In this document: in pieces, positions 1 to 64,000 of the stretch
Layout: the number at the start of each line of letters is the position of its first letter
How positions within the stretch are numbered: the stretch's first letter is position 1
Assembly (NCBI RefSeq): GCF_963921235.1
Contig: NC_086097.1
Span: 115,384,001 to 115,448,000 of the forward strand
Length of the DNA stretch: 64,000 nt
DNA from: Mobula hypostoma
Lineage: Eukaryota
Direction of reading: 5' to 3'
Made by a program: the position numbers and the translations under genes
The notes under the pieces: model-generated
What the model was told of the DNA's origin: nothing
Databases searched by the model: none
Seen by the model: the letters and a program-made list of their open reading frames with translations, nothing else

Positions 1-7
1 ATATTTT

Positions 8-102
8 CCTGATGAAGGATCTTTGCCCAAAACATTGACAGTTAATTCTTTCCATAGATTCTGCCTGACCTGCTGAGTTCCTCCAGCATTTTGTGTGTGT
101 TA
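8..102 (+). repeat. Penelope 3' tail fragment with degenerate hammerhead motif
   Basis: cctgatgaagg...cccaaaacattgac followed by ctgcctgacctgctgagttcctccagcattttgtgtgtgtt, homologous to the Penelope tail at 35110-35200. Confidence 0.75.
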
Positions 103-394
103 CTCTAAATATTTCATACTGACTGTTTGGATGACTATAGTACACATCTAGCAATCAGTTCATTTGATTTATTCCTTCCATTTCAACTGTGTGACTTTTG
201 TTTATCTTTGTGGTATTATTTTCCTTGTCCAACTTTAAACCTTAATGGTTTCGGCACTACTGTTCTTTACCGAACTAATAATGGCTGCTGCCATCCTTTA
301 AGTGCTGCAGACTAACTTTCAGTGAATCTCTCCACACACCAAGTGTGGTCACCAGAGTCTCCTGACTGGCTGTATCACATCCTTTTTTCAGAAA

Positions 395-915
395 CACCAA
401 CTGGTGTTTCCATACCAGAGCCTGCAGGAAGTGTTGGATACAGACCTGTCCATCAGAGGCAAAGCCTTCCCACCATTGAGCATACTTACGTGGAGCATCT
501 CCACAAGAAAGCAACACCCATCAACAAGGACCACCACCATTCTGGCCATGCCCTGTTCTCGCTGCTGCCATCATGAAGGAGGTACAGGAACCTTGTCTCC
601 CACAGCAGCAGGTTTAGAAACAATTACTACCCTACAACCATCAGGCTCCTGAAGTGACAAGGACTTCACTCACCCCAACTTGATCTACAACCTTCAGGTC
701 AACTTTCAAGGACCTTTCAACGCATGTTCTCAGAATTAATATATTTCTATATTTGTACATTGCCTGCTTGTCAGACTTTGTTTATCTATTGTTTTTCATA
801 AATGTTATTGTTTCTCTTTATTTTTCTGTAAATGGCTGCAAGATAATGAAGCTCAAGGTGGTAGTATATGATAATGTACTGTATATGTACTTTGATAATA
901 AGTTTTACTTTGATT
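395..915 (+). mobile_element. Rex1/Babar-type LINE 3' fragment (degraded)
   Basis: KATPINKDHHHSGHALFSLLPS resembles the HP-H-LF-LLPSGRRYR C-terminus of other copies (62422-62745); AT-rich 3' UTR ending gataataagttttactttga. Confidence 0.7.
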
Positions 916-2012
916 TTGTCTGCTCTCTGCTAGTGAAATAAGCTAACATGTGACAATTGCTGACCACTTCTTTCACATGACTGTGGTGATGGTGGTTGAT
1001 AGGAGTGGTACTAAAATGGAAGAATATCTAGTGTGGTATGTCTTCACTCAATTTATTGTACCAGTGTACAAACCTCCTACAAAGTGATTCACCAAATTCT
1101 GTTGAAGAAATTTTAAGCAACTGTGTCAATCTTACATTAAAACACAAAAGATCATATAGTCAGAAAGGGCAACAATCCCATCTTGTTCAAAATGATCTGA
1201 AATTCTGTTCAGAGGAAGTTATTTTAGAATAATAAAGTTATTAATACGAAAGAATGCTCAAATGGGATATCTCTGAGGATTTGCAAAAGACTGCGGAATC
1301 TAAACATCTGTGGATGGTTAAATGAAGAGTAGATAGGTCAGGAAAGAATGATCTGAGTCAAGCTGATGTTGGCAGAGTTTATACACAGCAGAGATGTCAC
1401 CATGGAGATCTTAACCGTCTCTTCGGTATTTCTCTCAAACCATCTCTTTGACCTCTGTTTGTTATTGAATTCCTTCTCCATAGTATGCTTCCAATTTGCA
1501 TTGTGCTCGGAGGTAATTGGCTCACAAGATGAATTAAATTCTGATAGTGCATGCCTCCTCTTTCATTCACTTATGAAAGACACATTTCCAAAAGATAGCA
1601 AGGTAGGAATATTCTCATAAACCTGAATACTGCAGGATACTTACAAATCATGCTTATTCAGAGACAGAAAGCTGCGTGAACTGAAATGACCTGCTCGGAT
1701 GTTTAAATTTGAGCATTCTACATGAGGCTCACAAATTAATGCAATTAGTAAATTTACTAGGAACTGAACTAAACAGCCCCAAAATGAAGTACTCTGATTA
1801 TGATCCAACGAACCTGCATTCTTTCAACTGAATGCAGGGAGCAAACCAATCTGTAGAGCAGAGGCTGAACTAATAATTCTGTTTATAGGCTTATCTATTC
1901 AGCAGACATCCTGGCAATAGCATTTCATGAAAGATTCACTGACAGTTAGTTTGCTTCTCTTCAAGGATGGCAGATTTTGTGATCAACAAAATGCTGAAAC
2001 CATACACCATAA

Positions 2013-2310
2013 AAGTGGCAGAGTACTGTAGTGACAAGTGTAATGCTTTACGGTGCCAACAATCATGATCAGGGTTCAAATTTAGCTGTTGCATCATCTG
2101 TAAGGAGTTTGTATGTTCTCCCTGTCACCATTTGGGTTTCCTCCAGGTCTTCCTGTTTTCTCACACATTCCAAAGATGTACAGGTGAGGGTGAATGAATG
2201 ACAGGCATGCTATGAGGCTGCTGGAAGCATGGCAACACTTGTAGGTTGCCCCCAGCACAATGTTTGGACTATGTGAACTCAAAACAGTATGTCCACTGTA
2301 CGTTTGGATA
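2013..2310 (+). mobile_element. tRNA-derived V-SINE (HE1-like)
   Basis: B-box-like gggttcaaat followed by V-domain-like tgtatgttctccctgtcaccatttgggtttcctccagg...cacattccaaaga; related to 50858-51170. Confidence 0.7.
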
Positions 2311-2324
2311 TTTTAATGTTTTAG

Positions 2325-5300
2325 CTGACAAGCTGGTGCAGGGAGCAGGACTTCAGGTTCTTGGATCATTAGAGTCTCTTCTAGGGGATGTATGAACTGA
2401 ACAAAAGGGATGGGTTGTACCTGAACCCAACGGGGACCAATATTTTCGCAGGTTGTATTGTTAGAGCTTTTGGGGAGGGTGTAAAGTAAGTTGGCAGGGA
2501 GGTAGGAACAGGGGTGAAGGGACTCAGGATAGGACAGATAGTGAAAAAGCAAAGATAGCTTGCAGTCAGATTGTCAGGAAGGGCAGCAAATGATAAGACA
2601 AAATTGCAGCCAGCAAGGTGAGTTCCAGTGCATTAGGGATGCAGAGTAAAAAAGGGTAGCAAATACATTAGTCAAAGAGTTATATCATAATGCACAGATA
2701 TAAGAAATAAGGTGGATGATCTTGTTGCACTTTTACAGATTGTCTGGTATGATGTTGTGGCTATCACTGAATTGTGGCTGGTTGTAGTTGGGAGCTGAAT
2801 GTCCAAGGTTACTCATTGTATTGGAGGGATGGAAAGGTAGGAAGAAGGGGTGGTGTGGCTCTGCTGGTAAAGAGTGGTATCAAATCATTAGAAAGATGTG
2901 ATATAGGATTGGAAGATGTTGAATCCTTGAGGGTTGAGTTGAGAAAGGTCAAAGCTAAAAGGACACTGATGACAGTTATATAGAGGCCTCCAAACAGTAG
3001 CTGGGATGTGGACTAAAAGACTACATCAAGAAATAGAAAAGGCACATCAAAAGGGCAACTTTATGATTGCCATGGTGGATTTTAACATGCAGGTCCATTG
3101 GGAAAATAAGGTTGGTAATGGATCTCAAGAGAGAGAATTTGTTGAATGCCTACAACATGGCTTTTTAGAGCAGCTTGTCGTTGAGTCTCCTAGGGGATCA
3201 GCTATACTGGATTGGGTGTAATATAATAAACTGGAGGGGATTAGGGAGCTTAAGGTAAAGGAACACCTAATAGCCAGAGATCACAATATGATTGAGTTCA
3301 ACTTGAAATTTGATAGGGAGAAAGTAAATTCTGATGTAGCAGTATTTCAGAGGAGTAAAGGAAATTACAGTGGTATGAGAGAGGATTTGGCCGAAATAAA
3401 TTGGAAGGAGATGCTGGCAGGGATGACAATAGAGCAGCAATGGCCTGAGTTTCTGGGAAAAATGAGGAAAGTACATGTTAGATACATTCCAAAAACTAAG
3501 GAATACTCAAATGTCAAAATAATACAACTGTGGCTGAGAAGGGAAGTCAAAGGCAAAAGAGAGGGCATACAACAAAGCAAAAAATAGTGGGAAGACAGGA
3601 GATTGAGAAGCTTTTAAAACCCTACAGAGAACAACTAAAAGAATCATTCGGAAGGAAAAGATGAAATATGAAAGCAAGCTAACAGACAATATCAAAGTGA
3701 ATTGTAAAAGCTTTTTCAAGTATAGTATGTAAAAAAAAGAGAGATGAGAGTAGATATAGGACCTCTGGAAAATGAGGTTAGAGAAATAATAACAGGGGCC
3801 AAGCAGATGATTGATGAACTAAATGAGTAATTTACATCAGTCTTCACTGTGGAAGACACTAGAAGTGTGCCAGGTGTTGAAGAGTGCGAGAGAGGGGAAG
3901 TGAGTGTGATTACTATTACAAGGGAGAAGGTGCTCAAAAAGCTGAAAGGTCTAAGGGTACATAAGTCACCCTGAGCAGATGAGCTGCACCCCAGATGAGC
4001 ATTAGTAATAATCTTTCAAAAATCTTTGGACTCTGGCATGGTTCTGGAGGACTAGAAAATTGCAAATGTCCCTCCACTCTTTAAGAAAAGAGGGAAGCAG
4101 CAGAAATGAAATTATAGATGAATTAGACTGACACCTGGTGTTTGGGAAGGTATTAGAGTCAATTGTTAAGGATGAGGTTATGGGGTACTTGGTGACACAG
4201 GACAAGACAGGACAAAGTCAGCATGATTTCCTGAAGGGAAAATCTTGCTGAACAAGCCTGTTGGAATTCTTTGAGCAGATTACAAGTAGACCTTGAATAT
4301 TTGGGTTTTAAGAAGGCCTTTGACAAGGTGCTACACACAAGGCTTCTTACCAATTTAAGAGCTTATGGTATCACAGGAAAGTCACAGCATGGTTAGGGCA
4401 TTGGCTAGTTGGTAGAAGGCAGCGAGTGGGAGTAAAAGGATCCTTGTCTGGTTGGCTGCCAGTGACTAGTGGTGTTCCACAGGGGTCGGTGTTGGAACTG
4501 CTTCTTTTTATGCTCCATATCAATGACTTAGATGATGGAATAGATGTTGTCATGTTTGCAGGTGATAGAAAGATTGGTGGAGGAGCAAGTATTGTCGAGG
4601 AAACAGGAAGGCTCTAGGGGCACTTAGACAAATTAGGAGAATGAGCAAGAAAGAAGCAAATGAAATATAATGTTGGAAAATGCATGGGCTTGCACATTGT
4701 TAAAAGAAATAAATGTGAAGACTATTTCATAAACTGGCAGAAAATCCAAAAATTTGAGATTTAAAGGGGCTTGGGAGTCCTTGTGAAGAACTTGCAGGTT
4801 GAGTCAGTGGTGAGAAAGGCAAATGCAATGTTAACATTTATTTCAAGAGGTCTAGTAAATAAGAACGGACTAGTGATGCTAAGGCTTTATAAGGCATTAT
4901 TGAGGCCTCACCTTGAATATTGTGAACAGTTTTGGGCTCCTTATCGAAGAAAAGATGTGCTGGTATTGGAGAGGTTTCACTAGAGGTTCACAAGGATGAT
5001 TCCAGGAATGAAGGGGCTATCAAAAGAGGATCATTTGATGGCTCTGGGCCTGTATTTGCTAGAATTTAGAAGGACGAGTGGGGATCTCATTGAAATCTTT
5101 TGAACATTGAAAGGCCCAGACAGAGTAGATCTGGAAAGAATGCTTCTTATGGTTGGGGAGTCTAGGAGAAGGGAGCACAGCCTCGGGATAATGGAACGTC
5201 CATTTAAAACAGAGGTGAAAAGAAATTTCTTTAGCTAGAGAGTGGTGAATTTGCGGAATTTTTTACCACAGGCAGATGTGGAGGCTTGATCATTGAGTGC
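2325..5300 (+). mobile_element. CR1 (HER1-like) LINE, ORF1 end plus most of ORF2, pseudogenised
   Basis: APE fragments (RRGGVALLVK, VDFNM, ILDWV) and RT fragments ([29 protein letters not shown]) in order, with many stops and frameshifts. Confidence 0.9.
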
Positions 5301-8300
5301 CAGAAGGAGATTAGTAGGTTGAGGAGAGAGCTTAGATCGTTGAGACAGAGGTGGAAGGTTGAAAATGAGGGTGACAAGCCAGGGCTTGCTGATCTCTGAG
5401 AGCATTTTCGAATAAAGTTAGCATCACTCCATCATGCAGAGTCACAACATAAAAAGAGAAAGAAGAGAGAGAAGGCAAGAAAGTCGTTCTTTGAGAACTC
5501 TCACGAGCTCACAAAGAAACTATTTGAACAAAATAAGAGTGGGCAGCTTAACATCTCTCAACAAGAACTTGAGGATCACCTGGCAAGCACTTACTCTAAC
5601 GAACAGCGGGAGGCTCCTTTACTTGACATTTCAGGGCTTGTGAAGCCTACCAAGCCAGGAGTGAAGTTCAATCTGTCAGAACCCAAACTGGCAGAAGTCG
5701 GAACGGCTCATCAGAAAGGCAAGGTCAGGCTCAGTGCCAGGACCTAATGGAGTGCCGTATAAGATGTTTAAGAAGTGTGAACAGCTGAGGAAATACTTGT
5801 GGAGATTGTTAAAGGTAGTGTGGAGACAAGGTAGTGTTCCTTTGTCATGGAGTGAGGCTGAAGGAGTATACATCCCAAAGGAAGAGAATTCTTCTACATT
5901 GAATCAGTTCCGACCAATTTCACACCTGAATGTAAAGGGGAAGATTATGTTTGGCATTCTGGCAGAAAGAATATCTTCATTTGTGATAGAGAATGGACTA
6001 GTAAATACATCTATGCAGAAGGCAGGAGTACCAAGCTTCCCAGGATGCCTTGCACATTCTAGTATGATATGGCATACCATCCAGGAGTCAAAAGGGTTGA
6101 GGAGAAATCTGGCTGTAGTTTGGCTTGATCTGGCAAATGCGTATGGTTCTGTTCCCCATGTCCTGATTGAGTTTGTGATGGAATTCCTATGGATTCCTGC
6201 TAAGGTGAGGAACTTTGTTATGCAGTACTACGATTTTGAGATGAGGTTTTCCACTCAGCAGTTTACAACTAGAAGGCAGAGCTTGGATGTTGGAATCCCA
6301 ATGGGATGTGCAATTTCACCCATCCTTTTTGTGCTAGCCATGGAGGTCATTGTGAGGGCTGTAGAATCAGTGGGACCAGGTGTCGCACTTGATGGTGGAG
6401 GGGAGTTATGACCAATATGAGCGTTCATGGACGATCTTACCATTTTGGGTCCCAGCACGTAGGCAGTGGAAAATGTACTGTCTAGACTCGAGGAGCTAAT
6501 GGATTGGGGAAGAATGAAGTTCAAGACCAAGAAGTCAAGGAGCCTTGTTCTTAGGAGAGGAAAGCTGGTTGACTTTCATTTCACCCTTTGTGGAGAGGAG
6601 ATTCCATCCATTCAGGATCAACCAGTTAAGAGCCTCAGGCGATGGTACACAGAGGAACTGAGAGACACCAAGAGGGTTCAAAAGACAGGAGAACAGATCA
6701 GCAGAGCTCTGATGTCTGTTGGCAAGTGTGGCTTGCCTGGCAAGTTGATGTTGTGGTGCTTGCAGTATGGACTGATGCCACGGATAATATGGCCACTAAC
6801 TGTCTATGAAGTGGCAATGTCCCATGTTGAGGCAATGGAACGGAAGATCAACAAGTATATGAAGAAGTGGCTTGGAGTACCGAGCAGCCTCACCATTGTT
6901 GCAATCCACAGTAGCCAGACAAAGCTTACCATCCCAGTGCAATCCCTTGTTAAAGAGGTCAAGGTAGCCAAGGTAAGATCATTCTTGATGCTTCAAGACT
7001 CAAAAGATCCTGTCATCAAGAACACCCAGCCGGATGTGAGATCAGGCAGGAAGTGGTCAGCCCGTGTAGCAGTTGATGAGGCAGAGCCTAGGCTGAAGCA
7101 CAAGGAGACGGTTGGGGCTATCCAGCTAGGCCACCAGGGACTTGGGTGGACAACCCACAAGTGGTGGTCATCTTCTACAGGTAAGGAGTGCCGTGAGCTT
7201 GTAATGCAAGAAATATGAGACGTAGAAGAGAAGAGGAGGTTAGCTAAAACAGCTGGCCTGGCCAAACAAGGGGCTTGGACCCGTTGGGAAAGTGTTGAAC
7301 AACGACATCTATCTTGGGATGTTCTGTGGCAGATGGAACCGCTCTGCATTTCTTTTCTATGCAGAGCAGCGTACGATCTGCTCCCAACACCTGCCAACCT
7401 CAGCAGCTGGTATGAAGATAAGACAGACAGGTGTGCTGCTTGTGGCGAGAAGGGAACACTCCAACATATCTTGAGTGCGTACAGAGTCAATCTTTCCAGC
7501 AGCATGTCACTTCGAGACATAACAACATTCTTAAAGTTGTAACAGAAGCGGTTGAGTAGAGAGTACTGCAGCACAACTTATCTCATGCCCCATGCTGCAC
7601 AGAATATCGTATATCATTTGTGAAAGAAGGCTCCAACTCAAGGGTGTACAGCACAGGCTCACGATCAAGCATACTTTCTTCAGCCAATGATTGATGTGTC
7701 AAGGCTGACCTGGATGGGAAAGGCAGTTTCCCAGAGCAAATAGCTTTCACCACATTGCGTCCAGATATAATCGTATGGTCTGACACCAGTAGAGAAGTGG
7801 TTATTGATGAACTCACAGTCCCCTGGGAAGACAACATTGGTGAAGCCCATGAGCGCAAGTTAACCAAGTATGCAGAATTAAGATCAGAGTGCAGAGACAG
7901 AGGGTGGAAGGTCTCATGCTATCCATTCGAAGTAGGCTGCCGTGGGTTTATTGCGTTCACTTTCCAGAAGTGGCTGCGTGACCTTGGCTTCACTAGAAGA
8001 GAGATCAAGTCAACCAACAGGGCTGTAGCTGAGGCGGCAGAGAAAGGATCAGCATGGGTGTGGATCAAGTATGTCCAGAGGGGCAGATAGTTAGACAGCG
8101 TATACATATTTTGCAAACCCTTCAGTGGTTGCATAGACACCTGAAGAGCAGACTAACTGTTGGATGGAAGTGACCAACAACTCTGATAGAGGCAGATGCC
8201 AAGTTTTTAAGCTCACCAGTGGGAGATGGTGCTTTAGCACTGCTGGCCCACCACCTCGAGAAAGTCCTGATCTTAAGCGGGCCGAAACTCCTGAAGACAG

Positions 8301-8368
8301 ATGGCAGATCAACTAATGATCCCACTGGTGATAGTACAGGACAGTTAACACCTTAGTCCGCGTGTATT
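5301..8368 (+). mobile_element. R2-superfamily (Hero-like) non-LTR retrotransposon with RLE endonuclease, 5' truncated and disrupted
   Basis: PGPNG, FRPIS, WLDLANAYGSVPH, GIPMGCAISP and AFMDDL RT motifs; zinc knuckle remnant CAACGEKGTLQHILS; RLE motif RPDIIVW...ELTVPWE...RKLTKY; about 280-bp 3' UTR. Confidence 0.88.
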
Positions 8369-9239
8369 TTGTAACTCCCGTGGTGGAATGGGCTGCATCC
8401 ATTACTTTTTGTAGGCTTTTCTGCTCAAGGCATTGGTGTTTCCATACTAGCCATGATGTAACCTGTCAATATAAGTGTACAAGAGGCATCCAAACTGTCA
8501 AATGAAATAAAATGGCAACTATTCAATTAGGGAAAAATAGCAAACAGCAAAATCTGAAGATTTTAATTGGGATAGTTATGGTGTAAAGGACATAGAAGGA
8601 ACGGAACTTTTGATATGTTTTCCAATTTACATGTTAAGCCCAATGTAGAAGAAAGTGATGCTCAATTTAACTTCAAGGAATGAAACAGGACAGATGGAAG
8701 GATAGACGGTGGGAGAACATTTTGATTACAATTCAGAATTAGTGTAAGTATAGAAATGAACAAAATATACGCCAGGCAGAAATAAGACCAGAAAACCATA
8801 AAACCTAAGAACGTAATTAGGCCATTTGGCCAATTGAGTCTGCTCTACTGTTCCATCATGACTGAGTTATTATCCATCTCGCCCCCATTCTCCTGTTTTC
8901 TCCCCGTTAACTTCGGCACTCTTGCTAATTATGAACCTACCAACCTTCGCTTTTAATGTACTCTATAATTTAGCATTCACTGCCATCTGAGACAATGAGT
9001 TCCACAGATTCAACCTCTCTGGCTAAGGGTCTATGGACAGGTCTGTCTTTGTGGACTTCAGTTCAAACTCTATTAACCTGCGAGTATTGCTTGCATGATT
9101 TGTTTTATTTTGTCTGCACATTGGGTGTTTAACAGTCTTTTTTCATGTTTTTTTTGTGTTCTGTGGCTGCCTGTTCAGAGAAAATTCTCAGGGTTGTACA
9201 ATGTATGCATACTTTGATAGTAAATGTACTTTGAACATT

Positions 9240-9800
9240 GGGGTGTATGGGGTGTCAGAGAGGGGTAGCACCTCTGGTGGGGGAACATATCGCATCCTTT
9301 TCAAGGTGGTTAGCCCTCCTTTGGTCCCCACCTGGCACTCAGCTCTCACCTGTGGCTCCCCGTAGCTGTTTGCATGTGACAGTGGCCACACTCCAGCCAA
9401 TGGCTTCGACAAGCCAGCTAAACCAGGCAAGAGTAGCCAACGGATCTCAAACCCTCGGTGAGATAAGGAGTTGTCTATCCCAGCATGTGAAGACAGACTT
9501 CGACGGATTGAATGGACAAGACCAATGGAAGGTCCAACAGTCAAGAAGGCAGTCTCTGTAAGCATTGTGGAACATGTAGAGCAGGACAAGACACAGAAGA
9601 CGCCCTGTTCATCCACTGCACCTTGTCCCATCTTCAGCCATCTCGACTCTGTCTTGCCACTGGATCCAAATGGGAATTGGGGAGAGAGAGTGAGGCTGAC
9701 GCTGCGCAACTCTCCCTCACTTAGATCCAAATCACGCGCTAGACTCGACACCATCATAATGGTGTCAAGGTCCTTATCGACGTTGACGATGGACGAACAC
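9240..9800 (+). mobile_element. Non-autonomous RTE-related element (bipartite 5'/3' ends)
   Basis: 3' end ctgcgcaactctccctcacttagatccaaatcacg...gacgatggacgaac resembles RTE/Mar1-type 3' ends; flanked by a repeated actttgaac within another repeat tail. Confidence 0.55.
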
Positions 9801-10319
9801 TTTGAACTTTGAAGGAAATTCCTCCTTGTGTTTTGAACTGGTTGGTTCAAATTTGTTATGCTGAGATATGTATGCAGCAGAAATGTTCTGGGAACAACTA
9901 GATGAAGATATTTTGACGAGGTAGAGGGAGGTATTTGTAGAAGAAATAGAAAGGGTTCAAGCCAGCTATCTTCTAATCATCAAAACACATGGATGATGTA
10001 TCAGATGGGATAAATTGACAAAGAGCTCATAACAAAGACTGAGAACCAACACTGCAGAAGGTCATGATAAGTATGGAAGATAATTGGAAGTTAGGAGGCA
10101 AAAAATACACACATAAATATCCATATTTATAATCAAGACAAATCATGTACTAATATGGAGGAAGAATAAACGTAGTGTTCCAGATGAAAAGAAGACAAGG
10201 GTAGTGCAGACATTTATGTTGCGGTGGGAGAATGTGGACATAGAGAAAGAGGACAAATTAAGTATCTGGTATCTTTGAACATGGACAAATTAAAAGAGTC
10301 AAATTCAATAAATTTCCTG

Positions 10320-11740
10320 TTTCAGGCTGTGGTTTCCTCCTGCTTTAAGGTGTCCACTATCATCCTGGTACCCAAGAAAAACAAGATAAACATTATTGAC
10401 TACAATGACCATCATAAACTGCTTTAAGAAGCAACCTTGACCCTCTGCAGTCCACTGAAACAAGTCGACGGCAGATGTCATCTCCCTAGCCCTGCACTTA
10501 TTTCTAGAGCATCTGGATAGTCACCAATGACCTGTCTTAGTCCAGCCATGAAAACTCATCAACATCTCTACTTCCTCAGGAGGGCAAAAGAACTTAACAT
10601 GTTCCCATTAACCCTTACCAACTTTTATCAATGAACTATATCTGAATGCATAACAGGTTGCTATGGCAACTGCTCTTCACATGACCACAAGAAACTGCTG
10701 AGAGATGTGTACACAACTCACCACATCATGGAAACCAACCTCCCCTCAAACGACTCTGTCTATACTTCTCGATGCCTCATTAAAGAAGCCAACATAAGCA
10801 GCACTTTCCCAGTGTAATAAGAATATTCAGAAGCTTCCTTAGTGCACCAAGATGGACTCTTGACCCAACAATAAGATTCACTCTTGACCTCACAGTGTAC
10901 CTCATTATCATCTTGCACTTTATTGTTTACCTGCACTTACTTCCCCTGTAGCTGTTGTATCTTTTTCCGCATTGTTATTGTGTTACATTGTTCTATCTCA
11001 ATGGCTGTTACTATTTCGGAGGACCTGTCCTGCACCCAGTATTTAAGTGCAATTGCGAAGAAAACACAGCAGCACCTCTACTTCCTTAGGAGTCTGTGGA
11101 GATCTGGCATGAAATGTAAAACTTCGACAAACTTCTATAGTTGTGTAGTGGAAAAAGTATTGACTGGCTGTATCATGGCCTGGTGTGGAAACACCAATGC
11201 CTTTGAACGGAAAATCCTACAAAAGGTAGAGAATTCAGCCCAGTACATCACATCACAGGTAAAGCCTTCCCAATTATTGAGCACATCTACATGAAATGCC
11301 CTCGTAGGAGAGCAGCATCCATCGTCAGAGATTGCCACTGCTCAGGTCATGCTCTTTTCTCATTGCTACTATCAAATAGAAGCCACTAGCGCTGAAGGAC
11401 TTGTATCACCAGGTTCAAGAACAGGTACTACCCCTCAACCATCAGGCTCTTGAACAAAAGGGGACAACTACATTCACTTGCCCATCCATTGAGATGTTTC
11501 CACAGCCAATGATCTCACTTTATTGACTCATTATTTCATGTTCTCATTATTTATTGCTACTTATTTATATTTGCATTTGCACCGTTTGTTGTTTTCTGCA
11601 CTGGTTGATCTTTCACTGATCCTGTTATTGTTACTATTCTATAAATTTGGTGAGTATGTCCACAGGAAAATGAATCTTGGGGTTTACGTGGTGACACGTA
11701 TGTACCTTGATAGTAAAATTTACTTTCAACTTTGAACTTT
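10320..11740 (+). mobile_element. Two degraded Rex1/Babar LINE fragments
   Basis: CFKVSTIILVPKK and KKTQQHLYFLRSL...FYSCVVEKVLTGCIMAWCGN; 3' tail tttactttcaactttgaactt. Confidence 0.75.
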
Positions 11741-12199
11741 AATAAATTCATCTGTGTGAACAGTACGCTAGATATTCTTTCTCAGTATTTTGGTACATGT
11801 GACTATAATAAACCAACAGCAATACCAATACTCATATCAATATGCAGGGTAAGAGTTGGTGCAGATTCTGGCAATCATTTTCCAATCTTTTTTGGCCCCA
11901 GGATTTGAGCAGGGGGAGCATGAGGCAGAAGCTCTTCACCCAAAGGCTGGTGAGAGTGTGGAGCAAGTTGCCAATGCAAGCAGTGAATGCAGGTTTGATT
12001 TCAACATTTCAGACTAATTTGGATAAATACATGGATGGGAGGAGGGCGGAGGTCTATAGTCTGAGTGCTGGTCAATGGGACTAGGCAGAATAATAGTTTG
12101 GCATAGACTAAGTGGGCTGGAAGTCCTGTTTCTATGTTTTTTTTCCTATTTTTTTCTATGTTTTTTAATGTTTTTTTTTGTTTCTATTACTGGAAAACT

Positions 12200-13540
12200 T
12201 CTGTTGTGGTAACAGAAGTAAAAAAAGAAAAAAGGGATAGACAGAGTAACTACAGGTTAGTTAGCCTAACATGGATACAAATAACTGAAAACATTTCTGA
12301 CAGACAACATTTTATTTTATTTATTTTATTTAATTTAGAGATACAGCATAGTATCAGACCCTTCCTACCCAACAAGCCCAAGCTGCCAAATTATAACCAT
12401 GTGACCAATTAATCTACTAACCTTGCACATCTTTGGAATGTAGGAGGAAACCAAAATGGTCACGGACATACGTAAAAATGGTGGAGGTAGTGAACCCGGG
12501 TGGCTGGTGCTGTAATAGCATTACGCTAACCACTACAGGAGGGATCAGTGACAGTAACAGTTAATTTTTTGATTAAGTTTTATACCTGACTAAATTCTTT
12601 ATATTTTTAAGAAAGAAACTTAAGATTGCAGTTGTGGGATGTGGTGAAGAGGCATTGATAGACTTTAGTAAGGAATTTGTGATAGACTGAACTGGAAAGT
12701 AAAAGCCCATGGGATCGAAGATAGTAGACCGATAGTTCACAGTGGAAAACAGCAGAGGATTGATTATGAGCCATAAAAGCTGGGAAGCTGTGCAGAATGG
12801 AGTTCCACAGAGCTCAGTAAAACCCCCTTTTTATTGAGATGATTTAGGTTCTATTCTTAGCACCACGATTAGGAGGTTTGCAGATGGTGCAAAATTGGTA
12901 ATATCATTGATGGTGAGGAGAAGGTGTTAGGTTGTAGGAAGATATTACTAGACTGGCAATGTGTGAACTAAAATAGCAAGCGCCAATTAATCCGGAACTT
13001 GGTATAATTTTTCACACTCGCTGAAGTTATACTGTCAAAAATGCTCAAGGCAGTTTTGAACTTTGACAACATCTTTGGAGGATATCCAAACCTGTACAGC
13101 ATTCGAGATGTGAATCTGGTTGATGGATAAATGGATACATTAGTGAGGCTGGAACATGACACTGAGGCAATGGAAGCAAACATGACTGTGGAGAATATAA
13201 TAAATAATAAGAAACTATGAAATGTAGAGAATGGGTGAGCCCAGAATTTCCCAACAACCGCAAGTCAGGCAGATAAAGAAACTAAGAAGGTGAGGAAAGC
13301 ACATAACTTTGTTGACAGTTGAGGGATTGAGCTGGATCTGTGAAAACACTCCTTAACTTGAGAGTGTAGTCATGTTTCACTTTGATCATCATATTACAAG
13401 AAGGATGCAATAACAGGAGGCAAGACTTACAATAAAATTTCTGGGGCTGTTGTGTAATATTTTTCAGGAGAGATAGACTAATTTGGGAATGTCTTTATTT
13501 TTTGAATAAAATAGACTCTGGGGAAGTGTGAATGAAGTCA
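12200..13540 (+). mobile_element. Old, highly degraded CR1 ORF2 remnant containing a minus-strand V-SINE fragment (about 12330-12540)
   Basis: NYRLVSLT; tttgcagatggtgcaaaattgg (FADGAK, FADDTK-like); revcomp V-SINE head at 12430-12540. Confidence 0.55.
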
Positions 13541-13559
13541 CCAAGATTGTTTTTTTTTC

Positions 13560-14042
13560 TTCAGTGGTTTGATCGAGGCATGACTGCGCAGGCGCATGGA
13601 TATCAGCGAGTTAGACAGTCAGGAATAATTTTAAAAGAAGATAGCTTTATAGAGTGGGCATTGGAGTAGAGGGAGTCAGAGTATCAGTAACCTGATAGAA
13701 GTGTATAAAATGATGAGAGGCATTGATCATGTGGATAGTCAGAGGCTTTCTCCCAGAGCTGAAATGGCTAGCAAGAGAGGGCACAGTTTTAAGGTGTTTG
13801 GAAGTACGGTAAGTTTTTTAAGCAGAGAATGGTGAGTGTGTGCCATGGGCTGCCAGCGACTGTGGTGGAGGCGAATGCAATAGGGTCTTTTAAGAGACTC
13901 CTGTATAGGTACATGGAGCTTAGAAAAATTGAGGGCTATGGTTAACCGTAGGTAATTTCTAAAGTAAGTACATGTTCGGCACAGCATTGTGGGTCGAAGG
14001 GCCTGCATTGTGCTGTAGGTTTTCTACGTTTCTATGTTTCTA
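13560..14042 (+). mobile_element. CR1 3' end (13690-14042) preceded by a putative CR1 5'-UTR-like segment
   Basis: 13690-14042 is near-identical to the CR1 3' end at 28445-28810, with tail tttctacgtttctatgtttcta; upstream segment contains ctgcgcaggcgca. Confidence 0.65.
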
Positions 14043-15306
14043 AAATCAAAGACCTAGCAAATGGAACAGGAATGGTCCATTTCCTTAGAAACCGGTTTGG
14101 AGTATAATGCATAAGTTAGCTGGCAGGAGGATTCGAATACCATTATGAAAGATGAATTCTCTCAGTGTTGCGGTGTGAAGTTCACCACTGAAGATGTGCA
14201 GGAAATTGAAAAGGTACCTGGATCAACAATTGAAGAATTGTAACCTACAACAGAAATAATTCGAGCTGGGAAGTCAGAACAAATTGGTAAACAGGTGACT
14301 AGGTTTATCAATGTCACGTGTACCGAGGTAAAGTTAAGAACTTTGCATGCAACCCATACAGATAATTCATTACAACAGTGTATTGAGGTAGTCCAAGGGA
14401 AAACAATAACAGAGCACAGAATAAAATGTTACAGTTACAGAGAAAGTGCAGGCAGGTAATAAAGTGCAGGCCCTCTTTGCCATTGGTTTGAATCTCCTTC
14501 TGAATTGCTGAACTTTTCCAAGGTAGGACCACTTATCAACCAACTTTTTCAACTGGCTTTCAACTGGTTCTTCAATCTACTGTGAATATATAGGCAAGAA
14601 AAGAGCTGCTTGTCATCCATGTCTGCTTCACACCATGCTAAGTGGAACATCTGGACCTAATGACCTGAACAGTGTTTATCGTAAGCCACTGCTTATTAAT
14701 CAGTCATGGCTCAGGTGATATGAGGCTTCAGCCCATGGGCTGTGAAAACAAGAAAAACAAGACCATCTGGAGTTTTAATACTATTGAAAACGGGTGCTTG
14801 CCCCACAACTGCACTGAATATTGAGTCCAGTGATGAGGAAAAGACATGCTCATACTGTATGTGTTTGACCAAGTCAAAATGAATGTGATTGATAACTCTG
14901 TGGAAAAAAATCATGTGCAGTTAAGTGCTTGGCTTATTTTACCAGTCACATTTATGATTGCTTGTCAGTGCTTTAAAGTATTTTAATTAACTTAGTTTTA
15001 AAAAATATTCTTTTTTTTTACATTAAGTCTATTTGAATGCTGTTTTGAATATCACTAACTGTTAGTCATTTTAAAATACCTTAAAAAGACATATACATTG
15101 AGTGTCAAGTTAGGTCAGAACATCCTGAAAATGTGTTAAGGTACAATGCCTGAGGCCTAGTTGCTGCTCAGAGTCCACTTTACCTTATCAGGTGCAAAGG
15201 CCGACTTGCCCAGCTATCCCCAGTCCAGAGGAAATACACCTGGGTGTGCAGGAACCCTGGTAACACATTCAGGAACTGGGTGTTTAGAGTGTCCATACGA
15301 AATAGG

Positions 15307-18300
15307 TGTGTGGGTGGGAGTATTTGCTCACAGGGTGTGTGTGAAGCGTCTAGTGCAGTAGTGCGGAAGTGTAGTAGTGCTTGTAGTTCTGCATGCTGCA
15401 TGCTCTATGCCGAGTAGTGCTCTCTGCTTACAGCTATTGCCACTGGCTAGCCTTCTTAACAGAGGGTGAAAAGAGGAGCCGAGTGTGTAAGCCTCCTCCT
15501 GCCAGTACAGAGCCTCTCCACCACCAAGACTCCTGCAGTGCCTCCTCGGGGCCACACACAGAAACTGGGTATCTTATGGTCCCAGGCTAAACTACAGGGG
15601 ATCTCCGAGCAGCAGTGGGTCCCAGAGACGTGGCGTGCAGGCCCACTGCTGTGTGGACATGCCCTGGCTCCCATCAACCACTGTCCCAGCTATGGGCAAA
15701 TAGCCCCACTGCCTTGTGGTAAATCTGTTGAGACAAGGCTAAGGGAGCACACCCTGACAGAAAAGCAATGCCCTGGTGGCGCGCGATAGGTGGGCCTTTA
15801 CAGACCAAGGACCTGGCAGCCTCCTGCAGCCAAGATGTGGGACTGGTGGTCTTGGGATCACCCTTGCCACGGGGATTTACCTCATCATGGTGAAGATAGT
15901 GCTACTGGGGATGGCGCACCCCTGTGGAACTTTAAAATCTTCCTTGCACAGGTCTCCACCTCTGACCACGGTGAATAATACCTGGACCTTACATATGGTT
16001 GAAGTCTGATGGCGATGGAGTGTCTGGCGACGGGAAGAGGTACGAACGGACTGAGAGCTCCTAGTCAGAACCCTGCACGGTAGCGGCACAGGGTATTTAG
16101 TCGCTAGCAGCTGGGACTGTTTTCCGCAGACCCCTGTGCGACTGAGCAGCCCTATTTAGGGACCGCACTACTCACCCCAGCTGGGGAGGGGCCTGGAAAA
16201 GGTGGCCCAAAAATTGCCCACTCAATCACTCACCTGGATCGGTTACCGTGCCTATTGGGTTATTCCACTACTGCGGTCGAAATAAGAAACAATGCAACCT
16301 AAAACTGGCAACATAGAATGTAAGGACTCTCCTGGACTCATGTGGCATCTCTGACAGACCTCACCGGAGAACAGCCTTGACTACTCCTGAGCTGAGGCGC
16401 TACAACATCGACATTGCTGCCCTGAGTGAGACCAGGCTCCTGGATGAAGGCTCTTTAACAGAGGAAGGGAGAGGTTACATCTTCTTCTGGAAAGGTTTTC
16501 CCCCAGGTGGACAACATCTTCATGGAGTAGGCTTGGCCATCAGGAGCGCCTTTCTACCAAGTCTTACAGAAACACCTGTTGGCATTAGTGAAAGACTAAT
16601 GACACTCTGTATCCCACTGGCAAAGAAATGTTACGCCACGCTTTTCAGTGCCTATGCACCAACATTGCCATCTGAGAATGAGGCCTAGGAAGGCTTTTAT
16701 CAGACATTGGATGAAGCTCTTTACCGGATCCCTAAGAATGATAAGATCCTTTTGCTTGTGGACTTCAACGCTAGGGTGGGACAGAACAACAGGATATGCA
16801 GTGGAGTGCTAGGTAGGCATGGTATTGGCAAGGTGAATGCAAATGGCATGAGGCTACTTACTGTTTGCTCTGAGCATAACCAACACCATCCTCCAGCAGA
16901 AGGCAAAATATAAGACTTCGTGGATGCACCCTTGCTCTAAACATTGGCACAGGATCGACTTCATCATTGTAAGACGTAGTGACATCAAGGATGTTCTTAT
17001 CACTCGTGCCATGAGAGGTGCAGAGTGCTGGACTGACCACCGTATGATTGTGGCCAAGCTCCATATGAAAGTGTGCCCCCCACACCCCCGTGGCTGCAAA
17101 CACCCAATAAAAAGCAGCTAAATTGCAATCACCTGAGAAACACAGAAGCAAGAAGTGAGTTTTGTTGCATCCTAGCTGAGAAACTAAGGGAGTTGGAACC
17201 TTGTCTGAGCTCAGAAAATACCATAGAACAACAGTGGACCTACATCAGCTCTGTGCTCTATGAGGCAGCAGCCCAATCCATCAGCCATAAGAGCAGGAAC
17301 CACTAAGACTGGTTTGACAATAACTCAGACACCATCCACAGCTTGCTTAAGGACATGCACAAAGCACACTGGGCAACTTTAGACAACCCGTCATCCACCA
17401 GCATCAGGCAGCATTGGCAGGCAGCTCGGAGGAAAGTGCTAAAGGCAATAATGGCCATACAAAATGAGTTGTGGACTGAAAAGGCACATGAAATCCAGTC
17501 CTTTGCCGATAATAATGACATGCATAATTTTTACAATGCTGTCAAAACCATCTACGGCCCAATAAATAGATGCGTTACTCCCCTGCAAACAACAGATGAT
17601 CTAGCACTTCCGAAGAATCAGAATACCATTCTGCTGAGGTGGGCTGAGCATTTTAACACCCTGCTTAATCAGGACTCTGACGCAGACCCCACCATCCTGA
17701 ATGAACTGCCTAAACTTCCTCCTATCCTCAACCTCAGTCTACCACCAACCTTCCAGGAGGTTCTATCAGCTGTCCATTCCCTTAAGAACAACAAATCCCC
17801 TGGCATTGACAATATCCCTGCTGAGCTACTGAAGAACGGAGGGTACATGTGTATGGCAACCCTCTACCAATACATCACCAAGGCCTAGACTGATGAGAAC
17901 ACTCTGCAGCAATAGAGAAATGCAAACATCTTTGTCGTTTATAACAACAAGGGTGACAAGGCTATCTGCGGCAATAGTAGGGGCATATCACTCCTTTCTG
18001 TTGCTGGAAAGGTCCTGGATAAAGTGATGCTTCAGAGACTCATCAGCAACATCACTGAGTCAATGCTGCCTGAATCGCAGTGTGGATTTAGGAAGAACAG
18101 GAGCATGATCGACATGATCTTCACAGCCCGGCAGCTTCAGGAAACGTGCCTGGAACAACATCAGGACCTGTTTATGGCCTTTGTTGACCTCTCCAAAGCA
18201 TTTGACACTGTGCAAAGAGAGCTCACCACCTGGCGACAGCTGTATAGGGACGGGGTTCATATTCTGGAGATAGAAAGAACAATCAGAAGACAGCAGAAGA

Positions 18301-18469
18301 GAGCCAGGAGAAATGCAACCATGGTTGCCACCACTACCATATATGCATATCCTACCTGCAAAAGAGCTTGTGGGTCCAGGATAGGACTGTATAGTCATCA
18401 AAGACCTCACCGTTAAAGGAGTGGACGTCATCATTGGATTTCGATGGACAACCAAAGAGAAGAGAAGAC
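15307..18469 (+). mobile_element. RTE-clade LINE with internal RT deletion, pseudogenised
   Basis: About 1-kb 5' UTR; APE motifs IDIAALSETR, SAYAPT, DFNARVG, TDHR; RT start LPESQCGFR...FVDLSKAFD; C-terminal C2H2 remnant (C)PTCKRACGSRIGLYSH; (GAAGA)n tail; atagg repeated on both flanks. Confidence 0.9.
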
Positions 18470-18617
18470 ATAGGAACAGAATTAGGCCATTCAGCCCATC
18501 AAGTCTGCTTTGCTGTGTTGGGGGGAGGGTAGTGAAGAGCTCTGTGTGGTGTGAACCAACAATTTTCCTTTTCTCCTATCCATTTGCTTTACAGAAATAT
18601 AAACTGTTGCCGTATGT

Positions 18618-19878
18618 TCAACATTAAAAAAGGATAGATCTTGTAACTAAATGAATGTTGAGGTTAAGATTTGGCAGAAGGTTTTCTCAGTTTCTAATAT
18701 TTATCAGTTCTTCAACCTAGAAATATTAATTTCACATTTGTCTGATATCAGTGGTGAAAGCTATCATCTTCTTCTCCATTTTACTTCTATAGCAATTATT
18801 ATTATCAAATATTATCAAGGTACTTATGACACCATATGCACTATTGTGTGCTTCATTTTTTGTGGGCATTCACAAGAGATACAAAGAAACACAATAGAAT
18901 CAATGAAAGTCAATACAGAAAGACGGACTATCAATGTTCAGAAGCCAATAAATAGTGCAAATACAAAAAGAAAACCAAATAATAAATCAATAAATACTAA
19001 CTTCAAAGTTCATTTATTATCAAAGTATGTATATGTTATATAACCTTTAGATTTGTCTCCTTACAGGCGGCCATGAAACAAAGAAACCTAACAGAACCCA
19101 TTTAAAAAAGAATACCATCAAAAACCAATGTGCAGAGAGAAAAGAAAACAAATCATGCAAACAATAAAAGTAAGCAAATGGCATTCAGAACTGAAGTTTT
19201 ATGAAAGTGAGTCCACAGGCATCACTGCAGCCGGAGCAGACTACAGCCTCCGTTCAGTGAAGCGCCAAGTAAAATGTAATGGAGCAGCAAGCAGAATCGG
19301 CCTCACCTCTGTCCCAACACCCAGACATTTTAAAATCCGGCCCAATGCCTAAATCATAAGACCATAAGAAATAGGAGCAGACTTAAGCCACTTGGCCCAT
19401 CGAGTCTATTCTGCCATTTCTTCATGGCCGATCCAATTTTTTTTTTGAACCGCAATCTCCTGCCTTCTCCCAGTATGTGGGATTTCCAAGAGACTACCAG
19501 CCTCTCCGACGGCCACATCTGCACCAGGTGCATCGAGATGCAGCTCCTTAGAGACCATGATAAGGAACTGGAGCTGTAGCTCAACCTGCTTGTTAGGAAA
19601 AGTGAAGAAGTGAAAGACAGGAGCTACAGGGAGGTAGTCACCCCAGGGCTACAGGAGACAGATAAATGAGTAACTGTCAGATGAGGGAAGGTGGGGAGTA
19701 CCCCTGTGGCCGTATTATGGAGATGAAGATGATAGCTTTCACCACTGATATCGGACAAACATGAAATTAATATTTCTGGGTTGAAGAACAGATAAATATT
19801 AGAAACTGAGAAAACCTTCTGCCGAATCTTAACCTCAACATTCATTTCATTATAAGATTTATCCTTTTATAATGTTGA
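18618..19878. repeat. Inverted duplication with about 162-bp arms (18618-18779 / 19717-19878)
   Basis: Arms are reverse complements with scattered mismatches; they give near-identical spurious ORFs MNVEVKI(W/R)QKVFSVSNIY on opposite strands. Confidence 0.9.
19470..19712 (+). mobile_element. CR1 ORF1 N-terminal zinc-finger fragment
   Basis: Translates MWDFQETTSLSDGHICTRCIEMQLLRDHDKELEL, resembling CR1 ORF1 N-termini. Confidence 0.6.
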
Positions 19879-19879
19879 C

Positions 19880-20070
19880 CAAGTCTGTGCGTATACTTAA
19901 GGTGGATGTAGATCATTTCCTGATCGGTCAGGGCATCAAAGGATATGACAAAAAGGCAGATGTATGGGGTTGAGTGGGATCTGAGATCAGCCATGATGGA
20001 ATGGCGGAGCAGACTCGATGCGCTTAATGGCCTAATTTTGCTCCTATACCTTATGACCTTATGGTCTTAC
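19880..20070 (+). mobile_element. CR1 3' end
   Basis: Matches the CR1 3' UTR at 33730-33915; ends cttatgaccttatggtctta. Confidence 0.8.
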
Positions 20071-21420
20071 TCCGAAGCTGCGAACTCTGGTCTTAGACTC
20101 TCCCACCATAAGAAACATCCTCTCCATATCTACTCTCTCAAGACCTTTCACCACTCAATAGGTTTCAATGAGGTCACCCCTTATTCTTCAAAATTATAGA
20201 GAATTTACAATAATTTAGTCATTAGATGCTCTTCGTATGACAATCCTGGAATCATTTTCATGAACCTCTTTTGAATCCTCTCCAGTTTCAGCACATCTTT
20301 TCTAAGATAAGGTGCTCAAACCTGCTCCCAATATTCCAAGTGAGGCCTCACTAGTGCTTTATAAAGTTTCAACATTACATCCTTGTTTGTATATTCTAGT
20401 CCTCTTGAAGTGAGTGCTAATTTTGCACTTGCCTTCCTCTCCACAACTCAACCTGCAAATTAACCTTTAAGGAATTCAGCACAAGGACTCCAAAATCCCC
20501 TTGTGTCTCAGTTTTTTGTATTTTTTCCTCCAGTTAGAAAAAAGTCAACCCTTTCATTTCTTCAACCAAAGTGCATGACCATAACTTCCCAGCACTTTAT
20601 TCCAGCAGCCATTTCTTTGCCCATTCTCCTAATCTGCTTAAGTTTTTATTATCCTCTCTACTTCTTTAAAACTAACTGCCTCTCCACCATTCTTCATATT
20701 GTTTGCAAACTTTGCACAAAGCCATCAATTCTATCATCCAAATCATTGATATATAACGTAAAAAGAATTGGCGCCACACAGGCCCATGTGGAACACCACT
20801 AGTCACTGGCAGCCAGTCAGAAAAGGCTCCCTTTATTCCCATTCTTTGCCTCCTGCCAATCAGCCAATATTTTATCCATGCTAGAATCTTTTCCGTAATA
20901 CTATGGGCTTGTAGCTTGTTAAGTAGCCTCATGTGTGGCACCTTGTCAAAGGCCTTCTGAAAATTCAAGTACACAACATCAACCAATTCTCCTTTGTCTA
21001 TCTTGCTTGTTATTTCTTCCAAGAATTCCATTATAATTCTCAGGCAAGATTTTCCCTTGAGGAAACCATGCTGACCACAGCGTATTTTGCCTCGAAGTAC
21101 CCTGAGACCTTATCCTTAATAATCGACTCCAACATCTTCCCAACCACTGAGGTCAGACTAACTAGCTTATAGTGTCCTTCCTTCTGCCTCTCTCCCTTCT
21201 TGAAGAGTGGAGTGACATTTGCAATTTTCCAGTCTTCTGGAACCATTCCAGAATCCAATGAATCTTGAAGATCATTACTAATACCGCCACGGTCTCTTCA
21301 GCCACCTCTTTCAGAACTCTGGGATGTACACCAAATGGTCCAGGTGACTTATCTACCTTCAGACCTTCCAGTTTCCCAAGAACATTCTGTCTAGTAATGG
21401 TAACTTCACACATTTCACGT
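20071..21420 (-). mobile_element. CR1 ORF2 (RT) fragment
   Basis: Minus-strand ORFs KVDKSPGP, VPEDWKIANVTPLFKKG, NFQKAFDKVPH, TSGVPHG. Confidence 0.9.
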
Positions 21421-22082
21421 GCCCTGACCTCCAAACCTTGGTTCGTTCCTCACTCTCAGACCTGCACCCTGCCACTTCGATACAATCCCAGGACAATGCC
21501 CCACAACCTTGATTCGGCCCCCACCTGACCTTTCCACTTCAGCCAGCACTTAAATCAATCGAACCTTGGGTCTTTAGGGCCTGTGCTCCGCCTCGACTCT
21601 TCCTCACCTCACCACAGTCCTGCTGTATGAGCTGTAGAGCCCTGTAAGTAAATCCACTGCTTGTGGAATCTCCTCAGTGTTGAGGTGAGCCGACATTTGT
21701 AGGGTAATAACTGTTCCTGAACCTGGTGGTATGGTATGGTACGGCTCCTGTACTCTTTCCTGATGACAGCAGGAAAAAAGGGAGCATGGCCCACAGGTCA
21801 AGTTTAATTACAAAAGTTTTTACTTTTTCTCCAAACAAGCCTTTTACACATTGGAATGAAAAAGCCAGCAGTGAGAAAATGAATGTCTGTATGATGCATA
21901 GTTTAGATGTTTCTATTTCGTGCACATACTTCTTCAAAATCTCAGTCAGTCCATTTAGTGATGAAGCATATCCATGCAGACTAAGAAGTATCCATTAAGC
22001 TTTTGAACTGCGCTGAGAAATCTGTTGTTTATCATTGGTCACAGAGTCATAAAGCACAAGGCCATTTGTCAACCATTTCCTT

Positions 22083-22490
22083 TAGAAACATAGAAATATA
22101 GAAAACCTACAGCACAATACAGGCCCTTTGGCCTACAAAGCTGTGCCGAACATCACCCTACCTCAGAAATTACCTAGGCTTACCCATAGCCCTCTATTTT
22201 TCTAAGCTCCATGTACCTATCCAGGAGTCTCTTAAAAGACCCTATCGTTTCCACCTCCACCACCGCTACCGGCAGCCCATTCCACGTACTCACCACTCTC
22301 TGAGTAAAAAACTTACCCCTGACATGGAAAAAAGCCTCTGACTATCCACACGATCAATGCCTTTCATTATCTTGTACACCTCTATCAGGTCATCTCTCAT
22401 CCTCAGTCACTCCAAGGAGAAAAGGCCGAGTTCACTCAATCTATTCTGATAAGGCATGCTCCCCAATCCAGGCAACATCCTTCTAAATCT
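22083..22490 (-). mobile_element. CR1 3' end
   Basis: Starts tagaaacatagaaatatagaaa (revcomp tail); homologous to 28360-28810. Confidence 0.85.
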
Positions 22491-22775
22491 TTCACACACA
22501 AGCACTCATCCCATTTTTCTTCTGTATCCCCATCAACTTCTGCCACCTTCGCCCTTGCCTCGCACACCTACCCACACATATCGATAGACACACATCAATT
22601 CTTCTACCACCCAGGTACACCGGGGAAACCTACATTAGCTAATTAATCTATCACTCTTTGGCTTGTGAGCAGACAGCTGAGCAATGGGGGAATACATACA
22701 GTCTCAGTGAGAACATGTATAAGCCCTAAAGAAAGCATCCAATCTCATGATCAAACCTGGTTCTCTCAAACAGTA

Positions 22776-23071
22776 ACACGAGGAAATCTGCAGAAGCTGG
22801 AACTTCAAGCAACACGCATATAAGTTGCTGGTGAACGCAGCAGGCGAGGCAGCATCTCTAGGAAGAGGTACAGTTGACGTTTCGGGCCGAGACCCTTCGT
22901 CAGGACTAACTGAAAGAAGAGATAGTAAGAGATTTGAAAGTGGGAGGGGGAGGGGGAGATCTGAAATGACAGGAGAAGACAGGAGGGGGAGGGATGGAGC
23001 CAAGTTCAGTGAAACCATCTCTCACTGCTCCCCATCTGTAATTTCTTCGGCTCTTCTACTTTTCGACCACA
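22776..23071. mobile_element. Penelope derivative: minus-strand 3' tail with HHR joined to plus-strand ORF N-terminal piece
   Basis: About 22807-23000 matches 52244-52440; about 23002-23071 encodes FSETISHCSPSVISSALLLFDH, matching the 1040-aa ORF N-terminus in opposite orientation. Confidence 0.9.
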
Positions 23072-23074
23072 TTT

Positions 23075-23400
23075 TTGGAGTCCTTGTGCAGGATACCCTA
23101 AAGGTTAACCTTCAGGTTGAGTCGAGGGTGAAGAAGGCGAATGCAATGTTGGCATTCATTTCTAGAGTTGTAGAATATAACAGCAGAGATGTGATGTTGA
23201 GGCTCTGTAAGGCATTCGTGAGACCCCACTTGGAGTATTTTGTGCAGTTATGGGCTCCTTATTTTAAAAAAGATATACTGACATTGGAGAGGGTTCAGAG
23301 AAGACTCATGAGAATAATTCCAGGAATGAAAGGTTTACCGTATGAGGAACGTCTGGCAGCTCTTGGGCTGTATTCCCCGGAGTTCAGGAGAATGAGGGGG
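23075..23400 (+). mobile_element. CR1 RT C-terminal fragment
   Basis: KKANAMLAFISR...RPHLEYFVQLWAP...LERVQRR...GLYSPEFRRMRG. Confidence 0.85.
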
Positions 23401-23868
23401 TTGTCTACGGAGTCTCTGTGGGTGGAAGTTAGGAATAGGAAGGGGTCAGTAACTCTACTGGGTGTTTTTTATAGACCACCTAATAGTAACAGGGACATCG
23501 AGGAGTAGATAAGGAGACAGATTCTGGAAAAGAGTAATAATAACAGGGTTGTTGTTGTGGGAGATTTTAATTTCCCAAATATTGATTGGCATCTCCCTAG
23601 AGTGAGGCGTTTAGATGGGGTAGAGATAGTTAAGTGTGTTCAGGAAAGTTTCTTAACACAATATGTAGATATGCCTACAAGAGGAGAGGCTGTACTTGAT
23701 CTGGTATTGGGAAATGAACCCAGTCAGGTGTCAGGTCTTTCAGTATTTTGGAGATAGTGATCACAATTCTATCTCCTTTACAATAGCATTGGAAAGGGAT
23801 AGGAACAGAAAAGTTAGGGAAACGTTTAATTGGAGTAAGGGCAAATATGAGGCTATCAGGCAGGAACT

Positions 23869-26108
23869 AATGAACTGGTGAGGGACAGTGACCACCGCTC
23901 CCTGGCCTTTAGCATTATCATGGAAAAGGATAGAATCAGAGAAGACAGGAAAATTTTTAATTGGGGAAGGGAAAATTATAAGGCTATAAGGCTAAAACTT
24001 GTGGGTGTGAATTAGGATGATGTTTTCACAAGGAAATGTACTATGGACATGTGGTCGATGTTTAAGGATCTCTTGCAGGACCTCTTTTTCCCCAGTGAGG
24101 AAGATAAAGAATGGTAGGGTGAAGGAACCATGGGTGACAAGTGAGGTGGAAAATCTAGTCAGCTGGAAGAAGACAGCAGACATGAGGTTTAGGAAGCAAG
24201 GATCAGATGAGTCTATTGAGGAATATAGGGTAGCAAGAAAAGAACTTAAGAAGAGGTTGATGAGAGCAAGAAGGGAGCATGAGAGTGCCTTGGTGAGTAG
24301 AGTAAAGGAAAACCCCAAGGCATTTTTCAATTATGTGAAGAACAGAAGGATGACAGGAGTGAAGGAAGGATCGATTAGAGATAGGGTGGGAAGATGTAAC
24401 TGGAGGCTGTGGAAGTGAGCGAGGTCCTCAATGAATACTTCTCTTCGGTATTCACCAATGAGAGAGAACTTGATGATGGTGAGGACAATATGAGTGAGTT
24501 TAATGTTCTGGGGCATGGTGATATTAAGGGAGAGGAGGTGTTGGAGTTGTTAAAATATATTAGGATGGATAAGTCCTTGGGGCTTGACGGAATATTCCCC
24601 AGGCTGCTCCACAAGATGAGGGAAGAGATTGCTGAGCCTTTGGCTAGGATCTTTATGTCCTCGTTGTCCATGGGAATGGTACCAGAGGATTGGAGGGAGG
24701 CGAATGTTGTCCCCTTGTTCAAAAAAGGTAGTAGGGATAGTCCAGGTAATTATAGACCAGTGAGCCTTGCGTCTGTGGTGGGAAAGCTGTTGGAAAAGAT
24801 TCTTAGGGATAGAATCTATGGGCATTTAGAGAATCATGGTCTGATCAGGGACAGTCAGCGTGGCTTTGTGAAGGGCAGATCGTGTCTAACAAGCCTGATA
24901 GAGTTCTTTGAGGAGGTGGCCAGGCATATAGATGAGGGTAGTGCAGTGGATGTGATCTATATGGATTTTAGTAAGACATTTGACAAGGTTCCACATGGTA
25001 GACTTATTCAGAAAGTCAGAAGGCATGGGATCCAGGGAAGTTTGGCCAGGTGGATTCAGAATTGGCCTGCCTGCGGAAAACAGAGGGTTGTATTGGAGGG
25101 AGTACATTCGGATTGGAGGGTTGTGACTAATGGTGTCCCACAAGGGTCGGTTCTGGGACCTCTACTTTTCATGATTTTTATTAACGATCTGGATGTGGGG
25201 GTAGGAGGGTAGTTTGGCAAGTATGCAGATGACAGAAAGGTTGGTAGTGTTGTGGATAGTGTAGAGGATTGTCGAAGATTGCACAGAGACATTGATAGGA
25301 TGCAGAAGTGGGCTGAGAAGTAGTAGATGGAGTTCAACCCGGAGAAGTGTGAGGTAGTACACTTTGGAAGGACAAACTTCAAGGCAGAGTACAAAGTAAA
25401 TGGCAGGATACTTGGTATTGTAGAGGAGCAGAGGAATCTGGGGGTACATGCCCACAGATCCCTGAAAGTTGCCTCACAGGTAGTTAGGGTAGTTAAGAAA
25501 GCTTATGGGGTGTTAGCTTTCATAAGTCGAGGGATAGAGTTTAAGAGTCATGAGGTAATAATGCTTCTCTATAAAACTCTGATTAGGCCACACTTGGAGT
25601 ACTGTGTCTAGTTCTGGTCGCCTCACTATAGGAAGGATGTGGAAGCATTGAAAAAGGTAGAGGAGATTTACCAGGATGCTGCCTGGTTAAAGAGTATACA
25701 TTATGATCAGAGATTAAGGGAGCTAGAGCTTTACTCTTTGGAGAGAAGGAGGATGAGAGGAGACATGACAGAGGTATACAAGATATTAAGAGGAGTAGAT
25801 AGTAGACAGCCAGCGCCTCTTCCCCAGGGCACCACTGCTCGATGCAAGAGGAAATGGCTTTAAGGTAAGGAGTGGAAAGTTCAAGGGGGATATCAGAGGA
25901 AGGTTTTTTACTCAGAGTGGTTGGTGTGTGGAATGCACTGCCTGAGTCAGTGGTGGAGGCAGATACATTACTGAAATTTAAGAGACTACTAGACAGGTAT
26001 ATAGAGGAATTTAAGGTGGGGGGTTATATGGGAGACAGGGTTTAAGGGTCAGCAGATCAATGTGGGCTGAAGGGCATGTACTGTGCTGTACTATTCTATG
26101 TTCTATGT
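23869..26108 (+). mobile_element. CR1 copy B, 5' truncated, nested in CR1 copy A
   Basis: 267-aa RT ORF 24409-25212; tail attctatgttctatgt; AACT at 23865-23868 repeated at 26109-26112, where copy A resumes. Confidence 0.88.
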
Positions 26109-27065
26109 AACTTGGAAGCATAAATTGGAAACAGATGTTCTCAGGGACGCATACAGAAGAAATGTGGCAAATGTTCAGAGGATATTTGCGTGAGGTTCTG
26201 AGTAGGTACATTCCAATGAAACATGGAAAGGATGGTAGGTTACAGGAACCGTGGTGTACAATGGCTGTTGTAAATCTAGTCAAGAAGAAAAGAAGAGCTT
26301 ACGAAAGGTTCAAAAAACCAGGTATTGATAGGAATCTGGAAGATTATAAAGCTGACAGAAAGGAGCTTAAGAATGAAATTAGGAGAGCCAGAAGGGGCCA
26401 TGAGAAAGCTTTGGTGAACAAGATTAAGGAAATCCCCAAGACATTCTACAAGTATGTGAAGTGAAAGAGGATAAGATATGAGAGAATAGGAACAATCAAG
26501 TGTGACAGTGGAAAAGTGTGTATGGAACCACAGGAAATAGCAGATGTACTTAATCAATACTTTGCTTCAGTATTCACTACAGAAAAGGATCTTGACTACT
26601 GTAGGGATGACTTGCAACAGACTGAAATGCTTGAGCATGTAGATGTTAATGAAGAGGATGTGCTGGAGCTTTTGGAAAGCATCAAATTGGATAAGTCACC
26701 AGGACCGGATGAGATGCACCTCAGGCTACTGGGGGAAGCGAGGAAGGAGATTGCTGAGCCTTTGGCAACAATCTTTGCATCATCACTGAGGACAGGAGAG
26801 GTTTCGGAGGATTGGAGGGTTGCGGATGTTGTTCCCTTATTCAAGAAAGGGAGTAGGGATAGCCCAGGAAATTATAGACCAGTGAGTCTTACATCAGTGG
26901 TTGGTAAGGTGATGGAGAAGATCCTGAGAGGCAGGAATTATGAACATTTGGAGAGACATTATATGATTAGGAATCGTCAGCATGGCTTTGTCAAAAGCAG
27001 GTTGTGGCTTATGAGCCTGATTGAAGTTTTTGAGGATGTGACTAAACACATTGATGAAGGTAGAG

Positions 27066-27640
27066 TCATAGATCATAGTCATAGTCATAGTCATAGTCAT
27101 ACTTTATTGATCCCGGGGGAAAATGGTTTTTGTTACAGTTGCACCATAAATAATAAATAGTAATAAAACCATAAATAGTTAAATAGTAATATGTAAATTA
27201 TGCCAGTAAATTATGAAATAAGTCCAGGACCAGCCTATTGGCTCAGGGTGTCTGACCCTCCAAGGGAGGAGTTGCAAAGTTTAATGGCCAAAGGCAGGAA
27301 TGACTTCCTATGACGCTTTGTATTGCATCTCGATGGAATGAGTCTCTGGCTGAATGTACTCCTGTGCCCACCCAGTACATTATGTAGTGGATGGGAGACA
27401 CTGTCCAAGATGGCATGCAACTTAGATAGCATCCTCTTTTCAGACACCATCGTGAGAGAGTCCAGTTCCATCCCCACAACATCACTGGCCTTACGAATGA
27501 GTTTGTTGATTCTGTTGGTGTCTGCTACCCTCAGCCTGCTGCCCCAGCACACAACAGAAAACATGATAGCACTGGCCACCACAGACTCGTAGAACATCCT
27601 CAGCTTCATCGGCAGATGTTAAAGGACCTCAGTCTCCTCA
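27066..27640 (-). mobile_element. Rex1/Babar-type LINE 3' end with (ACTATG)n tail
   Basis: ORF MFYESVVASAIMFSVVCWG...SHPLH...RHRKSFLPLAIKLCN; (CATAGT)n at 27067-27101; interrupts the CR1 between gatgaaggtagag and tatggatttcagc. Confidence 0.85.
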
Positions 27641-29422
27641 TATGGATTTCAGCAAGGCATTTGATAAGGTACCCCATACAAGGCTTATTGAGAAAGTAAG
27701 GAGGCATGGGATCCAAGGGGACATTGCTTTGTGGATCCAGAACTGGCTTGCCCACAGAAAGCAAAGAATAGTGGTAGATGGTCATATTCTGCATGGAGGC
27801 CAGTGACCCGTGGTGTGCCTCAGGGATCTGTTCTGGGACCCCTACTCTTTGTGATTTTTATAAATGACCTGGATGAGGAAGTGGAGGGATGGGTTAGTAA
27901 ATTTGCTGATGACACAAAGGCTGGAGGTGTTGTGGATCGTGTGGAGGGCTGTCAGAGGTTACAGCGGGACATTGATAGGATGCATAACTGGGCAGAGAAG
28001 TGGCAGATAGAGTTCAACCCAGATAAGTGTGAAGTGGTTCATTTTGGTAGGTCAAATATGATGGCAGAATATAGTATTAATGGTAAGACTCTTGGCAGTG
28101 TGGAGGATCAGAGGGATCTTGGGGTCCGAGTCCATACGACACTCAGAGCTGCTACGCAGGTTGACTCTGTGGTTAAGAAAGCATATGGTGCATTGGCCTT
28201 CATCAATCATGGGATTGAGTTTAGGAGCCAAGAGTTAATGTTGCAGCTATATAGGAGCCTGGTCAGACCCCACTTGGAGTACTGTGCTCAATTCTGGTCA
28301 CCTCACTACAGGAAGGATATGGAAATCATAGAAAGGGTGCAGAGGAGATTTACAAGGATGATGCCTGGATTTGGGAGCATGCCTTATGAGAATAGGTTGA
28401 GTGAACTGTGCCTTTTCCCCTTGGAGCGACGGAGGATGAGAGGTGACCTGATAGAGGTGTACAATATAATGAGAGGCATTGATCATGTGGATAGTCAGAG
28501 GCTTTTTCCCAGGGCTGAAATGGCTAACACAAGAAGGCATAGCATTAAGGTGCTTGGAAGTAGGTACAGAGGAGATGTCAGGGGTAAGTTTTTTACGCAG
28601 AGAGTGGTGAGTCCGTGGAATGGGCTGCCAGCAGCGGTGGTGGAGGCGGAAACGATAGAGTCTTTTAAGAGACTCCTGGATGGCTACATGGAGCTTAGAT
28701 AAATAGAAGGCTATGGGTAAAGCCTAGGTAGTTCTACGGTAGGGACATGTTCGGCACAGGTTGGTGGGCTGAAGGGGGTTTATTGTGCAGTAGGTTTTCT
28801 ATGTTTCTATATATATCAGTGATAATAAACATGATTCTGGTTCTGATTCAATATCCTTGGTCTGGAAAGGTTGTTTACTCAAAGCAACAGAAAGATGACA
28901 AATATTGTTACTATTACCAGAAAAATGTATTCAGTTTGTTATGATATAAAGAAAGATTATAATATATCCTTGTTTATTTATCTTGCATTTTTCTCGCATT
29001 ATTTTCTATCAAGTTAGTCTGAATTCAATTTTCAATCATTTGTGTTAATACTTTACAAAAAATAAAGATATTCTCATTTCATAATTAAAGTTATTACTTT
29101 GTTGAAGGCAAATTTTTTGGAGCAGCAAGTTTCTTGCTTGGTAAGGATATTTATTTCTTACAGATTAAGGTGAATTTGTTTTTTGGCAAATCTACATTTG
29201 ATTAGATTTTACTGGATTTTGCTATGTGCAAGTATTAATGTGCAAGAATAAAAAATGATCATTTGTAAAGTGTATGACTGTTCAAAGTTCCTTCTAACTT
29301 CGAGCTTTCTCAGAATAACATGTGTACTGGAATCACATTGCTCTAAGAACCATTAGAACAGGTCATAACCTCTGCCTATAGTCTTCTGCAAGATCCATTT
29401 TACTAGTACCAGATTACCAAAC

Positions 29423-30774
29423 TGTCATGGTCCAGATCGGGGTCCCTTTAAACTTACTTTGTTTATGTTACGATCCAGACCGTTGACTCCCTGTTTCCCG
29501 TGTCCCTCAGCTTTGGTGATTGGAGGCAATTACTCTCGACAGAACCAGTAGTTTATAGTCTCCGGCTTTCAGCCGTATGGGGCGGGAGCATCTGCAAAGT
29601 CACCAAAGGTATGGCGTGCCAATGTCATCTGGTCGGAGCAAGCCTAGTCTCCGCTCGAAGCCAGCACCGGTAATTTGCCTTTCCTCACCAGAGCAACCCT
29701 GTCAAGTTACCTTGCCAAAGCGAGCCTGCAAAGTTTCCTCACCGAGGTGGGTCCGTCAGTTAACCCGCCGGAGGGAATCAAGAACCGCTGTCTACTGTTC
29801 CTGGGCCAAGTCGAGAGCTTGCCACTACCCGGAGGCTCCAACTCAAGTCCTGGCTCCAAGGGCATTCAAGTTCCAAGTCAAGTCCTGGCCCTGGTGGCTT
29901 CCAAGTTCCGAGTCGAGTCCTGGACCTGGCGGTCTGTGATTCCTGTCCTATCCCCCCATCTGAATCTCTTCTCTGACCCTCTCACCTCTAGCCCTTGTCT
30001 GCAGCCCTCGCCTGCACTTCAGTCTAGTTCTATCGCCGGAGATAGATAGGTACTGTCTGGTGTTCTTTCGTGTTGGTCTTGTCTTGTCCTCGCCTCCGTG
30101 GGCTAAGTCAGGCCATCTTGCCGTTGCTCCATGGGGGGTCATGTCTTGTCTTGTCTTGTCCTCGCCTCTGTGGGGTAAGTCAGGCCATTTTGCCGTTGCC
30201 CCGCGGGGGGTCATGAGTCCCGTCCCTATGTCCTGTACCCAAGGAGGGGTCCTGGCTCTCTGTTCTGTGTGTGAGTCCCGGCCCTATGTTCTGTACCCAA
30301 GGTGGGTTCCCGGCTCTCTGTTCTGTGTGTGAGTCGCGGCCCTATGTCCTGTTCCCAAGGAGGGGACCCGGCTTTGTGGTCTGTGTACGTGTCCATGGTT
30401 CCATGTACCTGTTCTCCAGAGACCGAGGCTCTGTGTTCCCATGTTCCTCCTCTCTCTAGCCCATGTCATGTCCTTGCCTGGTTCTGGGGTCCGAGCCCGA
30501 GGCAAGACCCAGGTACTGGGTCCTTGCCCAGTCTCTGGCTCCGAGTCCTACCCTAGCCTCTTCATGTCTACTCTAGTTCTGGGGTTCCGATTCTGAGTCC
30601 AAGCCCAGACCCTTGTCCCAGCCTAGTCGTAGTCCTGAGTCCTTGTCCAGTTTGCTACTCCTGCTCCTGCCTTGCTCTCCTGGTATCAAACAATAAACTA
30701 AATTGAATTAACCTCATAAGATATGTCTTGCATTTCGGTCCACCCTTGCTCCCAATGCCCTCACCACTGTGACA
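29423..30774 (+). mobile_element. Solo LTR (Gypsy/BEL-type), 1352 bp
   Basis: TGTCA...TGACA termini; 5-bp TSD CAAAC (29418-29422 / 30775-30779); AATAAA at 30692; internal tandem repeats. Confidence 0.88.
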
Positions 30775-31299
30775 CAAACAAAGGTCCTTAAGGTCAACAA
30801 CAAATGCTTTTGATTACCGCTAGCTGAAATTACTTTGCAGAAACAAATTTCTCCACCTAGTAAATGAACAAAAGCAATTTGGAAGAGGATCTTCCTGAAC
30901 GGAAGAATTAACAACTGTTTTGGTAAATTATTTCAGGATTTTGAAAATCAACCTTCCTCTCTGCTATCCCTGAAAAGGACAACTTTGGAGATGATCTCTT
31001 TAAAGCCAAATCTTGTACCTGTATGGGCATAAAGCAGGGCAAATTGTTAGTCCTCATTTGCACTTCAAAATTACTGTATATTTTCTTTTTAACTTAAGTT
31101 AGTTTTAATCAATTTAATTGAACTTTAGAGTGTAAATTGTTTATAGTTCTATAAACAAATTGAACATCCGAGCAATCACATTGACAAGTACACTGATTGC
31201 GCAACAGTGGAGGAGTTCAACACCATCAAAAATGAGATGGCCTACAGAGAGCAAGTGGAAGAGCTCAAGGTCTGGTGCCAGGCAAATAACATTTGGTAG

Positions 31300-33920
31300 T
31301 TTGCCTCCCAGGTGACAGGGTCTGAGCTGTTTCTGGATGCATCCACAATATCCTGAAAAGGGAGGGTGAGCAGCCAGAAGTCGTGGTACATATTGGTACC
31401 AATGGCAGAGGAAGAAAAAGGGAGAAGGTCCTGAAAACAGAGTCCTAAGAGAGGTTGCTGAAGAGATAACGGATGCATTGGTCATGATCTTTCAAGAACC
31501 ACGTGACTCTGGCATGGTCTCAGAGGAATGGAAGATTAAAAATGTCACTTTACTCTTTCAGGTTGGCGTTGATCGCAAGAGAGGGAATTTATTGAAAGCC
31601 TACGAAATGGCATTTTAGAACAGTTTGTGCTTGAACCTACTTGGGGAAAGGCTATCATAGATTGGGTGTTGTGTCAAAACCCAGATCTTATTAGGGAGCT
31701 TAACATAAATGAACCCTTAGGAGGCAGTGATTATAACATGATTGAATTCATACTGCAATTTGAGAGGGAGACGCATATGTCACATGTATTAGTATCGCAA
31801 AGGAATAAAGGGAATTACATTGGCATGAGAGAGGAGCTTGCCCAGGTGGTTTGGAGAGGTATACTGGCAGGGATGACGGCAGAGTGGGATTGACAGCAGA
31901 GCAGAGATGGCTGAAGTTTCTGGGAATAGTTCACAAGGCACAGGAGGAAGAAGTTCTCAAATGGCAGGGATAGGCAACTGTGGCTGACAAAGTAAGTTAA
32001 GGACTGGATAGAAGCCAAGGAAAGGGCATATAAAATAGCAAAAGTGAGTGGGAAGTTGGATGATTGGGAAGCTTTTAAAATCCAACAAAAGACAACTAAA
32101 AAATCTAAAAGAAAGGAAAAATGAAATATGAGATCCGACTAGCCAATAATATAAAGCAGGATACCAAAGGTTTTTTTCAGGTATATAAAATGTAAAAGGG
32201 AGGTGAGAGTTGACATTGGACCACTTGGAAATGATACTGGTTAGGTGGTAATGGGGGACAAGGAAATAGCAGATGTACTTAATGGGTACTTTGCATCTGT
32301 CTTCACTATGGAAGACACTAGCAGTGTGCCAGAGGTCTGTGAGTGTCAGGGAGCAGGAGTGAGTGCCATTGCTATTACAAAGAAAAAAGTTCCAGGCAAA
32401 TGCAAAGGTCTTAAGGTGGATGAGTCACCTGGGCCAGATGAACTACATCCCAGAGTCCCAAGAGTGGCTGCTGAAGAGATAACAGATGCATTGGTTATGA
32501 ATCTTTCAAGAACCACTTGATTCTGGCATGGTCCCAGAGGAATGGAAGATTGCAAATGTCACTCCACTCTTTAAGAATGGAGGAAGGCAAAAGAAAGGAA
32601 ATTACAGGCCAGTTAGCCTAAGCTCAGTGGCTGGGAAGGTGTTGGAGTCTATTATTAAGGATGAGGTTTTGAGGTACTTGGACACTATTGATAAAGTAGG
32701 CCAGCTTCAGCATGGTTTCTGTGAAGGGAAATCTTGCCTGACAAATCTGTGGCAGTGGATGTCATTTATTTGGATTTTCAGGAGGCGTTTGATGAGGTGC
32801 CACACATGAAGCTGCTTAATAAGATAAAATCCTGTGGCTTTACAGGAAAGATACTGGCATGAATAGTGGAATGGCTGACAGGCAGGAGCCAGCGAGTGGG
32901 AATAAAAGAGGCTTTTTGTGGTTGGCTGCTGGTGACTAGTGGTGTTCCTCAGGGGTCAGAATTGGGTCCACTGCTTTTTACATTGTTTGTCAGTGATGTA
33001 GAAAGTTTGTGAATGATACAAAGATTGGTAGGTGAGTAAGTAGTGCTGAGGAAGCAATGCTATTGCAGCATGACTTAGACAAATTGGAAGAATGGGCAAA
33101 AAAGTGGAATACTGAATACAGTGTTGGGAAATGTATGATAATGCACTTTGGTAAAAGGAACAATAGTGCAGACTATTATCTAAATGGGGAGAAGGTTTAA
33201 ACATCAGCAGTGCAGAGGGACTTGCAAGACTCCCAGAAGGTTAACTTATAGTTTGAACCTGTGGCAAAGAAGGCAAGTGGAATGTTGGCAGTTATTTCAA
33301 GGGGAATAGAATATACAAAGAAGGAGATAATGCTGAGCCTTTATAAGACACTAGTCAGGCCACACTTGGAATACAGTCAACTGTTTTGGGTCTATATCTC
33401 AGAAAGGATGTATGTCATTGGACAGAGTCCAGAGGAGCTTCACGAGAATGATTCTGGGAATGAAGGGGTTAACATATGAGGACTGTTTGGCAGCTTTGGA
33501 CCTGTACTCATTGGAATGTCCAAGAATGCGGGGGAATCTCATTGAAACCTTGCAAATGTGGAGAGGATTAGATAAGGTGGATGTGGAGAGGGTGTTTCCT
33601 GTGGATGATATCCAGAACTAGACGGCACAATCTCAAAATTGAAGGGCAACTGTTTAGAACAGAGGTAAGAAGGAATTTTTTAGCCAGAGAGTAGTAAATC
33701 TGTGGAATGCTCTGCCACAGACTGTGGTGGAGGCCAATTCCGTACTATATTTAAGGCGAAAGTTGGTCAATCCCTATCAGTGACAGCATCTAAGAATATG
33801 GCGAAAAGGCAGGTGTATGGGTTTAAGTGGGATCCAGGATCAGCCATGATGGCATGGTGGAATAGATTTGATAGGCTGAATGGCCTAATTCTGCTCTTAT
33901 GTCTTATGGTCTTAAGGTCT
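31300..33920 (+). mobile_element. CR1 with ORF1 esterase fragment and degraded ORF2
   Basis: 31300-31440 encodes EGEQPEVVVHIGTN (SGNH-esterase-like ORF1); RT motifs NYRPVSLS and RPHLEYS; tail cttatgtcttatggtctta. Confidence 0.88.
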
Positions 33921-34340
33921 AATAATCTCTTTCTTAATATCAGCAAGACAAAGGAGATGGTTATCGACTTCTAAAGAACCTGCACCACTCACACCCCCTC
34001 CCCCTTTACCTCAGTGGCACAGCAGTGAAAATTGCATGTAGTTTCAAACTCCTGGAAGTGCCCATCACACACAACCTCTCATCTTTCCAGAACATATCCC
34101 ACACAATCATGAAACCTCACCAATGACTCTACTTTCTGAGGACACTGAAGAGGGTTGGACTTTGCACAATTATACTCATGTCATTCTACAAATAAGCTGT
34201 AGAGAGCATCCTTACAAGCTGCATCACTGCTTGATACAGAGACTGCAATATGGCAGACAGGAAGGCTCCGCAATGGGTAGTCAAAACAGCCCAATGCATC
34301 ACTAGCACCAGCCTACTCGCCATCAAGGACATACTGTTGG

Positions 34341-34582
34341 TGTTGTGTATTAATAATTCTGTCATATTTAAGTAATCTTGTAAATATATTTGATTAAGCA
34401 TTCTTGTTTTTAAATATTTCGTTATGGGTTATATGTATAAATATGTGAATCACGTACATCATCATACTACCATGGGATACATGCATGCCTCACTTAAAGT
34501 AAACACAAAGTTAGACTCTCTTTTTGGATTCCCATGCCTCCCTTTGAATTGGTTTAATGTTTTGAAGTTACAAAACATAATA
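34341..34582 (+). repeat. About 245-bp LTR-like interspersed repeat, copy 1
   Basis: Starts tgttgtgtattaata; aligns end to end with 48357-48603; interrupts a Rex1 element. Confidence 0.6.
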
Positions 34583-34640
34583 TTGCATATATACAGACCG
34601 GTGCCCAGAAAAGGGCCAGTAACATCACAAAGGATCCCAC

Positions 34641-35239
34641 TCACAACACGCTGGAGGAACTCAGCAGGTCGGGCAGCATCCGTGGAAACGATGAGTCGAC
34701 GTTTCGGGCCGGAACCCTTCATCAGGACTGTAGAGGGAAGGGGCAGAGGCCCTATAAAGAAGGTGGGGGGAGGGTGGGAAGGAGAAGGCTGGTAGGTTCC
34801 AGGTGAAAAACCAGTAAGGGGAAAGATAAAGGGGTAGGGGAGGGGAAGCAGGGAGGTGATAGGCAGGAAAGGTGAAGAAGGAATAGGGGAAAACACAATG
34901 GGTAGTAGAAGGAGGCCGAACCATGAGGGAGGTGATAGGCAGCTGGGGGAGGGGGCAGAGTGAAATAGGGATAGAGGAAGGGAGGGGGAGGGAATTACTG
35001 CAAATTGGAGAATTCTATGTTTATACCAAGGAGCTAGAGACTACCTACCAGCCTTCTCCCACCCTCCCCCCCCCACCTTCTTTATAGGGCCTCTGCCCCT
35101 TCCCTCTACAGTCCTGACAAAGGGTTCCGGCCCGAAACGTCGACTCATCGTTTCCACGGATGCTGCCTGACCTGCTGAGTTCCTCCAGCGTGTTGTGAGT
35201 GTTGCTTTGACCCCAGCATCTGCAGAGTATTTTGTATTT
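34641..35239. mobile_element. Penelope fold-back insertion with two HHR motifs and a 14-bp TSD
   Basis: About 155-bp inverted arms (34641-34797 / 35043-35198); TSD ACAAAGGATCCCAC at 34627-34640 and 35240-35253. Confidence 0.92.
34694..34729 (-). ncRNA. Minimal hammerhead ribozyme motif (intact core)
   Basis: AGUC CUGAUGA A GGG UUCCGG CCC GAAAC GUC GACU: stem I, CUGANGA core, stem II, GAAA, GUC triplet. Confidence 0.8.
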
Positions 35240-35727
35240 ACAAAGGATCCCACACACCCTGCTCATGGACTGTTTGTCCCACCCCAATCAGGAAGTGTGG
35301 CATCCATATCAGGACCATCAGACTCAAAAACAGTTACTTTCCCCAAGCAGTAAGGCTGATCAACACTTCCAACCAATAACTCCACCACTACTTTATTATT
35401 TCCTAATGGTCACCTTATGGACAGCCTTGCGTCACTTTATGGACATACAATTAATCTATGTATATAAGGTATCTTATATATTTCATGATTATTATTGTTA
35501 TCATTATTATGTTCTTTATCTTCTGTGGGTTTTATGGTGCTGCATTAGATCTGAGGTAACAATTATTTTGTTCTTACACTTCTGTACAGAAAATGACATT
35601 AAACAATTTTGAATCTTAAAATAAAAATCATTATTTTTAACAATATTTCCATACATGATTTAACTGTGATTTAGAGCAAGCACTTCCAGCTGGGAAGAAT
35701 GGACAAGGAGTTTAGGGAGTGGTTGTG

Positions 35728-35978
35728 TATTGATGTGCAGGAATATGGTTTGACATTAAAAGGTGGAGGCCAAGTCTTTATGTATATTTAAAGCAGATGT
35801 TGATAGATTCTTTATTGGTCAGGGCATGAGGAGATACAGGGAGAAGGCAGGAGACTGGGGCCGAGGGGAAAATCGGATCAGCAATGACCAATCAAGAATC
35901 TATCAACATCTGCTTTAAATATACATAAAGACTTGGCCTCCACCTTTTAATGCCAAACTATATTCCTGCACATCAATA
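35728..35978. repeat. 94-bp inverted duplication at a CR1 3'-fragment junction
   Basis: 35728-35821 is the reverse complement of 35885-35978 with few mismatches. Confidence 0.9.
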
Positions 35979-38178
35979 AACCAAATGGCCTAATTCTGCT
36001 CCTATATCTTACGGTCTTATTTGTTTTTCAATTACGTTATGGAATGTTTACTGATGTCCATCTCTGCTGAGAACAGGCAAATCATAACACATCTTCGTAG
36101 CAAATGGTCATGTGTAAACTGTGGCTAAGTTCTGTAGGAATGGCACATTTCCTGCAATCTTTTCCTGTGTGGTAGATAGATAACTGTTTGCGTCTCTGTG
36201 TAAAGGCAGCAATGGGGAGGTTTGTAACTCCCAATCCTCTGTTCTCTGTGGAGCATCCAGATTGTACAACAGTGTCAAGTACATCACCAGGAACAATGAG
36301 ACGGCCTACAGCGAGGAGGTGGAAGAGCTCGAGGCCTGGTGCCAGGCAAATGACCTCTTCCTTAATATCAATAAGACAAAGGAGATGGTTATCGACTTCA
36401 CATTCTACTTAACATGAAGAAAAGTGAGTTGTCAGCAATACATATGTTTGTCCTCGGTAGGAGAACAGAAAGTTTAACGTCATGTATGTATGTGACTTGT
36501 TTCAAATTTTGATTGGTAATGTTGTGAAGCACCTTTCTATCTCATTATTCTGCCTTCGCTCAATAGTTTTCCCTGTTTTCGTAAGCTAGACAAACAGATA
36601 AACCCCGTCCCGGCGTTGTTATAGTTGAGGGTGGTTTTATTCTTCAGCAATATGTTTCAGTGTGCAAGGAGCCAGTGTGAAAAGACAGTATTTCTTGGCA
36701 TTCTAACGAAAGGCGTATTCAAAGAGTGATTGAATTTATTTGACTTCTAGCAAGTGTTTCTAACTTCTAAATGAAATGGATAAACAATAAAAAATGGCCA
36801 CCCTGATGATGAAAGCTAATGGCTTAGCAATGTGAAAATGAACAATCAACAATAGTGTTGTTGCTGTTACTATCGACACGTGAAAGGCAGTCAGCATGTA
36901 CAATGTTATTGTGACCAGTTCCTTTCTGAGTACCACTGAAATGGCAGATAGAGGAGATGTTGAGGGAGGCGTCCCATTTAAGGAGCCCGGGGAGGAGATA
37001 AGCAAGACAAAAGATGTGAGCCAGACTATACTGGCACTTTTCAGATACTTAGGTCAATTAAATGTCCCTCCAGAGCTACTTGACATCACTACTGCACATT
37101 TTTATGACTTCACAAATGGGAATTTTGTAGCTTTCGACATTCTGAACCTTGTAGTAAATAATGGGAGCATGGAAATAGTCCAGTAGACCCATCAAGCCTA
37201 CTCCCCCATTCAGGCAATTCATGCCCGATCTGTCTCCTAATTTCTTACATCTACTTCTGTCCCATATACCTTCATATCCATGGCTAACTAACCTAGAATT
37301 TAAAATAAAACATTTCACATCAATTATTGTTTAAAAGAGTTCCAGATTTTTAATACCCCTTCCATGTGAAACATTTCCAAAACACCCCTGAAAAATCTGA
37401 CTGTAATTTATAGATTAAGCTTGCCAGTGCTTAATGTCCCAATCAGAAGTACATTCTCTCCACGTGTTTAATTTATTGGAAATTTCAATCAATTAGTACA
37501 AAATTCAAAACTGCAGAAATAAAATTCTAATTTATGCAATCACTTCTAATGCAAAACATTTCTAGACTATTTCGTTGACCTTGTGGTTTCATGTTTTATA
37601 TTCTGAGTTTCTTGCTCATTCTTTTTACCATAAGTGTGATTTGTTCTTGTTATTTTGGCACGTTGGTGGTTTGCTTCAAGTTTTTCTTTGAATTTGTTCC
37701 ATGGTTTTGTTTGTTTCATAGCTGTCTGTGAAAAAATGAATCTCAAAGTTGTATACTGCTTAAATTCTTTGACAATAAATGTACTTTCAATCTTTAAACA
37801 TTGGATTGAAGTTTAATCATTGGATTATGGCTATCTTATTTTTTACTTTTCTTAACAAGTGTATCTCAAACCCAAGAAAAATTACTTCTTCCAATTTCCA
37901 GAAACTCTTACCCAGTGTATTTACCCTCTTACTCTCCATTCTAACCATTTAGATTCTCCCAACCCTTTCCCAGACCACCCTCTAGCCCCCATCACATAGT
38001 TTTGTTCCTTCCTCCACCTGATACCATCCAACTATCACACATACACTTTTCCTGCAGGGTATCCTACCCCAACACCACCTGGCTCCATATTCCCATCATC
38101 CATTACTCCACCTGGGTCCACCTATCACCTGCCAGTCTCCATCTTATCCTTCTTGCTCTCTTGTTTATAGTCGATATA

Positions 38179-39096
38179 CAGTGAACTCGGATTAATTGGG
38201 AAACATAGGGAACAATATATTTTGGCCCAATTAAATGGCTGCCCAATTAGTCAGTTTCATGGAAATAGTTAAAGTATTAAAAAGACAAACTACCATTCAA
38301 CTGAATAGCAAATTATGTATTATTGTGTATAGTAAATGAAATACAGAATAAATTAGAACATTAATGATATTACTAATATACTATAAAACTTTGTTTTTGT
38401 TCCGAATACTTACTGACGGAGGAATTCATCCAGTGTTTGCTGCGTTCTTTTGATTGACTTTAAATGAACAAAATCAACGCAGAAACCTGGTGCTGTTAAT
38501 CTGGTCCTGACGAAGGGTCTTGGCCTGAAATGTCGACTGTACTTCTTCCTATTGATGCTGCTTGGCCTGCTGCGTTCACCAGCATTTTGTGTGTGTTGCT
38601 GTTAATGAACAGGCTTGATACAATGCTTCCAACAATTGGAGCCTCCAAGTCTTCATTTTCATTGTAATATTCAAGGTAATTGTTGATACCTTCAAATTCT
38701 TCACAGTTCTTAACTTGTCAAAGTAGTGGAATCGTTTCGTTTTCACTGCTGGCCATTTCTGGCACCTCCAAACCTGAATGCTTGAAACTGTCGTGAGCAA
38801 AACGGTTCTAAGTGTCTTACTGTTTATTTCTTGCTGATTATCAGTATAAAAAATCATTCTGTTTTGAACACACACAACTGACATTATTTAAAAAAGTTCA
38901 CTTGAAGCACAACATAGTGTCTAATGGCCACGCAGGTTCACGCCACTGACATTAGTTAGAAGCTATTCAGCAACAGTCTCCTGTCCAAATTAAGTGTATT
39001 GTGTCCTAAATAAACAAATGGAATTAGTTTCTCTTCTTTAAGAGTTGTCTTAAATAAGCAGCTGCCCTGATTAACCGATTGGCCAATCAAATGTTG
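38179..39096. mobile_element. Tc1/mariner-pogo (Tigger-like) non-autonomous DNA transposon
   Basis: TA|CAGTG start; subterminal motif gctgccc..atta near both ends; degenerate right end tg|ta; sits in an old Penelope tail. Confidence 0.5.
38501..38596 (+). mobile_element. 96-bp Penelope mini-element (HHR + tail) with a 10-bp TSD
   Basis: ggtcctgacgaagggtcttggcctgaaatgtcgact...; TSD TGCTGTTAAT at 38491-38500 and 38597-38606. Confidence 0.88.
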
Positions 39097-39689
39097 TACT
39101 CGCTCTGTGCTCTCAGTCCTAATGCATGTTCTTGACCCAGAAAATTGACTATTCTTTTCCCTGCTCGACTTGTTGAGTTACACCAGCAGTTTTTTTTTTT
39201 GCCCCAGGATTCCATCATTTGCAGTCTCTAGTATCTATCCCAAACCAGGTCTTTGTTTAGCTGGTATAAGAGGTCTGTGGACATAAAACACAGCAATCCT
39301 TGAGTTTTGTGATCAATTAATGTGCCCTGTCCAAGGCATTTTAATGATCTATATACTGGGACTCATAATTCTCTTTGGGTTTCTACTGCAAATGACTATT
39401 TTTGAAATGTAGAAAGTAATCTATGTGATTTAGATCTGCCGTACATTTGCCTGCAGTGAAATCCATTCGTTAAAATTTTGTCCTTAAAGTTAATCTATTA
39501 ACTCATTCAAGACCAGTGGTGATAACAGGAATCACTTGCAAATCTCTACTGAAGTCCAGGTTTCATGCTCTGCACTGGTGAAAATTAGCACAAAATCTTG
39601 TGCCCAGCTATCAGTGCTTTGGCTGCCTTTCTGGTGCTCTGGTGGGCTCCTTATAGAGTTTTACTGGACATGAGAATGTTTTATTGGCC

Positions 39690-42600
39690 TTCAATGTCTC
39701 ACGCTTCCAACCCCTAAGCGCAGACTAAGGACCCTCTATTTACTTCTGGAACAAAAACCCAACCAGTTCCCCTCTGCTAACATTCTCGTCCAACTTGCAG
39801 AAACTGTTCTTATCTTCCACAAATTCTCCTTTTAATCACCCCATATTCTGCAAGTCAAATGAAGAGTCATGGGTCCTCACATGAACTCCAGCAATGTCTG
39901 TTTTTCTTTTTCCTTTTGTTGGTTATGTGGATTATTCTTTGTTCCAAATGTGCTTTGGCACCCCTCTCCAATTCTTTCTTCATTATATCATGTTTACATC
40001 TGTGCTGCTTCTTGCACCTCAGTGGAATCAATCTCATAAGCTTTTCCACCTACTTCCAGCATCCCCTCAAATTCACCTGGACTATTTCTGAGAGTCCCCT
40101 TCCTTTTCTGAATCTCTGTGCTACCATCTCAGGAGACAAACCTAATACCTACAATGATTAAAGCACTGAGGAAGACTGAACGCATCGAGGTGAGTGTGGA
40201 TGGTGAGCAAGTGTTCAGTGCCATCTACCAGCTGCCGGAGTCGGTGTCTGTGCGTGGCGGTCTCTCGCTCGCTACTCCTGAGGGAAGGTTTTCTCATTTG
40301 AGTAATCTCTTTCTCCCTCGATGATGCCAGAGCAAGGTGTAATCAACGGGGATTGTGGATTTGGAATCTAATTCAGGTTTATGATGTGTTCTAGTTTCTA
40401 GTTCCAGTTCTGGTCACTTTTTTTGTTGACACTTCTGAGTGATTTTTGAATCGGCCAGCCTGTAGATAATGAACACAGATGTGAACTGTACTGAAATGTG
40501 CCTTTTGATTTTGTGTTTTATATTCCGTGTTTTTGCTCTTTTTTTTGTTGCTGTTTGCACATTTTTTGCTTGTGGGGGGAGGGGGTTTTGATGTTTGATG
40601 TTTTTCTTTGAATAGGTTGGTTCCATGGTTCTTCTTTGGTTCCTGACTGTCTGTGGGGATATATTGCATACATACTTTGGTAATAAATGTACTTGGATTC
40701 TTTGAAATCTACGGACTCCCACAGCTACTTCAACTACCCCCCCCTCCCACTGTGCTTCTGGAAGTACAATATCTCTTTCTCTGTCTCTCACTGTCTGCAG
40801 CATCTGTTATCGAGATGAGGTTTTCCACACTGGGACTTCTGCAATGTCCTCCTTCTGGTAACATGACGTCCCATCTGTCAAAGTCAATGAAGCTCTCACA
40901 TACATGTCTTACATTTCCCACACTTCTGCTTTCAACATCTTCCACCCCCTACTTGGACAGAACAGAAACAGAGATCCACTAGTCTTTACGTTTCACTCCG
41001 CCAGCTTCTGCATCCAACATATTACCTCTTGCCACTTCTGGCTGCTCCAATAGGATCCCAATGCCATCCACACCTTTCCCCTTCATCACTTCCTACCCAC
41101 CACTCCTCATCCTAGAGTCACAGAAATGGGCCCTTCAGCCCATCTAGTCCATGCCGAGCCATTTAAACTACCTACTCCCATCGAACTGCGAACCAAAGCC
41201 CCCCAAACCCAAGCCATTCATGTACCTATCTAAACATCTCTTAAACATTAAATTCAAGCTCGCATGCACCACTTGTACTGACAGCTTGTACCACACTATC
41301 ACGACCGTCTGAGTGAAGTTTTCTCTCATGTTCCCCTTTCACCTTTTCACCGTTCACCCTTAACCCATGATCTCTACTTGTAGCCCCACCCAACCTCCGT
41401 GGAAAAAGCTTGCTTGTGTTTACCCTATTTACACATCTCATAATTTTGTATACTTCTATCCAAACTCCTCTCGATCTTCTATGTTCCAAGGAATGAGGTC
41501 CTAACCAATTCAATCTTTCCATATAATTGAGATCCTCCAGGACCAGCAATAATCTTGTAAATTTTCTCTGTACTCTTTCAACCTTATTTTCCTGAAGGCA
41601 GGTGACTAAAACTGCATACAATATTCCAAATTAGGCCTTACCAGTGTCTTATACAACTCAACATGACATCTCATCTCCTGTACTCAATACTTTGAGTACC
41701 AATGGCAATGTGCCTAAAGGTTTCTTTATGGCTCTATCTACCTGTGACAGCATTTTAAATGAATTATGGGCCTCTATTCCAAAATGCCTTTGTTCCACTA
41801 CACTCTTCAGTGCTCTACCATTCACTGTGTAAGATCTACTCTGGTTAGTCCTACCAATTTGCAACACCTCACACTTGTATGCATTAAAGTCCATCTTCCA
41901 TTTTTCAGCCCATTTTTCCAGTTCATCCAGATCCCGCTGCAAGTTGGGGTAGTCTTTGACACTGTCCATGACACACCATCTCTTAGTGTCATCCACAAAT
42001 GTGCTGATCCAGTTAACCAGATTATCATCCAGATTGTTGATATAGATGACAAACAACAGCGGACCCAGCACTGATCCTTGCAGCACTCCTCTAGCCACAG
42101 GCTCCAGTCAGTGAGGCAACCATCTACTACCATTCTCTGGCTTCTCCCACAGAGACAATGTTTAATCCAATATACTACCACATCTTGAATGCCGAATGAC
42201 TGAACCTTTTTGAGAAACGTCCCATGTGGGACCTTGTCAAAGTCTTTGCTAAAGTCCATGTAGACAAGAGCCGCTGCTTTGTCTTCATCAACTTTCCTGG
42301 TAACTTCCTCAAAAACTCTATAAGATTGGTTAGATATGACCTACCATGTACGAAGCCATGTTGACTATCCTTCATCAGTCCATGACTATCCAAATACTCA
42401 TATACCTTGTCATTAAGAATACTTTCCAATAACTTTCCCATTATTGATGTCACGTTCACCGTCCTATATTTTCTTGATTTATTTTTAGAGTCTTTCTTAA
42501 ATAGCAGAATAGCATTGGCTATCCTCCATCCTCTGGTAACTATCCTATCACTAAGGATGATTTAGATATCTCTGGTAGGGCCCTGGCAATTTCTTCTTGA

Positions 42601-43500
42601 AACCACAGGATGTTCTACACCTCCTCTAACACCACCCTGCAGGAACCTAAACCCCCTCCCCCAAATCCTGGTGAGGCAGGGATTCACACGCAGCTCCTCT
42701 AACATTGTGTATTTTATTTGGCGCTTTTGATGTGCCTTATTTACATGAACAAAACCAAATTTAGACTAGGTGACCATTTTGCGGTGTACCTGTGTTCTGT
42801 CCACATTGCCTTCCTGAGCTTTTGATTTTATGTCAGTTTAACTCCCCATTCCTGTTTTCACATGGACCTGCCTGTCCTCGGTCTTTGCCACTGCCAAGGT
42901 GAGGCTTAAAACAAACTAGAAAAACAGCACTTCTATTCCACTTGGGTAGCCTACAAGCCAATGGCTTGAACTTTGGATTTTTCAGTTTCAGGTAATGTAC
43001 TCTTCTTGTGTTCCTTTTCCACTTTCCACCACTCTATCCAGGTTCACTTGAGATTTCTTCCCATTTCCTTTCCTCATTACCATGACTATATACCATTTAC
43101 TGTATAGACCTATCTCTGTCACTTCTCCTTGGGTGTATCTTTCTTGTCCCCTTATTCAACTGGTTCTATCTGTCTGTAATCCTTTGCTTACCTGATTCCA
43201 CCTATTACTTATCAGCCTCCGTCTCTAACTCTTCCTACTCCTCTCCCTTATCTAGCTTCATTGACCTAAATATTATTTTCTCTTTGCTTATGCTTTCACC
43301 TATCAACAACCAACCCTCTGTCTCCTTCCTCTTTCTAGCTCCATTTGCCCACCATCCCCTCCTCCTCACCTGGTTCTTCTACCATCTGCCGCCCTCTTGT
43401 AGTTTTATGTATTTACTGCCTTCTCCACACACTCAGTCCTTCTGCAGGGTTTTGACCTGAGATGTTGACCGTTCTTTTGATTCCACAGTCTTCTCTTGCT
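39690..43500 (+). mobile_element. Old Penelope-like element, interrupted by a SINE-like repeat (about 40155-40700) and a CR1 (41115-42595)
   Basis: HPLKFTWTISESPLPFLNL matches HPALKFTWSISNTSLPFLDL of the intact ORF; EN-region remnant 42680-42995; CT-rich tail and degenerate HHR near 43435-43470. Confidence 0.75.
41115..42595 (-). mobile_element. CR1 RT and 3' end
   Basis: MDFSKDFDKVPH, GVLQGSVLGP, FVDDTK and ERVQRKFTR on the minus strand. Confidence 0.9.
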
Positions 43501-44199
43501 CACACTAGGACATCCGCTCTAAGCCTGGATGTATTTAAACTTTGCAAGCACAGCAACGTCCATTCACATAAACGGGAAACATTGTACGGTGAATTCCATT
43601 TGGCCACCGAATGGGCACTTGAGAAGCCACTGGCTGACTTATTGCAGGCTTCAGATAATTAGACAGGTCAAAAGTTGTCCACCAGTAGCCAGAGGTCAGC
43701 ATGTCCAGAACAGAAATGGTTATGCATCCTCTGCAAAACATTTTTGCAAGACTGAGGTCTGCATTTGCAGAATGAGCCATGCAAAGAGCTAAATGCTATT
43801 ACAGATGGTTTGGATTGGGATGGACAGGAAAACAGAAAAGGAAGGCAATTCATCCTCAGAAGCTCATGGCATTGTCCTCATTAGTGAGCGATCAGCCATG
43901 GTCAGTGACTCTACAGTATGTAGGAAGAATCTATAATCATTGAAGTCAGTACCTTGTGCCTTCTGGCCCCAATCTGTAGGGATGGTCTAGTTCCACCTGT
44001 AGACCCCACACTAGAGTAGTGTCCATTGCCAGCTGTATCTATTTGCCGCTATCGTTTGCACTGTTGTCCTGTTTCTCCATCACTTACAGTCCACCTGCTG
44101 GTCTATTACTAGCAGCCAGCTGGCTCTGGTGTTGCTCTTCCTTCTGTTCATCCTGTTTTGAATTGGACACCTAGCCCACGGCAAACAAACCACTGCCCT

Positions 44200-44880
44200 C
44201 CTTAATATGATGGACTCAAGTGGCCTCTGACAATCAAGTCCAGCTCTTGGCTTTCATAAACAACAGGAATTCTGCAGATGCTGGAAATTCAAGCAACATA
44301 CATCAAAGTTGCTGGTGAACGCAGCAGGCCAAGCAGCATCTCTAGGAAGAGGTGCAGTCGACGTTTCAGGCCGAGACCCTTCGTCAGGACTTCACCAGCA
44401 ACTTTGATGTATGTCTTGGCTTTCATATGTGGCTTAGCTACTAAGCCAAGCCAAACCATTTCTTCTAACAGGAGAAGGGCCAAAGGCAGGTTACTGGTGC
44501 CTTAAAACCAGTCGCTTTGGGCAGATGGGGCTCGTCAGCTGTGGTGGGCAGCTCATCTAGGAGAAGGAAAACGCTGATCTCAAACCCCTGCTGCCTTACG
44601 GCCATGCCCACTTATGGGGAAGGTTTTAGGAGTAAACTCCAAGGGAAAAATCCTGAGCTGGAGTTCCTAAGGCAATCCTACGTTGAGTTCAATGCTGAAT
44701 GGCAACTCCTGCAATACTGCTGGTGCCAAATTATTTTGGTCTTTGCTGTTCCTTTGTGTTCAAAGGGGGAGCTTGCTACAGGGGCAATAGCTTGCTCTCC
44801 GCTTCATACTGCCCTGGCTTGTGTACTTAACCTGCTGGGAAGCATCTTCCATTGTTGACCCTGACCAACGGAGGCCTCAT
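44200..44880 (+). repeat. Unclassified SINE-like or RTE-related repeat, interrupted by a Penelope hairpin
   Basis: Continuous sequence across the TSD at 44245/44414; cagctc...tgtggct motif loosely shared with 9340-9357. Confidence 0.35.
44259..44413. mobile_element. 155-bp Penelope fold-back mini-element with HHR and a 14-bp TSD
   Basis: 24-bp perfect IR (44296-44319 / 44391-44414); HHR 44356-44391 on minus; TSD TCTTGGCTTTCATA at 44245-44258 and 44414-44427. Confidence 0.92.
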
Positions 44881-45112
44881 TGTTAAAGCTCGAATTGCCT
44901 GAGAAAGAAGTGTTAAGCAAACTTATTGTGTGCAAACCCTTTCCCACTGTCAAATAAGGGAATAGCAATGAACAATGATTATTTATTATGATATTTCTAT
45001 GAGTTAGATTGACCTCCGCCCTTTATTTGTTACTATGTACTTATCATGTTCAATCAGCAAAGCCATGCAACCAACATTGTACTCAAGTCGGTATTTAAGC
45101 AATGCCCCAATT

Positions 45113-45910
45113 TTTCAAGTTCAAGTTCAAGTATCATTCAACCATGCACATCAAAATAACTAAATTAAACAGTATTCCTCCAAAATACGGTACCAGCAGT
45201 CACACACAGCACATATAGTTATGGTAGCTGAAAAACATAGTCAGAAAAAATATATAGCCCTGTCGCTGTGCGTCATAGCTTGTAGATTGATGGTGCATGG
45301 AATGTTGTCCTGGAGCCATGTTTCTGCAAGAACAAGCACACAACAGTCTCTGTCACATGCTACTGCAGCCACAGATGAATGGAATCGAGCTTGTCTTCCC
45401 CTGAGCGAACACTGGAGGGCCACACAAATGGAAGGAGCCTGCCCCCCACAACCAGCACGGTCTCCAGCTCCCTCCCACTCTGCCTCCAGTGTCTCCTCCC
45501 CTGGCATCTCTGCGGTATGTGGGCCTGGTCTGCGCAATAACCAAAGCCACATAGTTCTCCTACTGTCCGCCCCACCAATGAACCGAAAAAATGGACTTGC
45601 AGTGTTGTACATTACTGGGTCTTGCAATCACAAGAAAACCATCCAAAGCAATCATTAGCACTGATTATTGGACTGCGCACCACCTCTGATGCCTTCCTCC
45701 TTGGGGGTCTGTAGCTGGCAGCAATGCAGAGCACAACAAGTCCAAATCCACCCTCTTTAAGCAGCTTGCCAGTATGACAGACCTTCAGCATTTGATGTTC
45801 TCAATATCCAGCAGTGTCTTGCGATAGCTGAAGATGCAAAGGGCTGAACAATTACACTTTTGTTTGGAAGCGGAGAGCTCTCTGCAACCGAGCACACCAC
45901 CATACTACTG
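45113..45910 (-). mobile_element. Rex1/L2-derived deleted element with APE fragment
   Basis: DRDCCVLVLAETWLQDNIP (APE motif ETWL); (TTCAAG)n tail at about 45114-45131. Confidence 0.6.
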
Positions 45911-45919
45911 GAAAGTATT

Positions 45920-47690
45920 CAGATAAATATGAACGAAGGTAAGACTGAACCTTGGGGCAAAGTTCTAAATTAGAGGAAAGTCAAATTACAACAGTATTAG
46001 GCATGAAAGGGGGAGAATACTCTCGGAGTGGCAATTATTGGGGAAGTCCACATCTGATATGTGTGTGTTGTTTAAAAGTCAGCTTGTCATAAGGTGATGG
46101 CTGGGAATGGACCCAAGTGCAAGACACAGACACTGAAGTACTAAGGATAGGACTAGGATACAGGGTGAGAGATAGGACATGGACATAAAAACCGGGAACC
46201 TGGAACAGGACTGGACAAGAGAGTTAGGAGCCCTGGCTTGGACTCCCAGCCAGAGACTGGACAAGGACACAGAACCTGGGTCTTGCCTCTGGCTCGGACC
46301 CAAGAACTAGGCAAGGGTGTGACTTGGCTGGCAGGCAGGACGAGGCTGGAGTTCAGAGACTTGAGGCAAAGCTGGAGACCAGGGACTTGAGACTTGGGGA
46401 CTTGAAGCTTGGCTTGGGGCGAGGCTTGAGGCTTGGGGTGTTGAAGCTCCTCCTGGGCAGGGCGTGGTACTCCTGTTCAGGGCGCGGATCTCCAGCAACG
46501 GAGGCGAGAGGCAGGAAGGGACAGAACCAACTGTAGGGTAACGGCAATCTGACCTGACTTACCTGACGGAGGCAAGGGACAGGAAAGGAGCTAGGTACAG
46601 GGTGGCTCCAAGACAAGACTTAGGTGAAACGAGGCGAGAGTTACCAGCAAGACAAGGCAAGGCTTCAGGCAATGCAAGGCGAGACAAGAACTTCAGGCGA
46701 GGCGAGAGTTACCAGCAAGACAAGGCAAGAGTTACCGGCAAGACAAAGCAAGGCTTCAGGCGTGGAAACAGAAGGCAGAGGAAGGGATACAAGGAGTAAG
46801 GACAAGAACAATCCAGAAGCCACACCCTGGTCTCTGGAGGTATTTATGCAGCCAGCCCCAACGAGAATCAGCTGCCTCAATTAGTGCTCAACAGGAACAG
46901 AAACAGGGTAGAAAGGAAAACCTGGAGCAAGGGTCGATGGACTGGACCGTGAACTGGAATGCAGACCTCACGGACTGGACCGTGACACAGCTGGCCAGAA
47001 TTTAGGATCAACGTTTTCCTATGGGGAAGAATGGCAATGTCTGGGAAGGTTAAATGAAGAGTGATGTTGCAAATTCAGTCAAAAATGAGAAGTATACATA
47101 AAGTTAAAGAAGCTGAAATCAAACAAAGCTCTTGAGGAACATAAAGGAAGGATACAGGGAATTAGGATGGCTAAAACTAGCCATAAAGTGCCCTTGCTGA
47201 GTAGGATATGGAAAATCCCAAGACATTTCACAAAAATATTACAAACGGTAGATTAGCTATGGAATGGAAGGGATTACTCAAGGGCTGAGGATAGAATTTA
47301 TGCCTGGAACAAAAGGAATTGACGAAGGTGCTAAATAAGTACTTCACTTTGTCATACACTAAGGAGAAGGAAATGTATAATGAGATAAGGAGAGGTACAC
47401 TAATACTCTAGAGCATGATGATATCAAGAAGGAGGAGGACTTGGTCACTTGAAGAACTTAAGCTGAATAAGTCCCCATGATCTGATAGGATAGATAATGA
47501 ACAATCTGCTCTCTTGCCTTTCTCTATAACATGCGATCTTTTGATCCTTTTAGGTGCAGGTGAATTCTAAGAGGATTGGAAAATAGTAAATGTTTTAGAG
47601 GGGTAACAGGAATAATTCAATAAATTCTGTCTGGTAAGCCTTAGGTCAGTAGGAGGGAAACTACTGAAGAAAAATAGACTTACGAGGGAT
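45920..47690 (+). mobile_element. Old degraded CR1 ORF2 (interrupted by a solo LTR)
   Basis: DNA similarity to CR1 ENPKTF, VLNKYF and NKSP regions. Confidence 0.6.
46085..46987 (-). mobile_element. Solo LTR (Gypsy/BEL-type), 903 bp
   Basis: TGTCA...TGACA termini; 5-bp TSD CAGCT (46080-46084 / 46988-46992); ends homologous to 29423-30774 in reverse orientation. Confidence 0.88.
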
Positions 47691-48356
47691 AGTCACTGGG
47701 GTTGGAGGTCCATGTAAGTCCAGAGGTCGAGGCTCAAAGGTCAAACCCATGATTGGTGTCCTGGAATCACAGTCTGAAGTTGGAGGCCCAATGACGAGTC
47801 TGAGAGTCTAGGGACAAGGACTCGAGTCCCAAACAGAGCCTGTACTGGAATTAGAGGCCTGCCTAGGTGTGTGAGTGGCTGGATGAAAGGATGGGAGGAA
47901 TTGAAAAAAAGGTTGTTTCACTGTCATTGTCTTGTGTTGATTTGTTGTTGCTAATGCTTGTGGCATGCATTGTTTCCATACAACGTTGGCACTGGAATGT
48001 GTGAAAACACTTGAAGGCTGTCCTCAGTTTAGGAATCTGGTTGTTAACGAAATGATGAATTTCACAGTTTGTTTCACTGTACATGTGATGAATAAATCTG
48101 AATGCAAATGAAGAAAAATAAAGGAGGTCATTATAGATGCTTTAGTTTTGGGCTTCCAGTCCTGCTTGCAGGGTTGGATGAACTGTTGGTGTTATATCTC
48201 TGTTCAACAAAGAGAATGGGGTTGAACTCACCATCTAGACTCATGCAAGTGGTTGGGAAAAGTCTAGAGATAATTCTGTAGTGTGATATTAATAGCAAAC
48301 AGAGAGTTAAATCAGACTGTCTGACAGCTGATGGATCTGATTCACAATCAAGTTCA

Positions 48357-48603
48357 AGTTGTGTATTTAATACTTCAGTAATATTTGAGTAATATTGTTA
48401 ATATATTGTTTGAGTAAGCATCCTTTATTTGTCAAAATAATTACGGGTTATATGTAAAAGTACATCAATTTCATCTGTTATGATGCTACCATGTGATAAG
48501 TGTGTGCCTTGCTTAAAAGTAAAAATGAAGTTAGACTTGCATTCTCGACTTCCTTGTTTCCCTTTCAATCAGTGTTTTTGTCTTGGAATTATAAGATGTA
48601 ACA
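48357..48603 (+). repeat. About 245-bp LTR-like interspersed repeat, copy 2
   Basis: gttgtgtatttaata...gatgtaaca; aligns with 34341-34582. Confidence 0.6.
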
Positions 48604-50857
48604 GTTAGAGTTTGGGTCACCTGCTGACTGTCCTCATTGCTGGACTCATTGAACCCAGAGAAGGAGCAGTGACATGTGCTGGGTTAAGTCCAGGCATACT
48701 TCACATGCACTTCCTCAACTTTAAGTACTTTGATATTTTTGTTACTTTATCTTTGAAACATAAGAACTAGAAGCAAACGGCCATCCAGTCCTTGTTCATG
48801 TTCCACATTCAATGAAATTATAGATAACCTTGTCCCTCACCACTACTTTCCTACACTAACCCCACATTCCTTTATTCCCTCAATACCCATAACCTTTCAA
48901 CCTGTTTTGAACAGAGCCTTCACGGCCCTTTTGGTTCAAAAAAGATTTACTGCCCTTTGGGTGAAAGAACTTCTCATCTTTTTTCTGATGTTTTTACCTA
49001 TTATCTTGGAACCATAACCCCTGGTTTAAAAGGTATTATTGTTAATAGTTCTTTCCTAGTGCATTATTGCTTTTTAATAAATTTATTTTTAAATACTTTT
49101 CACTGTTTTAATTACTTAATTGTATTTGAATATTTAATTTACATTTCTGACTGTCAGAAGATTTAAAGTCTGTTAAAAGACCATTGACATCTTCTAAGTT
49201 TGCCATATTACTGAGATCTGAGACTTGCATGCTGATTAGAGCCTGTTTGGCTTTGCTGAATGCCAACTGGGTGCACAGAGTCATCTTGTCCAGCTTTGCA
49301 CATCAAGTAAAAGTCCACGGCACAGGCCTGTTGTAGGACAACTCAACCAATACAATGTCTGCATGCATTGATTAAAGGCAGACTCTGCTCAACATTGACT
49401 GAGTTTTCTGTTGAAGAGACAGAGATGTTTGGTGAGGATAACATGGTTGAGCTCATGGACTTTCAGTGTCTGGAAATCCATCCTAGTCAGTTGCACTAAT
49501 TGTGCTACAAGGCAAGAAAGCGTAACCTGATAACTGCAATTGAGTTACTGCAAATTGAAGTGAAGGAAAGATCCCCCTTATATCACTGATACAACATACA
49601 TTCATAGTAAAAAATCTTCCTTCTGCTGCCTCACTGGATGGTATAACAGAATGAAGTCGGATTATTTTTGACTCATTACAATGGACTATTAGTTCAGGTT
49701 GTCTTACATGCATTGAATAGGCAGATGATTCACTAAATAAGTTATCATTTCATTGGTGAATAAATGAGCATGTTTGCATATGTATATCATATAAAATGTT
49801 TTGTTTTGAAGTTTTAAATAATGTCTTCATTACAAAGCATAAATTTCTCACTGAAAGCTAGATATTATTTTTGTTCCAGGAAGGAAGCTCAACTTGCCAA
49901 TGACCCTAGTGGAGTACAAAGTGGTTCAGGGAACTAGCATTCAGGTCATGGTCTCCTGGCTCATTGTCTTTAATGGAGACATCCAATTGTGAATTGCAGG
50001 AAGATTAACTTGGTACTATATATGTGTTCCTGGAGTAGGAAGATAGCAGAAGTTAAAGGGCATTCAGTAAGATAATGCTTGATCAACACAAATTCCCCAA
50101 ACTAATCCCATTTCCCTTGAATCCCTTAATATTAAAAAAATGAATTACATATATTTTTGCTATGAGTACTGTGGATTTTGACATTTCATGTTGCCCATTT
50201 GGAAAGAAAATCCTTTAAATTTGTCCTGAGTGACTGAGCTGTTATTTACAGAATATAAATTTTGAAGTAATTTCTTTTTTTCCATGTAGAAAATTAATAT
50301 TTACAATGGCTTTCCAACACTGAGAATTAGCTTATTTGGATGCTCAGCAGATTAGACTCCTTTCCTGATTTTCCAACATAGCATCTGGCATCTAAATTAA
50401 ACAACTAAGTAAAATCTCCTAAAAGTACCATGAAAACTTTGACAGAAACTGAATAGCCTTTGAGAGCTAAAGAGGAAATTGTTGACTATAACTTGTGGCA
50501 TATATTTATTTTTTAATGAGTCACTCTATAATATATTGTCTGAACATGTTAAACAGCTGCACATTTTACAAGCTAAGTAATTTATCCGTGGTGTATCATT
50601 TTTGTTCAGAATCAGAATCAGATTTATTACCACACACGTCATGAAATTTGTGTTTTGCTCCAGCAGTACAGTGCAATACATAATTAATTACTGTTACTAT
50701 AAGAAATATATAACTGTAAGCAAACAGTGCAAAAAGAGGGCAAAGAAGTGAGGTAGTGTTCATGGGTCCATAGGTTGTTCAGCAATCAGAGTGTGGAAAG
50801 GAAACCATACTTAAAATGTTGAATGAATGTCTTCAGGCCCTATATCTCCTCCATTAT

Positions 50858-51170
50858 GGGTGGCAAGGTAGTGTGGCAGTTGGCACATCACTTTACAGAG
50901 CCAGCCGTAAGATCAGCGTTCGATTTCCAGCACAGTCTGTAAGGAGATTGTATGTTCTCCCTGTTTCACATGGGTTTTCTTTGTGTGCTTGGGTTTCCTC
51001 CCACATTCCAAAGGTGTATGGTTAGGGTTAGTGAGTTGTGGGCAGGCTATGTTGGCACTGGATTCATGGCAATAGTTGAAGGCTGCCCAGCATAATCCTC
51101 GCTGATTTGATTTGATGCAAAAGGTGCATTTCACTATATGTGGCGACGTACATGCGACAAATAAAGCGAA
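50858..51170 (+). mobile_element. tRNA-derived V-SINE (HE1-like)
   Basis: A/B-box-like tggcaaggtag and gttcgattt; V-domain tgtatgttctccctg...gggtttcctcccacattccaaag. Confidence 0.75.
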
Positions 51171-52308
51171 TCTAGTTTTTGTTTATTCCCAGTGATAGTA
51201 ATCAGAAGAGTGCGTGTCCTGGATGGTAAAGGTCCTTAATGATGGATATTGCCTCCTTAAGCCACCACCTTTTGACAGCAGTGAGGCGAGTGCCCGTAAT
51301 GAATCTGGCTGTGTCTACTCCACTTTCCCTACTGTATGTACACACTGGCTGTTAATACGAACAATGTAATTAATTGTATGTTTTGATGTATATGTGATAA
51401 GTAAATCTGAATCTGAACCCTCTGCAGCCTCTTTTGATCCCGGGTATTGAAGCTTCCACAACAAGTAGTGATGCAGTCAGTCATATTGGTTCTATGAAGA
51501 TATGAACGTTGAAATTTAATAACATTGGACGTGTAGTATATAATGAAGAACTTGAGCTAGGTTTATGCCAAAATATACGAGATATTAGCTCAAGGTCAAT
51601 GTTCAACTTTAAGCAAGGTTATCAACATATAGAAATCTGATAGGAAAACTATCTCACCATCTTTCCACCTCTTGTTCTTGACTACCACCAACTCATCCTC
51701 TGCATCCCAATGGATCCTACCACCAAACGTACCTTCACCTCACCCCATCTCTCCGCTTTCCACAAGAATCCCTCCCTCCCTGATTTCCTTGTCCATTTGT
51801 CCCTCCCCACTCCTGCCAACATAGCTCTTCAGATCACTGAGGCACATAAGCCTCCAAAGCACAACAAGGTTGTGGTCCTCTTGGTGGTCAGATGTACTGT
51901 GAAAGCAGTTATTTCCTGATAACCATGATCATAATAAATGGCGGTGCAGGCTCGAAGGGCCAAATGGCCTACTCCTGCACCTATTTTCTATGTTTCTATG
52001 TTTCTATGAATTTTTAGCTGTAAAATCCACTGGGCTGATTTGCAGTGCGTTCAAAGACTGGGTTCCTATATAGTCATGACAAGCATTGAATCCAGAGCAA
52101 TCTTGCCTGCTGGAACTAGCAGCGGATGAGGGTAAGAGGAACAGCAGGACAATATTCATAAAGTCACCTGTCATAATAAGTCATGGGTATGAAGGGGAAA
52201 ATACTCCAATTGTTATCATCCTAAAATACACCAAGGGAAATGGAAGCAACACACATCAAAGTTGCTGGTGAACGCAGCAGGCCAGGCAGCATCTATAGGA
52301 AGAGGCGC

Positions 52309-52344
52309 AGTCGACGTTTCAGGCCGAGACCCTTCGTCAGGACT
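52309..52344 (-). ncRNA. Minimal hammerhead ribozyme in the Penelope 3' pseudo-LTR
   Basis: AGUC CUGACGA AGGGUCUCGGCCU GAAAC GUC GACU; predicted cleavage between 52313 and 52312. Confidence 0.8.
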
Positions 52345-52641
52345 AACTGAAGGAAGAGTGAGTAAGGGATTTGAAAGCTGGAGGGGGAGGGGGAGATGCA
52401 AAATGATAGGAGAAGACAGGAGGGGGAGGGATAGAGCCGAGAGCTGGACAGGTGATAGGCAAAAGGGGATACGAGAGGATCATGGGACAGGAGGTCCGGG
52501 AAGAAAGACGGGGGGGGGGGGGTTGACCCAGAGGATGGGCAAGACGTATATTCAGAGGGACAGAGGGAGAAAAAGGAGAGTGAGAGAAAGAATGTATGCA
52601 TAAAAATGAGTAACAGCTGGGGTACGAGGGGGAGGTGGGGC

Positions 52642-55600
52642 CTAGCGGAAGTTAGAGAAGTCAATGTTCATGCCATCAGATTGGAGGCTACCCAGACGGA
52701 ATATAAGGTGTTGTTCCTCCAACCTGAGTGTGGCTTCATCTTTACAGTAGAGGAGGCCGTGGATAGACATGTCAGAATGGGAATGGGATGTGGAATTAAA
52801 ATGTGTGGCCACTGGGAGATCCTGCTTTCTCTGGCGGACAGAGCGTAGATGTTCAGCAAAGCGGTCTCCCAGTCTGCGTCGGGTCTCACCAATATATAAA
52901 AGGCCACATCGGGAGCACCGGACGCAGTATATCACCCCAGTCGACTCACAGGTGAAGTGATGCCTCACCTGGAAGGACTGTTTGGGGCCCTGAATGGTGG
53001 TAAGGGAGGAAGTGTAAGGGCATGTGTAGCACTTGTTCCGCTTACACGGATAAGTGCCAGGAGGGAGATCAGTGGGGAGGGATGGGGGGGACGAATGGAC
53101 AAGGGAGTTGTGTAGGGAGCGATCCCTGCGGAATGCAGAGAGAGGGGGGGAGGGAAAGATGTGCTTAGTGGTGGGATCCCGTTGGAGGTGGCGGAAGTTA
53201 CGGAGAATTATATGTTGGACCCGGAGGCTGGTGGGGTGGTAGGTGAGGACCAGGGGAACCCTATTCCTAGTGGGGTGGTGGGAGGATGGAGTGAGAGCAG
53301 ATGTACGTGAAATGGGGGAGATGCGTTTAAGAGCAGAGTTGATAGTGGAGGAAGGGAAGCCCCTTTCTTTAAAAAAGGAAGACATCTCCCTCGTCCTAGA
53401 ATGAAAAGCCTCATCCTGAGAGCAGATGCGGCGGAGATGGAGGAATTGCGAGAAGGGGATGGCGTTTTTGCAAGAGACAGGGTGAGAAGAGGAATAGTCC
53501 AGATAGCTGTGAGAGTCAGTAGGCTTATAGTAGACATCAGTGGATAAGCTGTCTCCAGAGACAGAGACAGAAAGATCTAGAAAGGGGAGGGAGGTGTTGG
53601 AAATGGACCAGGTAAACTTGAGGGCAGGGTGAAAGTTGGAGGCAAAGTTAATAAAGTCAACGAGTTCTGCATGCGTGCAGGAAGCAGCGCCAATGCAGTC
53701 GTCGATGTAGCGAAGGAAAAGTGGGGGACAGATACCAGAATAGGCACGGAACATGGATTGTTCCACAAACCCAACAAAAAGGCAGGCATAGCTAGGACTC
53801 ATACGGGTGCCCATAGCTACTCCTTTAGTTTGGAGGAAATGGGAGGAGCAAAAGGAGAAATTATTAAGAGTAAGGACTAATTCCGCTAGACGGAGCAGAG
53901 TGGTGGTAGAGGGGAACTGATTAGGTCTGGAATCCAAAAAGAAGCATAGAGCTTTGAGACCTTCCTGATGGGGGATGGAAGTATATAAGGACTGGACATC
54001 CATGGTGAAAATAAAGCGGTGGGGGCCAGGGAACTTAAAATCATCGAAAAGTTTAAGAGCGTGAGAAGTGTCACGAACATAGGTCGGAAGGGATTGAACA
54101 AGGGGTGATAAAACAGTGTCGAGGTATGCAGAAACGAGTTCGGTGGGGCAGGAGCAAGCTGAGACAATAGGTCGGCCAGGACAAGCAGGTTTGTGGATCT
54201 TGGGTAGGAGGTAGAAACAGGAAGTGCGGGGTGTGGGAACTATAAGGTTGGTAGCAGTGGATGGGAGATCCCCTGAGCGGATAAAGTCGTTGATAGTGTG
54301 GGAGACAATGGCCTGGTGCTCCTTTGTGGGGTCACGATCGAGGGGTAAATAAGAGGAGGTATCCGCGAGTTGTCGCTGTGCCTCGGCAAGGTAGAGGTCA
54401 GTACGCCAGACTACAACAGCACCTCCTTTATCAGCAGGTTTAATAATAATGTTAGGATTAGTGCGGAGGGAGTGGAGAGCAGAGCGTTCCAAAGGAGTGA
54501 GGTTGGAATGGGGACAAGGTGCAGTAAAGTCGAGACGGTTGATGTCCCGTCGGCAGTTAGCAATAAAGAGATCCAGAGCAGGCAGAAGACCAGAGCGGGG
54601 TGTCCATGAAGAAGAGGAGGGTTGAAGACGGGAGAAGGGGTCATCGGTGGGGGTGGAAGAGTCCTTGCCTAAGAAGTAGGCTCGGAGACGGTGGAAGAAA
54701 AGTTCCGCATCGTGGCGAACACGGAACTCGCTGAGTTGTGGTCGAAGGGGGACAAACGTGAGGCCCTTACTGAGAACAGAGCGTTCTGCCTCCGACAGTT
54801 GAAGGTCGGAGGGGATGGTAAAGACCCGGCACAGATGAGAGTTGGGATCAGAGGGGGGAGAGGGGAGGCTGGGGGTGTCAATGGAGAGGGGAGGGTTGGG
54901 GTGAGAGGAAGATGGAGCCTCTGAGGGCCCAGGAGTTGACGGTGGGATCTGAGGAAGACGGGGTTGCAGAGTGGTGGTGGGGGAAGGGGAGACGGGAGTC
55001 ACAATAGCAGCACATAAAGACCCGGCCTGGAGTTCAAGGCTGGAGTCGCAGTTGGTGGTTGCGTAATCATTTCGAATGTGTCCATGGTCGTTGCTGGAGT
55101 CCGGGTTTTGAATATGCCCTGAGGTGTTGGAGCCGCCGAGATCAATGGCAGGCGCCGCAATTGAAAGTTCATGCCTGCTAGCGTCGGGGCCAGCAGGCTC
55201 TGGAGTCCGTAGATGTAAGATCTTGCAATCTTTGCCTAACATGACAAAGTCAAAAAAACGGCGATTGCAGGCGTGGATCCGACGGAGGATGAAATAACGG
55301 GTAGGACCATTACAGACGGCGAAGAAAGTGTCCCGAAGGTGTGGAAGGGTCTGGGATAGGGACACCAAGTACCTCCTCATGGCGGAGACCGTCGCCTTCA
55401 GAGCTTGACGGGAGAAGCGGCGAGAGGCAGAGTCAATAAAATGTGAGTACCTGGGATCCTCAGAAGGTCCAAATTGAGAGGCTTGGAAACGAATCCTAAA
55501 GCCAACTGGAGTAAGTTGGCGACGGAGGCACGTTCCAAGAAAGGATACATGGCTGTGATAGCGAGTCTGAGTCGAAGTGTGGTCGAAAAGTTGAAGAGCC

Positions 55601-55686
55601 GAAGAAATTACAGATGGGGAGCAGTGAGAGATGGTTTCACTGAACTCCCGTCGAAGAGAGGATCTAAACTTCTTCGGTGTAGGCAT
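52642..55686 (-). CDS. Penelope-like reverse transcriptase / GIY-YIG endonuclease, 1014 aa from first ATG (MPTPKK)
   Basis: ADKGG, YLLPKIHK, RPIVS, DVQSLYT, GVAMG, RYIDD and YYKPT motifs; Cys linker CKRNKCYTC; GVIYCVRCSRCGLLYIGET...RFAEH; no stops; the ORF-track start at 55764 is GTG. Confidence 0.95.
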   Translation of the reverse strand: MPTPKKFRSSLRREFSETISHCSPSVISSALQLFDHTSTQTRYHSHVSFLGTCLRRQLTPVGFRIRFQASQFGPSEDPRYSHFIDSASRRFSRQALKATVSAMRRYLVSLSQTLPHLRDTFFAVCNGPTRYFILRRIHACNRRFFDFVMLGKDCKILHLRTPEPAGPDASRHELSIAAPAIDLGGSNTSGHIQNPDSSNDHGHIRNDYATTNCDSSLELQAGSLCAAIVTPVSPSPTTTLQPRLPQIPPSTPGPSEAPSSSHPNPPLSIDTPSLPSPPSDPNSHLCRVFTIPSDLQLSEAERSVLSKGLTFVPLRPQLSEFRVRHDAELFFHRLRAYFLGKDSSTPTDDPFSRLQPSSSSWTPRSGLLPALDLFIANCRRDINRLDFTAPCPHSNLTPLERSALHSLRTNPNIIIKPADKGGAVVVWRTDLYLAEAQRQLADTSSYLPLDRDPTKEHQAIVSHTINDFIRSGDLPSTATNLIVPTPRTSCFYLLPKIHKPACPGRPIVSACSCPTELVSAYLDTVLSPLVQSLPTYVRDTSHALKLFDDFKFPGPHRFIFTMDVQSLYTSIPHQEGLKALCFFLDSRPNQFPSTTTLLRLAELVLTLNNFSFCSSHFLQTKGVAMGTRMSPSYACLFVGFVEQSMFRAYSGICPPLFLRYIDDCIGAASCTHAELVDFINFASNFHPALKFTWSISNTSLPFLDLSVSVSGDSLSTDVYYKPTDSHSYLDYSSSHPVSCKNAIPFSQFLHLRRICSQDEAFHSRTREMSSFFKERGFPSSTINSALKRISPISRTSALTPSSHHPTRNRVPLVLTYHPTSLRVQHIILRNFRHLQRDPTTKHIFPSPPLSAFRRDRSLHNSLVHSSPPSLPTDLPPGTYPCKRNKCYTCPYTSSLTTIQGPKQSFQVRHHFTCESTGVIYCVRCSRCGLLYIGETRRRLGDRFAEHLRSVRQRKQDLPVATHFNSTSHSHSDMSIHGLLYCKDEATLRLEEQHLIFRLGSLQSDGMNIDFSNFR

Positions 55687-55876
55687 CACCGGAAGAGGCT
55701 TCGCAGTAGTGAATTTAAACGCAAACAACAGGAATTCTGCAGATGCTGGAAATTCAAGCAACACACATCAAAGTTGCTGGTGAACGCAGCAGGCCAGGCA
55801 GCATTAGGGTGCAGAACTGCTATTTCTCTTGTATTTCATGCTATTTAACTTTCCTATACTTGCTTGTATTTTTATA

Positions 55877-58000
55877 TAATCAGAGTCAGGTTTAATATAA
55901 CCAGTGTACATCGTGAAATTTGTTAACTTTGCAGCAGCAGTACAATGCAATACATGATAAATATAGAAAAATTGAATTACAGTAAATATATATATATATA
56001 CTAAACAGTTAAATTAAAATATGTAGGGCAAAAGCAGAATTTAAAGAAAGTAGTGAGGTAGTGTTCATGGGTTTAATGTCCATTTAGGAATTTTATGGCA
56101 GAGGGCAAGGAGCTGTTCCTGAATCATTGAGTGTATGCCTTTAGGCTTCTATACCTCCTTCCTGATGGTAGCAATGAGAAGAGGGCGTGTACTGGGTGGC
56201 GGGGTCCTTATTGATGGACACTGCCTTTCTGAGGCACTGCTCCTTGAAGATATCTTGGATACTACAGAGGTTATTAGTCAAGGTGGACCTGACTAATCTT
56301 ACAACTTTCAGCAGCTTACTTCGATCCTGTGCAGTAGCTCTCCATAACAGACGGTGATGTAGTCTGTCAGAATTCTCACCACGGTACATCTGTAGAAGTT
56401 TTCAAGTGTTTTAGGTGACAAATCATATCTCCTCAAACTGTAAATGAAATGTAGCTGCTGTCTTGCTTTCTTTATAGCCGCATCAATATGTGGGTCCAGG
56501 TTAAGTCCTCAGAGATATTGACAACAAGGAGCTTGCAATTTCTCACTCTCTCCGCTTGTGATCCCTCTGTGAGGATTGATGTGTATTCCTCGTCTTACCC
56601 TTTCTGAAGTCCACAACAACCTTTTGGCACACAACATTGAGTGCAGGGTTGTTGCTGCAACCCCACTCAACTAGCTGGCATAACTCGCTCCTGTACGCCC
56701 TCTTGTGTCCATCTGAGATTCTGCCAGCAATGGTTGTATCACCAGAAAATTTATGGATGGCATTTGATCTATGCCTAGCCACACTGTCATGGGTGTAGAG
56801 AGAGTAGAGCAGTGGGCTAAGCACACACCTCTGAGGTGCGCCAGTATTGCTTATCAGGGAGGTGAAGGTGTTATTACTAATCCATAGAGATTGTGGTCTT
56901 TCAGTTAGAAAGTTAAGGATCCATTTGGAAATGGAGGCAGAGAGGCCCAGGTTCTGTGGCTTTTTGAGCAGGACTGTAGGAATGAAGCTTTTAAACACTG
57001 AGTTATAGTCAGTAAACAGCATCCTGACATAGGTATTAGCATTGTCCAGATGATCCAAGGTCGCGTGGAGAGCCATTAAGAGCGTGTCTGCCTTAGACCT
57101 ATTGTGGCAATAGGTAAATTGCAGTGGTCCAAGTCCTTTCTCAGGCAAGGATTGATTCTAGCCATGATCACCCTCTGAAAGTACTTCATCACCGTAGATG
57201 TGAGAGTGACTGGACAATAGTTGTTGAGGTAGCTCACACTGCTCTTTTTGGGCACCGGTATAATTGTTGCCCTTTTAAAGCAAGTGGGAACTTCTAACTG
57301 TAGTGGTGAGAGATTGAAAATGTCTTTGAATAACCTGCCAGTTAGCTGGCATGTTTTCAGAGCCTGTCCAGGTACTCCATCATGGCCTGCTGCTTCACGA
57401 GGGTTCACCTTCCTGGAAGGCCGCCTGACATCGGCTTCCAAGACAGAGATCTCAGGGTCACCGGATGTAGCAGGGATTCTCACATCTGAGGTTATGTTCT
57501 CCTTTTCAAAGTGGATATAGAAGGCGTTTACCTCATCTGGCAGTGAAACATCACTGTCATTCATGATCACGAGGAAATCTGCAGATGCTGGACTTTCAAG
57601 CAACCCACATAAAAGTTGCTGGTGAACACAGCAGGCCAGGCAGCATCTCTAGGAAGAGGTACAGTCGACTTCATCCTGACGAAGGGTCTCGGCCCGTAAC
57701 GTCGACTGTACCTCTTCCTAGAGATGCTGCCTGGCCTGCTGCATTCACCAGCAACTTTTATGTGGGTTGCCTGTCATTCATGATGTTGGGTTTCACTTTG
57801 TAGGAAGTAATGGCCTGAAAGCTCTGCCAGAGTTGACGTGCATCCGCTGCCACCTCCAAACTTGCTTGGAATTGTTTCTTAGCTCTTGAAATAACCCTCC
57901 ACATGTTATATCTGGTTTTCTTGTACAGATCTGGGTCACCAGACTTAAATGTCATAGGTCTAGCTCAGGAAGACTATGAACCTCCTGGTTCATCCATGGC
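55877..58000 (-). mobile_element. Rex1/Babar LINE (RT + 3' end), degraded, with a Penelope insertion
   Basis: CFKRATIIPVPKK, YCPVTLTS, YVRMLFTDYNSVF, GAPQRCVLSPLLYSLYT, KFSGDTT. Confidence 0.9.
57568..57770. mobile_element. 203-bp Penelope fold-back mini-element with HHR and a 14-bp TSD
   Basis: 70-bp IR (57600-57669 / 57701-57770); HHR core in the loop (57672-57707); TSD CTGTCATTCATGAT at 57554-57567 and 57771-57784. Confidence 0.93.
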
Positions 58001-60094
58001 TTTTTGGGAATCACCTATATACAGGCAATTGGTCAGTGAACTTTCTAGTAATTACTATGCAACTGTTTCAGTATGTTTCTAGAAGTTTATTTTTCTGTAG
58101 CAGGTGTCAAACCACTTGAATCTGGCTATTTTATAGGTTAATTGTTACCACTGGAATTTTGTTAGTGAGTATGAGATGTGCTTGATGCCTTTTCCTTTGT
58201 CTTTTCTGTATTCCTTCTTTGTTTGTTGTTTGTTCTTGTAATGATTAATAAAACAGTTGTAAGCAACAAGTTTTATGCCTCATTTTTGACTTCCAAAGAA
58301 CCTCTGGTTTGCACAAACACTAGGATCCAGCAGTTCTCATTGCTGGAGGTTAGTAAGCTTTGTTTAGCACATTGCTCTCAAAGATTCTCAGACCAGTGGC
58401 ATCAACCCAACATTCATCTGCTGCTTCATCAATGACCATCTTTACATCAGAAGGTCAGAAATGGGAATGTCCATTGATAACTATCAGTGTTCCATTCTAC
58501 AAGAAATGAAGTAGTTCATTCCTCAACACAGTAGGACCTCAGTTATATCTGAGCCATAAAATAATCAGAGAATAACCATCTCCAGCAAGAGAGAGACCTA
58601 TCCTTGGCATTGAGTGTCAGTACAATCATCTGGTATTCTCCAAGGGTCACCACTGACCAGGAAGTAAACAAGACACATAAAATTGTGGCTAGGTGAGCTG
58701 GCCAGAGGCTGGGTTGCCTATGGTGATTGACTCACCTTCTAACAAAGCCATCTCTGCAAAGCACAAGTTGGAAGTCAAAATGGAATATTCTTGACTTGCC
58801 TGAATGAGTGTGATTCCAGCAATCCTCAAGAAGCTGTACACCACCCTGTGAAACAGCTGATCCAACAGTCTGAACATTCACCCCCATCTGAAGTGAACTA
58901 CGGGTGCTGTGTGTGCCTTCTTTAGGGATACCTTCACCTGAAGAACAACAATCAAATAAGGCCCCTCACTACCAGCTTTTCAAGGGCAATTGGTTATAGA
59001 AATAAATGCTGGCCCTTAGAACACCTCCACCAGAATTATGAGCCTACCTTCCCTTGAATAACTACAATTACTCAAAAAATGCTGCTCTCCACCATGTTCT
59101 CAAGAGCAATAAATGAGTGAAGTGAGTGAAGTGAGTGAAGGCCTCATTTTGAAAAAACAAGTAATGAAAACAAGATCATGCTAAGCTGAGAAACAGAAGT
59201 AGCAGGACTTGAGGACATATTGGACGGCAGCTCCTCGGTAAAACAAAGAACTGCTACCCTCAAAGGCCTTCAACTGAGACCTTTTTCAGTTAAAATATTC
59301 TGGTTCTTGGGAAATGATTGTCACAACAAGCAAAATCTCAAGAAGCCAGAGGATTGGCAGGTTGATCAATTAACAGCTGAATAGCCTCAAGAAAATCACA
59401 GTATGATTCAACAGAGTCAACACAGTTTTATGAAGGGAAATCATGTTTGACAATTCTGTTACTGGTATTTGAGTGTATAGCCAATGGATATGGACAGCTA
59501 TTTTCAGAAGATATTTAATAAGCTGCCACTGCATAAGTTGTCACACAGAATTAGAGCTCCTGAGACAATGAGTTATACTGTATATTTGGATGGATCAAGG
59601 CTTGGACAAAAAACAGTAAACAGAAAACAATTATTAAAGATCTTATTATAAGTGAGACAGGGTGTGACATTATGGTATGCAAGGACAAATGTTTGGGCTT
59701 CAGTTGTTTTCAGTCCTTCTAAATGACTCACTTAAGGGGACAACATAACTTACCAGGACATGAACTTTCTGTTCTTATTTTCATTTCAGCTTGCAAGTGT
59801 ATCTTTTGTCTTTTATTAATGTTTGGTAAATTGGATAATTTGCTTATTAATAAACCTCAGTTAAGAGATGCATCAGCTTTCAGTCTTCCACAGAAGTGCA
59901 GGATGTTAAATTTGATTAACAATGTTCCAAGAGGGAAGGGACTGTGCACTTGCACATTTTCCTTGCTAGCAATTGCAGAACTTCCTATTTCATTCTCATC
60001 ATTATGAACTTAAACAGGAAACTTACTGTTGTGTCATTCTGTATAGCATGGCTTACATCAAGTGTTATCTTATTACAGACACTCCTCGCTCTAG

Positions 60095-60490
60095 AGTCAT
60101 AGTAATAAAGCACCCTAGCAGAGAAACAGACCCTTCAGCCCATCCAGTCTGTAGTGAACTGTTATTCTGCCTGGTCCCATCAAACACCACCTGGACCACA
60201 TCTCTCCATAGCCCTCTCATCCATGTACTTCTCTTAAATGTGGAAATCAAACCCACACTCACACTCTCCCTTTGAGTAAAGAAGTTCCCCCTCAGGTTCC
60301 CCTGACATAGTTCAGCTTTCACTTTAAACTTATGATCTTTAGTTCTATCACAGCCAACCTCAGTGGAAAATGCCTGATAACATTTATCCTATCTGTAGAC
60401 CTTATAATTCTGTATACCTCTGTCATATCTGCCCTCATTCCCTATGTTCCAGGCAATAAAATCCTAAAATTTTCAACCTTTCCCTGTATC
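60095..60490 (-). mobile_element. CR1 3' end
   Basis: LRGNFFTQR...FKR on minus; CR1 3' UTR motif ggatgggctgaagggtctgtttct. Confidence 0.75.
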
Positions 60491-61764
60491 TCCTTCCCTA
60501 TAACACTGAATCATAAATCATTTTTGAAAGCCTTTGGAAAATGCTTGAAGTTAAGTTAATGCATGTGGCAGAGTTTATGCTGTTGGGGCACTTCTGTAAC
60601 ACAACTTATCAATGAATCCATCTCATTGATCCCCAATTGAACAACTTCCTAATGAAATTCAAAGGGTGACATTTTACTGTTCATCATGTTTTCCTTGTAC
60701 TTTAGTTCCAATTTCTCTGAGTGATTGCTTTACTGAGGCAGAAATTGAGATAGCAGCTAAAGATAGCACCAGAGGACGACATCTTCCAGCCCATCAGGGG
60801 AACATTTTAAATTCTTCTTTTTCTAATGTCTCTGTTTTCCTGGCTGGGGTCCTGTTGGAGTCTGTGACCTACAACTGCACTCAAACTGTTGTTCTCCACG
60901 GCGGCATGTTCCCGTTTTGGATGTTGAACTGTTGGGATGAGCAGAAGTTTTTGATGGACTATAGACCATAGTCTCTCTTTGGGGCTTTGCTGTTGCTTGC
61001 ATGGTGGGTGGTGAGAATGCTGATGCTTTCTGTTGGAATAAATGGGGGGAGGGGTAGTGGGGAGGGTTGATGCTGCTTGTGGTGGGAAGGTGGCAGGGGG
61101 GATATGCGATTCTTACTTTTTTGTCATTCATTCTTTGGGCTTTTCTTCTGTTTCAAAGATGTCCGCGAAGAGTAAAAATTTCAGGTTGTATACTGTATAT
61201 ATTCTCTGATATTAAATGGAGCTATTGAAGCATTGAAACTGATATTTGGTGAGGCCTTATTTGGAATACCGTGTGCAATTTTGGTCTGCGAACTTTGGTG
61301 TTGATTTGCCCTGCTAGTATGATGAAATAAGTACTGAGGCTTTGGGCCTACTATGGGCTGCTGTGGGGATTTGGATTTGAGCAGTCAATTTGGTTTGGAA
61401 TGCTGTTGTTGTTGCTCGATCCTATTGTTTGCATGACTTGTTTTGTTCAGTTTTTCTCTTTTCCCTGTGGGATCCAGGGGTTGGTGTTTTTTAGAACTTT
61501 ACATATTTTTTTAATTGGGTTCTCTTGAATTCCTTGCTTTATAACTGCCTGTTCAGCAAACAAATTTCAAGGTTGTATAATTTAGACATTCTTTGGTAAT
61601 AAATGCACTTTGAATCTTTGAATCTTTGAGGTTTCAGGGCAAAGAAGTACACATCAGACAAAACAGGTCTGAAATCAAGGATGACATAGAAACCCAGAGT
61701 TATGCAGCAACAAAACAGACCCTTCATCCCAATCCTTCCATGGCAGCCAACGTGCCTTCATGAG

Positions 61765-62270
61765 CTACACACAACGAGCTGAAGGAACTCAATGGATCAA
61801 ACAGCATCTATAGAGGGAAATGTGTGGATTCAGGTGAGGTAAGTGATCGGCAAATGAGGATGAGGAGATGGATGGAGGCCAGCTGGATCAACAAAAAAGG
61901 GTAAAGGGACAGATGGGAGAAGTAACTGGCTCCCATAACCCTATCTCTTTCCCCTCCACATCCTCTCCATCTGCCCACTGGCTCCTACCTCCACTTCCAT
62001 AGTACACATTCCTCTACCATCAAGCTCCATCATCTTTATCCCTTAGTCACCTTCACTTTTTTCAACTTCCACCTTCTTGTATCATTTCCACTCTCCTAGT
62101 CTCTCATCTGCCAATCAATCCCTCACCCAAATCCTCCAGCTCTTGCTCCATGCCTTCTCTGCATCATTTCATAGTGCTATCTCCCTTCTCTTGTTCAGTC
62201 CAGATGATGGGTTTTGACCTGAAACATCAACTATCTATTCCCCTCCATAGATACGGTCTGACCTATTGTT
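61765..62270. repeat. Old Penelope tail fragments in inverted arrangement
   Basis: Minus-strand tail (gaaggaactc...cagcatctatagaggga) then CT-rich plus-strand tail with degenerate HHR cagtccagatgatggg...cctgaaacatcaact. Confidence 0.55.
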
Positions 62271-62379
62271 CCTCGTGACTGTCTTCACGAGATAGTCTCA
62301 TCTGCTTGCATTTTCTACCAGTCTAGACCTTTTCTATACAAGAAACTGTCCCAAGTGCCTTTGGGATGTTGTAAGTATC

Positions 62380-63055
62380 ATCACAAAGAAGGCACAACAA
62401 AACCTTTACGGTCTTAGAAGTTTGTGTAGATTTGGCATGTCATCAAAAACTCTGACAAACTTCTACAGTTGCACAGTGAAGAGTATTCTGATTGGTTGCA
62501 TCACTGCCTGGTATAGAAACACAAATGCCCATGAATGGAATCACCTACAAAAAAGTGCTGGAAACAGTACAGGCAAAGACCACCCCACCACTGAGCATAT
62601 CTACAAGGAGCACTTCCACAAGAAAGCAGCATCCATCATCAATGACTCCCACCGTCCAGGCCATGCTCTTTTCCCATTGCTGCCATCGGGAAGGAGGTAC
62701 AGGAGCCTTAGGCCCCACACCGCCAGGTTCAAGAACAGTTATTAACTATCAACCATCAGGCTTCTGAACTGGAGTGTATAGCTTCACTCACCTCAACTCT
62801 GAACTCATTCCACAATCACTTTCAAGTGTTCTCTAACTTATGTTTGCCGTATGATTTATTTACTTTTTAATATTTGCAATTTGTCTTCTTCTGCACATTG
62901 GTTGTTTTTTAGGCTTTGTGTACAGTCTTTCATTGATTCTATTGTATTTCTTTGTTCTATTGTGAGTGCCTGCAAGAAAATAAATGTTAAGGTAATGTGT
63001 TGACGTATACAGTATGCACTTTGGATAGTGGATCTTCCTCGAACTTTGAACTCTA
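62380..63055 (+). mobile_element. Rex1/Babar LINE 3' end
   Basis: NFYSCTVKSILIGCITAWY...HRPGHALFPLLPSGRRYRS...RFKNSY. Confidence 0.85.
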
Positions 63056-63413
63056 AACATTGCCTCCTCTCCTTCCTCTGCAGCTTGTCCAATATACCTA
63101 GCACCATCTGTGGCCACCTTTCAATATTGCCCCTCTCATCTTAAACATGTGCTGTCTAGTTTTAAACTTCCCTACCTTGGGAAACATTTTCTGAACGTTC
63201 ACTTTCTCAATGCCTCTCATTATTTTGTCAACCTTTATAAATTACCCCTCAGCCTCCTTCATTTCAGAGAAAACAGATCCAGCCTATTCAGTCAGTGAGA
63301 TCCAGCCTTCCCTCTTGACTCAAGCTCCCTTGTCCCGACACTATCCTGGTAAATCTTTCCTGCACCCTCTCCAGCTTAATATCATCTGTTCTATCGATTG
63401 GTGACCAGAGTTA

Positions 63414-63928
63414 AGCCTGATTTATACTTCTGCGTCAACTCGATGCTGTAAGTACTGTGTCGCCACAAAGCCTACGCAGAGCCAACGCAAATCCCTATGC
63501 CAAAGCCTGACGCACACCTCTCCGAAAATGTAACTGCGCGGCACAGCAATGCAGAACGCAACAACTGTGATCGGTCCGCTTGGTAGCATTGCGTTTCCTC
63601 CTACGCTGCAATAGCTTCCCATTGGCCGACTGAAGGGCAGGGAAGGAACTCTGGCTGCAATGCTTTCCATCAAGCTTTACAGACCTCCGAAATTATGGAG
63701 GATACATTCCGCTTTTACGAAAAAAGACACTCGTTTTAAACTTGTTTACCCCGACAAAGACTACCATGACCATGAAGCCTTGTGCGGGCAGGTGTGTGCG
63801 CATGCACAACGTGCCCAAATTGCAGAGTGACGCAGACACACCAACGCACAAGTATAAATGCTCACAACTCGCGTCAGTCATTTGTGTAGGTTACGGCGTC
63901 AAGTTGACGCAGAATTATAAATCAGGCT
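63414..63928. mobile_element. MITE (non-autonomous DNA transposon) inserted in a minus-strand CR1 3' region
   Basis: 27-bp TIRs AGCCTGATTTATACTTCTGCGTCAACT / AGTTGACGCAGAATTATAAATCAGGCT (1 mismatch); TTAA on both sides; CpG-rich. Confidence 0.88.
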
Positions 63929-64000
63929 TAACACACAATATTTCAGATGTGATACCACCTGTAGAACTGCAGCATGACATCCTAACACTTATGCTAAGTT

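What the first reader, a model, noticed from the sequence alone, without database searches (positions are those of the whole stretch)
34627..57784. Hammerhead-bearing fold-back Penelope mini-elements, each with an exact 14-bp TSD
Seen: three independent insertions (34641-35239, 44259-44413, 57568-57770) consist of a Penelope tail plus an inverted copy of itself and carry an HHR motif. Each is flanked by a perfect 14-bp duplication of unrelated host sequence (ACAAAGGATCCCAC, TCTTGGCTTTCATA, CTGTCATTCATGAT). Known: Penelope-like elements carry minimal HHRs and produce inverted 5' structures, with TSD length generally described as variable. Inference: a fixed 14-nt stagger across different subfamilies may mark a defined two-nick GIY-YIG integration route in which both ends prime on the RNA tail. 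The products could also be a retrozyme-like non-autonomous family mobilised by the intact element in this window.
Basis: partly seen in the sequence, partly recalled or inferred. Interest (0 to 1): 0.8.

Follow-up and report, generated by a model that had tools for sequence, protein, structure and literature searches.

The report
Two-armed Penelope retroelement insertion stubs
Three short hairpin-shaped insertions, each between two exact 14-base copies of its landing site, match the published back-to-back insertion pattern of Penelope-like jumping genes and are likely one-off dead copies; the shared 14-base length may reflect a preferred cut spacing, but three cases cannot show it is fixed.

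Summary
The observation largely holds. All 3 insertions have exact 14-bp duplications; 0 of 3000 random placements reach 14. Each is two 5'-truncated arms of a Penelope-like element (PLE), joined head to head, with a 32-41-nt tail on one arm only. This is the published inverted-pLTR-plus-tail unit (PMC3846280, PMC8557442). In vitro, a lizard PLE nicks both strands and starts cDNA at two sites bounding the tail (PMC11167929), so two-ended priming is largely anticipated in print. The retrozyme-family idea fails: all three junctions differ, no unit has tandem ribozymes, one hammerhead core is mutated, and insertion 1 is only 77-79% identical to the long element. A fixed 14-nt stagger is unproven. 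No genome is held, and three equal lengths have probability 0.02-0.09 under a peaked but variable spacing. In this window a one-armed copy has a 10-bp duplication and a fourth inverted unit has none. This scan noted the same pattern before, elsewhere in this genome and in others, with 12-17-bp duplications (unchecked notes). Verdict: known kind, low interest; a narrow TSD peak remains worth a histogram.

The parts
34627..34640 (+). Insertion 1, left TSD copy (14 bp); its last 3 bases also match the element's continuation
34641..35046 (-). Insertion 1, left arm: 5'-truncated PLE copy (last ORF codons, 3' UTR/pLTR, minimal hammerhead 34698-34725), ending at the tail-less (short) site
35043..35239 (+). 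Insertion 1, right arm (197 bp) with mutated hammerhead core and 41-nt tail; 3-4-nt overlap with the left arm at the junction
35240..35253 (+). Insertion 1, right TSD copy
38491..38606 (+). Control: one-armed (non-inverted), tail-less PLE stub 38504-38600 starting in hammerhead stem I, inside a 10-bp duplication (38491-38500/38597-38606) that overlaps the element end by up to 4 bases
44245..44258 (+). Insertion 2, left TSD copy (14 bp)
44259..44391 (-). Insertion 2, left arm (133 bp): starts on the first base of hammerhead stem I, intact core 44360-44387, 38-nt tail
44391..44413 (+). Insertion 2, right arm (23 bp), ending at the short site; identical to the left arm including a variant absent from the long element; 1-nt junction overlap
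44414..44427 (+). Insertion 2, right TSD copy
57554..57567 (+). Insertion 3, left TSD copy (14 bp), inside a LINE-like coding frame
57568..57669 (-). Insertion 3, left arm (102 bp): begins about 3 nt before the predicted ribozyme cut site, 32-nt tail
57670..57770 (+). Insertion 3, right arm (about 100 bp) with a mutated hammerhead core (GAAA to GTAA), ending at the short site
57771..57784 (+). Insertion 3, right TSD copy
52244..55804 (-). Long EN+ PLE copy of the source kind: 1014-aa open ORF (52642-55686) with RT, CX4CX2C linker and GIY-YIG; 3' pLTR with hammerhead (52313-52340), no tail, upstream pLTR cut short, no TSD found
22775..23074 (.). Fourth inverted unit: tailed arm 22775-23004 (minus) joined head to head to a 72-bp piece of the ORF 5' end (plus); no TSD found

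Best explanation
The three units are likely one-off, dead-on-arrival insertions of endonuclease-bearing Penelope-like elements, each probably made when two staggered nicks 14 bases apart primed two short cDNAs that were then joined back to back. SHOWN by sequence: two arms head to head; both outer ends at the RNA-3' side; one arm ends 32-41 nt further (tail) than the other; exact 14-bp duplications; the two arms of a unit share variants that other copies in the window lack; internal junctions all differ. INFERRED: the GIY-YIG domain nicks both strands, leaving 3' overhangs. One overhang primes reverse transcription at the distal start site (giving the tail) and the other at the proximal site, on RNA from the same source locus. 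Both cDNAs stop early and are joined through 1-4-nt microhomology, and fill-in duplicates the target. The nick spacing is probably peaked near 14 in this lineage but variable, not fixed. The hammerhead is carried because it lies about 60-130 nt upstream of the start sites; in these stubs it is probably inert.
For: Exact TSDs and chance control. Empty-site checks. Tails of 41, 38 and 32 nt on one arm only in 3 of 3 units; in the long element's family, long ends map to -38/-40 and short ends to -70 to -76 relative to the ATG. Arm-to-arm differences: insertion 2 has 0 in 23 nt; insertion 3 has 2 in 70, both at one CpG; insertion 1 has 7 in 157, of which 3 fit CpG decay and 4 lie in a C-rich run. 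Junctions are unique, with short overlaps in insertions 1 and 2. Source kind: RVT_1 E 3.4e-05 and GIY-YIG E 1e-03, both below Pfam gathering scores, with DKG, YIDD and CX4CX2C motifs. Literature: the same unit with inverted pLTR, 31-bp tail and 8-, 9- and 10-bp TSDs in Adineta (PMC3846280); 30-40-bp tail at one end and variable TSD (PMC8557442); both-strand nicking and extension, two RT start sites bounding the tail, and a predicted dimer (PMC11167929); hammerhead pairs on opposite strands 100-700 bp apart already noted (PMC4209133).
Against: Three identical lengths do favour a narrow distribution: the chance that all three are equal is 0.09, 0.04, 0.02 and 0.01 for SD 1, SD 1.5, SD 2 and uniform 8-17, so 'variable' rests partly on unchecked notes and on papers about other species. 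The order of events (simultaneous versus sequential nicks, one RNA or two, cDNA-cDNA annealing versus self-primed fold-back) is not shown by the sequence. Insertion 3's junction has no clear overlap and includes 4-5 bases of ambiguous origin. The in vitro data are from a Poseidon-clade element, whereas this source has the Neptune/Nematis-type linker.
Confidence: 0.78

Rival explanations
1. Fixed-stagger route: a dimeric RT-endonuclease makes two concerted nicks exactly 14 nt apart for every two-armed insertion, across subfamilies, as a distinct pathway from one-armed insertion.
For: 3 of 3 TSD-bearing two-armed units have 14 bp although the arms belong to families only 76-79% alike. The single one-armed copy with a TSD has 10 bp. 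A PLE protein is predicted to dimerise and cuts both strands (PMC11167929).
Against: n = 3 in a window chosen for the coincidence, among 275 noted windows of this genome. The fourth inverted unit has no TSD. Edge microhomology makes two of the three staggers ambiguous by 2-3 nt. Unchecked notes from this genome give 12-15 and 16 bp. Inverted units in Adineta have 8, 9 and 10 bp.
Confidence: 0.08
2. Amplified non-autonomous, retrozyme-like family: the fold-back unit is transcribed, self-cleaves or circularises, and is re-inserted by the PLE protein.
For: Hammerhead motifs are present. Non-LTR retrozymes are PLE derivatives and occur in a cartilaginous fish (10.64898/2026.07.22.740005).
Against: Three different junctions and lengths (599, 155, 203 bp). 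No unit has two direct-repeat ribozymes, which defines retrozymes. In insertion 1 the ribozyme is predicted to be buried in a 157-bp duplex, and in insertion 3 the core is mutated. At insertion 2 the summed contig depth falls from 7-12 million over the shared arm to 18,517 just past the junction, close to the flanking host repeat (11,211 and 49,200, run X1; a coarse measure, not a copy number).
Confidence: 0.04
3. One nick primes one cDNA; the mirror arm is then made by self-priming or template switching on the new cDNA (or on an antisense transcript), and the second nick and tail come from later endonuclease resolution of the hairpin intermediate.
For: Arms share private variants, as copying from the first arm would also give. 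PMC3846280 proposes self-priming, and PMC8557442 attributes the tail to endonuclease resolution. In insertions 2 and 3 the short arm is wholly or largely contained in sequence covered by the other arm.
Against: In insertion 1 the arm without the tail is the long one and the tailed arm has 41 nt with no template in the other arm. In insertion 3 the right arm includes about 27 nt of ribozyme absent from the left arm. In each case, therefore, each arm holds sequence the other lacks. The two tail-bounding ends are RT start sites in vitro.
Confidence: 0.1

Closest known systems
Insertion units of canonical EN+ Penelope-like elements (inverted pLTR plus one-sided tail), e.g. Pen2a_Av of Adineta vaga (PMC3846280; PMC8557442 Fig. 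2; PMC2377424 Fig. 1C)
   Same: Head-to-head 5'-truncated arms, a 30-40-bp tail on one end only, a TSD, and a minimal type I hammerhead in the pLTR.
   Different: Here the units are very short (155-599 bp) and lack an ORF, and the TSDs are 14 bp against 8, 9 and 10 bp in the Adineta passages read.
Poseidon element of Anolis carolinensis (PAc) in vitro (PMC11167929)
   Same: Both strands nicked and extended; two internal RT start sites that bound the tail; predicted dimer.
   Different: PAc is Penelope/Poseidon clade with start sites inside the ORF; here the ends lie 38-76 nt upstream of the ATG and the source has a CX4CX2C linker. The text read reports no nick spacing or TSD length.
Non-LTR retrozymes (PMC7229834; 10.64898/2026.07.22.740005)
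   Same: Small, non-coding, type I hammerhead, PLE-derived.
   Different: Retrozymes are head-to-tail tandem units with a ribozyme in each unit and circular RNAs; these units are head to head, unique, with one or no intact minimal core.
Twin priming of LINE-1 5' inversions (recalled, no call; a search for this term with Penelope gave 2 unrelated listings)
   Same: Two staggered 3' overhangs each prime cDNA, the cDNAs join by microhomology, and the TSD equals the stagger.
   Different: In L1 the second primer starts upstream so the arms do not overlap; here both start within about 40 nt of each other, so the arms are mirror copies.

Membership tests
EN+ Penelope-like element insertion unit | Derived from the pLTR of an element with one RT + C-terminal GIY-YIG ORF | tested here: met
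   Arms 77-98% identical to the pLTR pieces of the long element; its ORF matches RVT_1 and GIY-YIG, both below gathering score; insertion 1 includes ORF-end codons.
EN+ Penelope-like element insertion unit | Inverted 5'-truncated copy adjoining the 5' end (head to head) | tested here: met
   3 of 3 units.
EN+ Penelope-like element insertion unit | 30-40-bp tail on one end only | tested here: met
   41, 38 and 32 nt; the 41 becomes 38 if the 3-nt TSD-edge match is counted as element.
EN+ Penelope-like element insertion unit | Target-site duplication | tested here: met
   14 bp in 3 of 3; empty-site length or frame checks.
EN+ Penelope-like element insertion unit | Minimal type I hammerhead motif in the pLTR | tested here: met
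   4 intact cores in the window, 0 expected from 100 shuffles; 2 of them in the three units. Rfam gave 0 hits; single-strand folds are not significant (z -1.2 to 0.3). Cleavage was not testable.
Neptune/Nematis clades (source element) | CX2-5CxxC linker motif between RT and EN, plus two cysteines between GIY and YIG | tested here: met
   CX4CX2C at residue 881 and CxxC inside the GIY-YIG core (definition from PMC8557442).
Neptune/Nematis clades (source element) | Placement in an RT phylogeny | not tested
   No tree was built; Neptune versus Nematis is unresolved.
Non-LTR retrozyme | At least two head-to-tail units, each with a complete type I hammerhead | tested here: not met
   Arms are head to head; at most one intact core per unit; definition.
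Non-LTR retrozyme | Same unit repeated at many loci | tested here: not met
   3 of 3 junctions unique in the window; depth drops past the junction of insertion 2. Genome-wide junction counts could not be run.
Non-LTR retrozyme | Circular monomer RNAs | not testable with these tools
   Only contigs were available; they cannot show RNA ends or strand.
Fixed-TSD fold-back DNA transposon (MITE-type) | Terminal inverted repeats reaching both ends and shared by family members | tested here: not met
   One end always carries an unpaired 32-41-nt tail, and the units differ in length and family.

The most novel reading that the evidence does not exclude
In this fish-like genome, two-armed Penelope insertions have a sharply peaked target duplication (mode 14, most within 1-2 bp) shared by subfamilies only 77% alike, while one-armed insertions have shorter ones (about 9-10 bp). 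That would be the genomic footprint of a dimeric RT-GIY-YIG complex that nicks both strands in concert and primes both cDNAs, and would give the first measured geometry for PLE integration.
Probability: 0.3. Interest if true: 0.5.

Novelty: new member of a known kind. Interest (0 to 1): 0.2.

Why it matters
As it stands it matters little: the architecture is published and such stubs are very abundant in this genome. The one open point is the distribution of TSD lengths. The PLE integration cycle after priming is still undefined (PMC8557442, PMC11167929), and I found no TSD histogram for a vertebrate PLE in seven literature searches. A narrow peak specific to two-armed units would constrain the nick geometry and could be tested directly with the existing in vitro system.

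Tried and rejected
No whole genome is held for this window, so the genome-wide TSD histogram and junction counts could not be made. Pattern scans for the ribozyme or tail found 0 matches in viral contigs, metagenome contigs and prokaryote genome contigs; protein-based scans found no relative in genome or viral contigs. These blanks are expected for an animal element and are no evidence. Sequencing-run search: no RNA holder listed. One run guessed to be RNA was laid; it held contigs only and shows nothing on ends, strand or circles. Presence or absence of insertion 2 in other organisms is undetermined: the flank contigs of runs X5 and X9 stop at 44250 and 44242, before the junction. One search printed only 15 of 285 joints, 12 of 160 between-letter rows and 24 of 2181 loose ends, so TSDs of other copies could not be paired. 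Of the 12 between-letter rows shown, 9 are backward joints inside the arm at 9 different coordinate pairs (depth 26-221 against 10.5-16.8 for the unique flank); their kind is not printed, so I give them little weight. No paralogous copy spanning any target site was found inside the window. Older PLE remnants (39103-43476, 61763-62268) gave no credible TSD, and the copy at 7-108 is cut by the window edge; these were left out of the TSD count. I recall a review giving 10-15-bp TSDs for Penelope elements but could not find it, so it is not used as evidence. The one supplement of PMC3846280 held as text has no 'TSD' entry; figures, other papers' supplements and the preprint's supplements were not seen and may hold TSD lengths. 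Rejected readings: MITE, solo LTR, assembly artefact (a run contig enters insertion 2 from the unique flank, 43900-44280) and chance repeats.
Full report
OBSERVATION. The three insertions are at the stated coordinates. Each is flanked by an exact 14-bp direct repeat that cannot be extended in either direction. In 3000 random placements of the same insert lengths the longest abutting repeat was 9 bp, and in 1500 placements with 5-bp slack it was 11 bp. The repeats are true target duplications. For insertion 3, removing the insert and one repeat gives a stop-free frame of 127 codons across the site, upstream of an RVT_1 match. For insertion 2, a contig from a paralogous host repeat has exactly the 39 letters expected between 44246 and 44455 for an empty site. 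For insertion 1 the local frame reads through. All three targets are therefore other repeats, not unique DNA.

ANATOMY. In every unit the left arm is antisense and the right arm sense on the + strand, so the arms meet head to head and both host junctions lie at the RNA-3' side of an arm. One arm runs 41, 38 or 32 nt further than the other; the tailed arm is on the right in insertion 1 and on the left in insertions 2 and 3. In the long element's coordinates the long ends fall at -38 to -40 and the short ends at -70 to -76 before the ATG, also in the copies at 22775, 38504 and 52244. Insertion 1's left arm is about 405 bp and reaches the last codons of a PLE ORF; its right arm is 197 bp. Insertion 2 is 133 + 23 bp and insertion 3 is 102 + about 100 bp. 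The internal junctions are all different, with a 3-4-nt overlap in insertion 1, 1 nt in insertion 2 and an ambiguous 4-5 nt in insertion 3. Within a unit the arms are nearly identical and share variants that the long element lacks: 0 differences in 23 nt, 2 in 70 (one CpG) and 7 in 157 (3 fitting CpG decay, 4 in a C-rich run). Both arms therefore came from one source sequence at the time of insertion (inference).

RIBOZYME. The motif CTGANGA...GAAACGTC occurs 4 times in the window against 0 in 100 shuffles: once each in insertions 1 and 2, in the 22775 unit and in the long element. Insertion 3's core and insertion 1's second core are mutated. Rfam finds nothing and isolated folds are unremarkable. 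This fits minimal hammerheads, which need a second copy to fold (PMC4209133, parts 1-2 of 4 read). A transcript through insertion 1 would bury its ribozyme in a long duplex.

SOURCE. The element at 52244-55804 has an open 1014-aa frame with RVT_1 and GIY-YIG matches, both below Pfam's gathering scores, and DKG, YIDD and CX4CX2C motifs. The last marks the Neptune/Nematis clades (PMC8557442, passages and Introduction read); no tree was built. It lacks the 5' part of the upstream pLTR, the tail and a TSD. Arm identity to its pLTR pieces is 77-79%, 96-98% and 92-94% for insertions 1-3, so it can stand only for the subfamily of insertion 2. That the host is a cartilaginous fish is my recollection of these repeats and the wording of scan notes, not a call result.

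MECHANISM. Shown: the geometry above. Inferred: the endonuclease nicks both strands 14 nt apart, leaving 3' overhangs. One primes at the distal and one at the proximal start site, both cDNAs stop early, they are joined by microhomology, and fill-in duplicates the target. Each arm of insertions 1 and 3 holds sequence the other lacks, which argues against simple copying of one arm from the other. The in vitro basis is published: a lizard PLE cleaves and extends both strands, starts at two sites that bound the tail, and is predicted to be a dimer (PMC11167929, parts 1-3 of 4 read). The architecture is published too: inverted pLTR, 31-bp tail and TSDs of 8, 9 and 10 bp in Adineta (PMC3846280, passages), inverted flanks as the commonest form in Drosophila virilis (PMC2377424, passages), and opposite-strand ribozyme pairs 100-700 bp apart. 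Very short insertions are also the norm for de novo PLE insertions in Chlamydomonas (median 128 bp; PMC9977147, passages). PMC8969392 (passages) lists inverted pLTRs and short extensions as routine features.

IS 14 FIXED? For: 3 of 3 TSD-bearing two-armed units, from two families 76-79% alike. The chance that three lengths agree is 0.09, 0.04, 0.02 and 0.01 for SD 1, SD 1.5, SD 2 and uniform 8-17, so the data do lean to a narrow distribution. Against: the window was picked for this coincidence among 275 noted windows of the genome. The fourth inverted unit (22775-23074) has no TSD. Edge microhomology leaves insertions 1 and 2 ambiguous by 3 and 2 nt. The one-armed stub has 10 bp. Unchecked scan notes give 12-15, 14 and 16 bp in this genome and 17 bp in another; I treat them as leads, not support. 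The decisive histogram could not be run (empty scans). I put a strictly fixed stagger at 0.08 and a sharp peak specific to two-armed units at 0.3.

RETROZYME FAMILY? Retrozymes are head-to-tail repeats with a ribozyme in each unit (PMC7229834, passages; preprint 10.64898/2026.07.22.740005, part 1 of 5 and passages). None of the three units meets this, their junctions are unique, and summed contig depth at insertion 2 falls from 7-12 million over the shared arm to 18,517 past the junction, about the level of the host repeat (coarse, not a copy number). Rejected.

VERDICT. The feature is real and is a new member of a known kind. Seven literature searches showed no TSD histogram for a vertebrate PLE, but most subscription papers, figures and most supplements were not visible. 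Interest 0.2; about 0.5 if the peaked, class-specific stagger holds genome-wide.

Noticed in passing
window 34627-57784, six nick sites of the three units: TG sits at +3/+4 downstream of 4 of 6 inferred nicks (background 0.077; nominal P 5e-4, but post hoc over many positions and dinucleotides) and at 0 of 2 nicks of the one-armed stub. The TSDs are 50-64% AT.
   Followed up: partly
window 44391, 38504, 57674, 7: Four short arms start within the 5' strand of hammerhead stem I, and the left arm of insertion 3 starts about 3 nt before the predicted cut site. Scan note e1-9807999 reports the stem I edge start genome-wide.
   Followed up: partly
joint 44257 to 44292, opposite strands: 4 contigs in run X1 and 3 in X5 appear to join the long end directly to about the short end on the opposite strand, as a circularised or tandemly repeated two-armed unit would. 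Rare and not examined.
   Followed up: no
joint 44391 back to 44357: A 35-nt go-back joint spanning just the hammerhead occurs in all 4 runs (1-3 contigs each): possibly tandem ribozyme duplications, possibly a stem I alignment artefact.
   Followed up: no
window 22775-23330: An inverted PLE unit whose second arm is a 72-bp piece of the ORF 5' end (97% to 55575-55646) runs straight into LINE-like sequence with no TSD; a chimera or a later deletion.
   Followed up: partly
window 35725-35981: A LINE-like 3' tail (CR1-type by recall) containing a 97-bp, 96% inverted duplication with a 63-nt loop; not PLE sequence.
   Followed up: no
window 18615-18784 and 19712-19881: A 170-bp, 91% inverted repeat of AT-rich sequence with no other match in the window, 927 bp apart, abutting a LINE-like tail.
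   Followed up: no
window 39103-43476 and 61763-62268: Old, decayed PLE remnants: one with direct pLTR traces and ORF pieces, interrupted by other repeats; one head-to-head pair about 500 bp long. No credible TSD.
   Followed up: partly
window 52244-55804: The long PLE keeps an open 1014-aa ORF, and its two pLTR pieces share a 49-bp exact repeat, so it is a young copy, yet it has no TSD, tail or upstream ribozyme.
   Followed up: partly

What the first reader, a model, noticed from the sequence alone, without database searches (positions are those of the whole stretch)
52309..52344. Minimal hammerhead lacking stem III, with a palindromic ACGU suited to dimer cleavage
Seen: AGUC-CUGACGA-A-GGG(UCUCGG)CCU-GAAAC-GUC-GACU. 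Stem III is reduced to the self-complementary ACGU. Related copies lie at 22872-22907, 34694-34729, 35110-35145, 38503-38538, 44356-44391 and 57672-57707, with degenerate ones near 8, 39115, 43435 and 62196. The stem II loop varies (UCUCGG, UUCCGG, UCUUGG) while the core is mostly kept. Known: minimal type I HHRs of Penelope-like elements have been proposed to cleave as dimers. Inference: this is a functional ribozyme processing tandem transcripts, present at about 11 copies in 64 kb.
Basis: partly seen in the sequence, partly recalled or inferred. Interest (0 to 1): 0.7.

Follow-up and report, generated by a model that had tools for sequence, protein, structure and literature searches.

The report
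Known Penelope hammerhead, copied mostly uncut
This is an ordinary copy of a tiny, predicted self-cutting RNA motif already described from Penelope-like jumping genes; many inserted copies in this genome begin at the motif's first letters and few at the predicted cut, so the RNA is likely copied into DNA mostly uncut.

Summary
The motif is real (minus strand, 52309-52344). All 11 listed copies exist (null mean 0.08), but only 3 of 11 are fully intact. It lies 298 nt 3' of an unbroken 1014-aa RT, Zn-linker, GIY-YIG frame: a young Neptune-type Penelope-like element (PLE), host likely a cartilaginous fish. It fits the minimal hammerhead of PLE pseudo-LTRs (PMC4209133). The genome holds 37,653 exact 30-nt cores. 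'Processing tandem transcripts' is not shown. This element has one ribozyme and the window has no tandem, although true tandems (3514-3516 nt units) exist elsewhere. Genome-wide, agreement with the element breaks off just before the ribozyme's first two bases in 8.5% and 8.0% of copies (neighbours 2.5-3.8%). Only 1.3% have a purine before the cut (about 2.5% scaled). Target duplications abut these starts. Likely the RNA begins at the ribozyme and most templates are uncut; cutting is likely weak or conditional. No cleavage or RNA-end data were obtained. The scan noted this motif and this start-site pattern many times before, in this genome and others. Ordinary finding with a modest, testable mechanistic angle.

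The parts
52309..52344 (-). Minimal type I hammerhead motif. Stem I 52344-52341 with 52312-52309; core CUGACGA 52340-52334; unpaired A 52333; stem II 52332-52321; GAAA 52320-52317; ACGU palindrome 52317-52314; predicted cut between 52313 and 52312.
   Evidence: Sequence; fits the descriptor of PMC4209133
52642..55686 (-). Unbroken ORF, 1014 aa from the first Met: N-terminal part, DKG motif, RT (YIDD at 660), CX2-5CxxC linker (881), GIY-YIG endonuclease (917-991). Neptune-type PLE.
   Evidence: RVT_1 E 3.4e-5 and GIY-YIG E 1e-3, both below Pfam's gathering score; 1337 relatives; best named hit Chiloscyllium punctatum, 71%
52236..52641 (-). 3' UTR and 3' pseudo-LTR holding the ribozyme; ends about 69-77 nt past the cut, the shorter of the two preferred 3' ends
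55748..55804 (-). Partial 5' pseudo-LTR, a direct repeat (96%) of 52292-52236. It starts at +21, so it lacks the ribozyme and the likely start site. No target duplication seen.
52347..52359 (-). Upstream arm predicted to pair with the catalytic core and the 5' arm of stem II (masking hairpin); beats shuffles only in this young family
   Evidence: 0 of 150 shuffles reach it; not significant in 7 of 7 copies of other families
44258..44391 (-). Short same-family insertion from -32 to +102 with an identical, intact motif (44356-44391)
38503..38600 (+). Short same-family insertion from -31 to +68; palindrome lost
57572..57773 (.). Head-to-head inverted pair (-3..+95 on minus; -30..+70 on plus, motif 57672-57707 with A13 changed)
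22775..23074 (.). pLTR fragment (-129..+101, motif 22872-22907, minus) joined to an inverted piece of the ORF start
34694..35145 (.). Two copies of a second family (loop UCCG), on opposite strands: 34694-34729 intact, 35110-35145 with G8 changed
5..40 (+). Decayed copy of an older family (G12 changed)
39115..39150 (+). Decayed copy, 4 core changes
43435..43470 (+). Decayed copy, 4 core changes
62197..62232 (+). Decayed copy (U4 changed)

Best explanation
The motif is the minimal hammerhead in the end repeat of a young Neptune-type Penelope-like retrotransposon; it likely sits at the very 5' end of the element's RNA and is predicted to cut only weakly or conditionally, so most RNA copied into DNA is likely uncut. 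Shown: the anatomy, the link to the ORF, retention of the motif across families with unrelated flanks, two preferred 3' ends, and a two-base peak of copy starts at -32/-31 with little at the cut (+1). Inferred: transcription starts at A-32 (window 52344). The element's RT starts inside the RNA at about +67 or +105, as shown in vitro for the anole element PAc. It either runs off the nearby 5' end, giving 100-140 bp stubs and head-to-head pairs, or starts in the downstream repeat and copies through the ORF. Cutting would need a partner (a second ribozyme pairing by ACGU, or the element's protein). It would remove the first 32 nt from an RNA whose start codon lies at +139, and so would likely damp expression or retire the RNA rather than make the template.
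For: Genome-wide exact counts with the 3' end fixed at -2: mismatch just upstream in 1621 of 42,530 (start -30, 3.8%), 3256 of 40,909 (start -31, 8.0%), 3193 of 37,653 (start -32, 8.5%), 1085 of 34,460 (start -33, 3.2%), mean 2.5% per base over -35..-38. At the cut, 1065 of 84,083 (1.3%) have a purine at -1. Of the first 30 '-32' loci, 1 is a point mutation that reads through and 15 others have an inverted partner. 8 of the 14 without a partner have a 10-15 bp target duplication at or within 5 nt of the start, so the upstream DNA is target and not an exon. In 142 pooled copies anchored downstream of the ribozyme, 10 of 44 plain 5' ends lie at -33..-30 (p=1.5e-6, window chosen after seeing the data) and 1 of 44 at +1; the other 98 were long (43), inverted (40) or had indels (15). 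3' ends are bimodal, 53 of 100 at +57..+74 and 45 of 100 at +94..+117, like the two PAc start sites (PMC11167929). Five families clustered on flanks alone (8 clusters; 3 are the young family or its fold-backs) share the motif from exactly -32. They vary at N7, loop II and the 11.1 C/U wobble. PMC11167929: the PAc hammerhead needs protein, is not needed for insertion in vitro, and no RNA-seq reads ended at its cut.
Against: No RNA ends were seen. A start site is inferred only from DNA copies and an Inr-like sequence (consensus recalled). The peak accounts for roughly one copy in six or seven; many other ends spread over -60..+9, often at fold-back joints. The cap-derived extra G is weak: 8 of 14 plain loci (p=0.03), 15 of 30 overall, and about a third of the first 100 rows read by eye, which is the chance level. 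RNA that was cut and re-joined leaves no +1 mark. 4 of 30 copies that carry the ORF start begin at +7/+8, and 5 of 44 plain ends lie at +7..+10 (p=0.015), which could be trimmed cut products. The -33 and -1 counts come from different patterns and subfamily mixes, and the -1 count covers purines only. The regulatory role of cutting is untested.
Confidence: 0.62

Rival explanations
1. One reading: two ribozymes in a tandem transcript pair through ACGU and cut out a 3516-nt unit, which is re-joined into a circle and copied as more than one unit length.
For: True tandems exist: L317 and L318 each hold three motifs identical to this one, 3514-3516 nt apart. 21 of 30 ORF-start copies keep an upstream ribozyme. 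Re-ligation would hide the cut. 4 of 30 ORF-start copies begin at +7/+8. One earlier AI note reports copy starts at the cut in another genome, and a second reports joints clustered around it (unchecked).
Against: Starts at +1 are rare. There is no genome-wide peak at +6..+8: 3027 matches, 18 of the first 30 being point mutants that read through. The ACGU duplex is weak (-1.7 kcal/mol), an overlapping GUCGAC palindrome across the cut is stronger (-7.5), and the predicted two-copy fold is not a hammerhead. This element has no partner in cis. PAc inserts uncut RNA in vitro (PMC11167929).
Confidence: 0.22
2. The 36 nt are kept as a promoter, splice-acceptor or protein-binding element at the front of the RNA and do not cut in vivo.
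For: The block at about +20..+55 is also shared by the families. No two-sided compensatory change was seen among family majorities. The core excess in young copies is not significant when matched for base type. One older family carries A6C in its majority. A pyrimidine tract plus YAG ends at -31 in the families. Naiad PLEs thrive without hammerheads (PMC8557442).
Against: The variable positions are those a hammerhead tolerates (N7, loop II, wobble at 11.1). A6C is a described natural, active variant (PMC7151607, abstract). Related PLE motifs cut in vitro (PMC4209133, PMC11167929).
Confidence: 0.08
3. The -32/-31 edge is not a transcription start. It comes from an RT stop or fold-back at the hairpin formed by -47..-35 with the core, or from splicing to the acceptor ending at -31.
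For: About half of the -32 copies are inversion joints, and the predicted hairpin is centred on -33..-30. The acceptor-like sequence is kept across families, and in D. virilis Penelope the intron ends at helix I (PMC4209133).
Against: Plain copies with target duplications start there too. None of the 30 loci carries a direct upstream piece of the element as a spliced exon. Splicing predicts most ends at -30, which has the smallest excess. An RT moving 3' to 5' would stop at the 3' foot of a hairpin, not in its loop (inference). Older families without the hairpin also show copies starting at -32 (read by eye).
Confidence: 0.08

Closest known systems
Minimal hammerheads (min-HHR) in pLTRs of metazoan PLEs, including fish Xena, Poseidon and Neptune (Cervera and De la Pena 2014, PMC4209133; parts 1-2 of 4 read, supplements not seen)
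   Same: Type I layout, short helix I, unpaired base before stem II, no loop 3, palindromic 15.2-16.2, position in the pLTR, mostly single dispersed copies from truncated elements
   Different: Stem II is 4 bp (7-8 bp in Schistosoma). The 10.1-11.1 pair is G-U in this subfamily, not G-C. Copy number is far higher than the 4,000-9,000 reported for coelacanth and Xenopus. Cartilaginous fishes are not named in the parts read.
PAc, Poseidon element of Anolis carolinensis (Frangieh et al. 2024, PMC11167929; parts 1-2 of 4 read)
   Same: RT plus GIY-YIG ORF, hammerhead in the pLTR, two preferred 3' ends (tail), uncut RNA apparently the main template
   Different: Other clade (the Zn-finger linker here marks Neptune/Nematis). 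In PAc the start codon lies inside the ribozyme; here it is 139 nt past the cut. A peak of copy starts at the ribozyme's first base is not reported in the parts read.
EN+ PLE insertion structure: partial tandems, inverted 5'-truncated copy, 30-40 bp tail (PMC8557442 and PMC3846280, passages read)
   Same: All of these features are seen here
   Different: None of substance; the position of the 5' ends relative to the ribozyme is not given in the passages read
Animal non-LTR retrozymes (bioRxiv 10.64898/2026.07.22.740005; part 1 of 5, passages and Discussion read)
   Same: Type I hammerheads related to PLE pLTRs; reported in one chondrichthyan genome
   Different: Retrozymes are non-coding tandem arrays of 51-972 bp units; this motif belongs to an autonomous, coding element and its dispersed stubs

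Membership tests
PLE minimal hammerhead (PMC4209133) | Core CUGANGA, GAAA and UH at the cut | tested here: met
   no core change; N17 = C
PLE minimal hammerhead (PMC4209133) | Type I layout with a 4-5 bp helix I and a helix II | tested here: met
   Stem I 4/4 (plus one U-G), stem II 4/4. These are possible pairings; the monomer's lowest-energy fold is different.
PLE minimal hammerhead (PMC4209133) | Unpaired base between 9 and 10.1 | tested here: met
   A in this copy and in 138 of 141 placed copies
PLE minimal hammerhead (PMC4209133) | G10.1-C11.1 pair | tested here: inconclusive
   G-U wobble in this copy; C in 72 and T in 65 of 141 copies
PLE minimal hammerhead (PMC4209133) | No loop 3; palindromic 15.2-16.2 | tested here: met
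   ACGU at 52317-52314
PLE minimal hammerhead (PMC4209133) | Lies in the pLTR of a PLE | tested here: met
PLE minimal hammerhead (PMC4209133) | Compensatory changes in the stems | tested here: inconclusive
   Only a one-sided C/U change at 11.1 among family majorities; no distant loci obtained
PLE minimal hammerhead (PMC4209133) | Self-cleavage as a dimer | not testable with these tools
   Needs a bench assay; the pseudoknotted dimer could not be scored by ViennaRNA
Rfam hammerhead families | Match to an Rfam covariance model | tested here: not met
   0 hits at gathering score in the window; no hammerhead family at E<=10 in 52100-52600
EN+ PLE, Neptune clade | Single ORF with RT and C-terminal GIY-YIG | tested here: met
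EN+ PLE, Neptune clade | CX2-5CxxC linker between RT and EN (Neptune and Nematis; PMC8557442) | tested here: met
   Residues 881-889
EN+ PLE, Neptune clade | pLTRs, partial tandems, inverted 5' copy, optional tail | tested here: met
EN+ PLE, Neptune clade | Placement in the RT tree with named Neptune elements (against Nematis) | not tested
   No named reference proteins were obtained; 'Neptune' rests on the linker, the vertebrate host and recalled RT motifs
Non-LTR retrozyme | Tandem array of short non-coding units, each with a hammerhead | tested here: not met
   No tandem repeat overlaps a copy; 14 same-strand pairs within 5 kb among 104 copies share no spacing

The most novel reading that the evidence does not exclude
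The PLE minimal hammerhead is a 5'-terminal switch on the element's messenger RNA, not a processor of tandem transcripts. The RNA starts at the ribozyme's first base, so stems I and II can form only in the 5' copy (predicted pairing about 0.3 against 0.0). In this young family an upstream arm masks the 3' copy and so protects the RT start sites. Protein- or dimer-assisted cutting would remove the cap and repress the element. The genome's tens of thousands of copy ends map this start to the base.
Probability: 0.25. Interest if true: 0.55.

Novelty: new member of a known kind. Interest (0 to 1): 0.27.

Why it matters
The motif itself is known and ordinary. What PLE hammerheads do in vivo is still open (PMC8557442 calls it unclear). 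This family is young, has intact frames and perfect tandems, and has more than 37,000 exact cores. It gives base-level predictions (RNA start at -32/-31, cut at +1, RT starts near +67 and +105) that one RNA-end experiment can test. A peak of copy starts at the ribozyme's first base did not appear in the papers read (searches). The Lunse et al. paper and all supplements were not seen and may bear on this.

Tried and rejected
Rfam, both thresholds: no hammerhead hit. Monomer folding: not a hammerhead, z=0.0; uninformative for a motif expected to need a partner. Dimer energy: the pseudoknot could not be evaluated. Sequencing runs: no RNA holder listed; only contigs of guessed type, so no RNA start, cut or splice could be read. 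Distant PLE loci for covariation: none found in metagenome contigs. Lunse et al. (PMC5785218) is not held; only its title and the review's passages were seen. Retrozyme reading rejected. Splice-junction origin of the -32 starts rejected for the 30 loci examined. A genome-wide peak at +6..+8 was not found. Masking hairpin as a general PLE feature rejected: it beats shuffles in 1 of 8 copies tested. Cap-derived G: inconclusive. Rows dropped: one search kept 54 of 100 copies and one search kept 71 (ungapped to -60; sites with more than 20% or 10% variants left out). One search used 141 of 221 flank-anchored copies, and placing them needed at most 13 mismatches to the motif, so its pooled frequencies lean towards the motif. 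L208 was counted with the inverted group. One search timed out; one search stopped on an error after printing its counts.

Full report
Observation. The minus strand of 52309-52344 reads AGUC CUGACGA A GGGU CUCG GCCU GAAA CG UC GACU: stem I, core, one unpaired A, a 4-bp stem II, GAAA, then CG-UC with no loop 3. ACGU is self-complementary. Five of 11 have no core change; three keep core, both stems and palindrome. Rfam has no match. Below, +1 is the G after the predicted cut (52312) and -32 is the motif's first base (52344).

What it belongs to. An unbroken frame runs from 55686 to 52642 on the same strand (1014 aa). It has weak Pfam hits to RVT_1 and GIY-YIG, a DKG motif, YIDD, and a CX2-5CxxC linker, which marks Neptune and Nematis PLEs (PMC8557442, passages). 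The best named relative is from Chiloscyllium punctatum, 71% identical, so the host is likely a cartilaginous fish (inference). The element's first 57 nt repeat 52292-52236: a partial pseudo-LTR that starts at +21 and lacks the ribozyme. This element therefore has one hammerhead only.

Abundance and arrangement. The 3.48-Gb genome holds 37,653 exact matches to -32..-2 and 87,537 to +21..+49. In 1.464 Mb (13 blocks picked without looking, plus this window) 104 copies lie within 8 mismatches, about 250,000 if extrapolated. 28 hits pass a strict descriptor there, 27 of them this motif, against 0 in reversed sequence. Same-strand neighbours share no spacing. True tandems exist: two loci each have three identical motifs 3514-3516 nt apart. 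Inverted head-to-head pairs and two preferred 3' ends (53 of 100 at +57..+74, 45 of 100 at +94..+117) are the known PLE signature (PMC8557442 and PMC3846280, passages).

Is the motif under selection? Copies found by their downstream flank alone (221; 141 placed) were clustered on flanks. Five families with unrelated upstream DNA keep the motif from -32, varying at N7, loop II and the C/U at 11.1; other differences between majorities look like CpG decay. No two-sided compensation was seen. One older family has A6C, a described active variant (PMC7151607, abstract). Among young copies the core differs less than the rest (3 of 540 against 57 of 2970, p=0.019), but not significantly once base type is matched (p=0.10 and 0.77). 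The block at about +20..+55 is shared too, so conservation alone does not prove catalysis.

Where do copies begin? If cut RNA were the usual template, copies should begin at +1. They rarely do: 1065 of 84,083 have a purine at -1 (1.3%; about 2.5% if scaled to all bases). Agreement instead breaks off just before -31 in 8.0% and before -32 in 8.5% of copies, against 3.8%, 3.2% and 2.5% at neighbouring positions. The patterns differ in subfamily mix, so the two figures are not strictly like for like. Of 30 loci with a mismatch at -33, one is a point mutant, 15 more have an inverted partner, and 8 of the other 14 have a 10-15 bp target duplication at the start. In 142 pooled copies, 10 of 44 plain ends lie at -33..-30 and 1 at +1. 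Against a simple picture: ends are also spread over -60..+9, often at fold-back joints. 4 of 30 copies bearing the ORF start begin at +7/+8, though no genome-wide peak shows there (3027 matches; 18 of the first 30 read through). An extra G from a cap is only hinted at (8 of 14, p=0.03).

Folding. Alone, the region does not fold as a hammerhead. With upstream sequence, -47..-35 is predicted to pair with the core (masking 0.84; 0 of 150 shuffles reach it). An RNA starting at -32 forms stems I and II with probability about 0.3. Seven copies of other families show no such excess. The ACGU duplex is weak (-1.7 kcal/mol) and an overlapping GUCGAC palindrome is stronger (-7.5), which fits low activity without help.

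Mechanism. Shown: anatomy, family link, copy-end statistics. Inferred: the RNA starts at the ribozyme's first base; RT starts internally at two sites and copies mostly uncut RNA; cutting is weak, needs a partner, and would separate the cap from the start codon at +139. This agrees with PMC11167929 (parts 1-2 of 4): the anole element's hammerhead is protein-assisted, dispensable for insertion in vitro, and leaves no reads at the cut. No RNA data could test either.

Comparison and verdict. Every testable defining feature of the PLE minimal hammerhead is met except the G-C at 10.1-11.1 (G-U here) and covariation (both inconclusive). It is a new member of a known kind, not a retrozyme. I reached the start-site reading before consulting earlier notes (notebook). 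The scan has since proved to hold many notes with the same motif and reading, in this genome and others, and some that report starts at or around the cut in other genomes; these are unchecked AI notes and no support. Other papers seen: PMC6765202 and PMC2377424 (passages); bioRxiv 10.64898/2026.07.22.740005 (part 1 of 5, passages, Discussion). Lunse et al. was seen as a title only. No supplements were read. Interest 0.27.

Noticed in passing
window 52343-52365 (minus) and equivalent sites in other families: A pyrimidine tract ending in YAG lies at the foot of stem I (base -33 is C in 37, T in 30, G in 1 of 68 family members). It looks like a 3' splice acceptor, as in D. virilis Penelope where the intron ends at helix I. 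No donor was found nearby and no spliced copy in 30 loci. The strand is pyrimidine-rich anyway.
   Followed up: partly
G000 sample blocks C40, C12, C18, C21, C36: An older family carries A6C in the core (12 of 141 placed copies have C there, about 9 in one family), a natural variant reported to favour Mn2+ (PMC7151607, abstract).
   Followed up: partly
L183, L194, L197, L198: Four of 30 copies that include the ORF start begin at +7/+8, each with its own flank; possibly trimmed cut products. Unexplained.
   Followed up: partly
window 52310-52315: A second palindrome, GUCGAC, spans the predicted cut and is predicted to pair more strongly than ACGU.
   Followed up: partly
L317 (G000:C21:136337000-136346999), L318 (G000:C2:157227500-157237499): Tandems with three identical ribozymes; L318 includes one unbroken 1043-codon frame.
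   Followed up: partly
G000:C1 first 3.3 Mb: Inverted pairs often have near-symmetric 5' ends (-24/-24, -40/-41, -53/-60), one arm ending near +67 and the other near +105.
   Followed up: no
window 5665-7218, 17307-18416, 24400-25212, 26465-28702, 41822-42340, 56543-57648: Fragments of non-LTR retrotransposon frames; RVT_1 hits for 5665, 24400 and 27692. The one at 56543-57648 adjoins the PLE pair at 57572-57773. Family names were not tested.
   Followed up: no
window 39757-40138 and 51712-51820: Older diverged PLE ORF fragments, 64% and 74% identical to the element.
   Followed up: no
window 29837-30386 and 46450-46752: Clusters of short GC-rich tandem repeats, periods 20-72.
   Followed up: no
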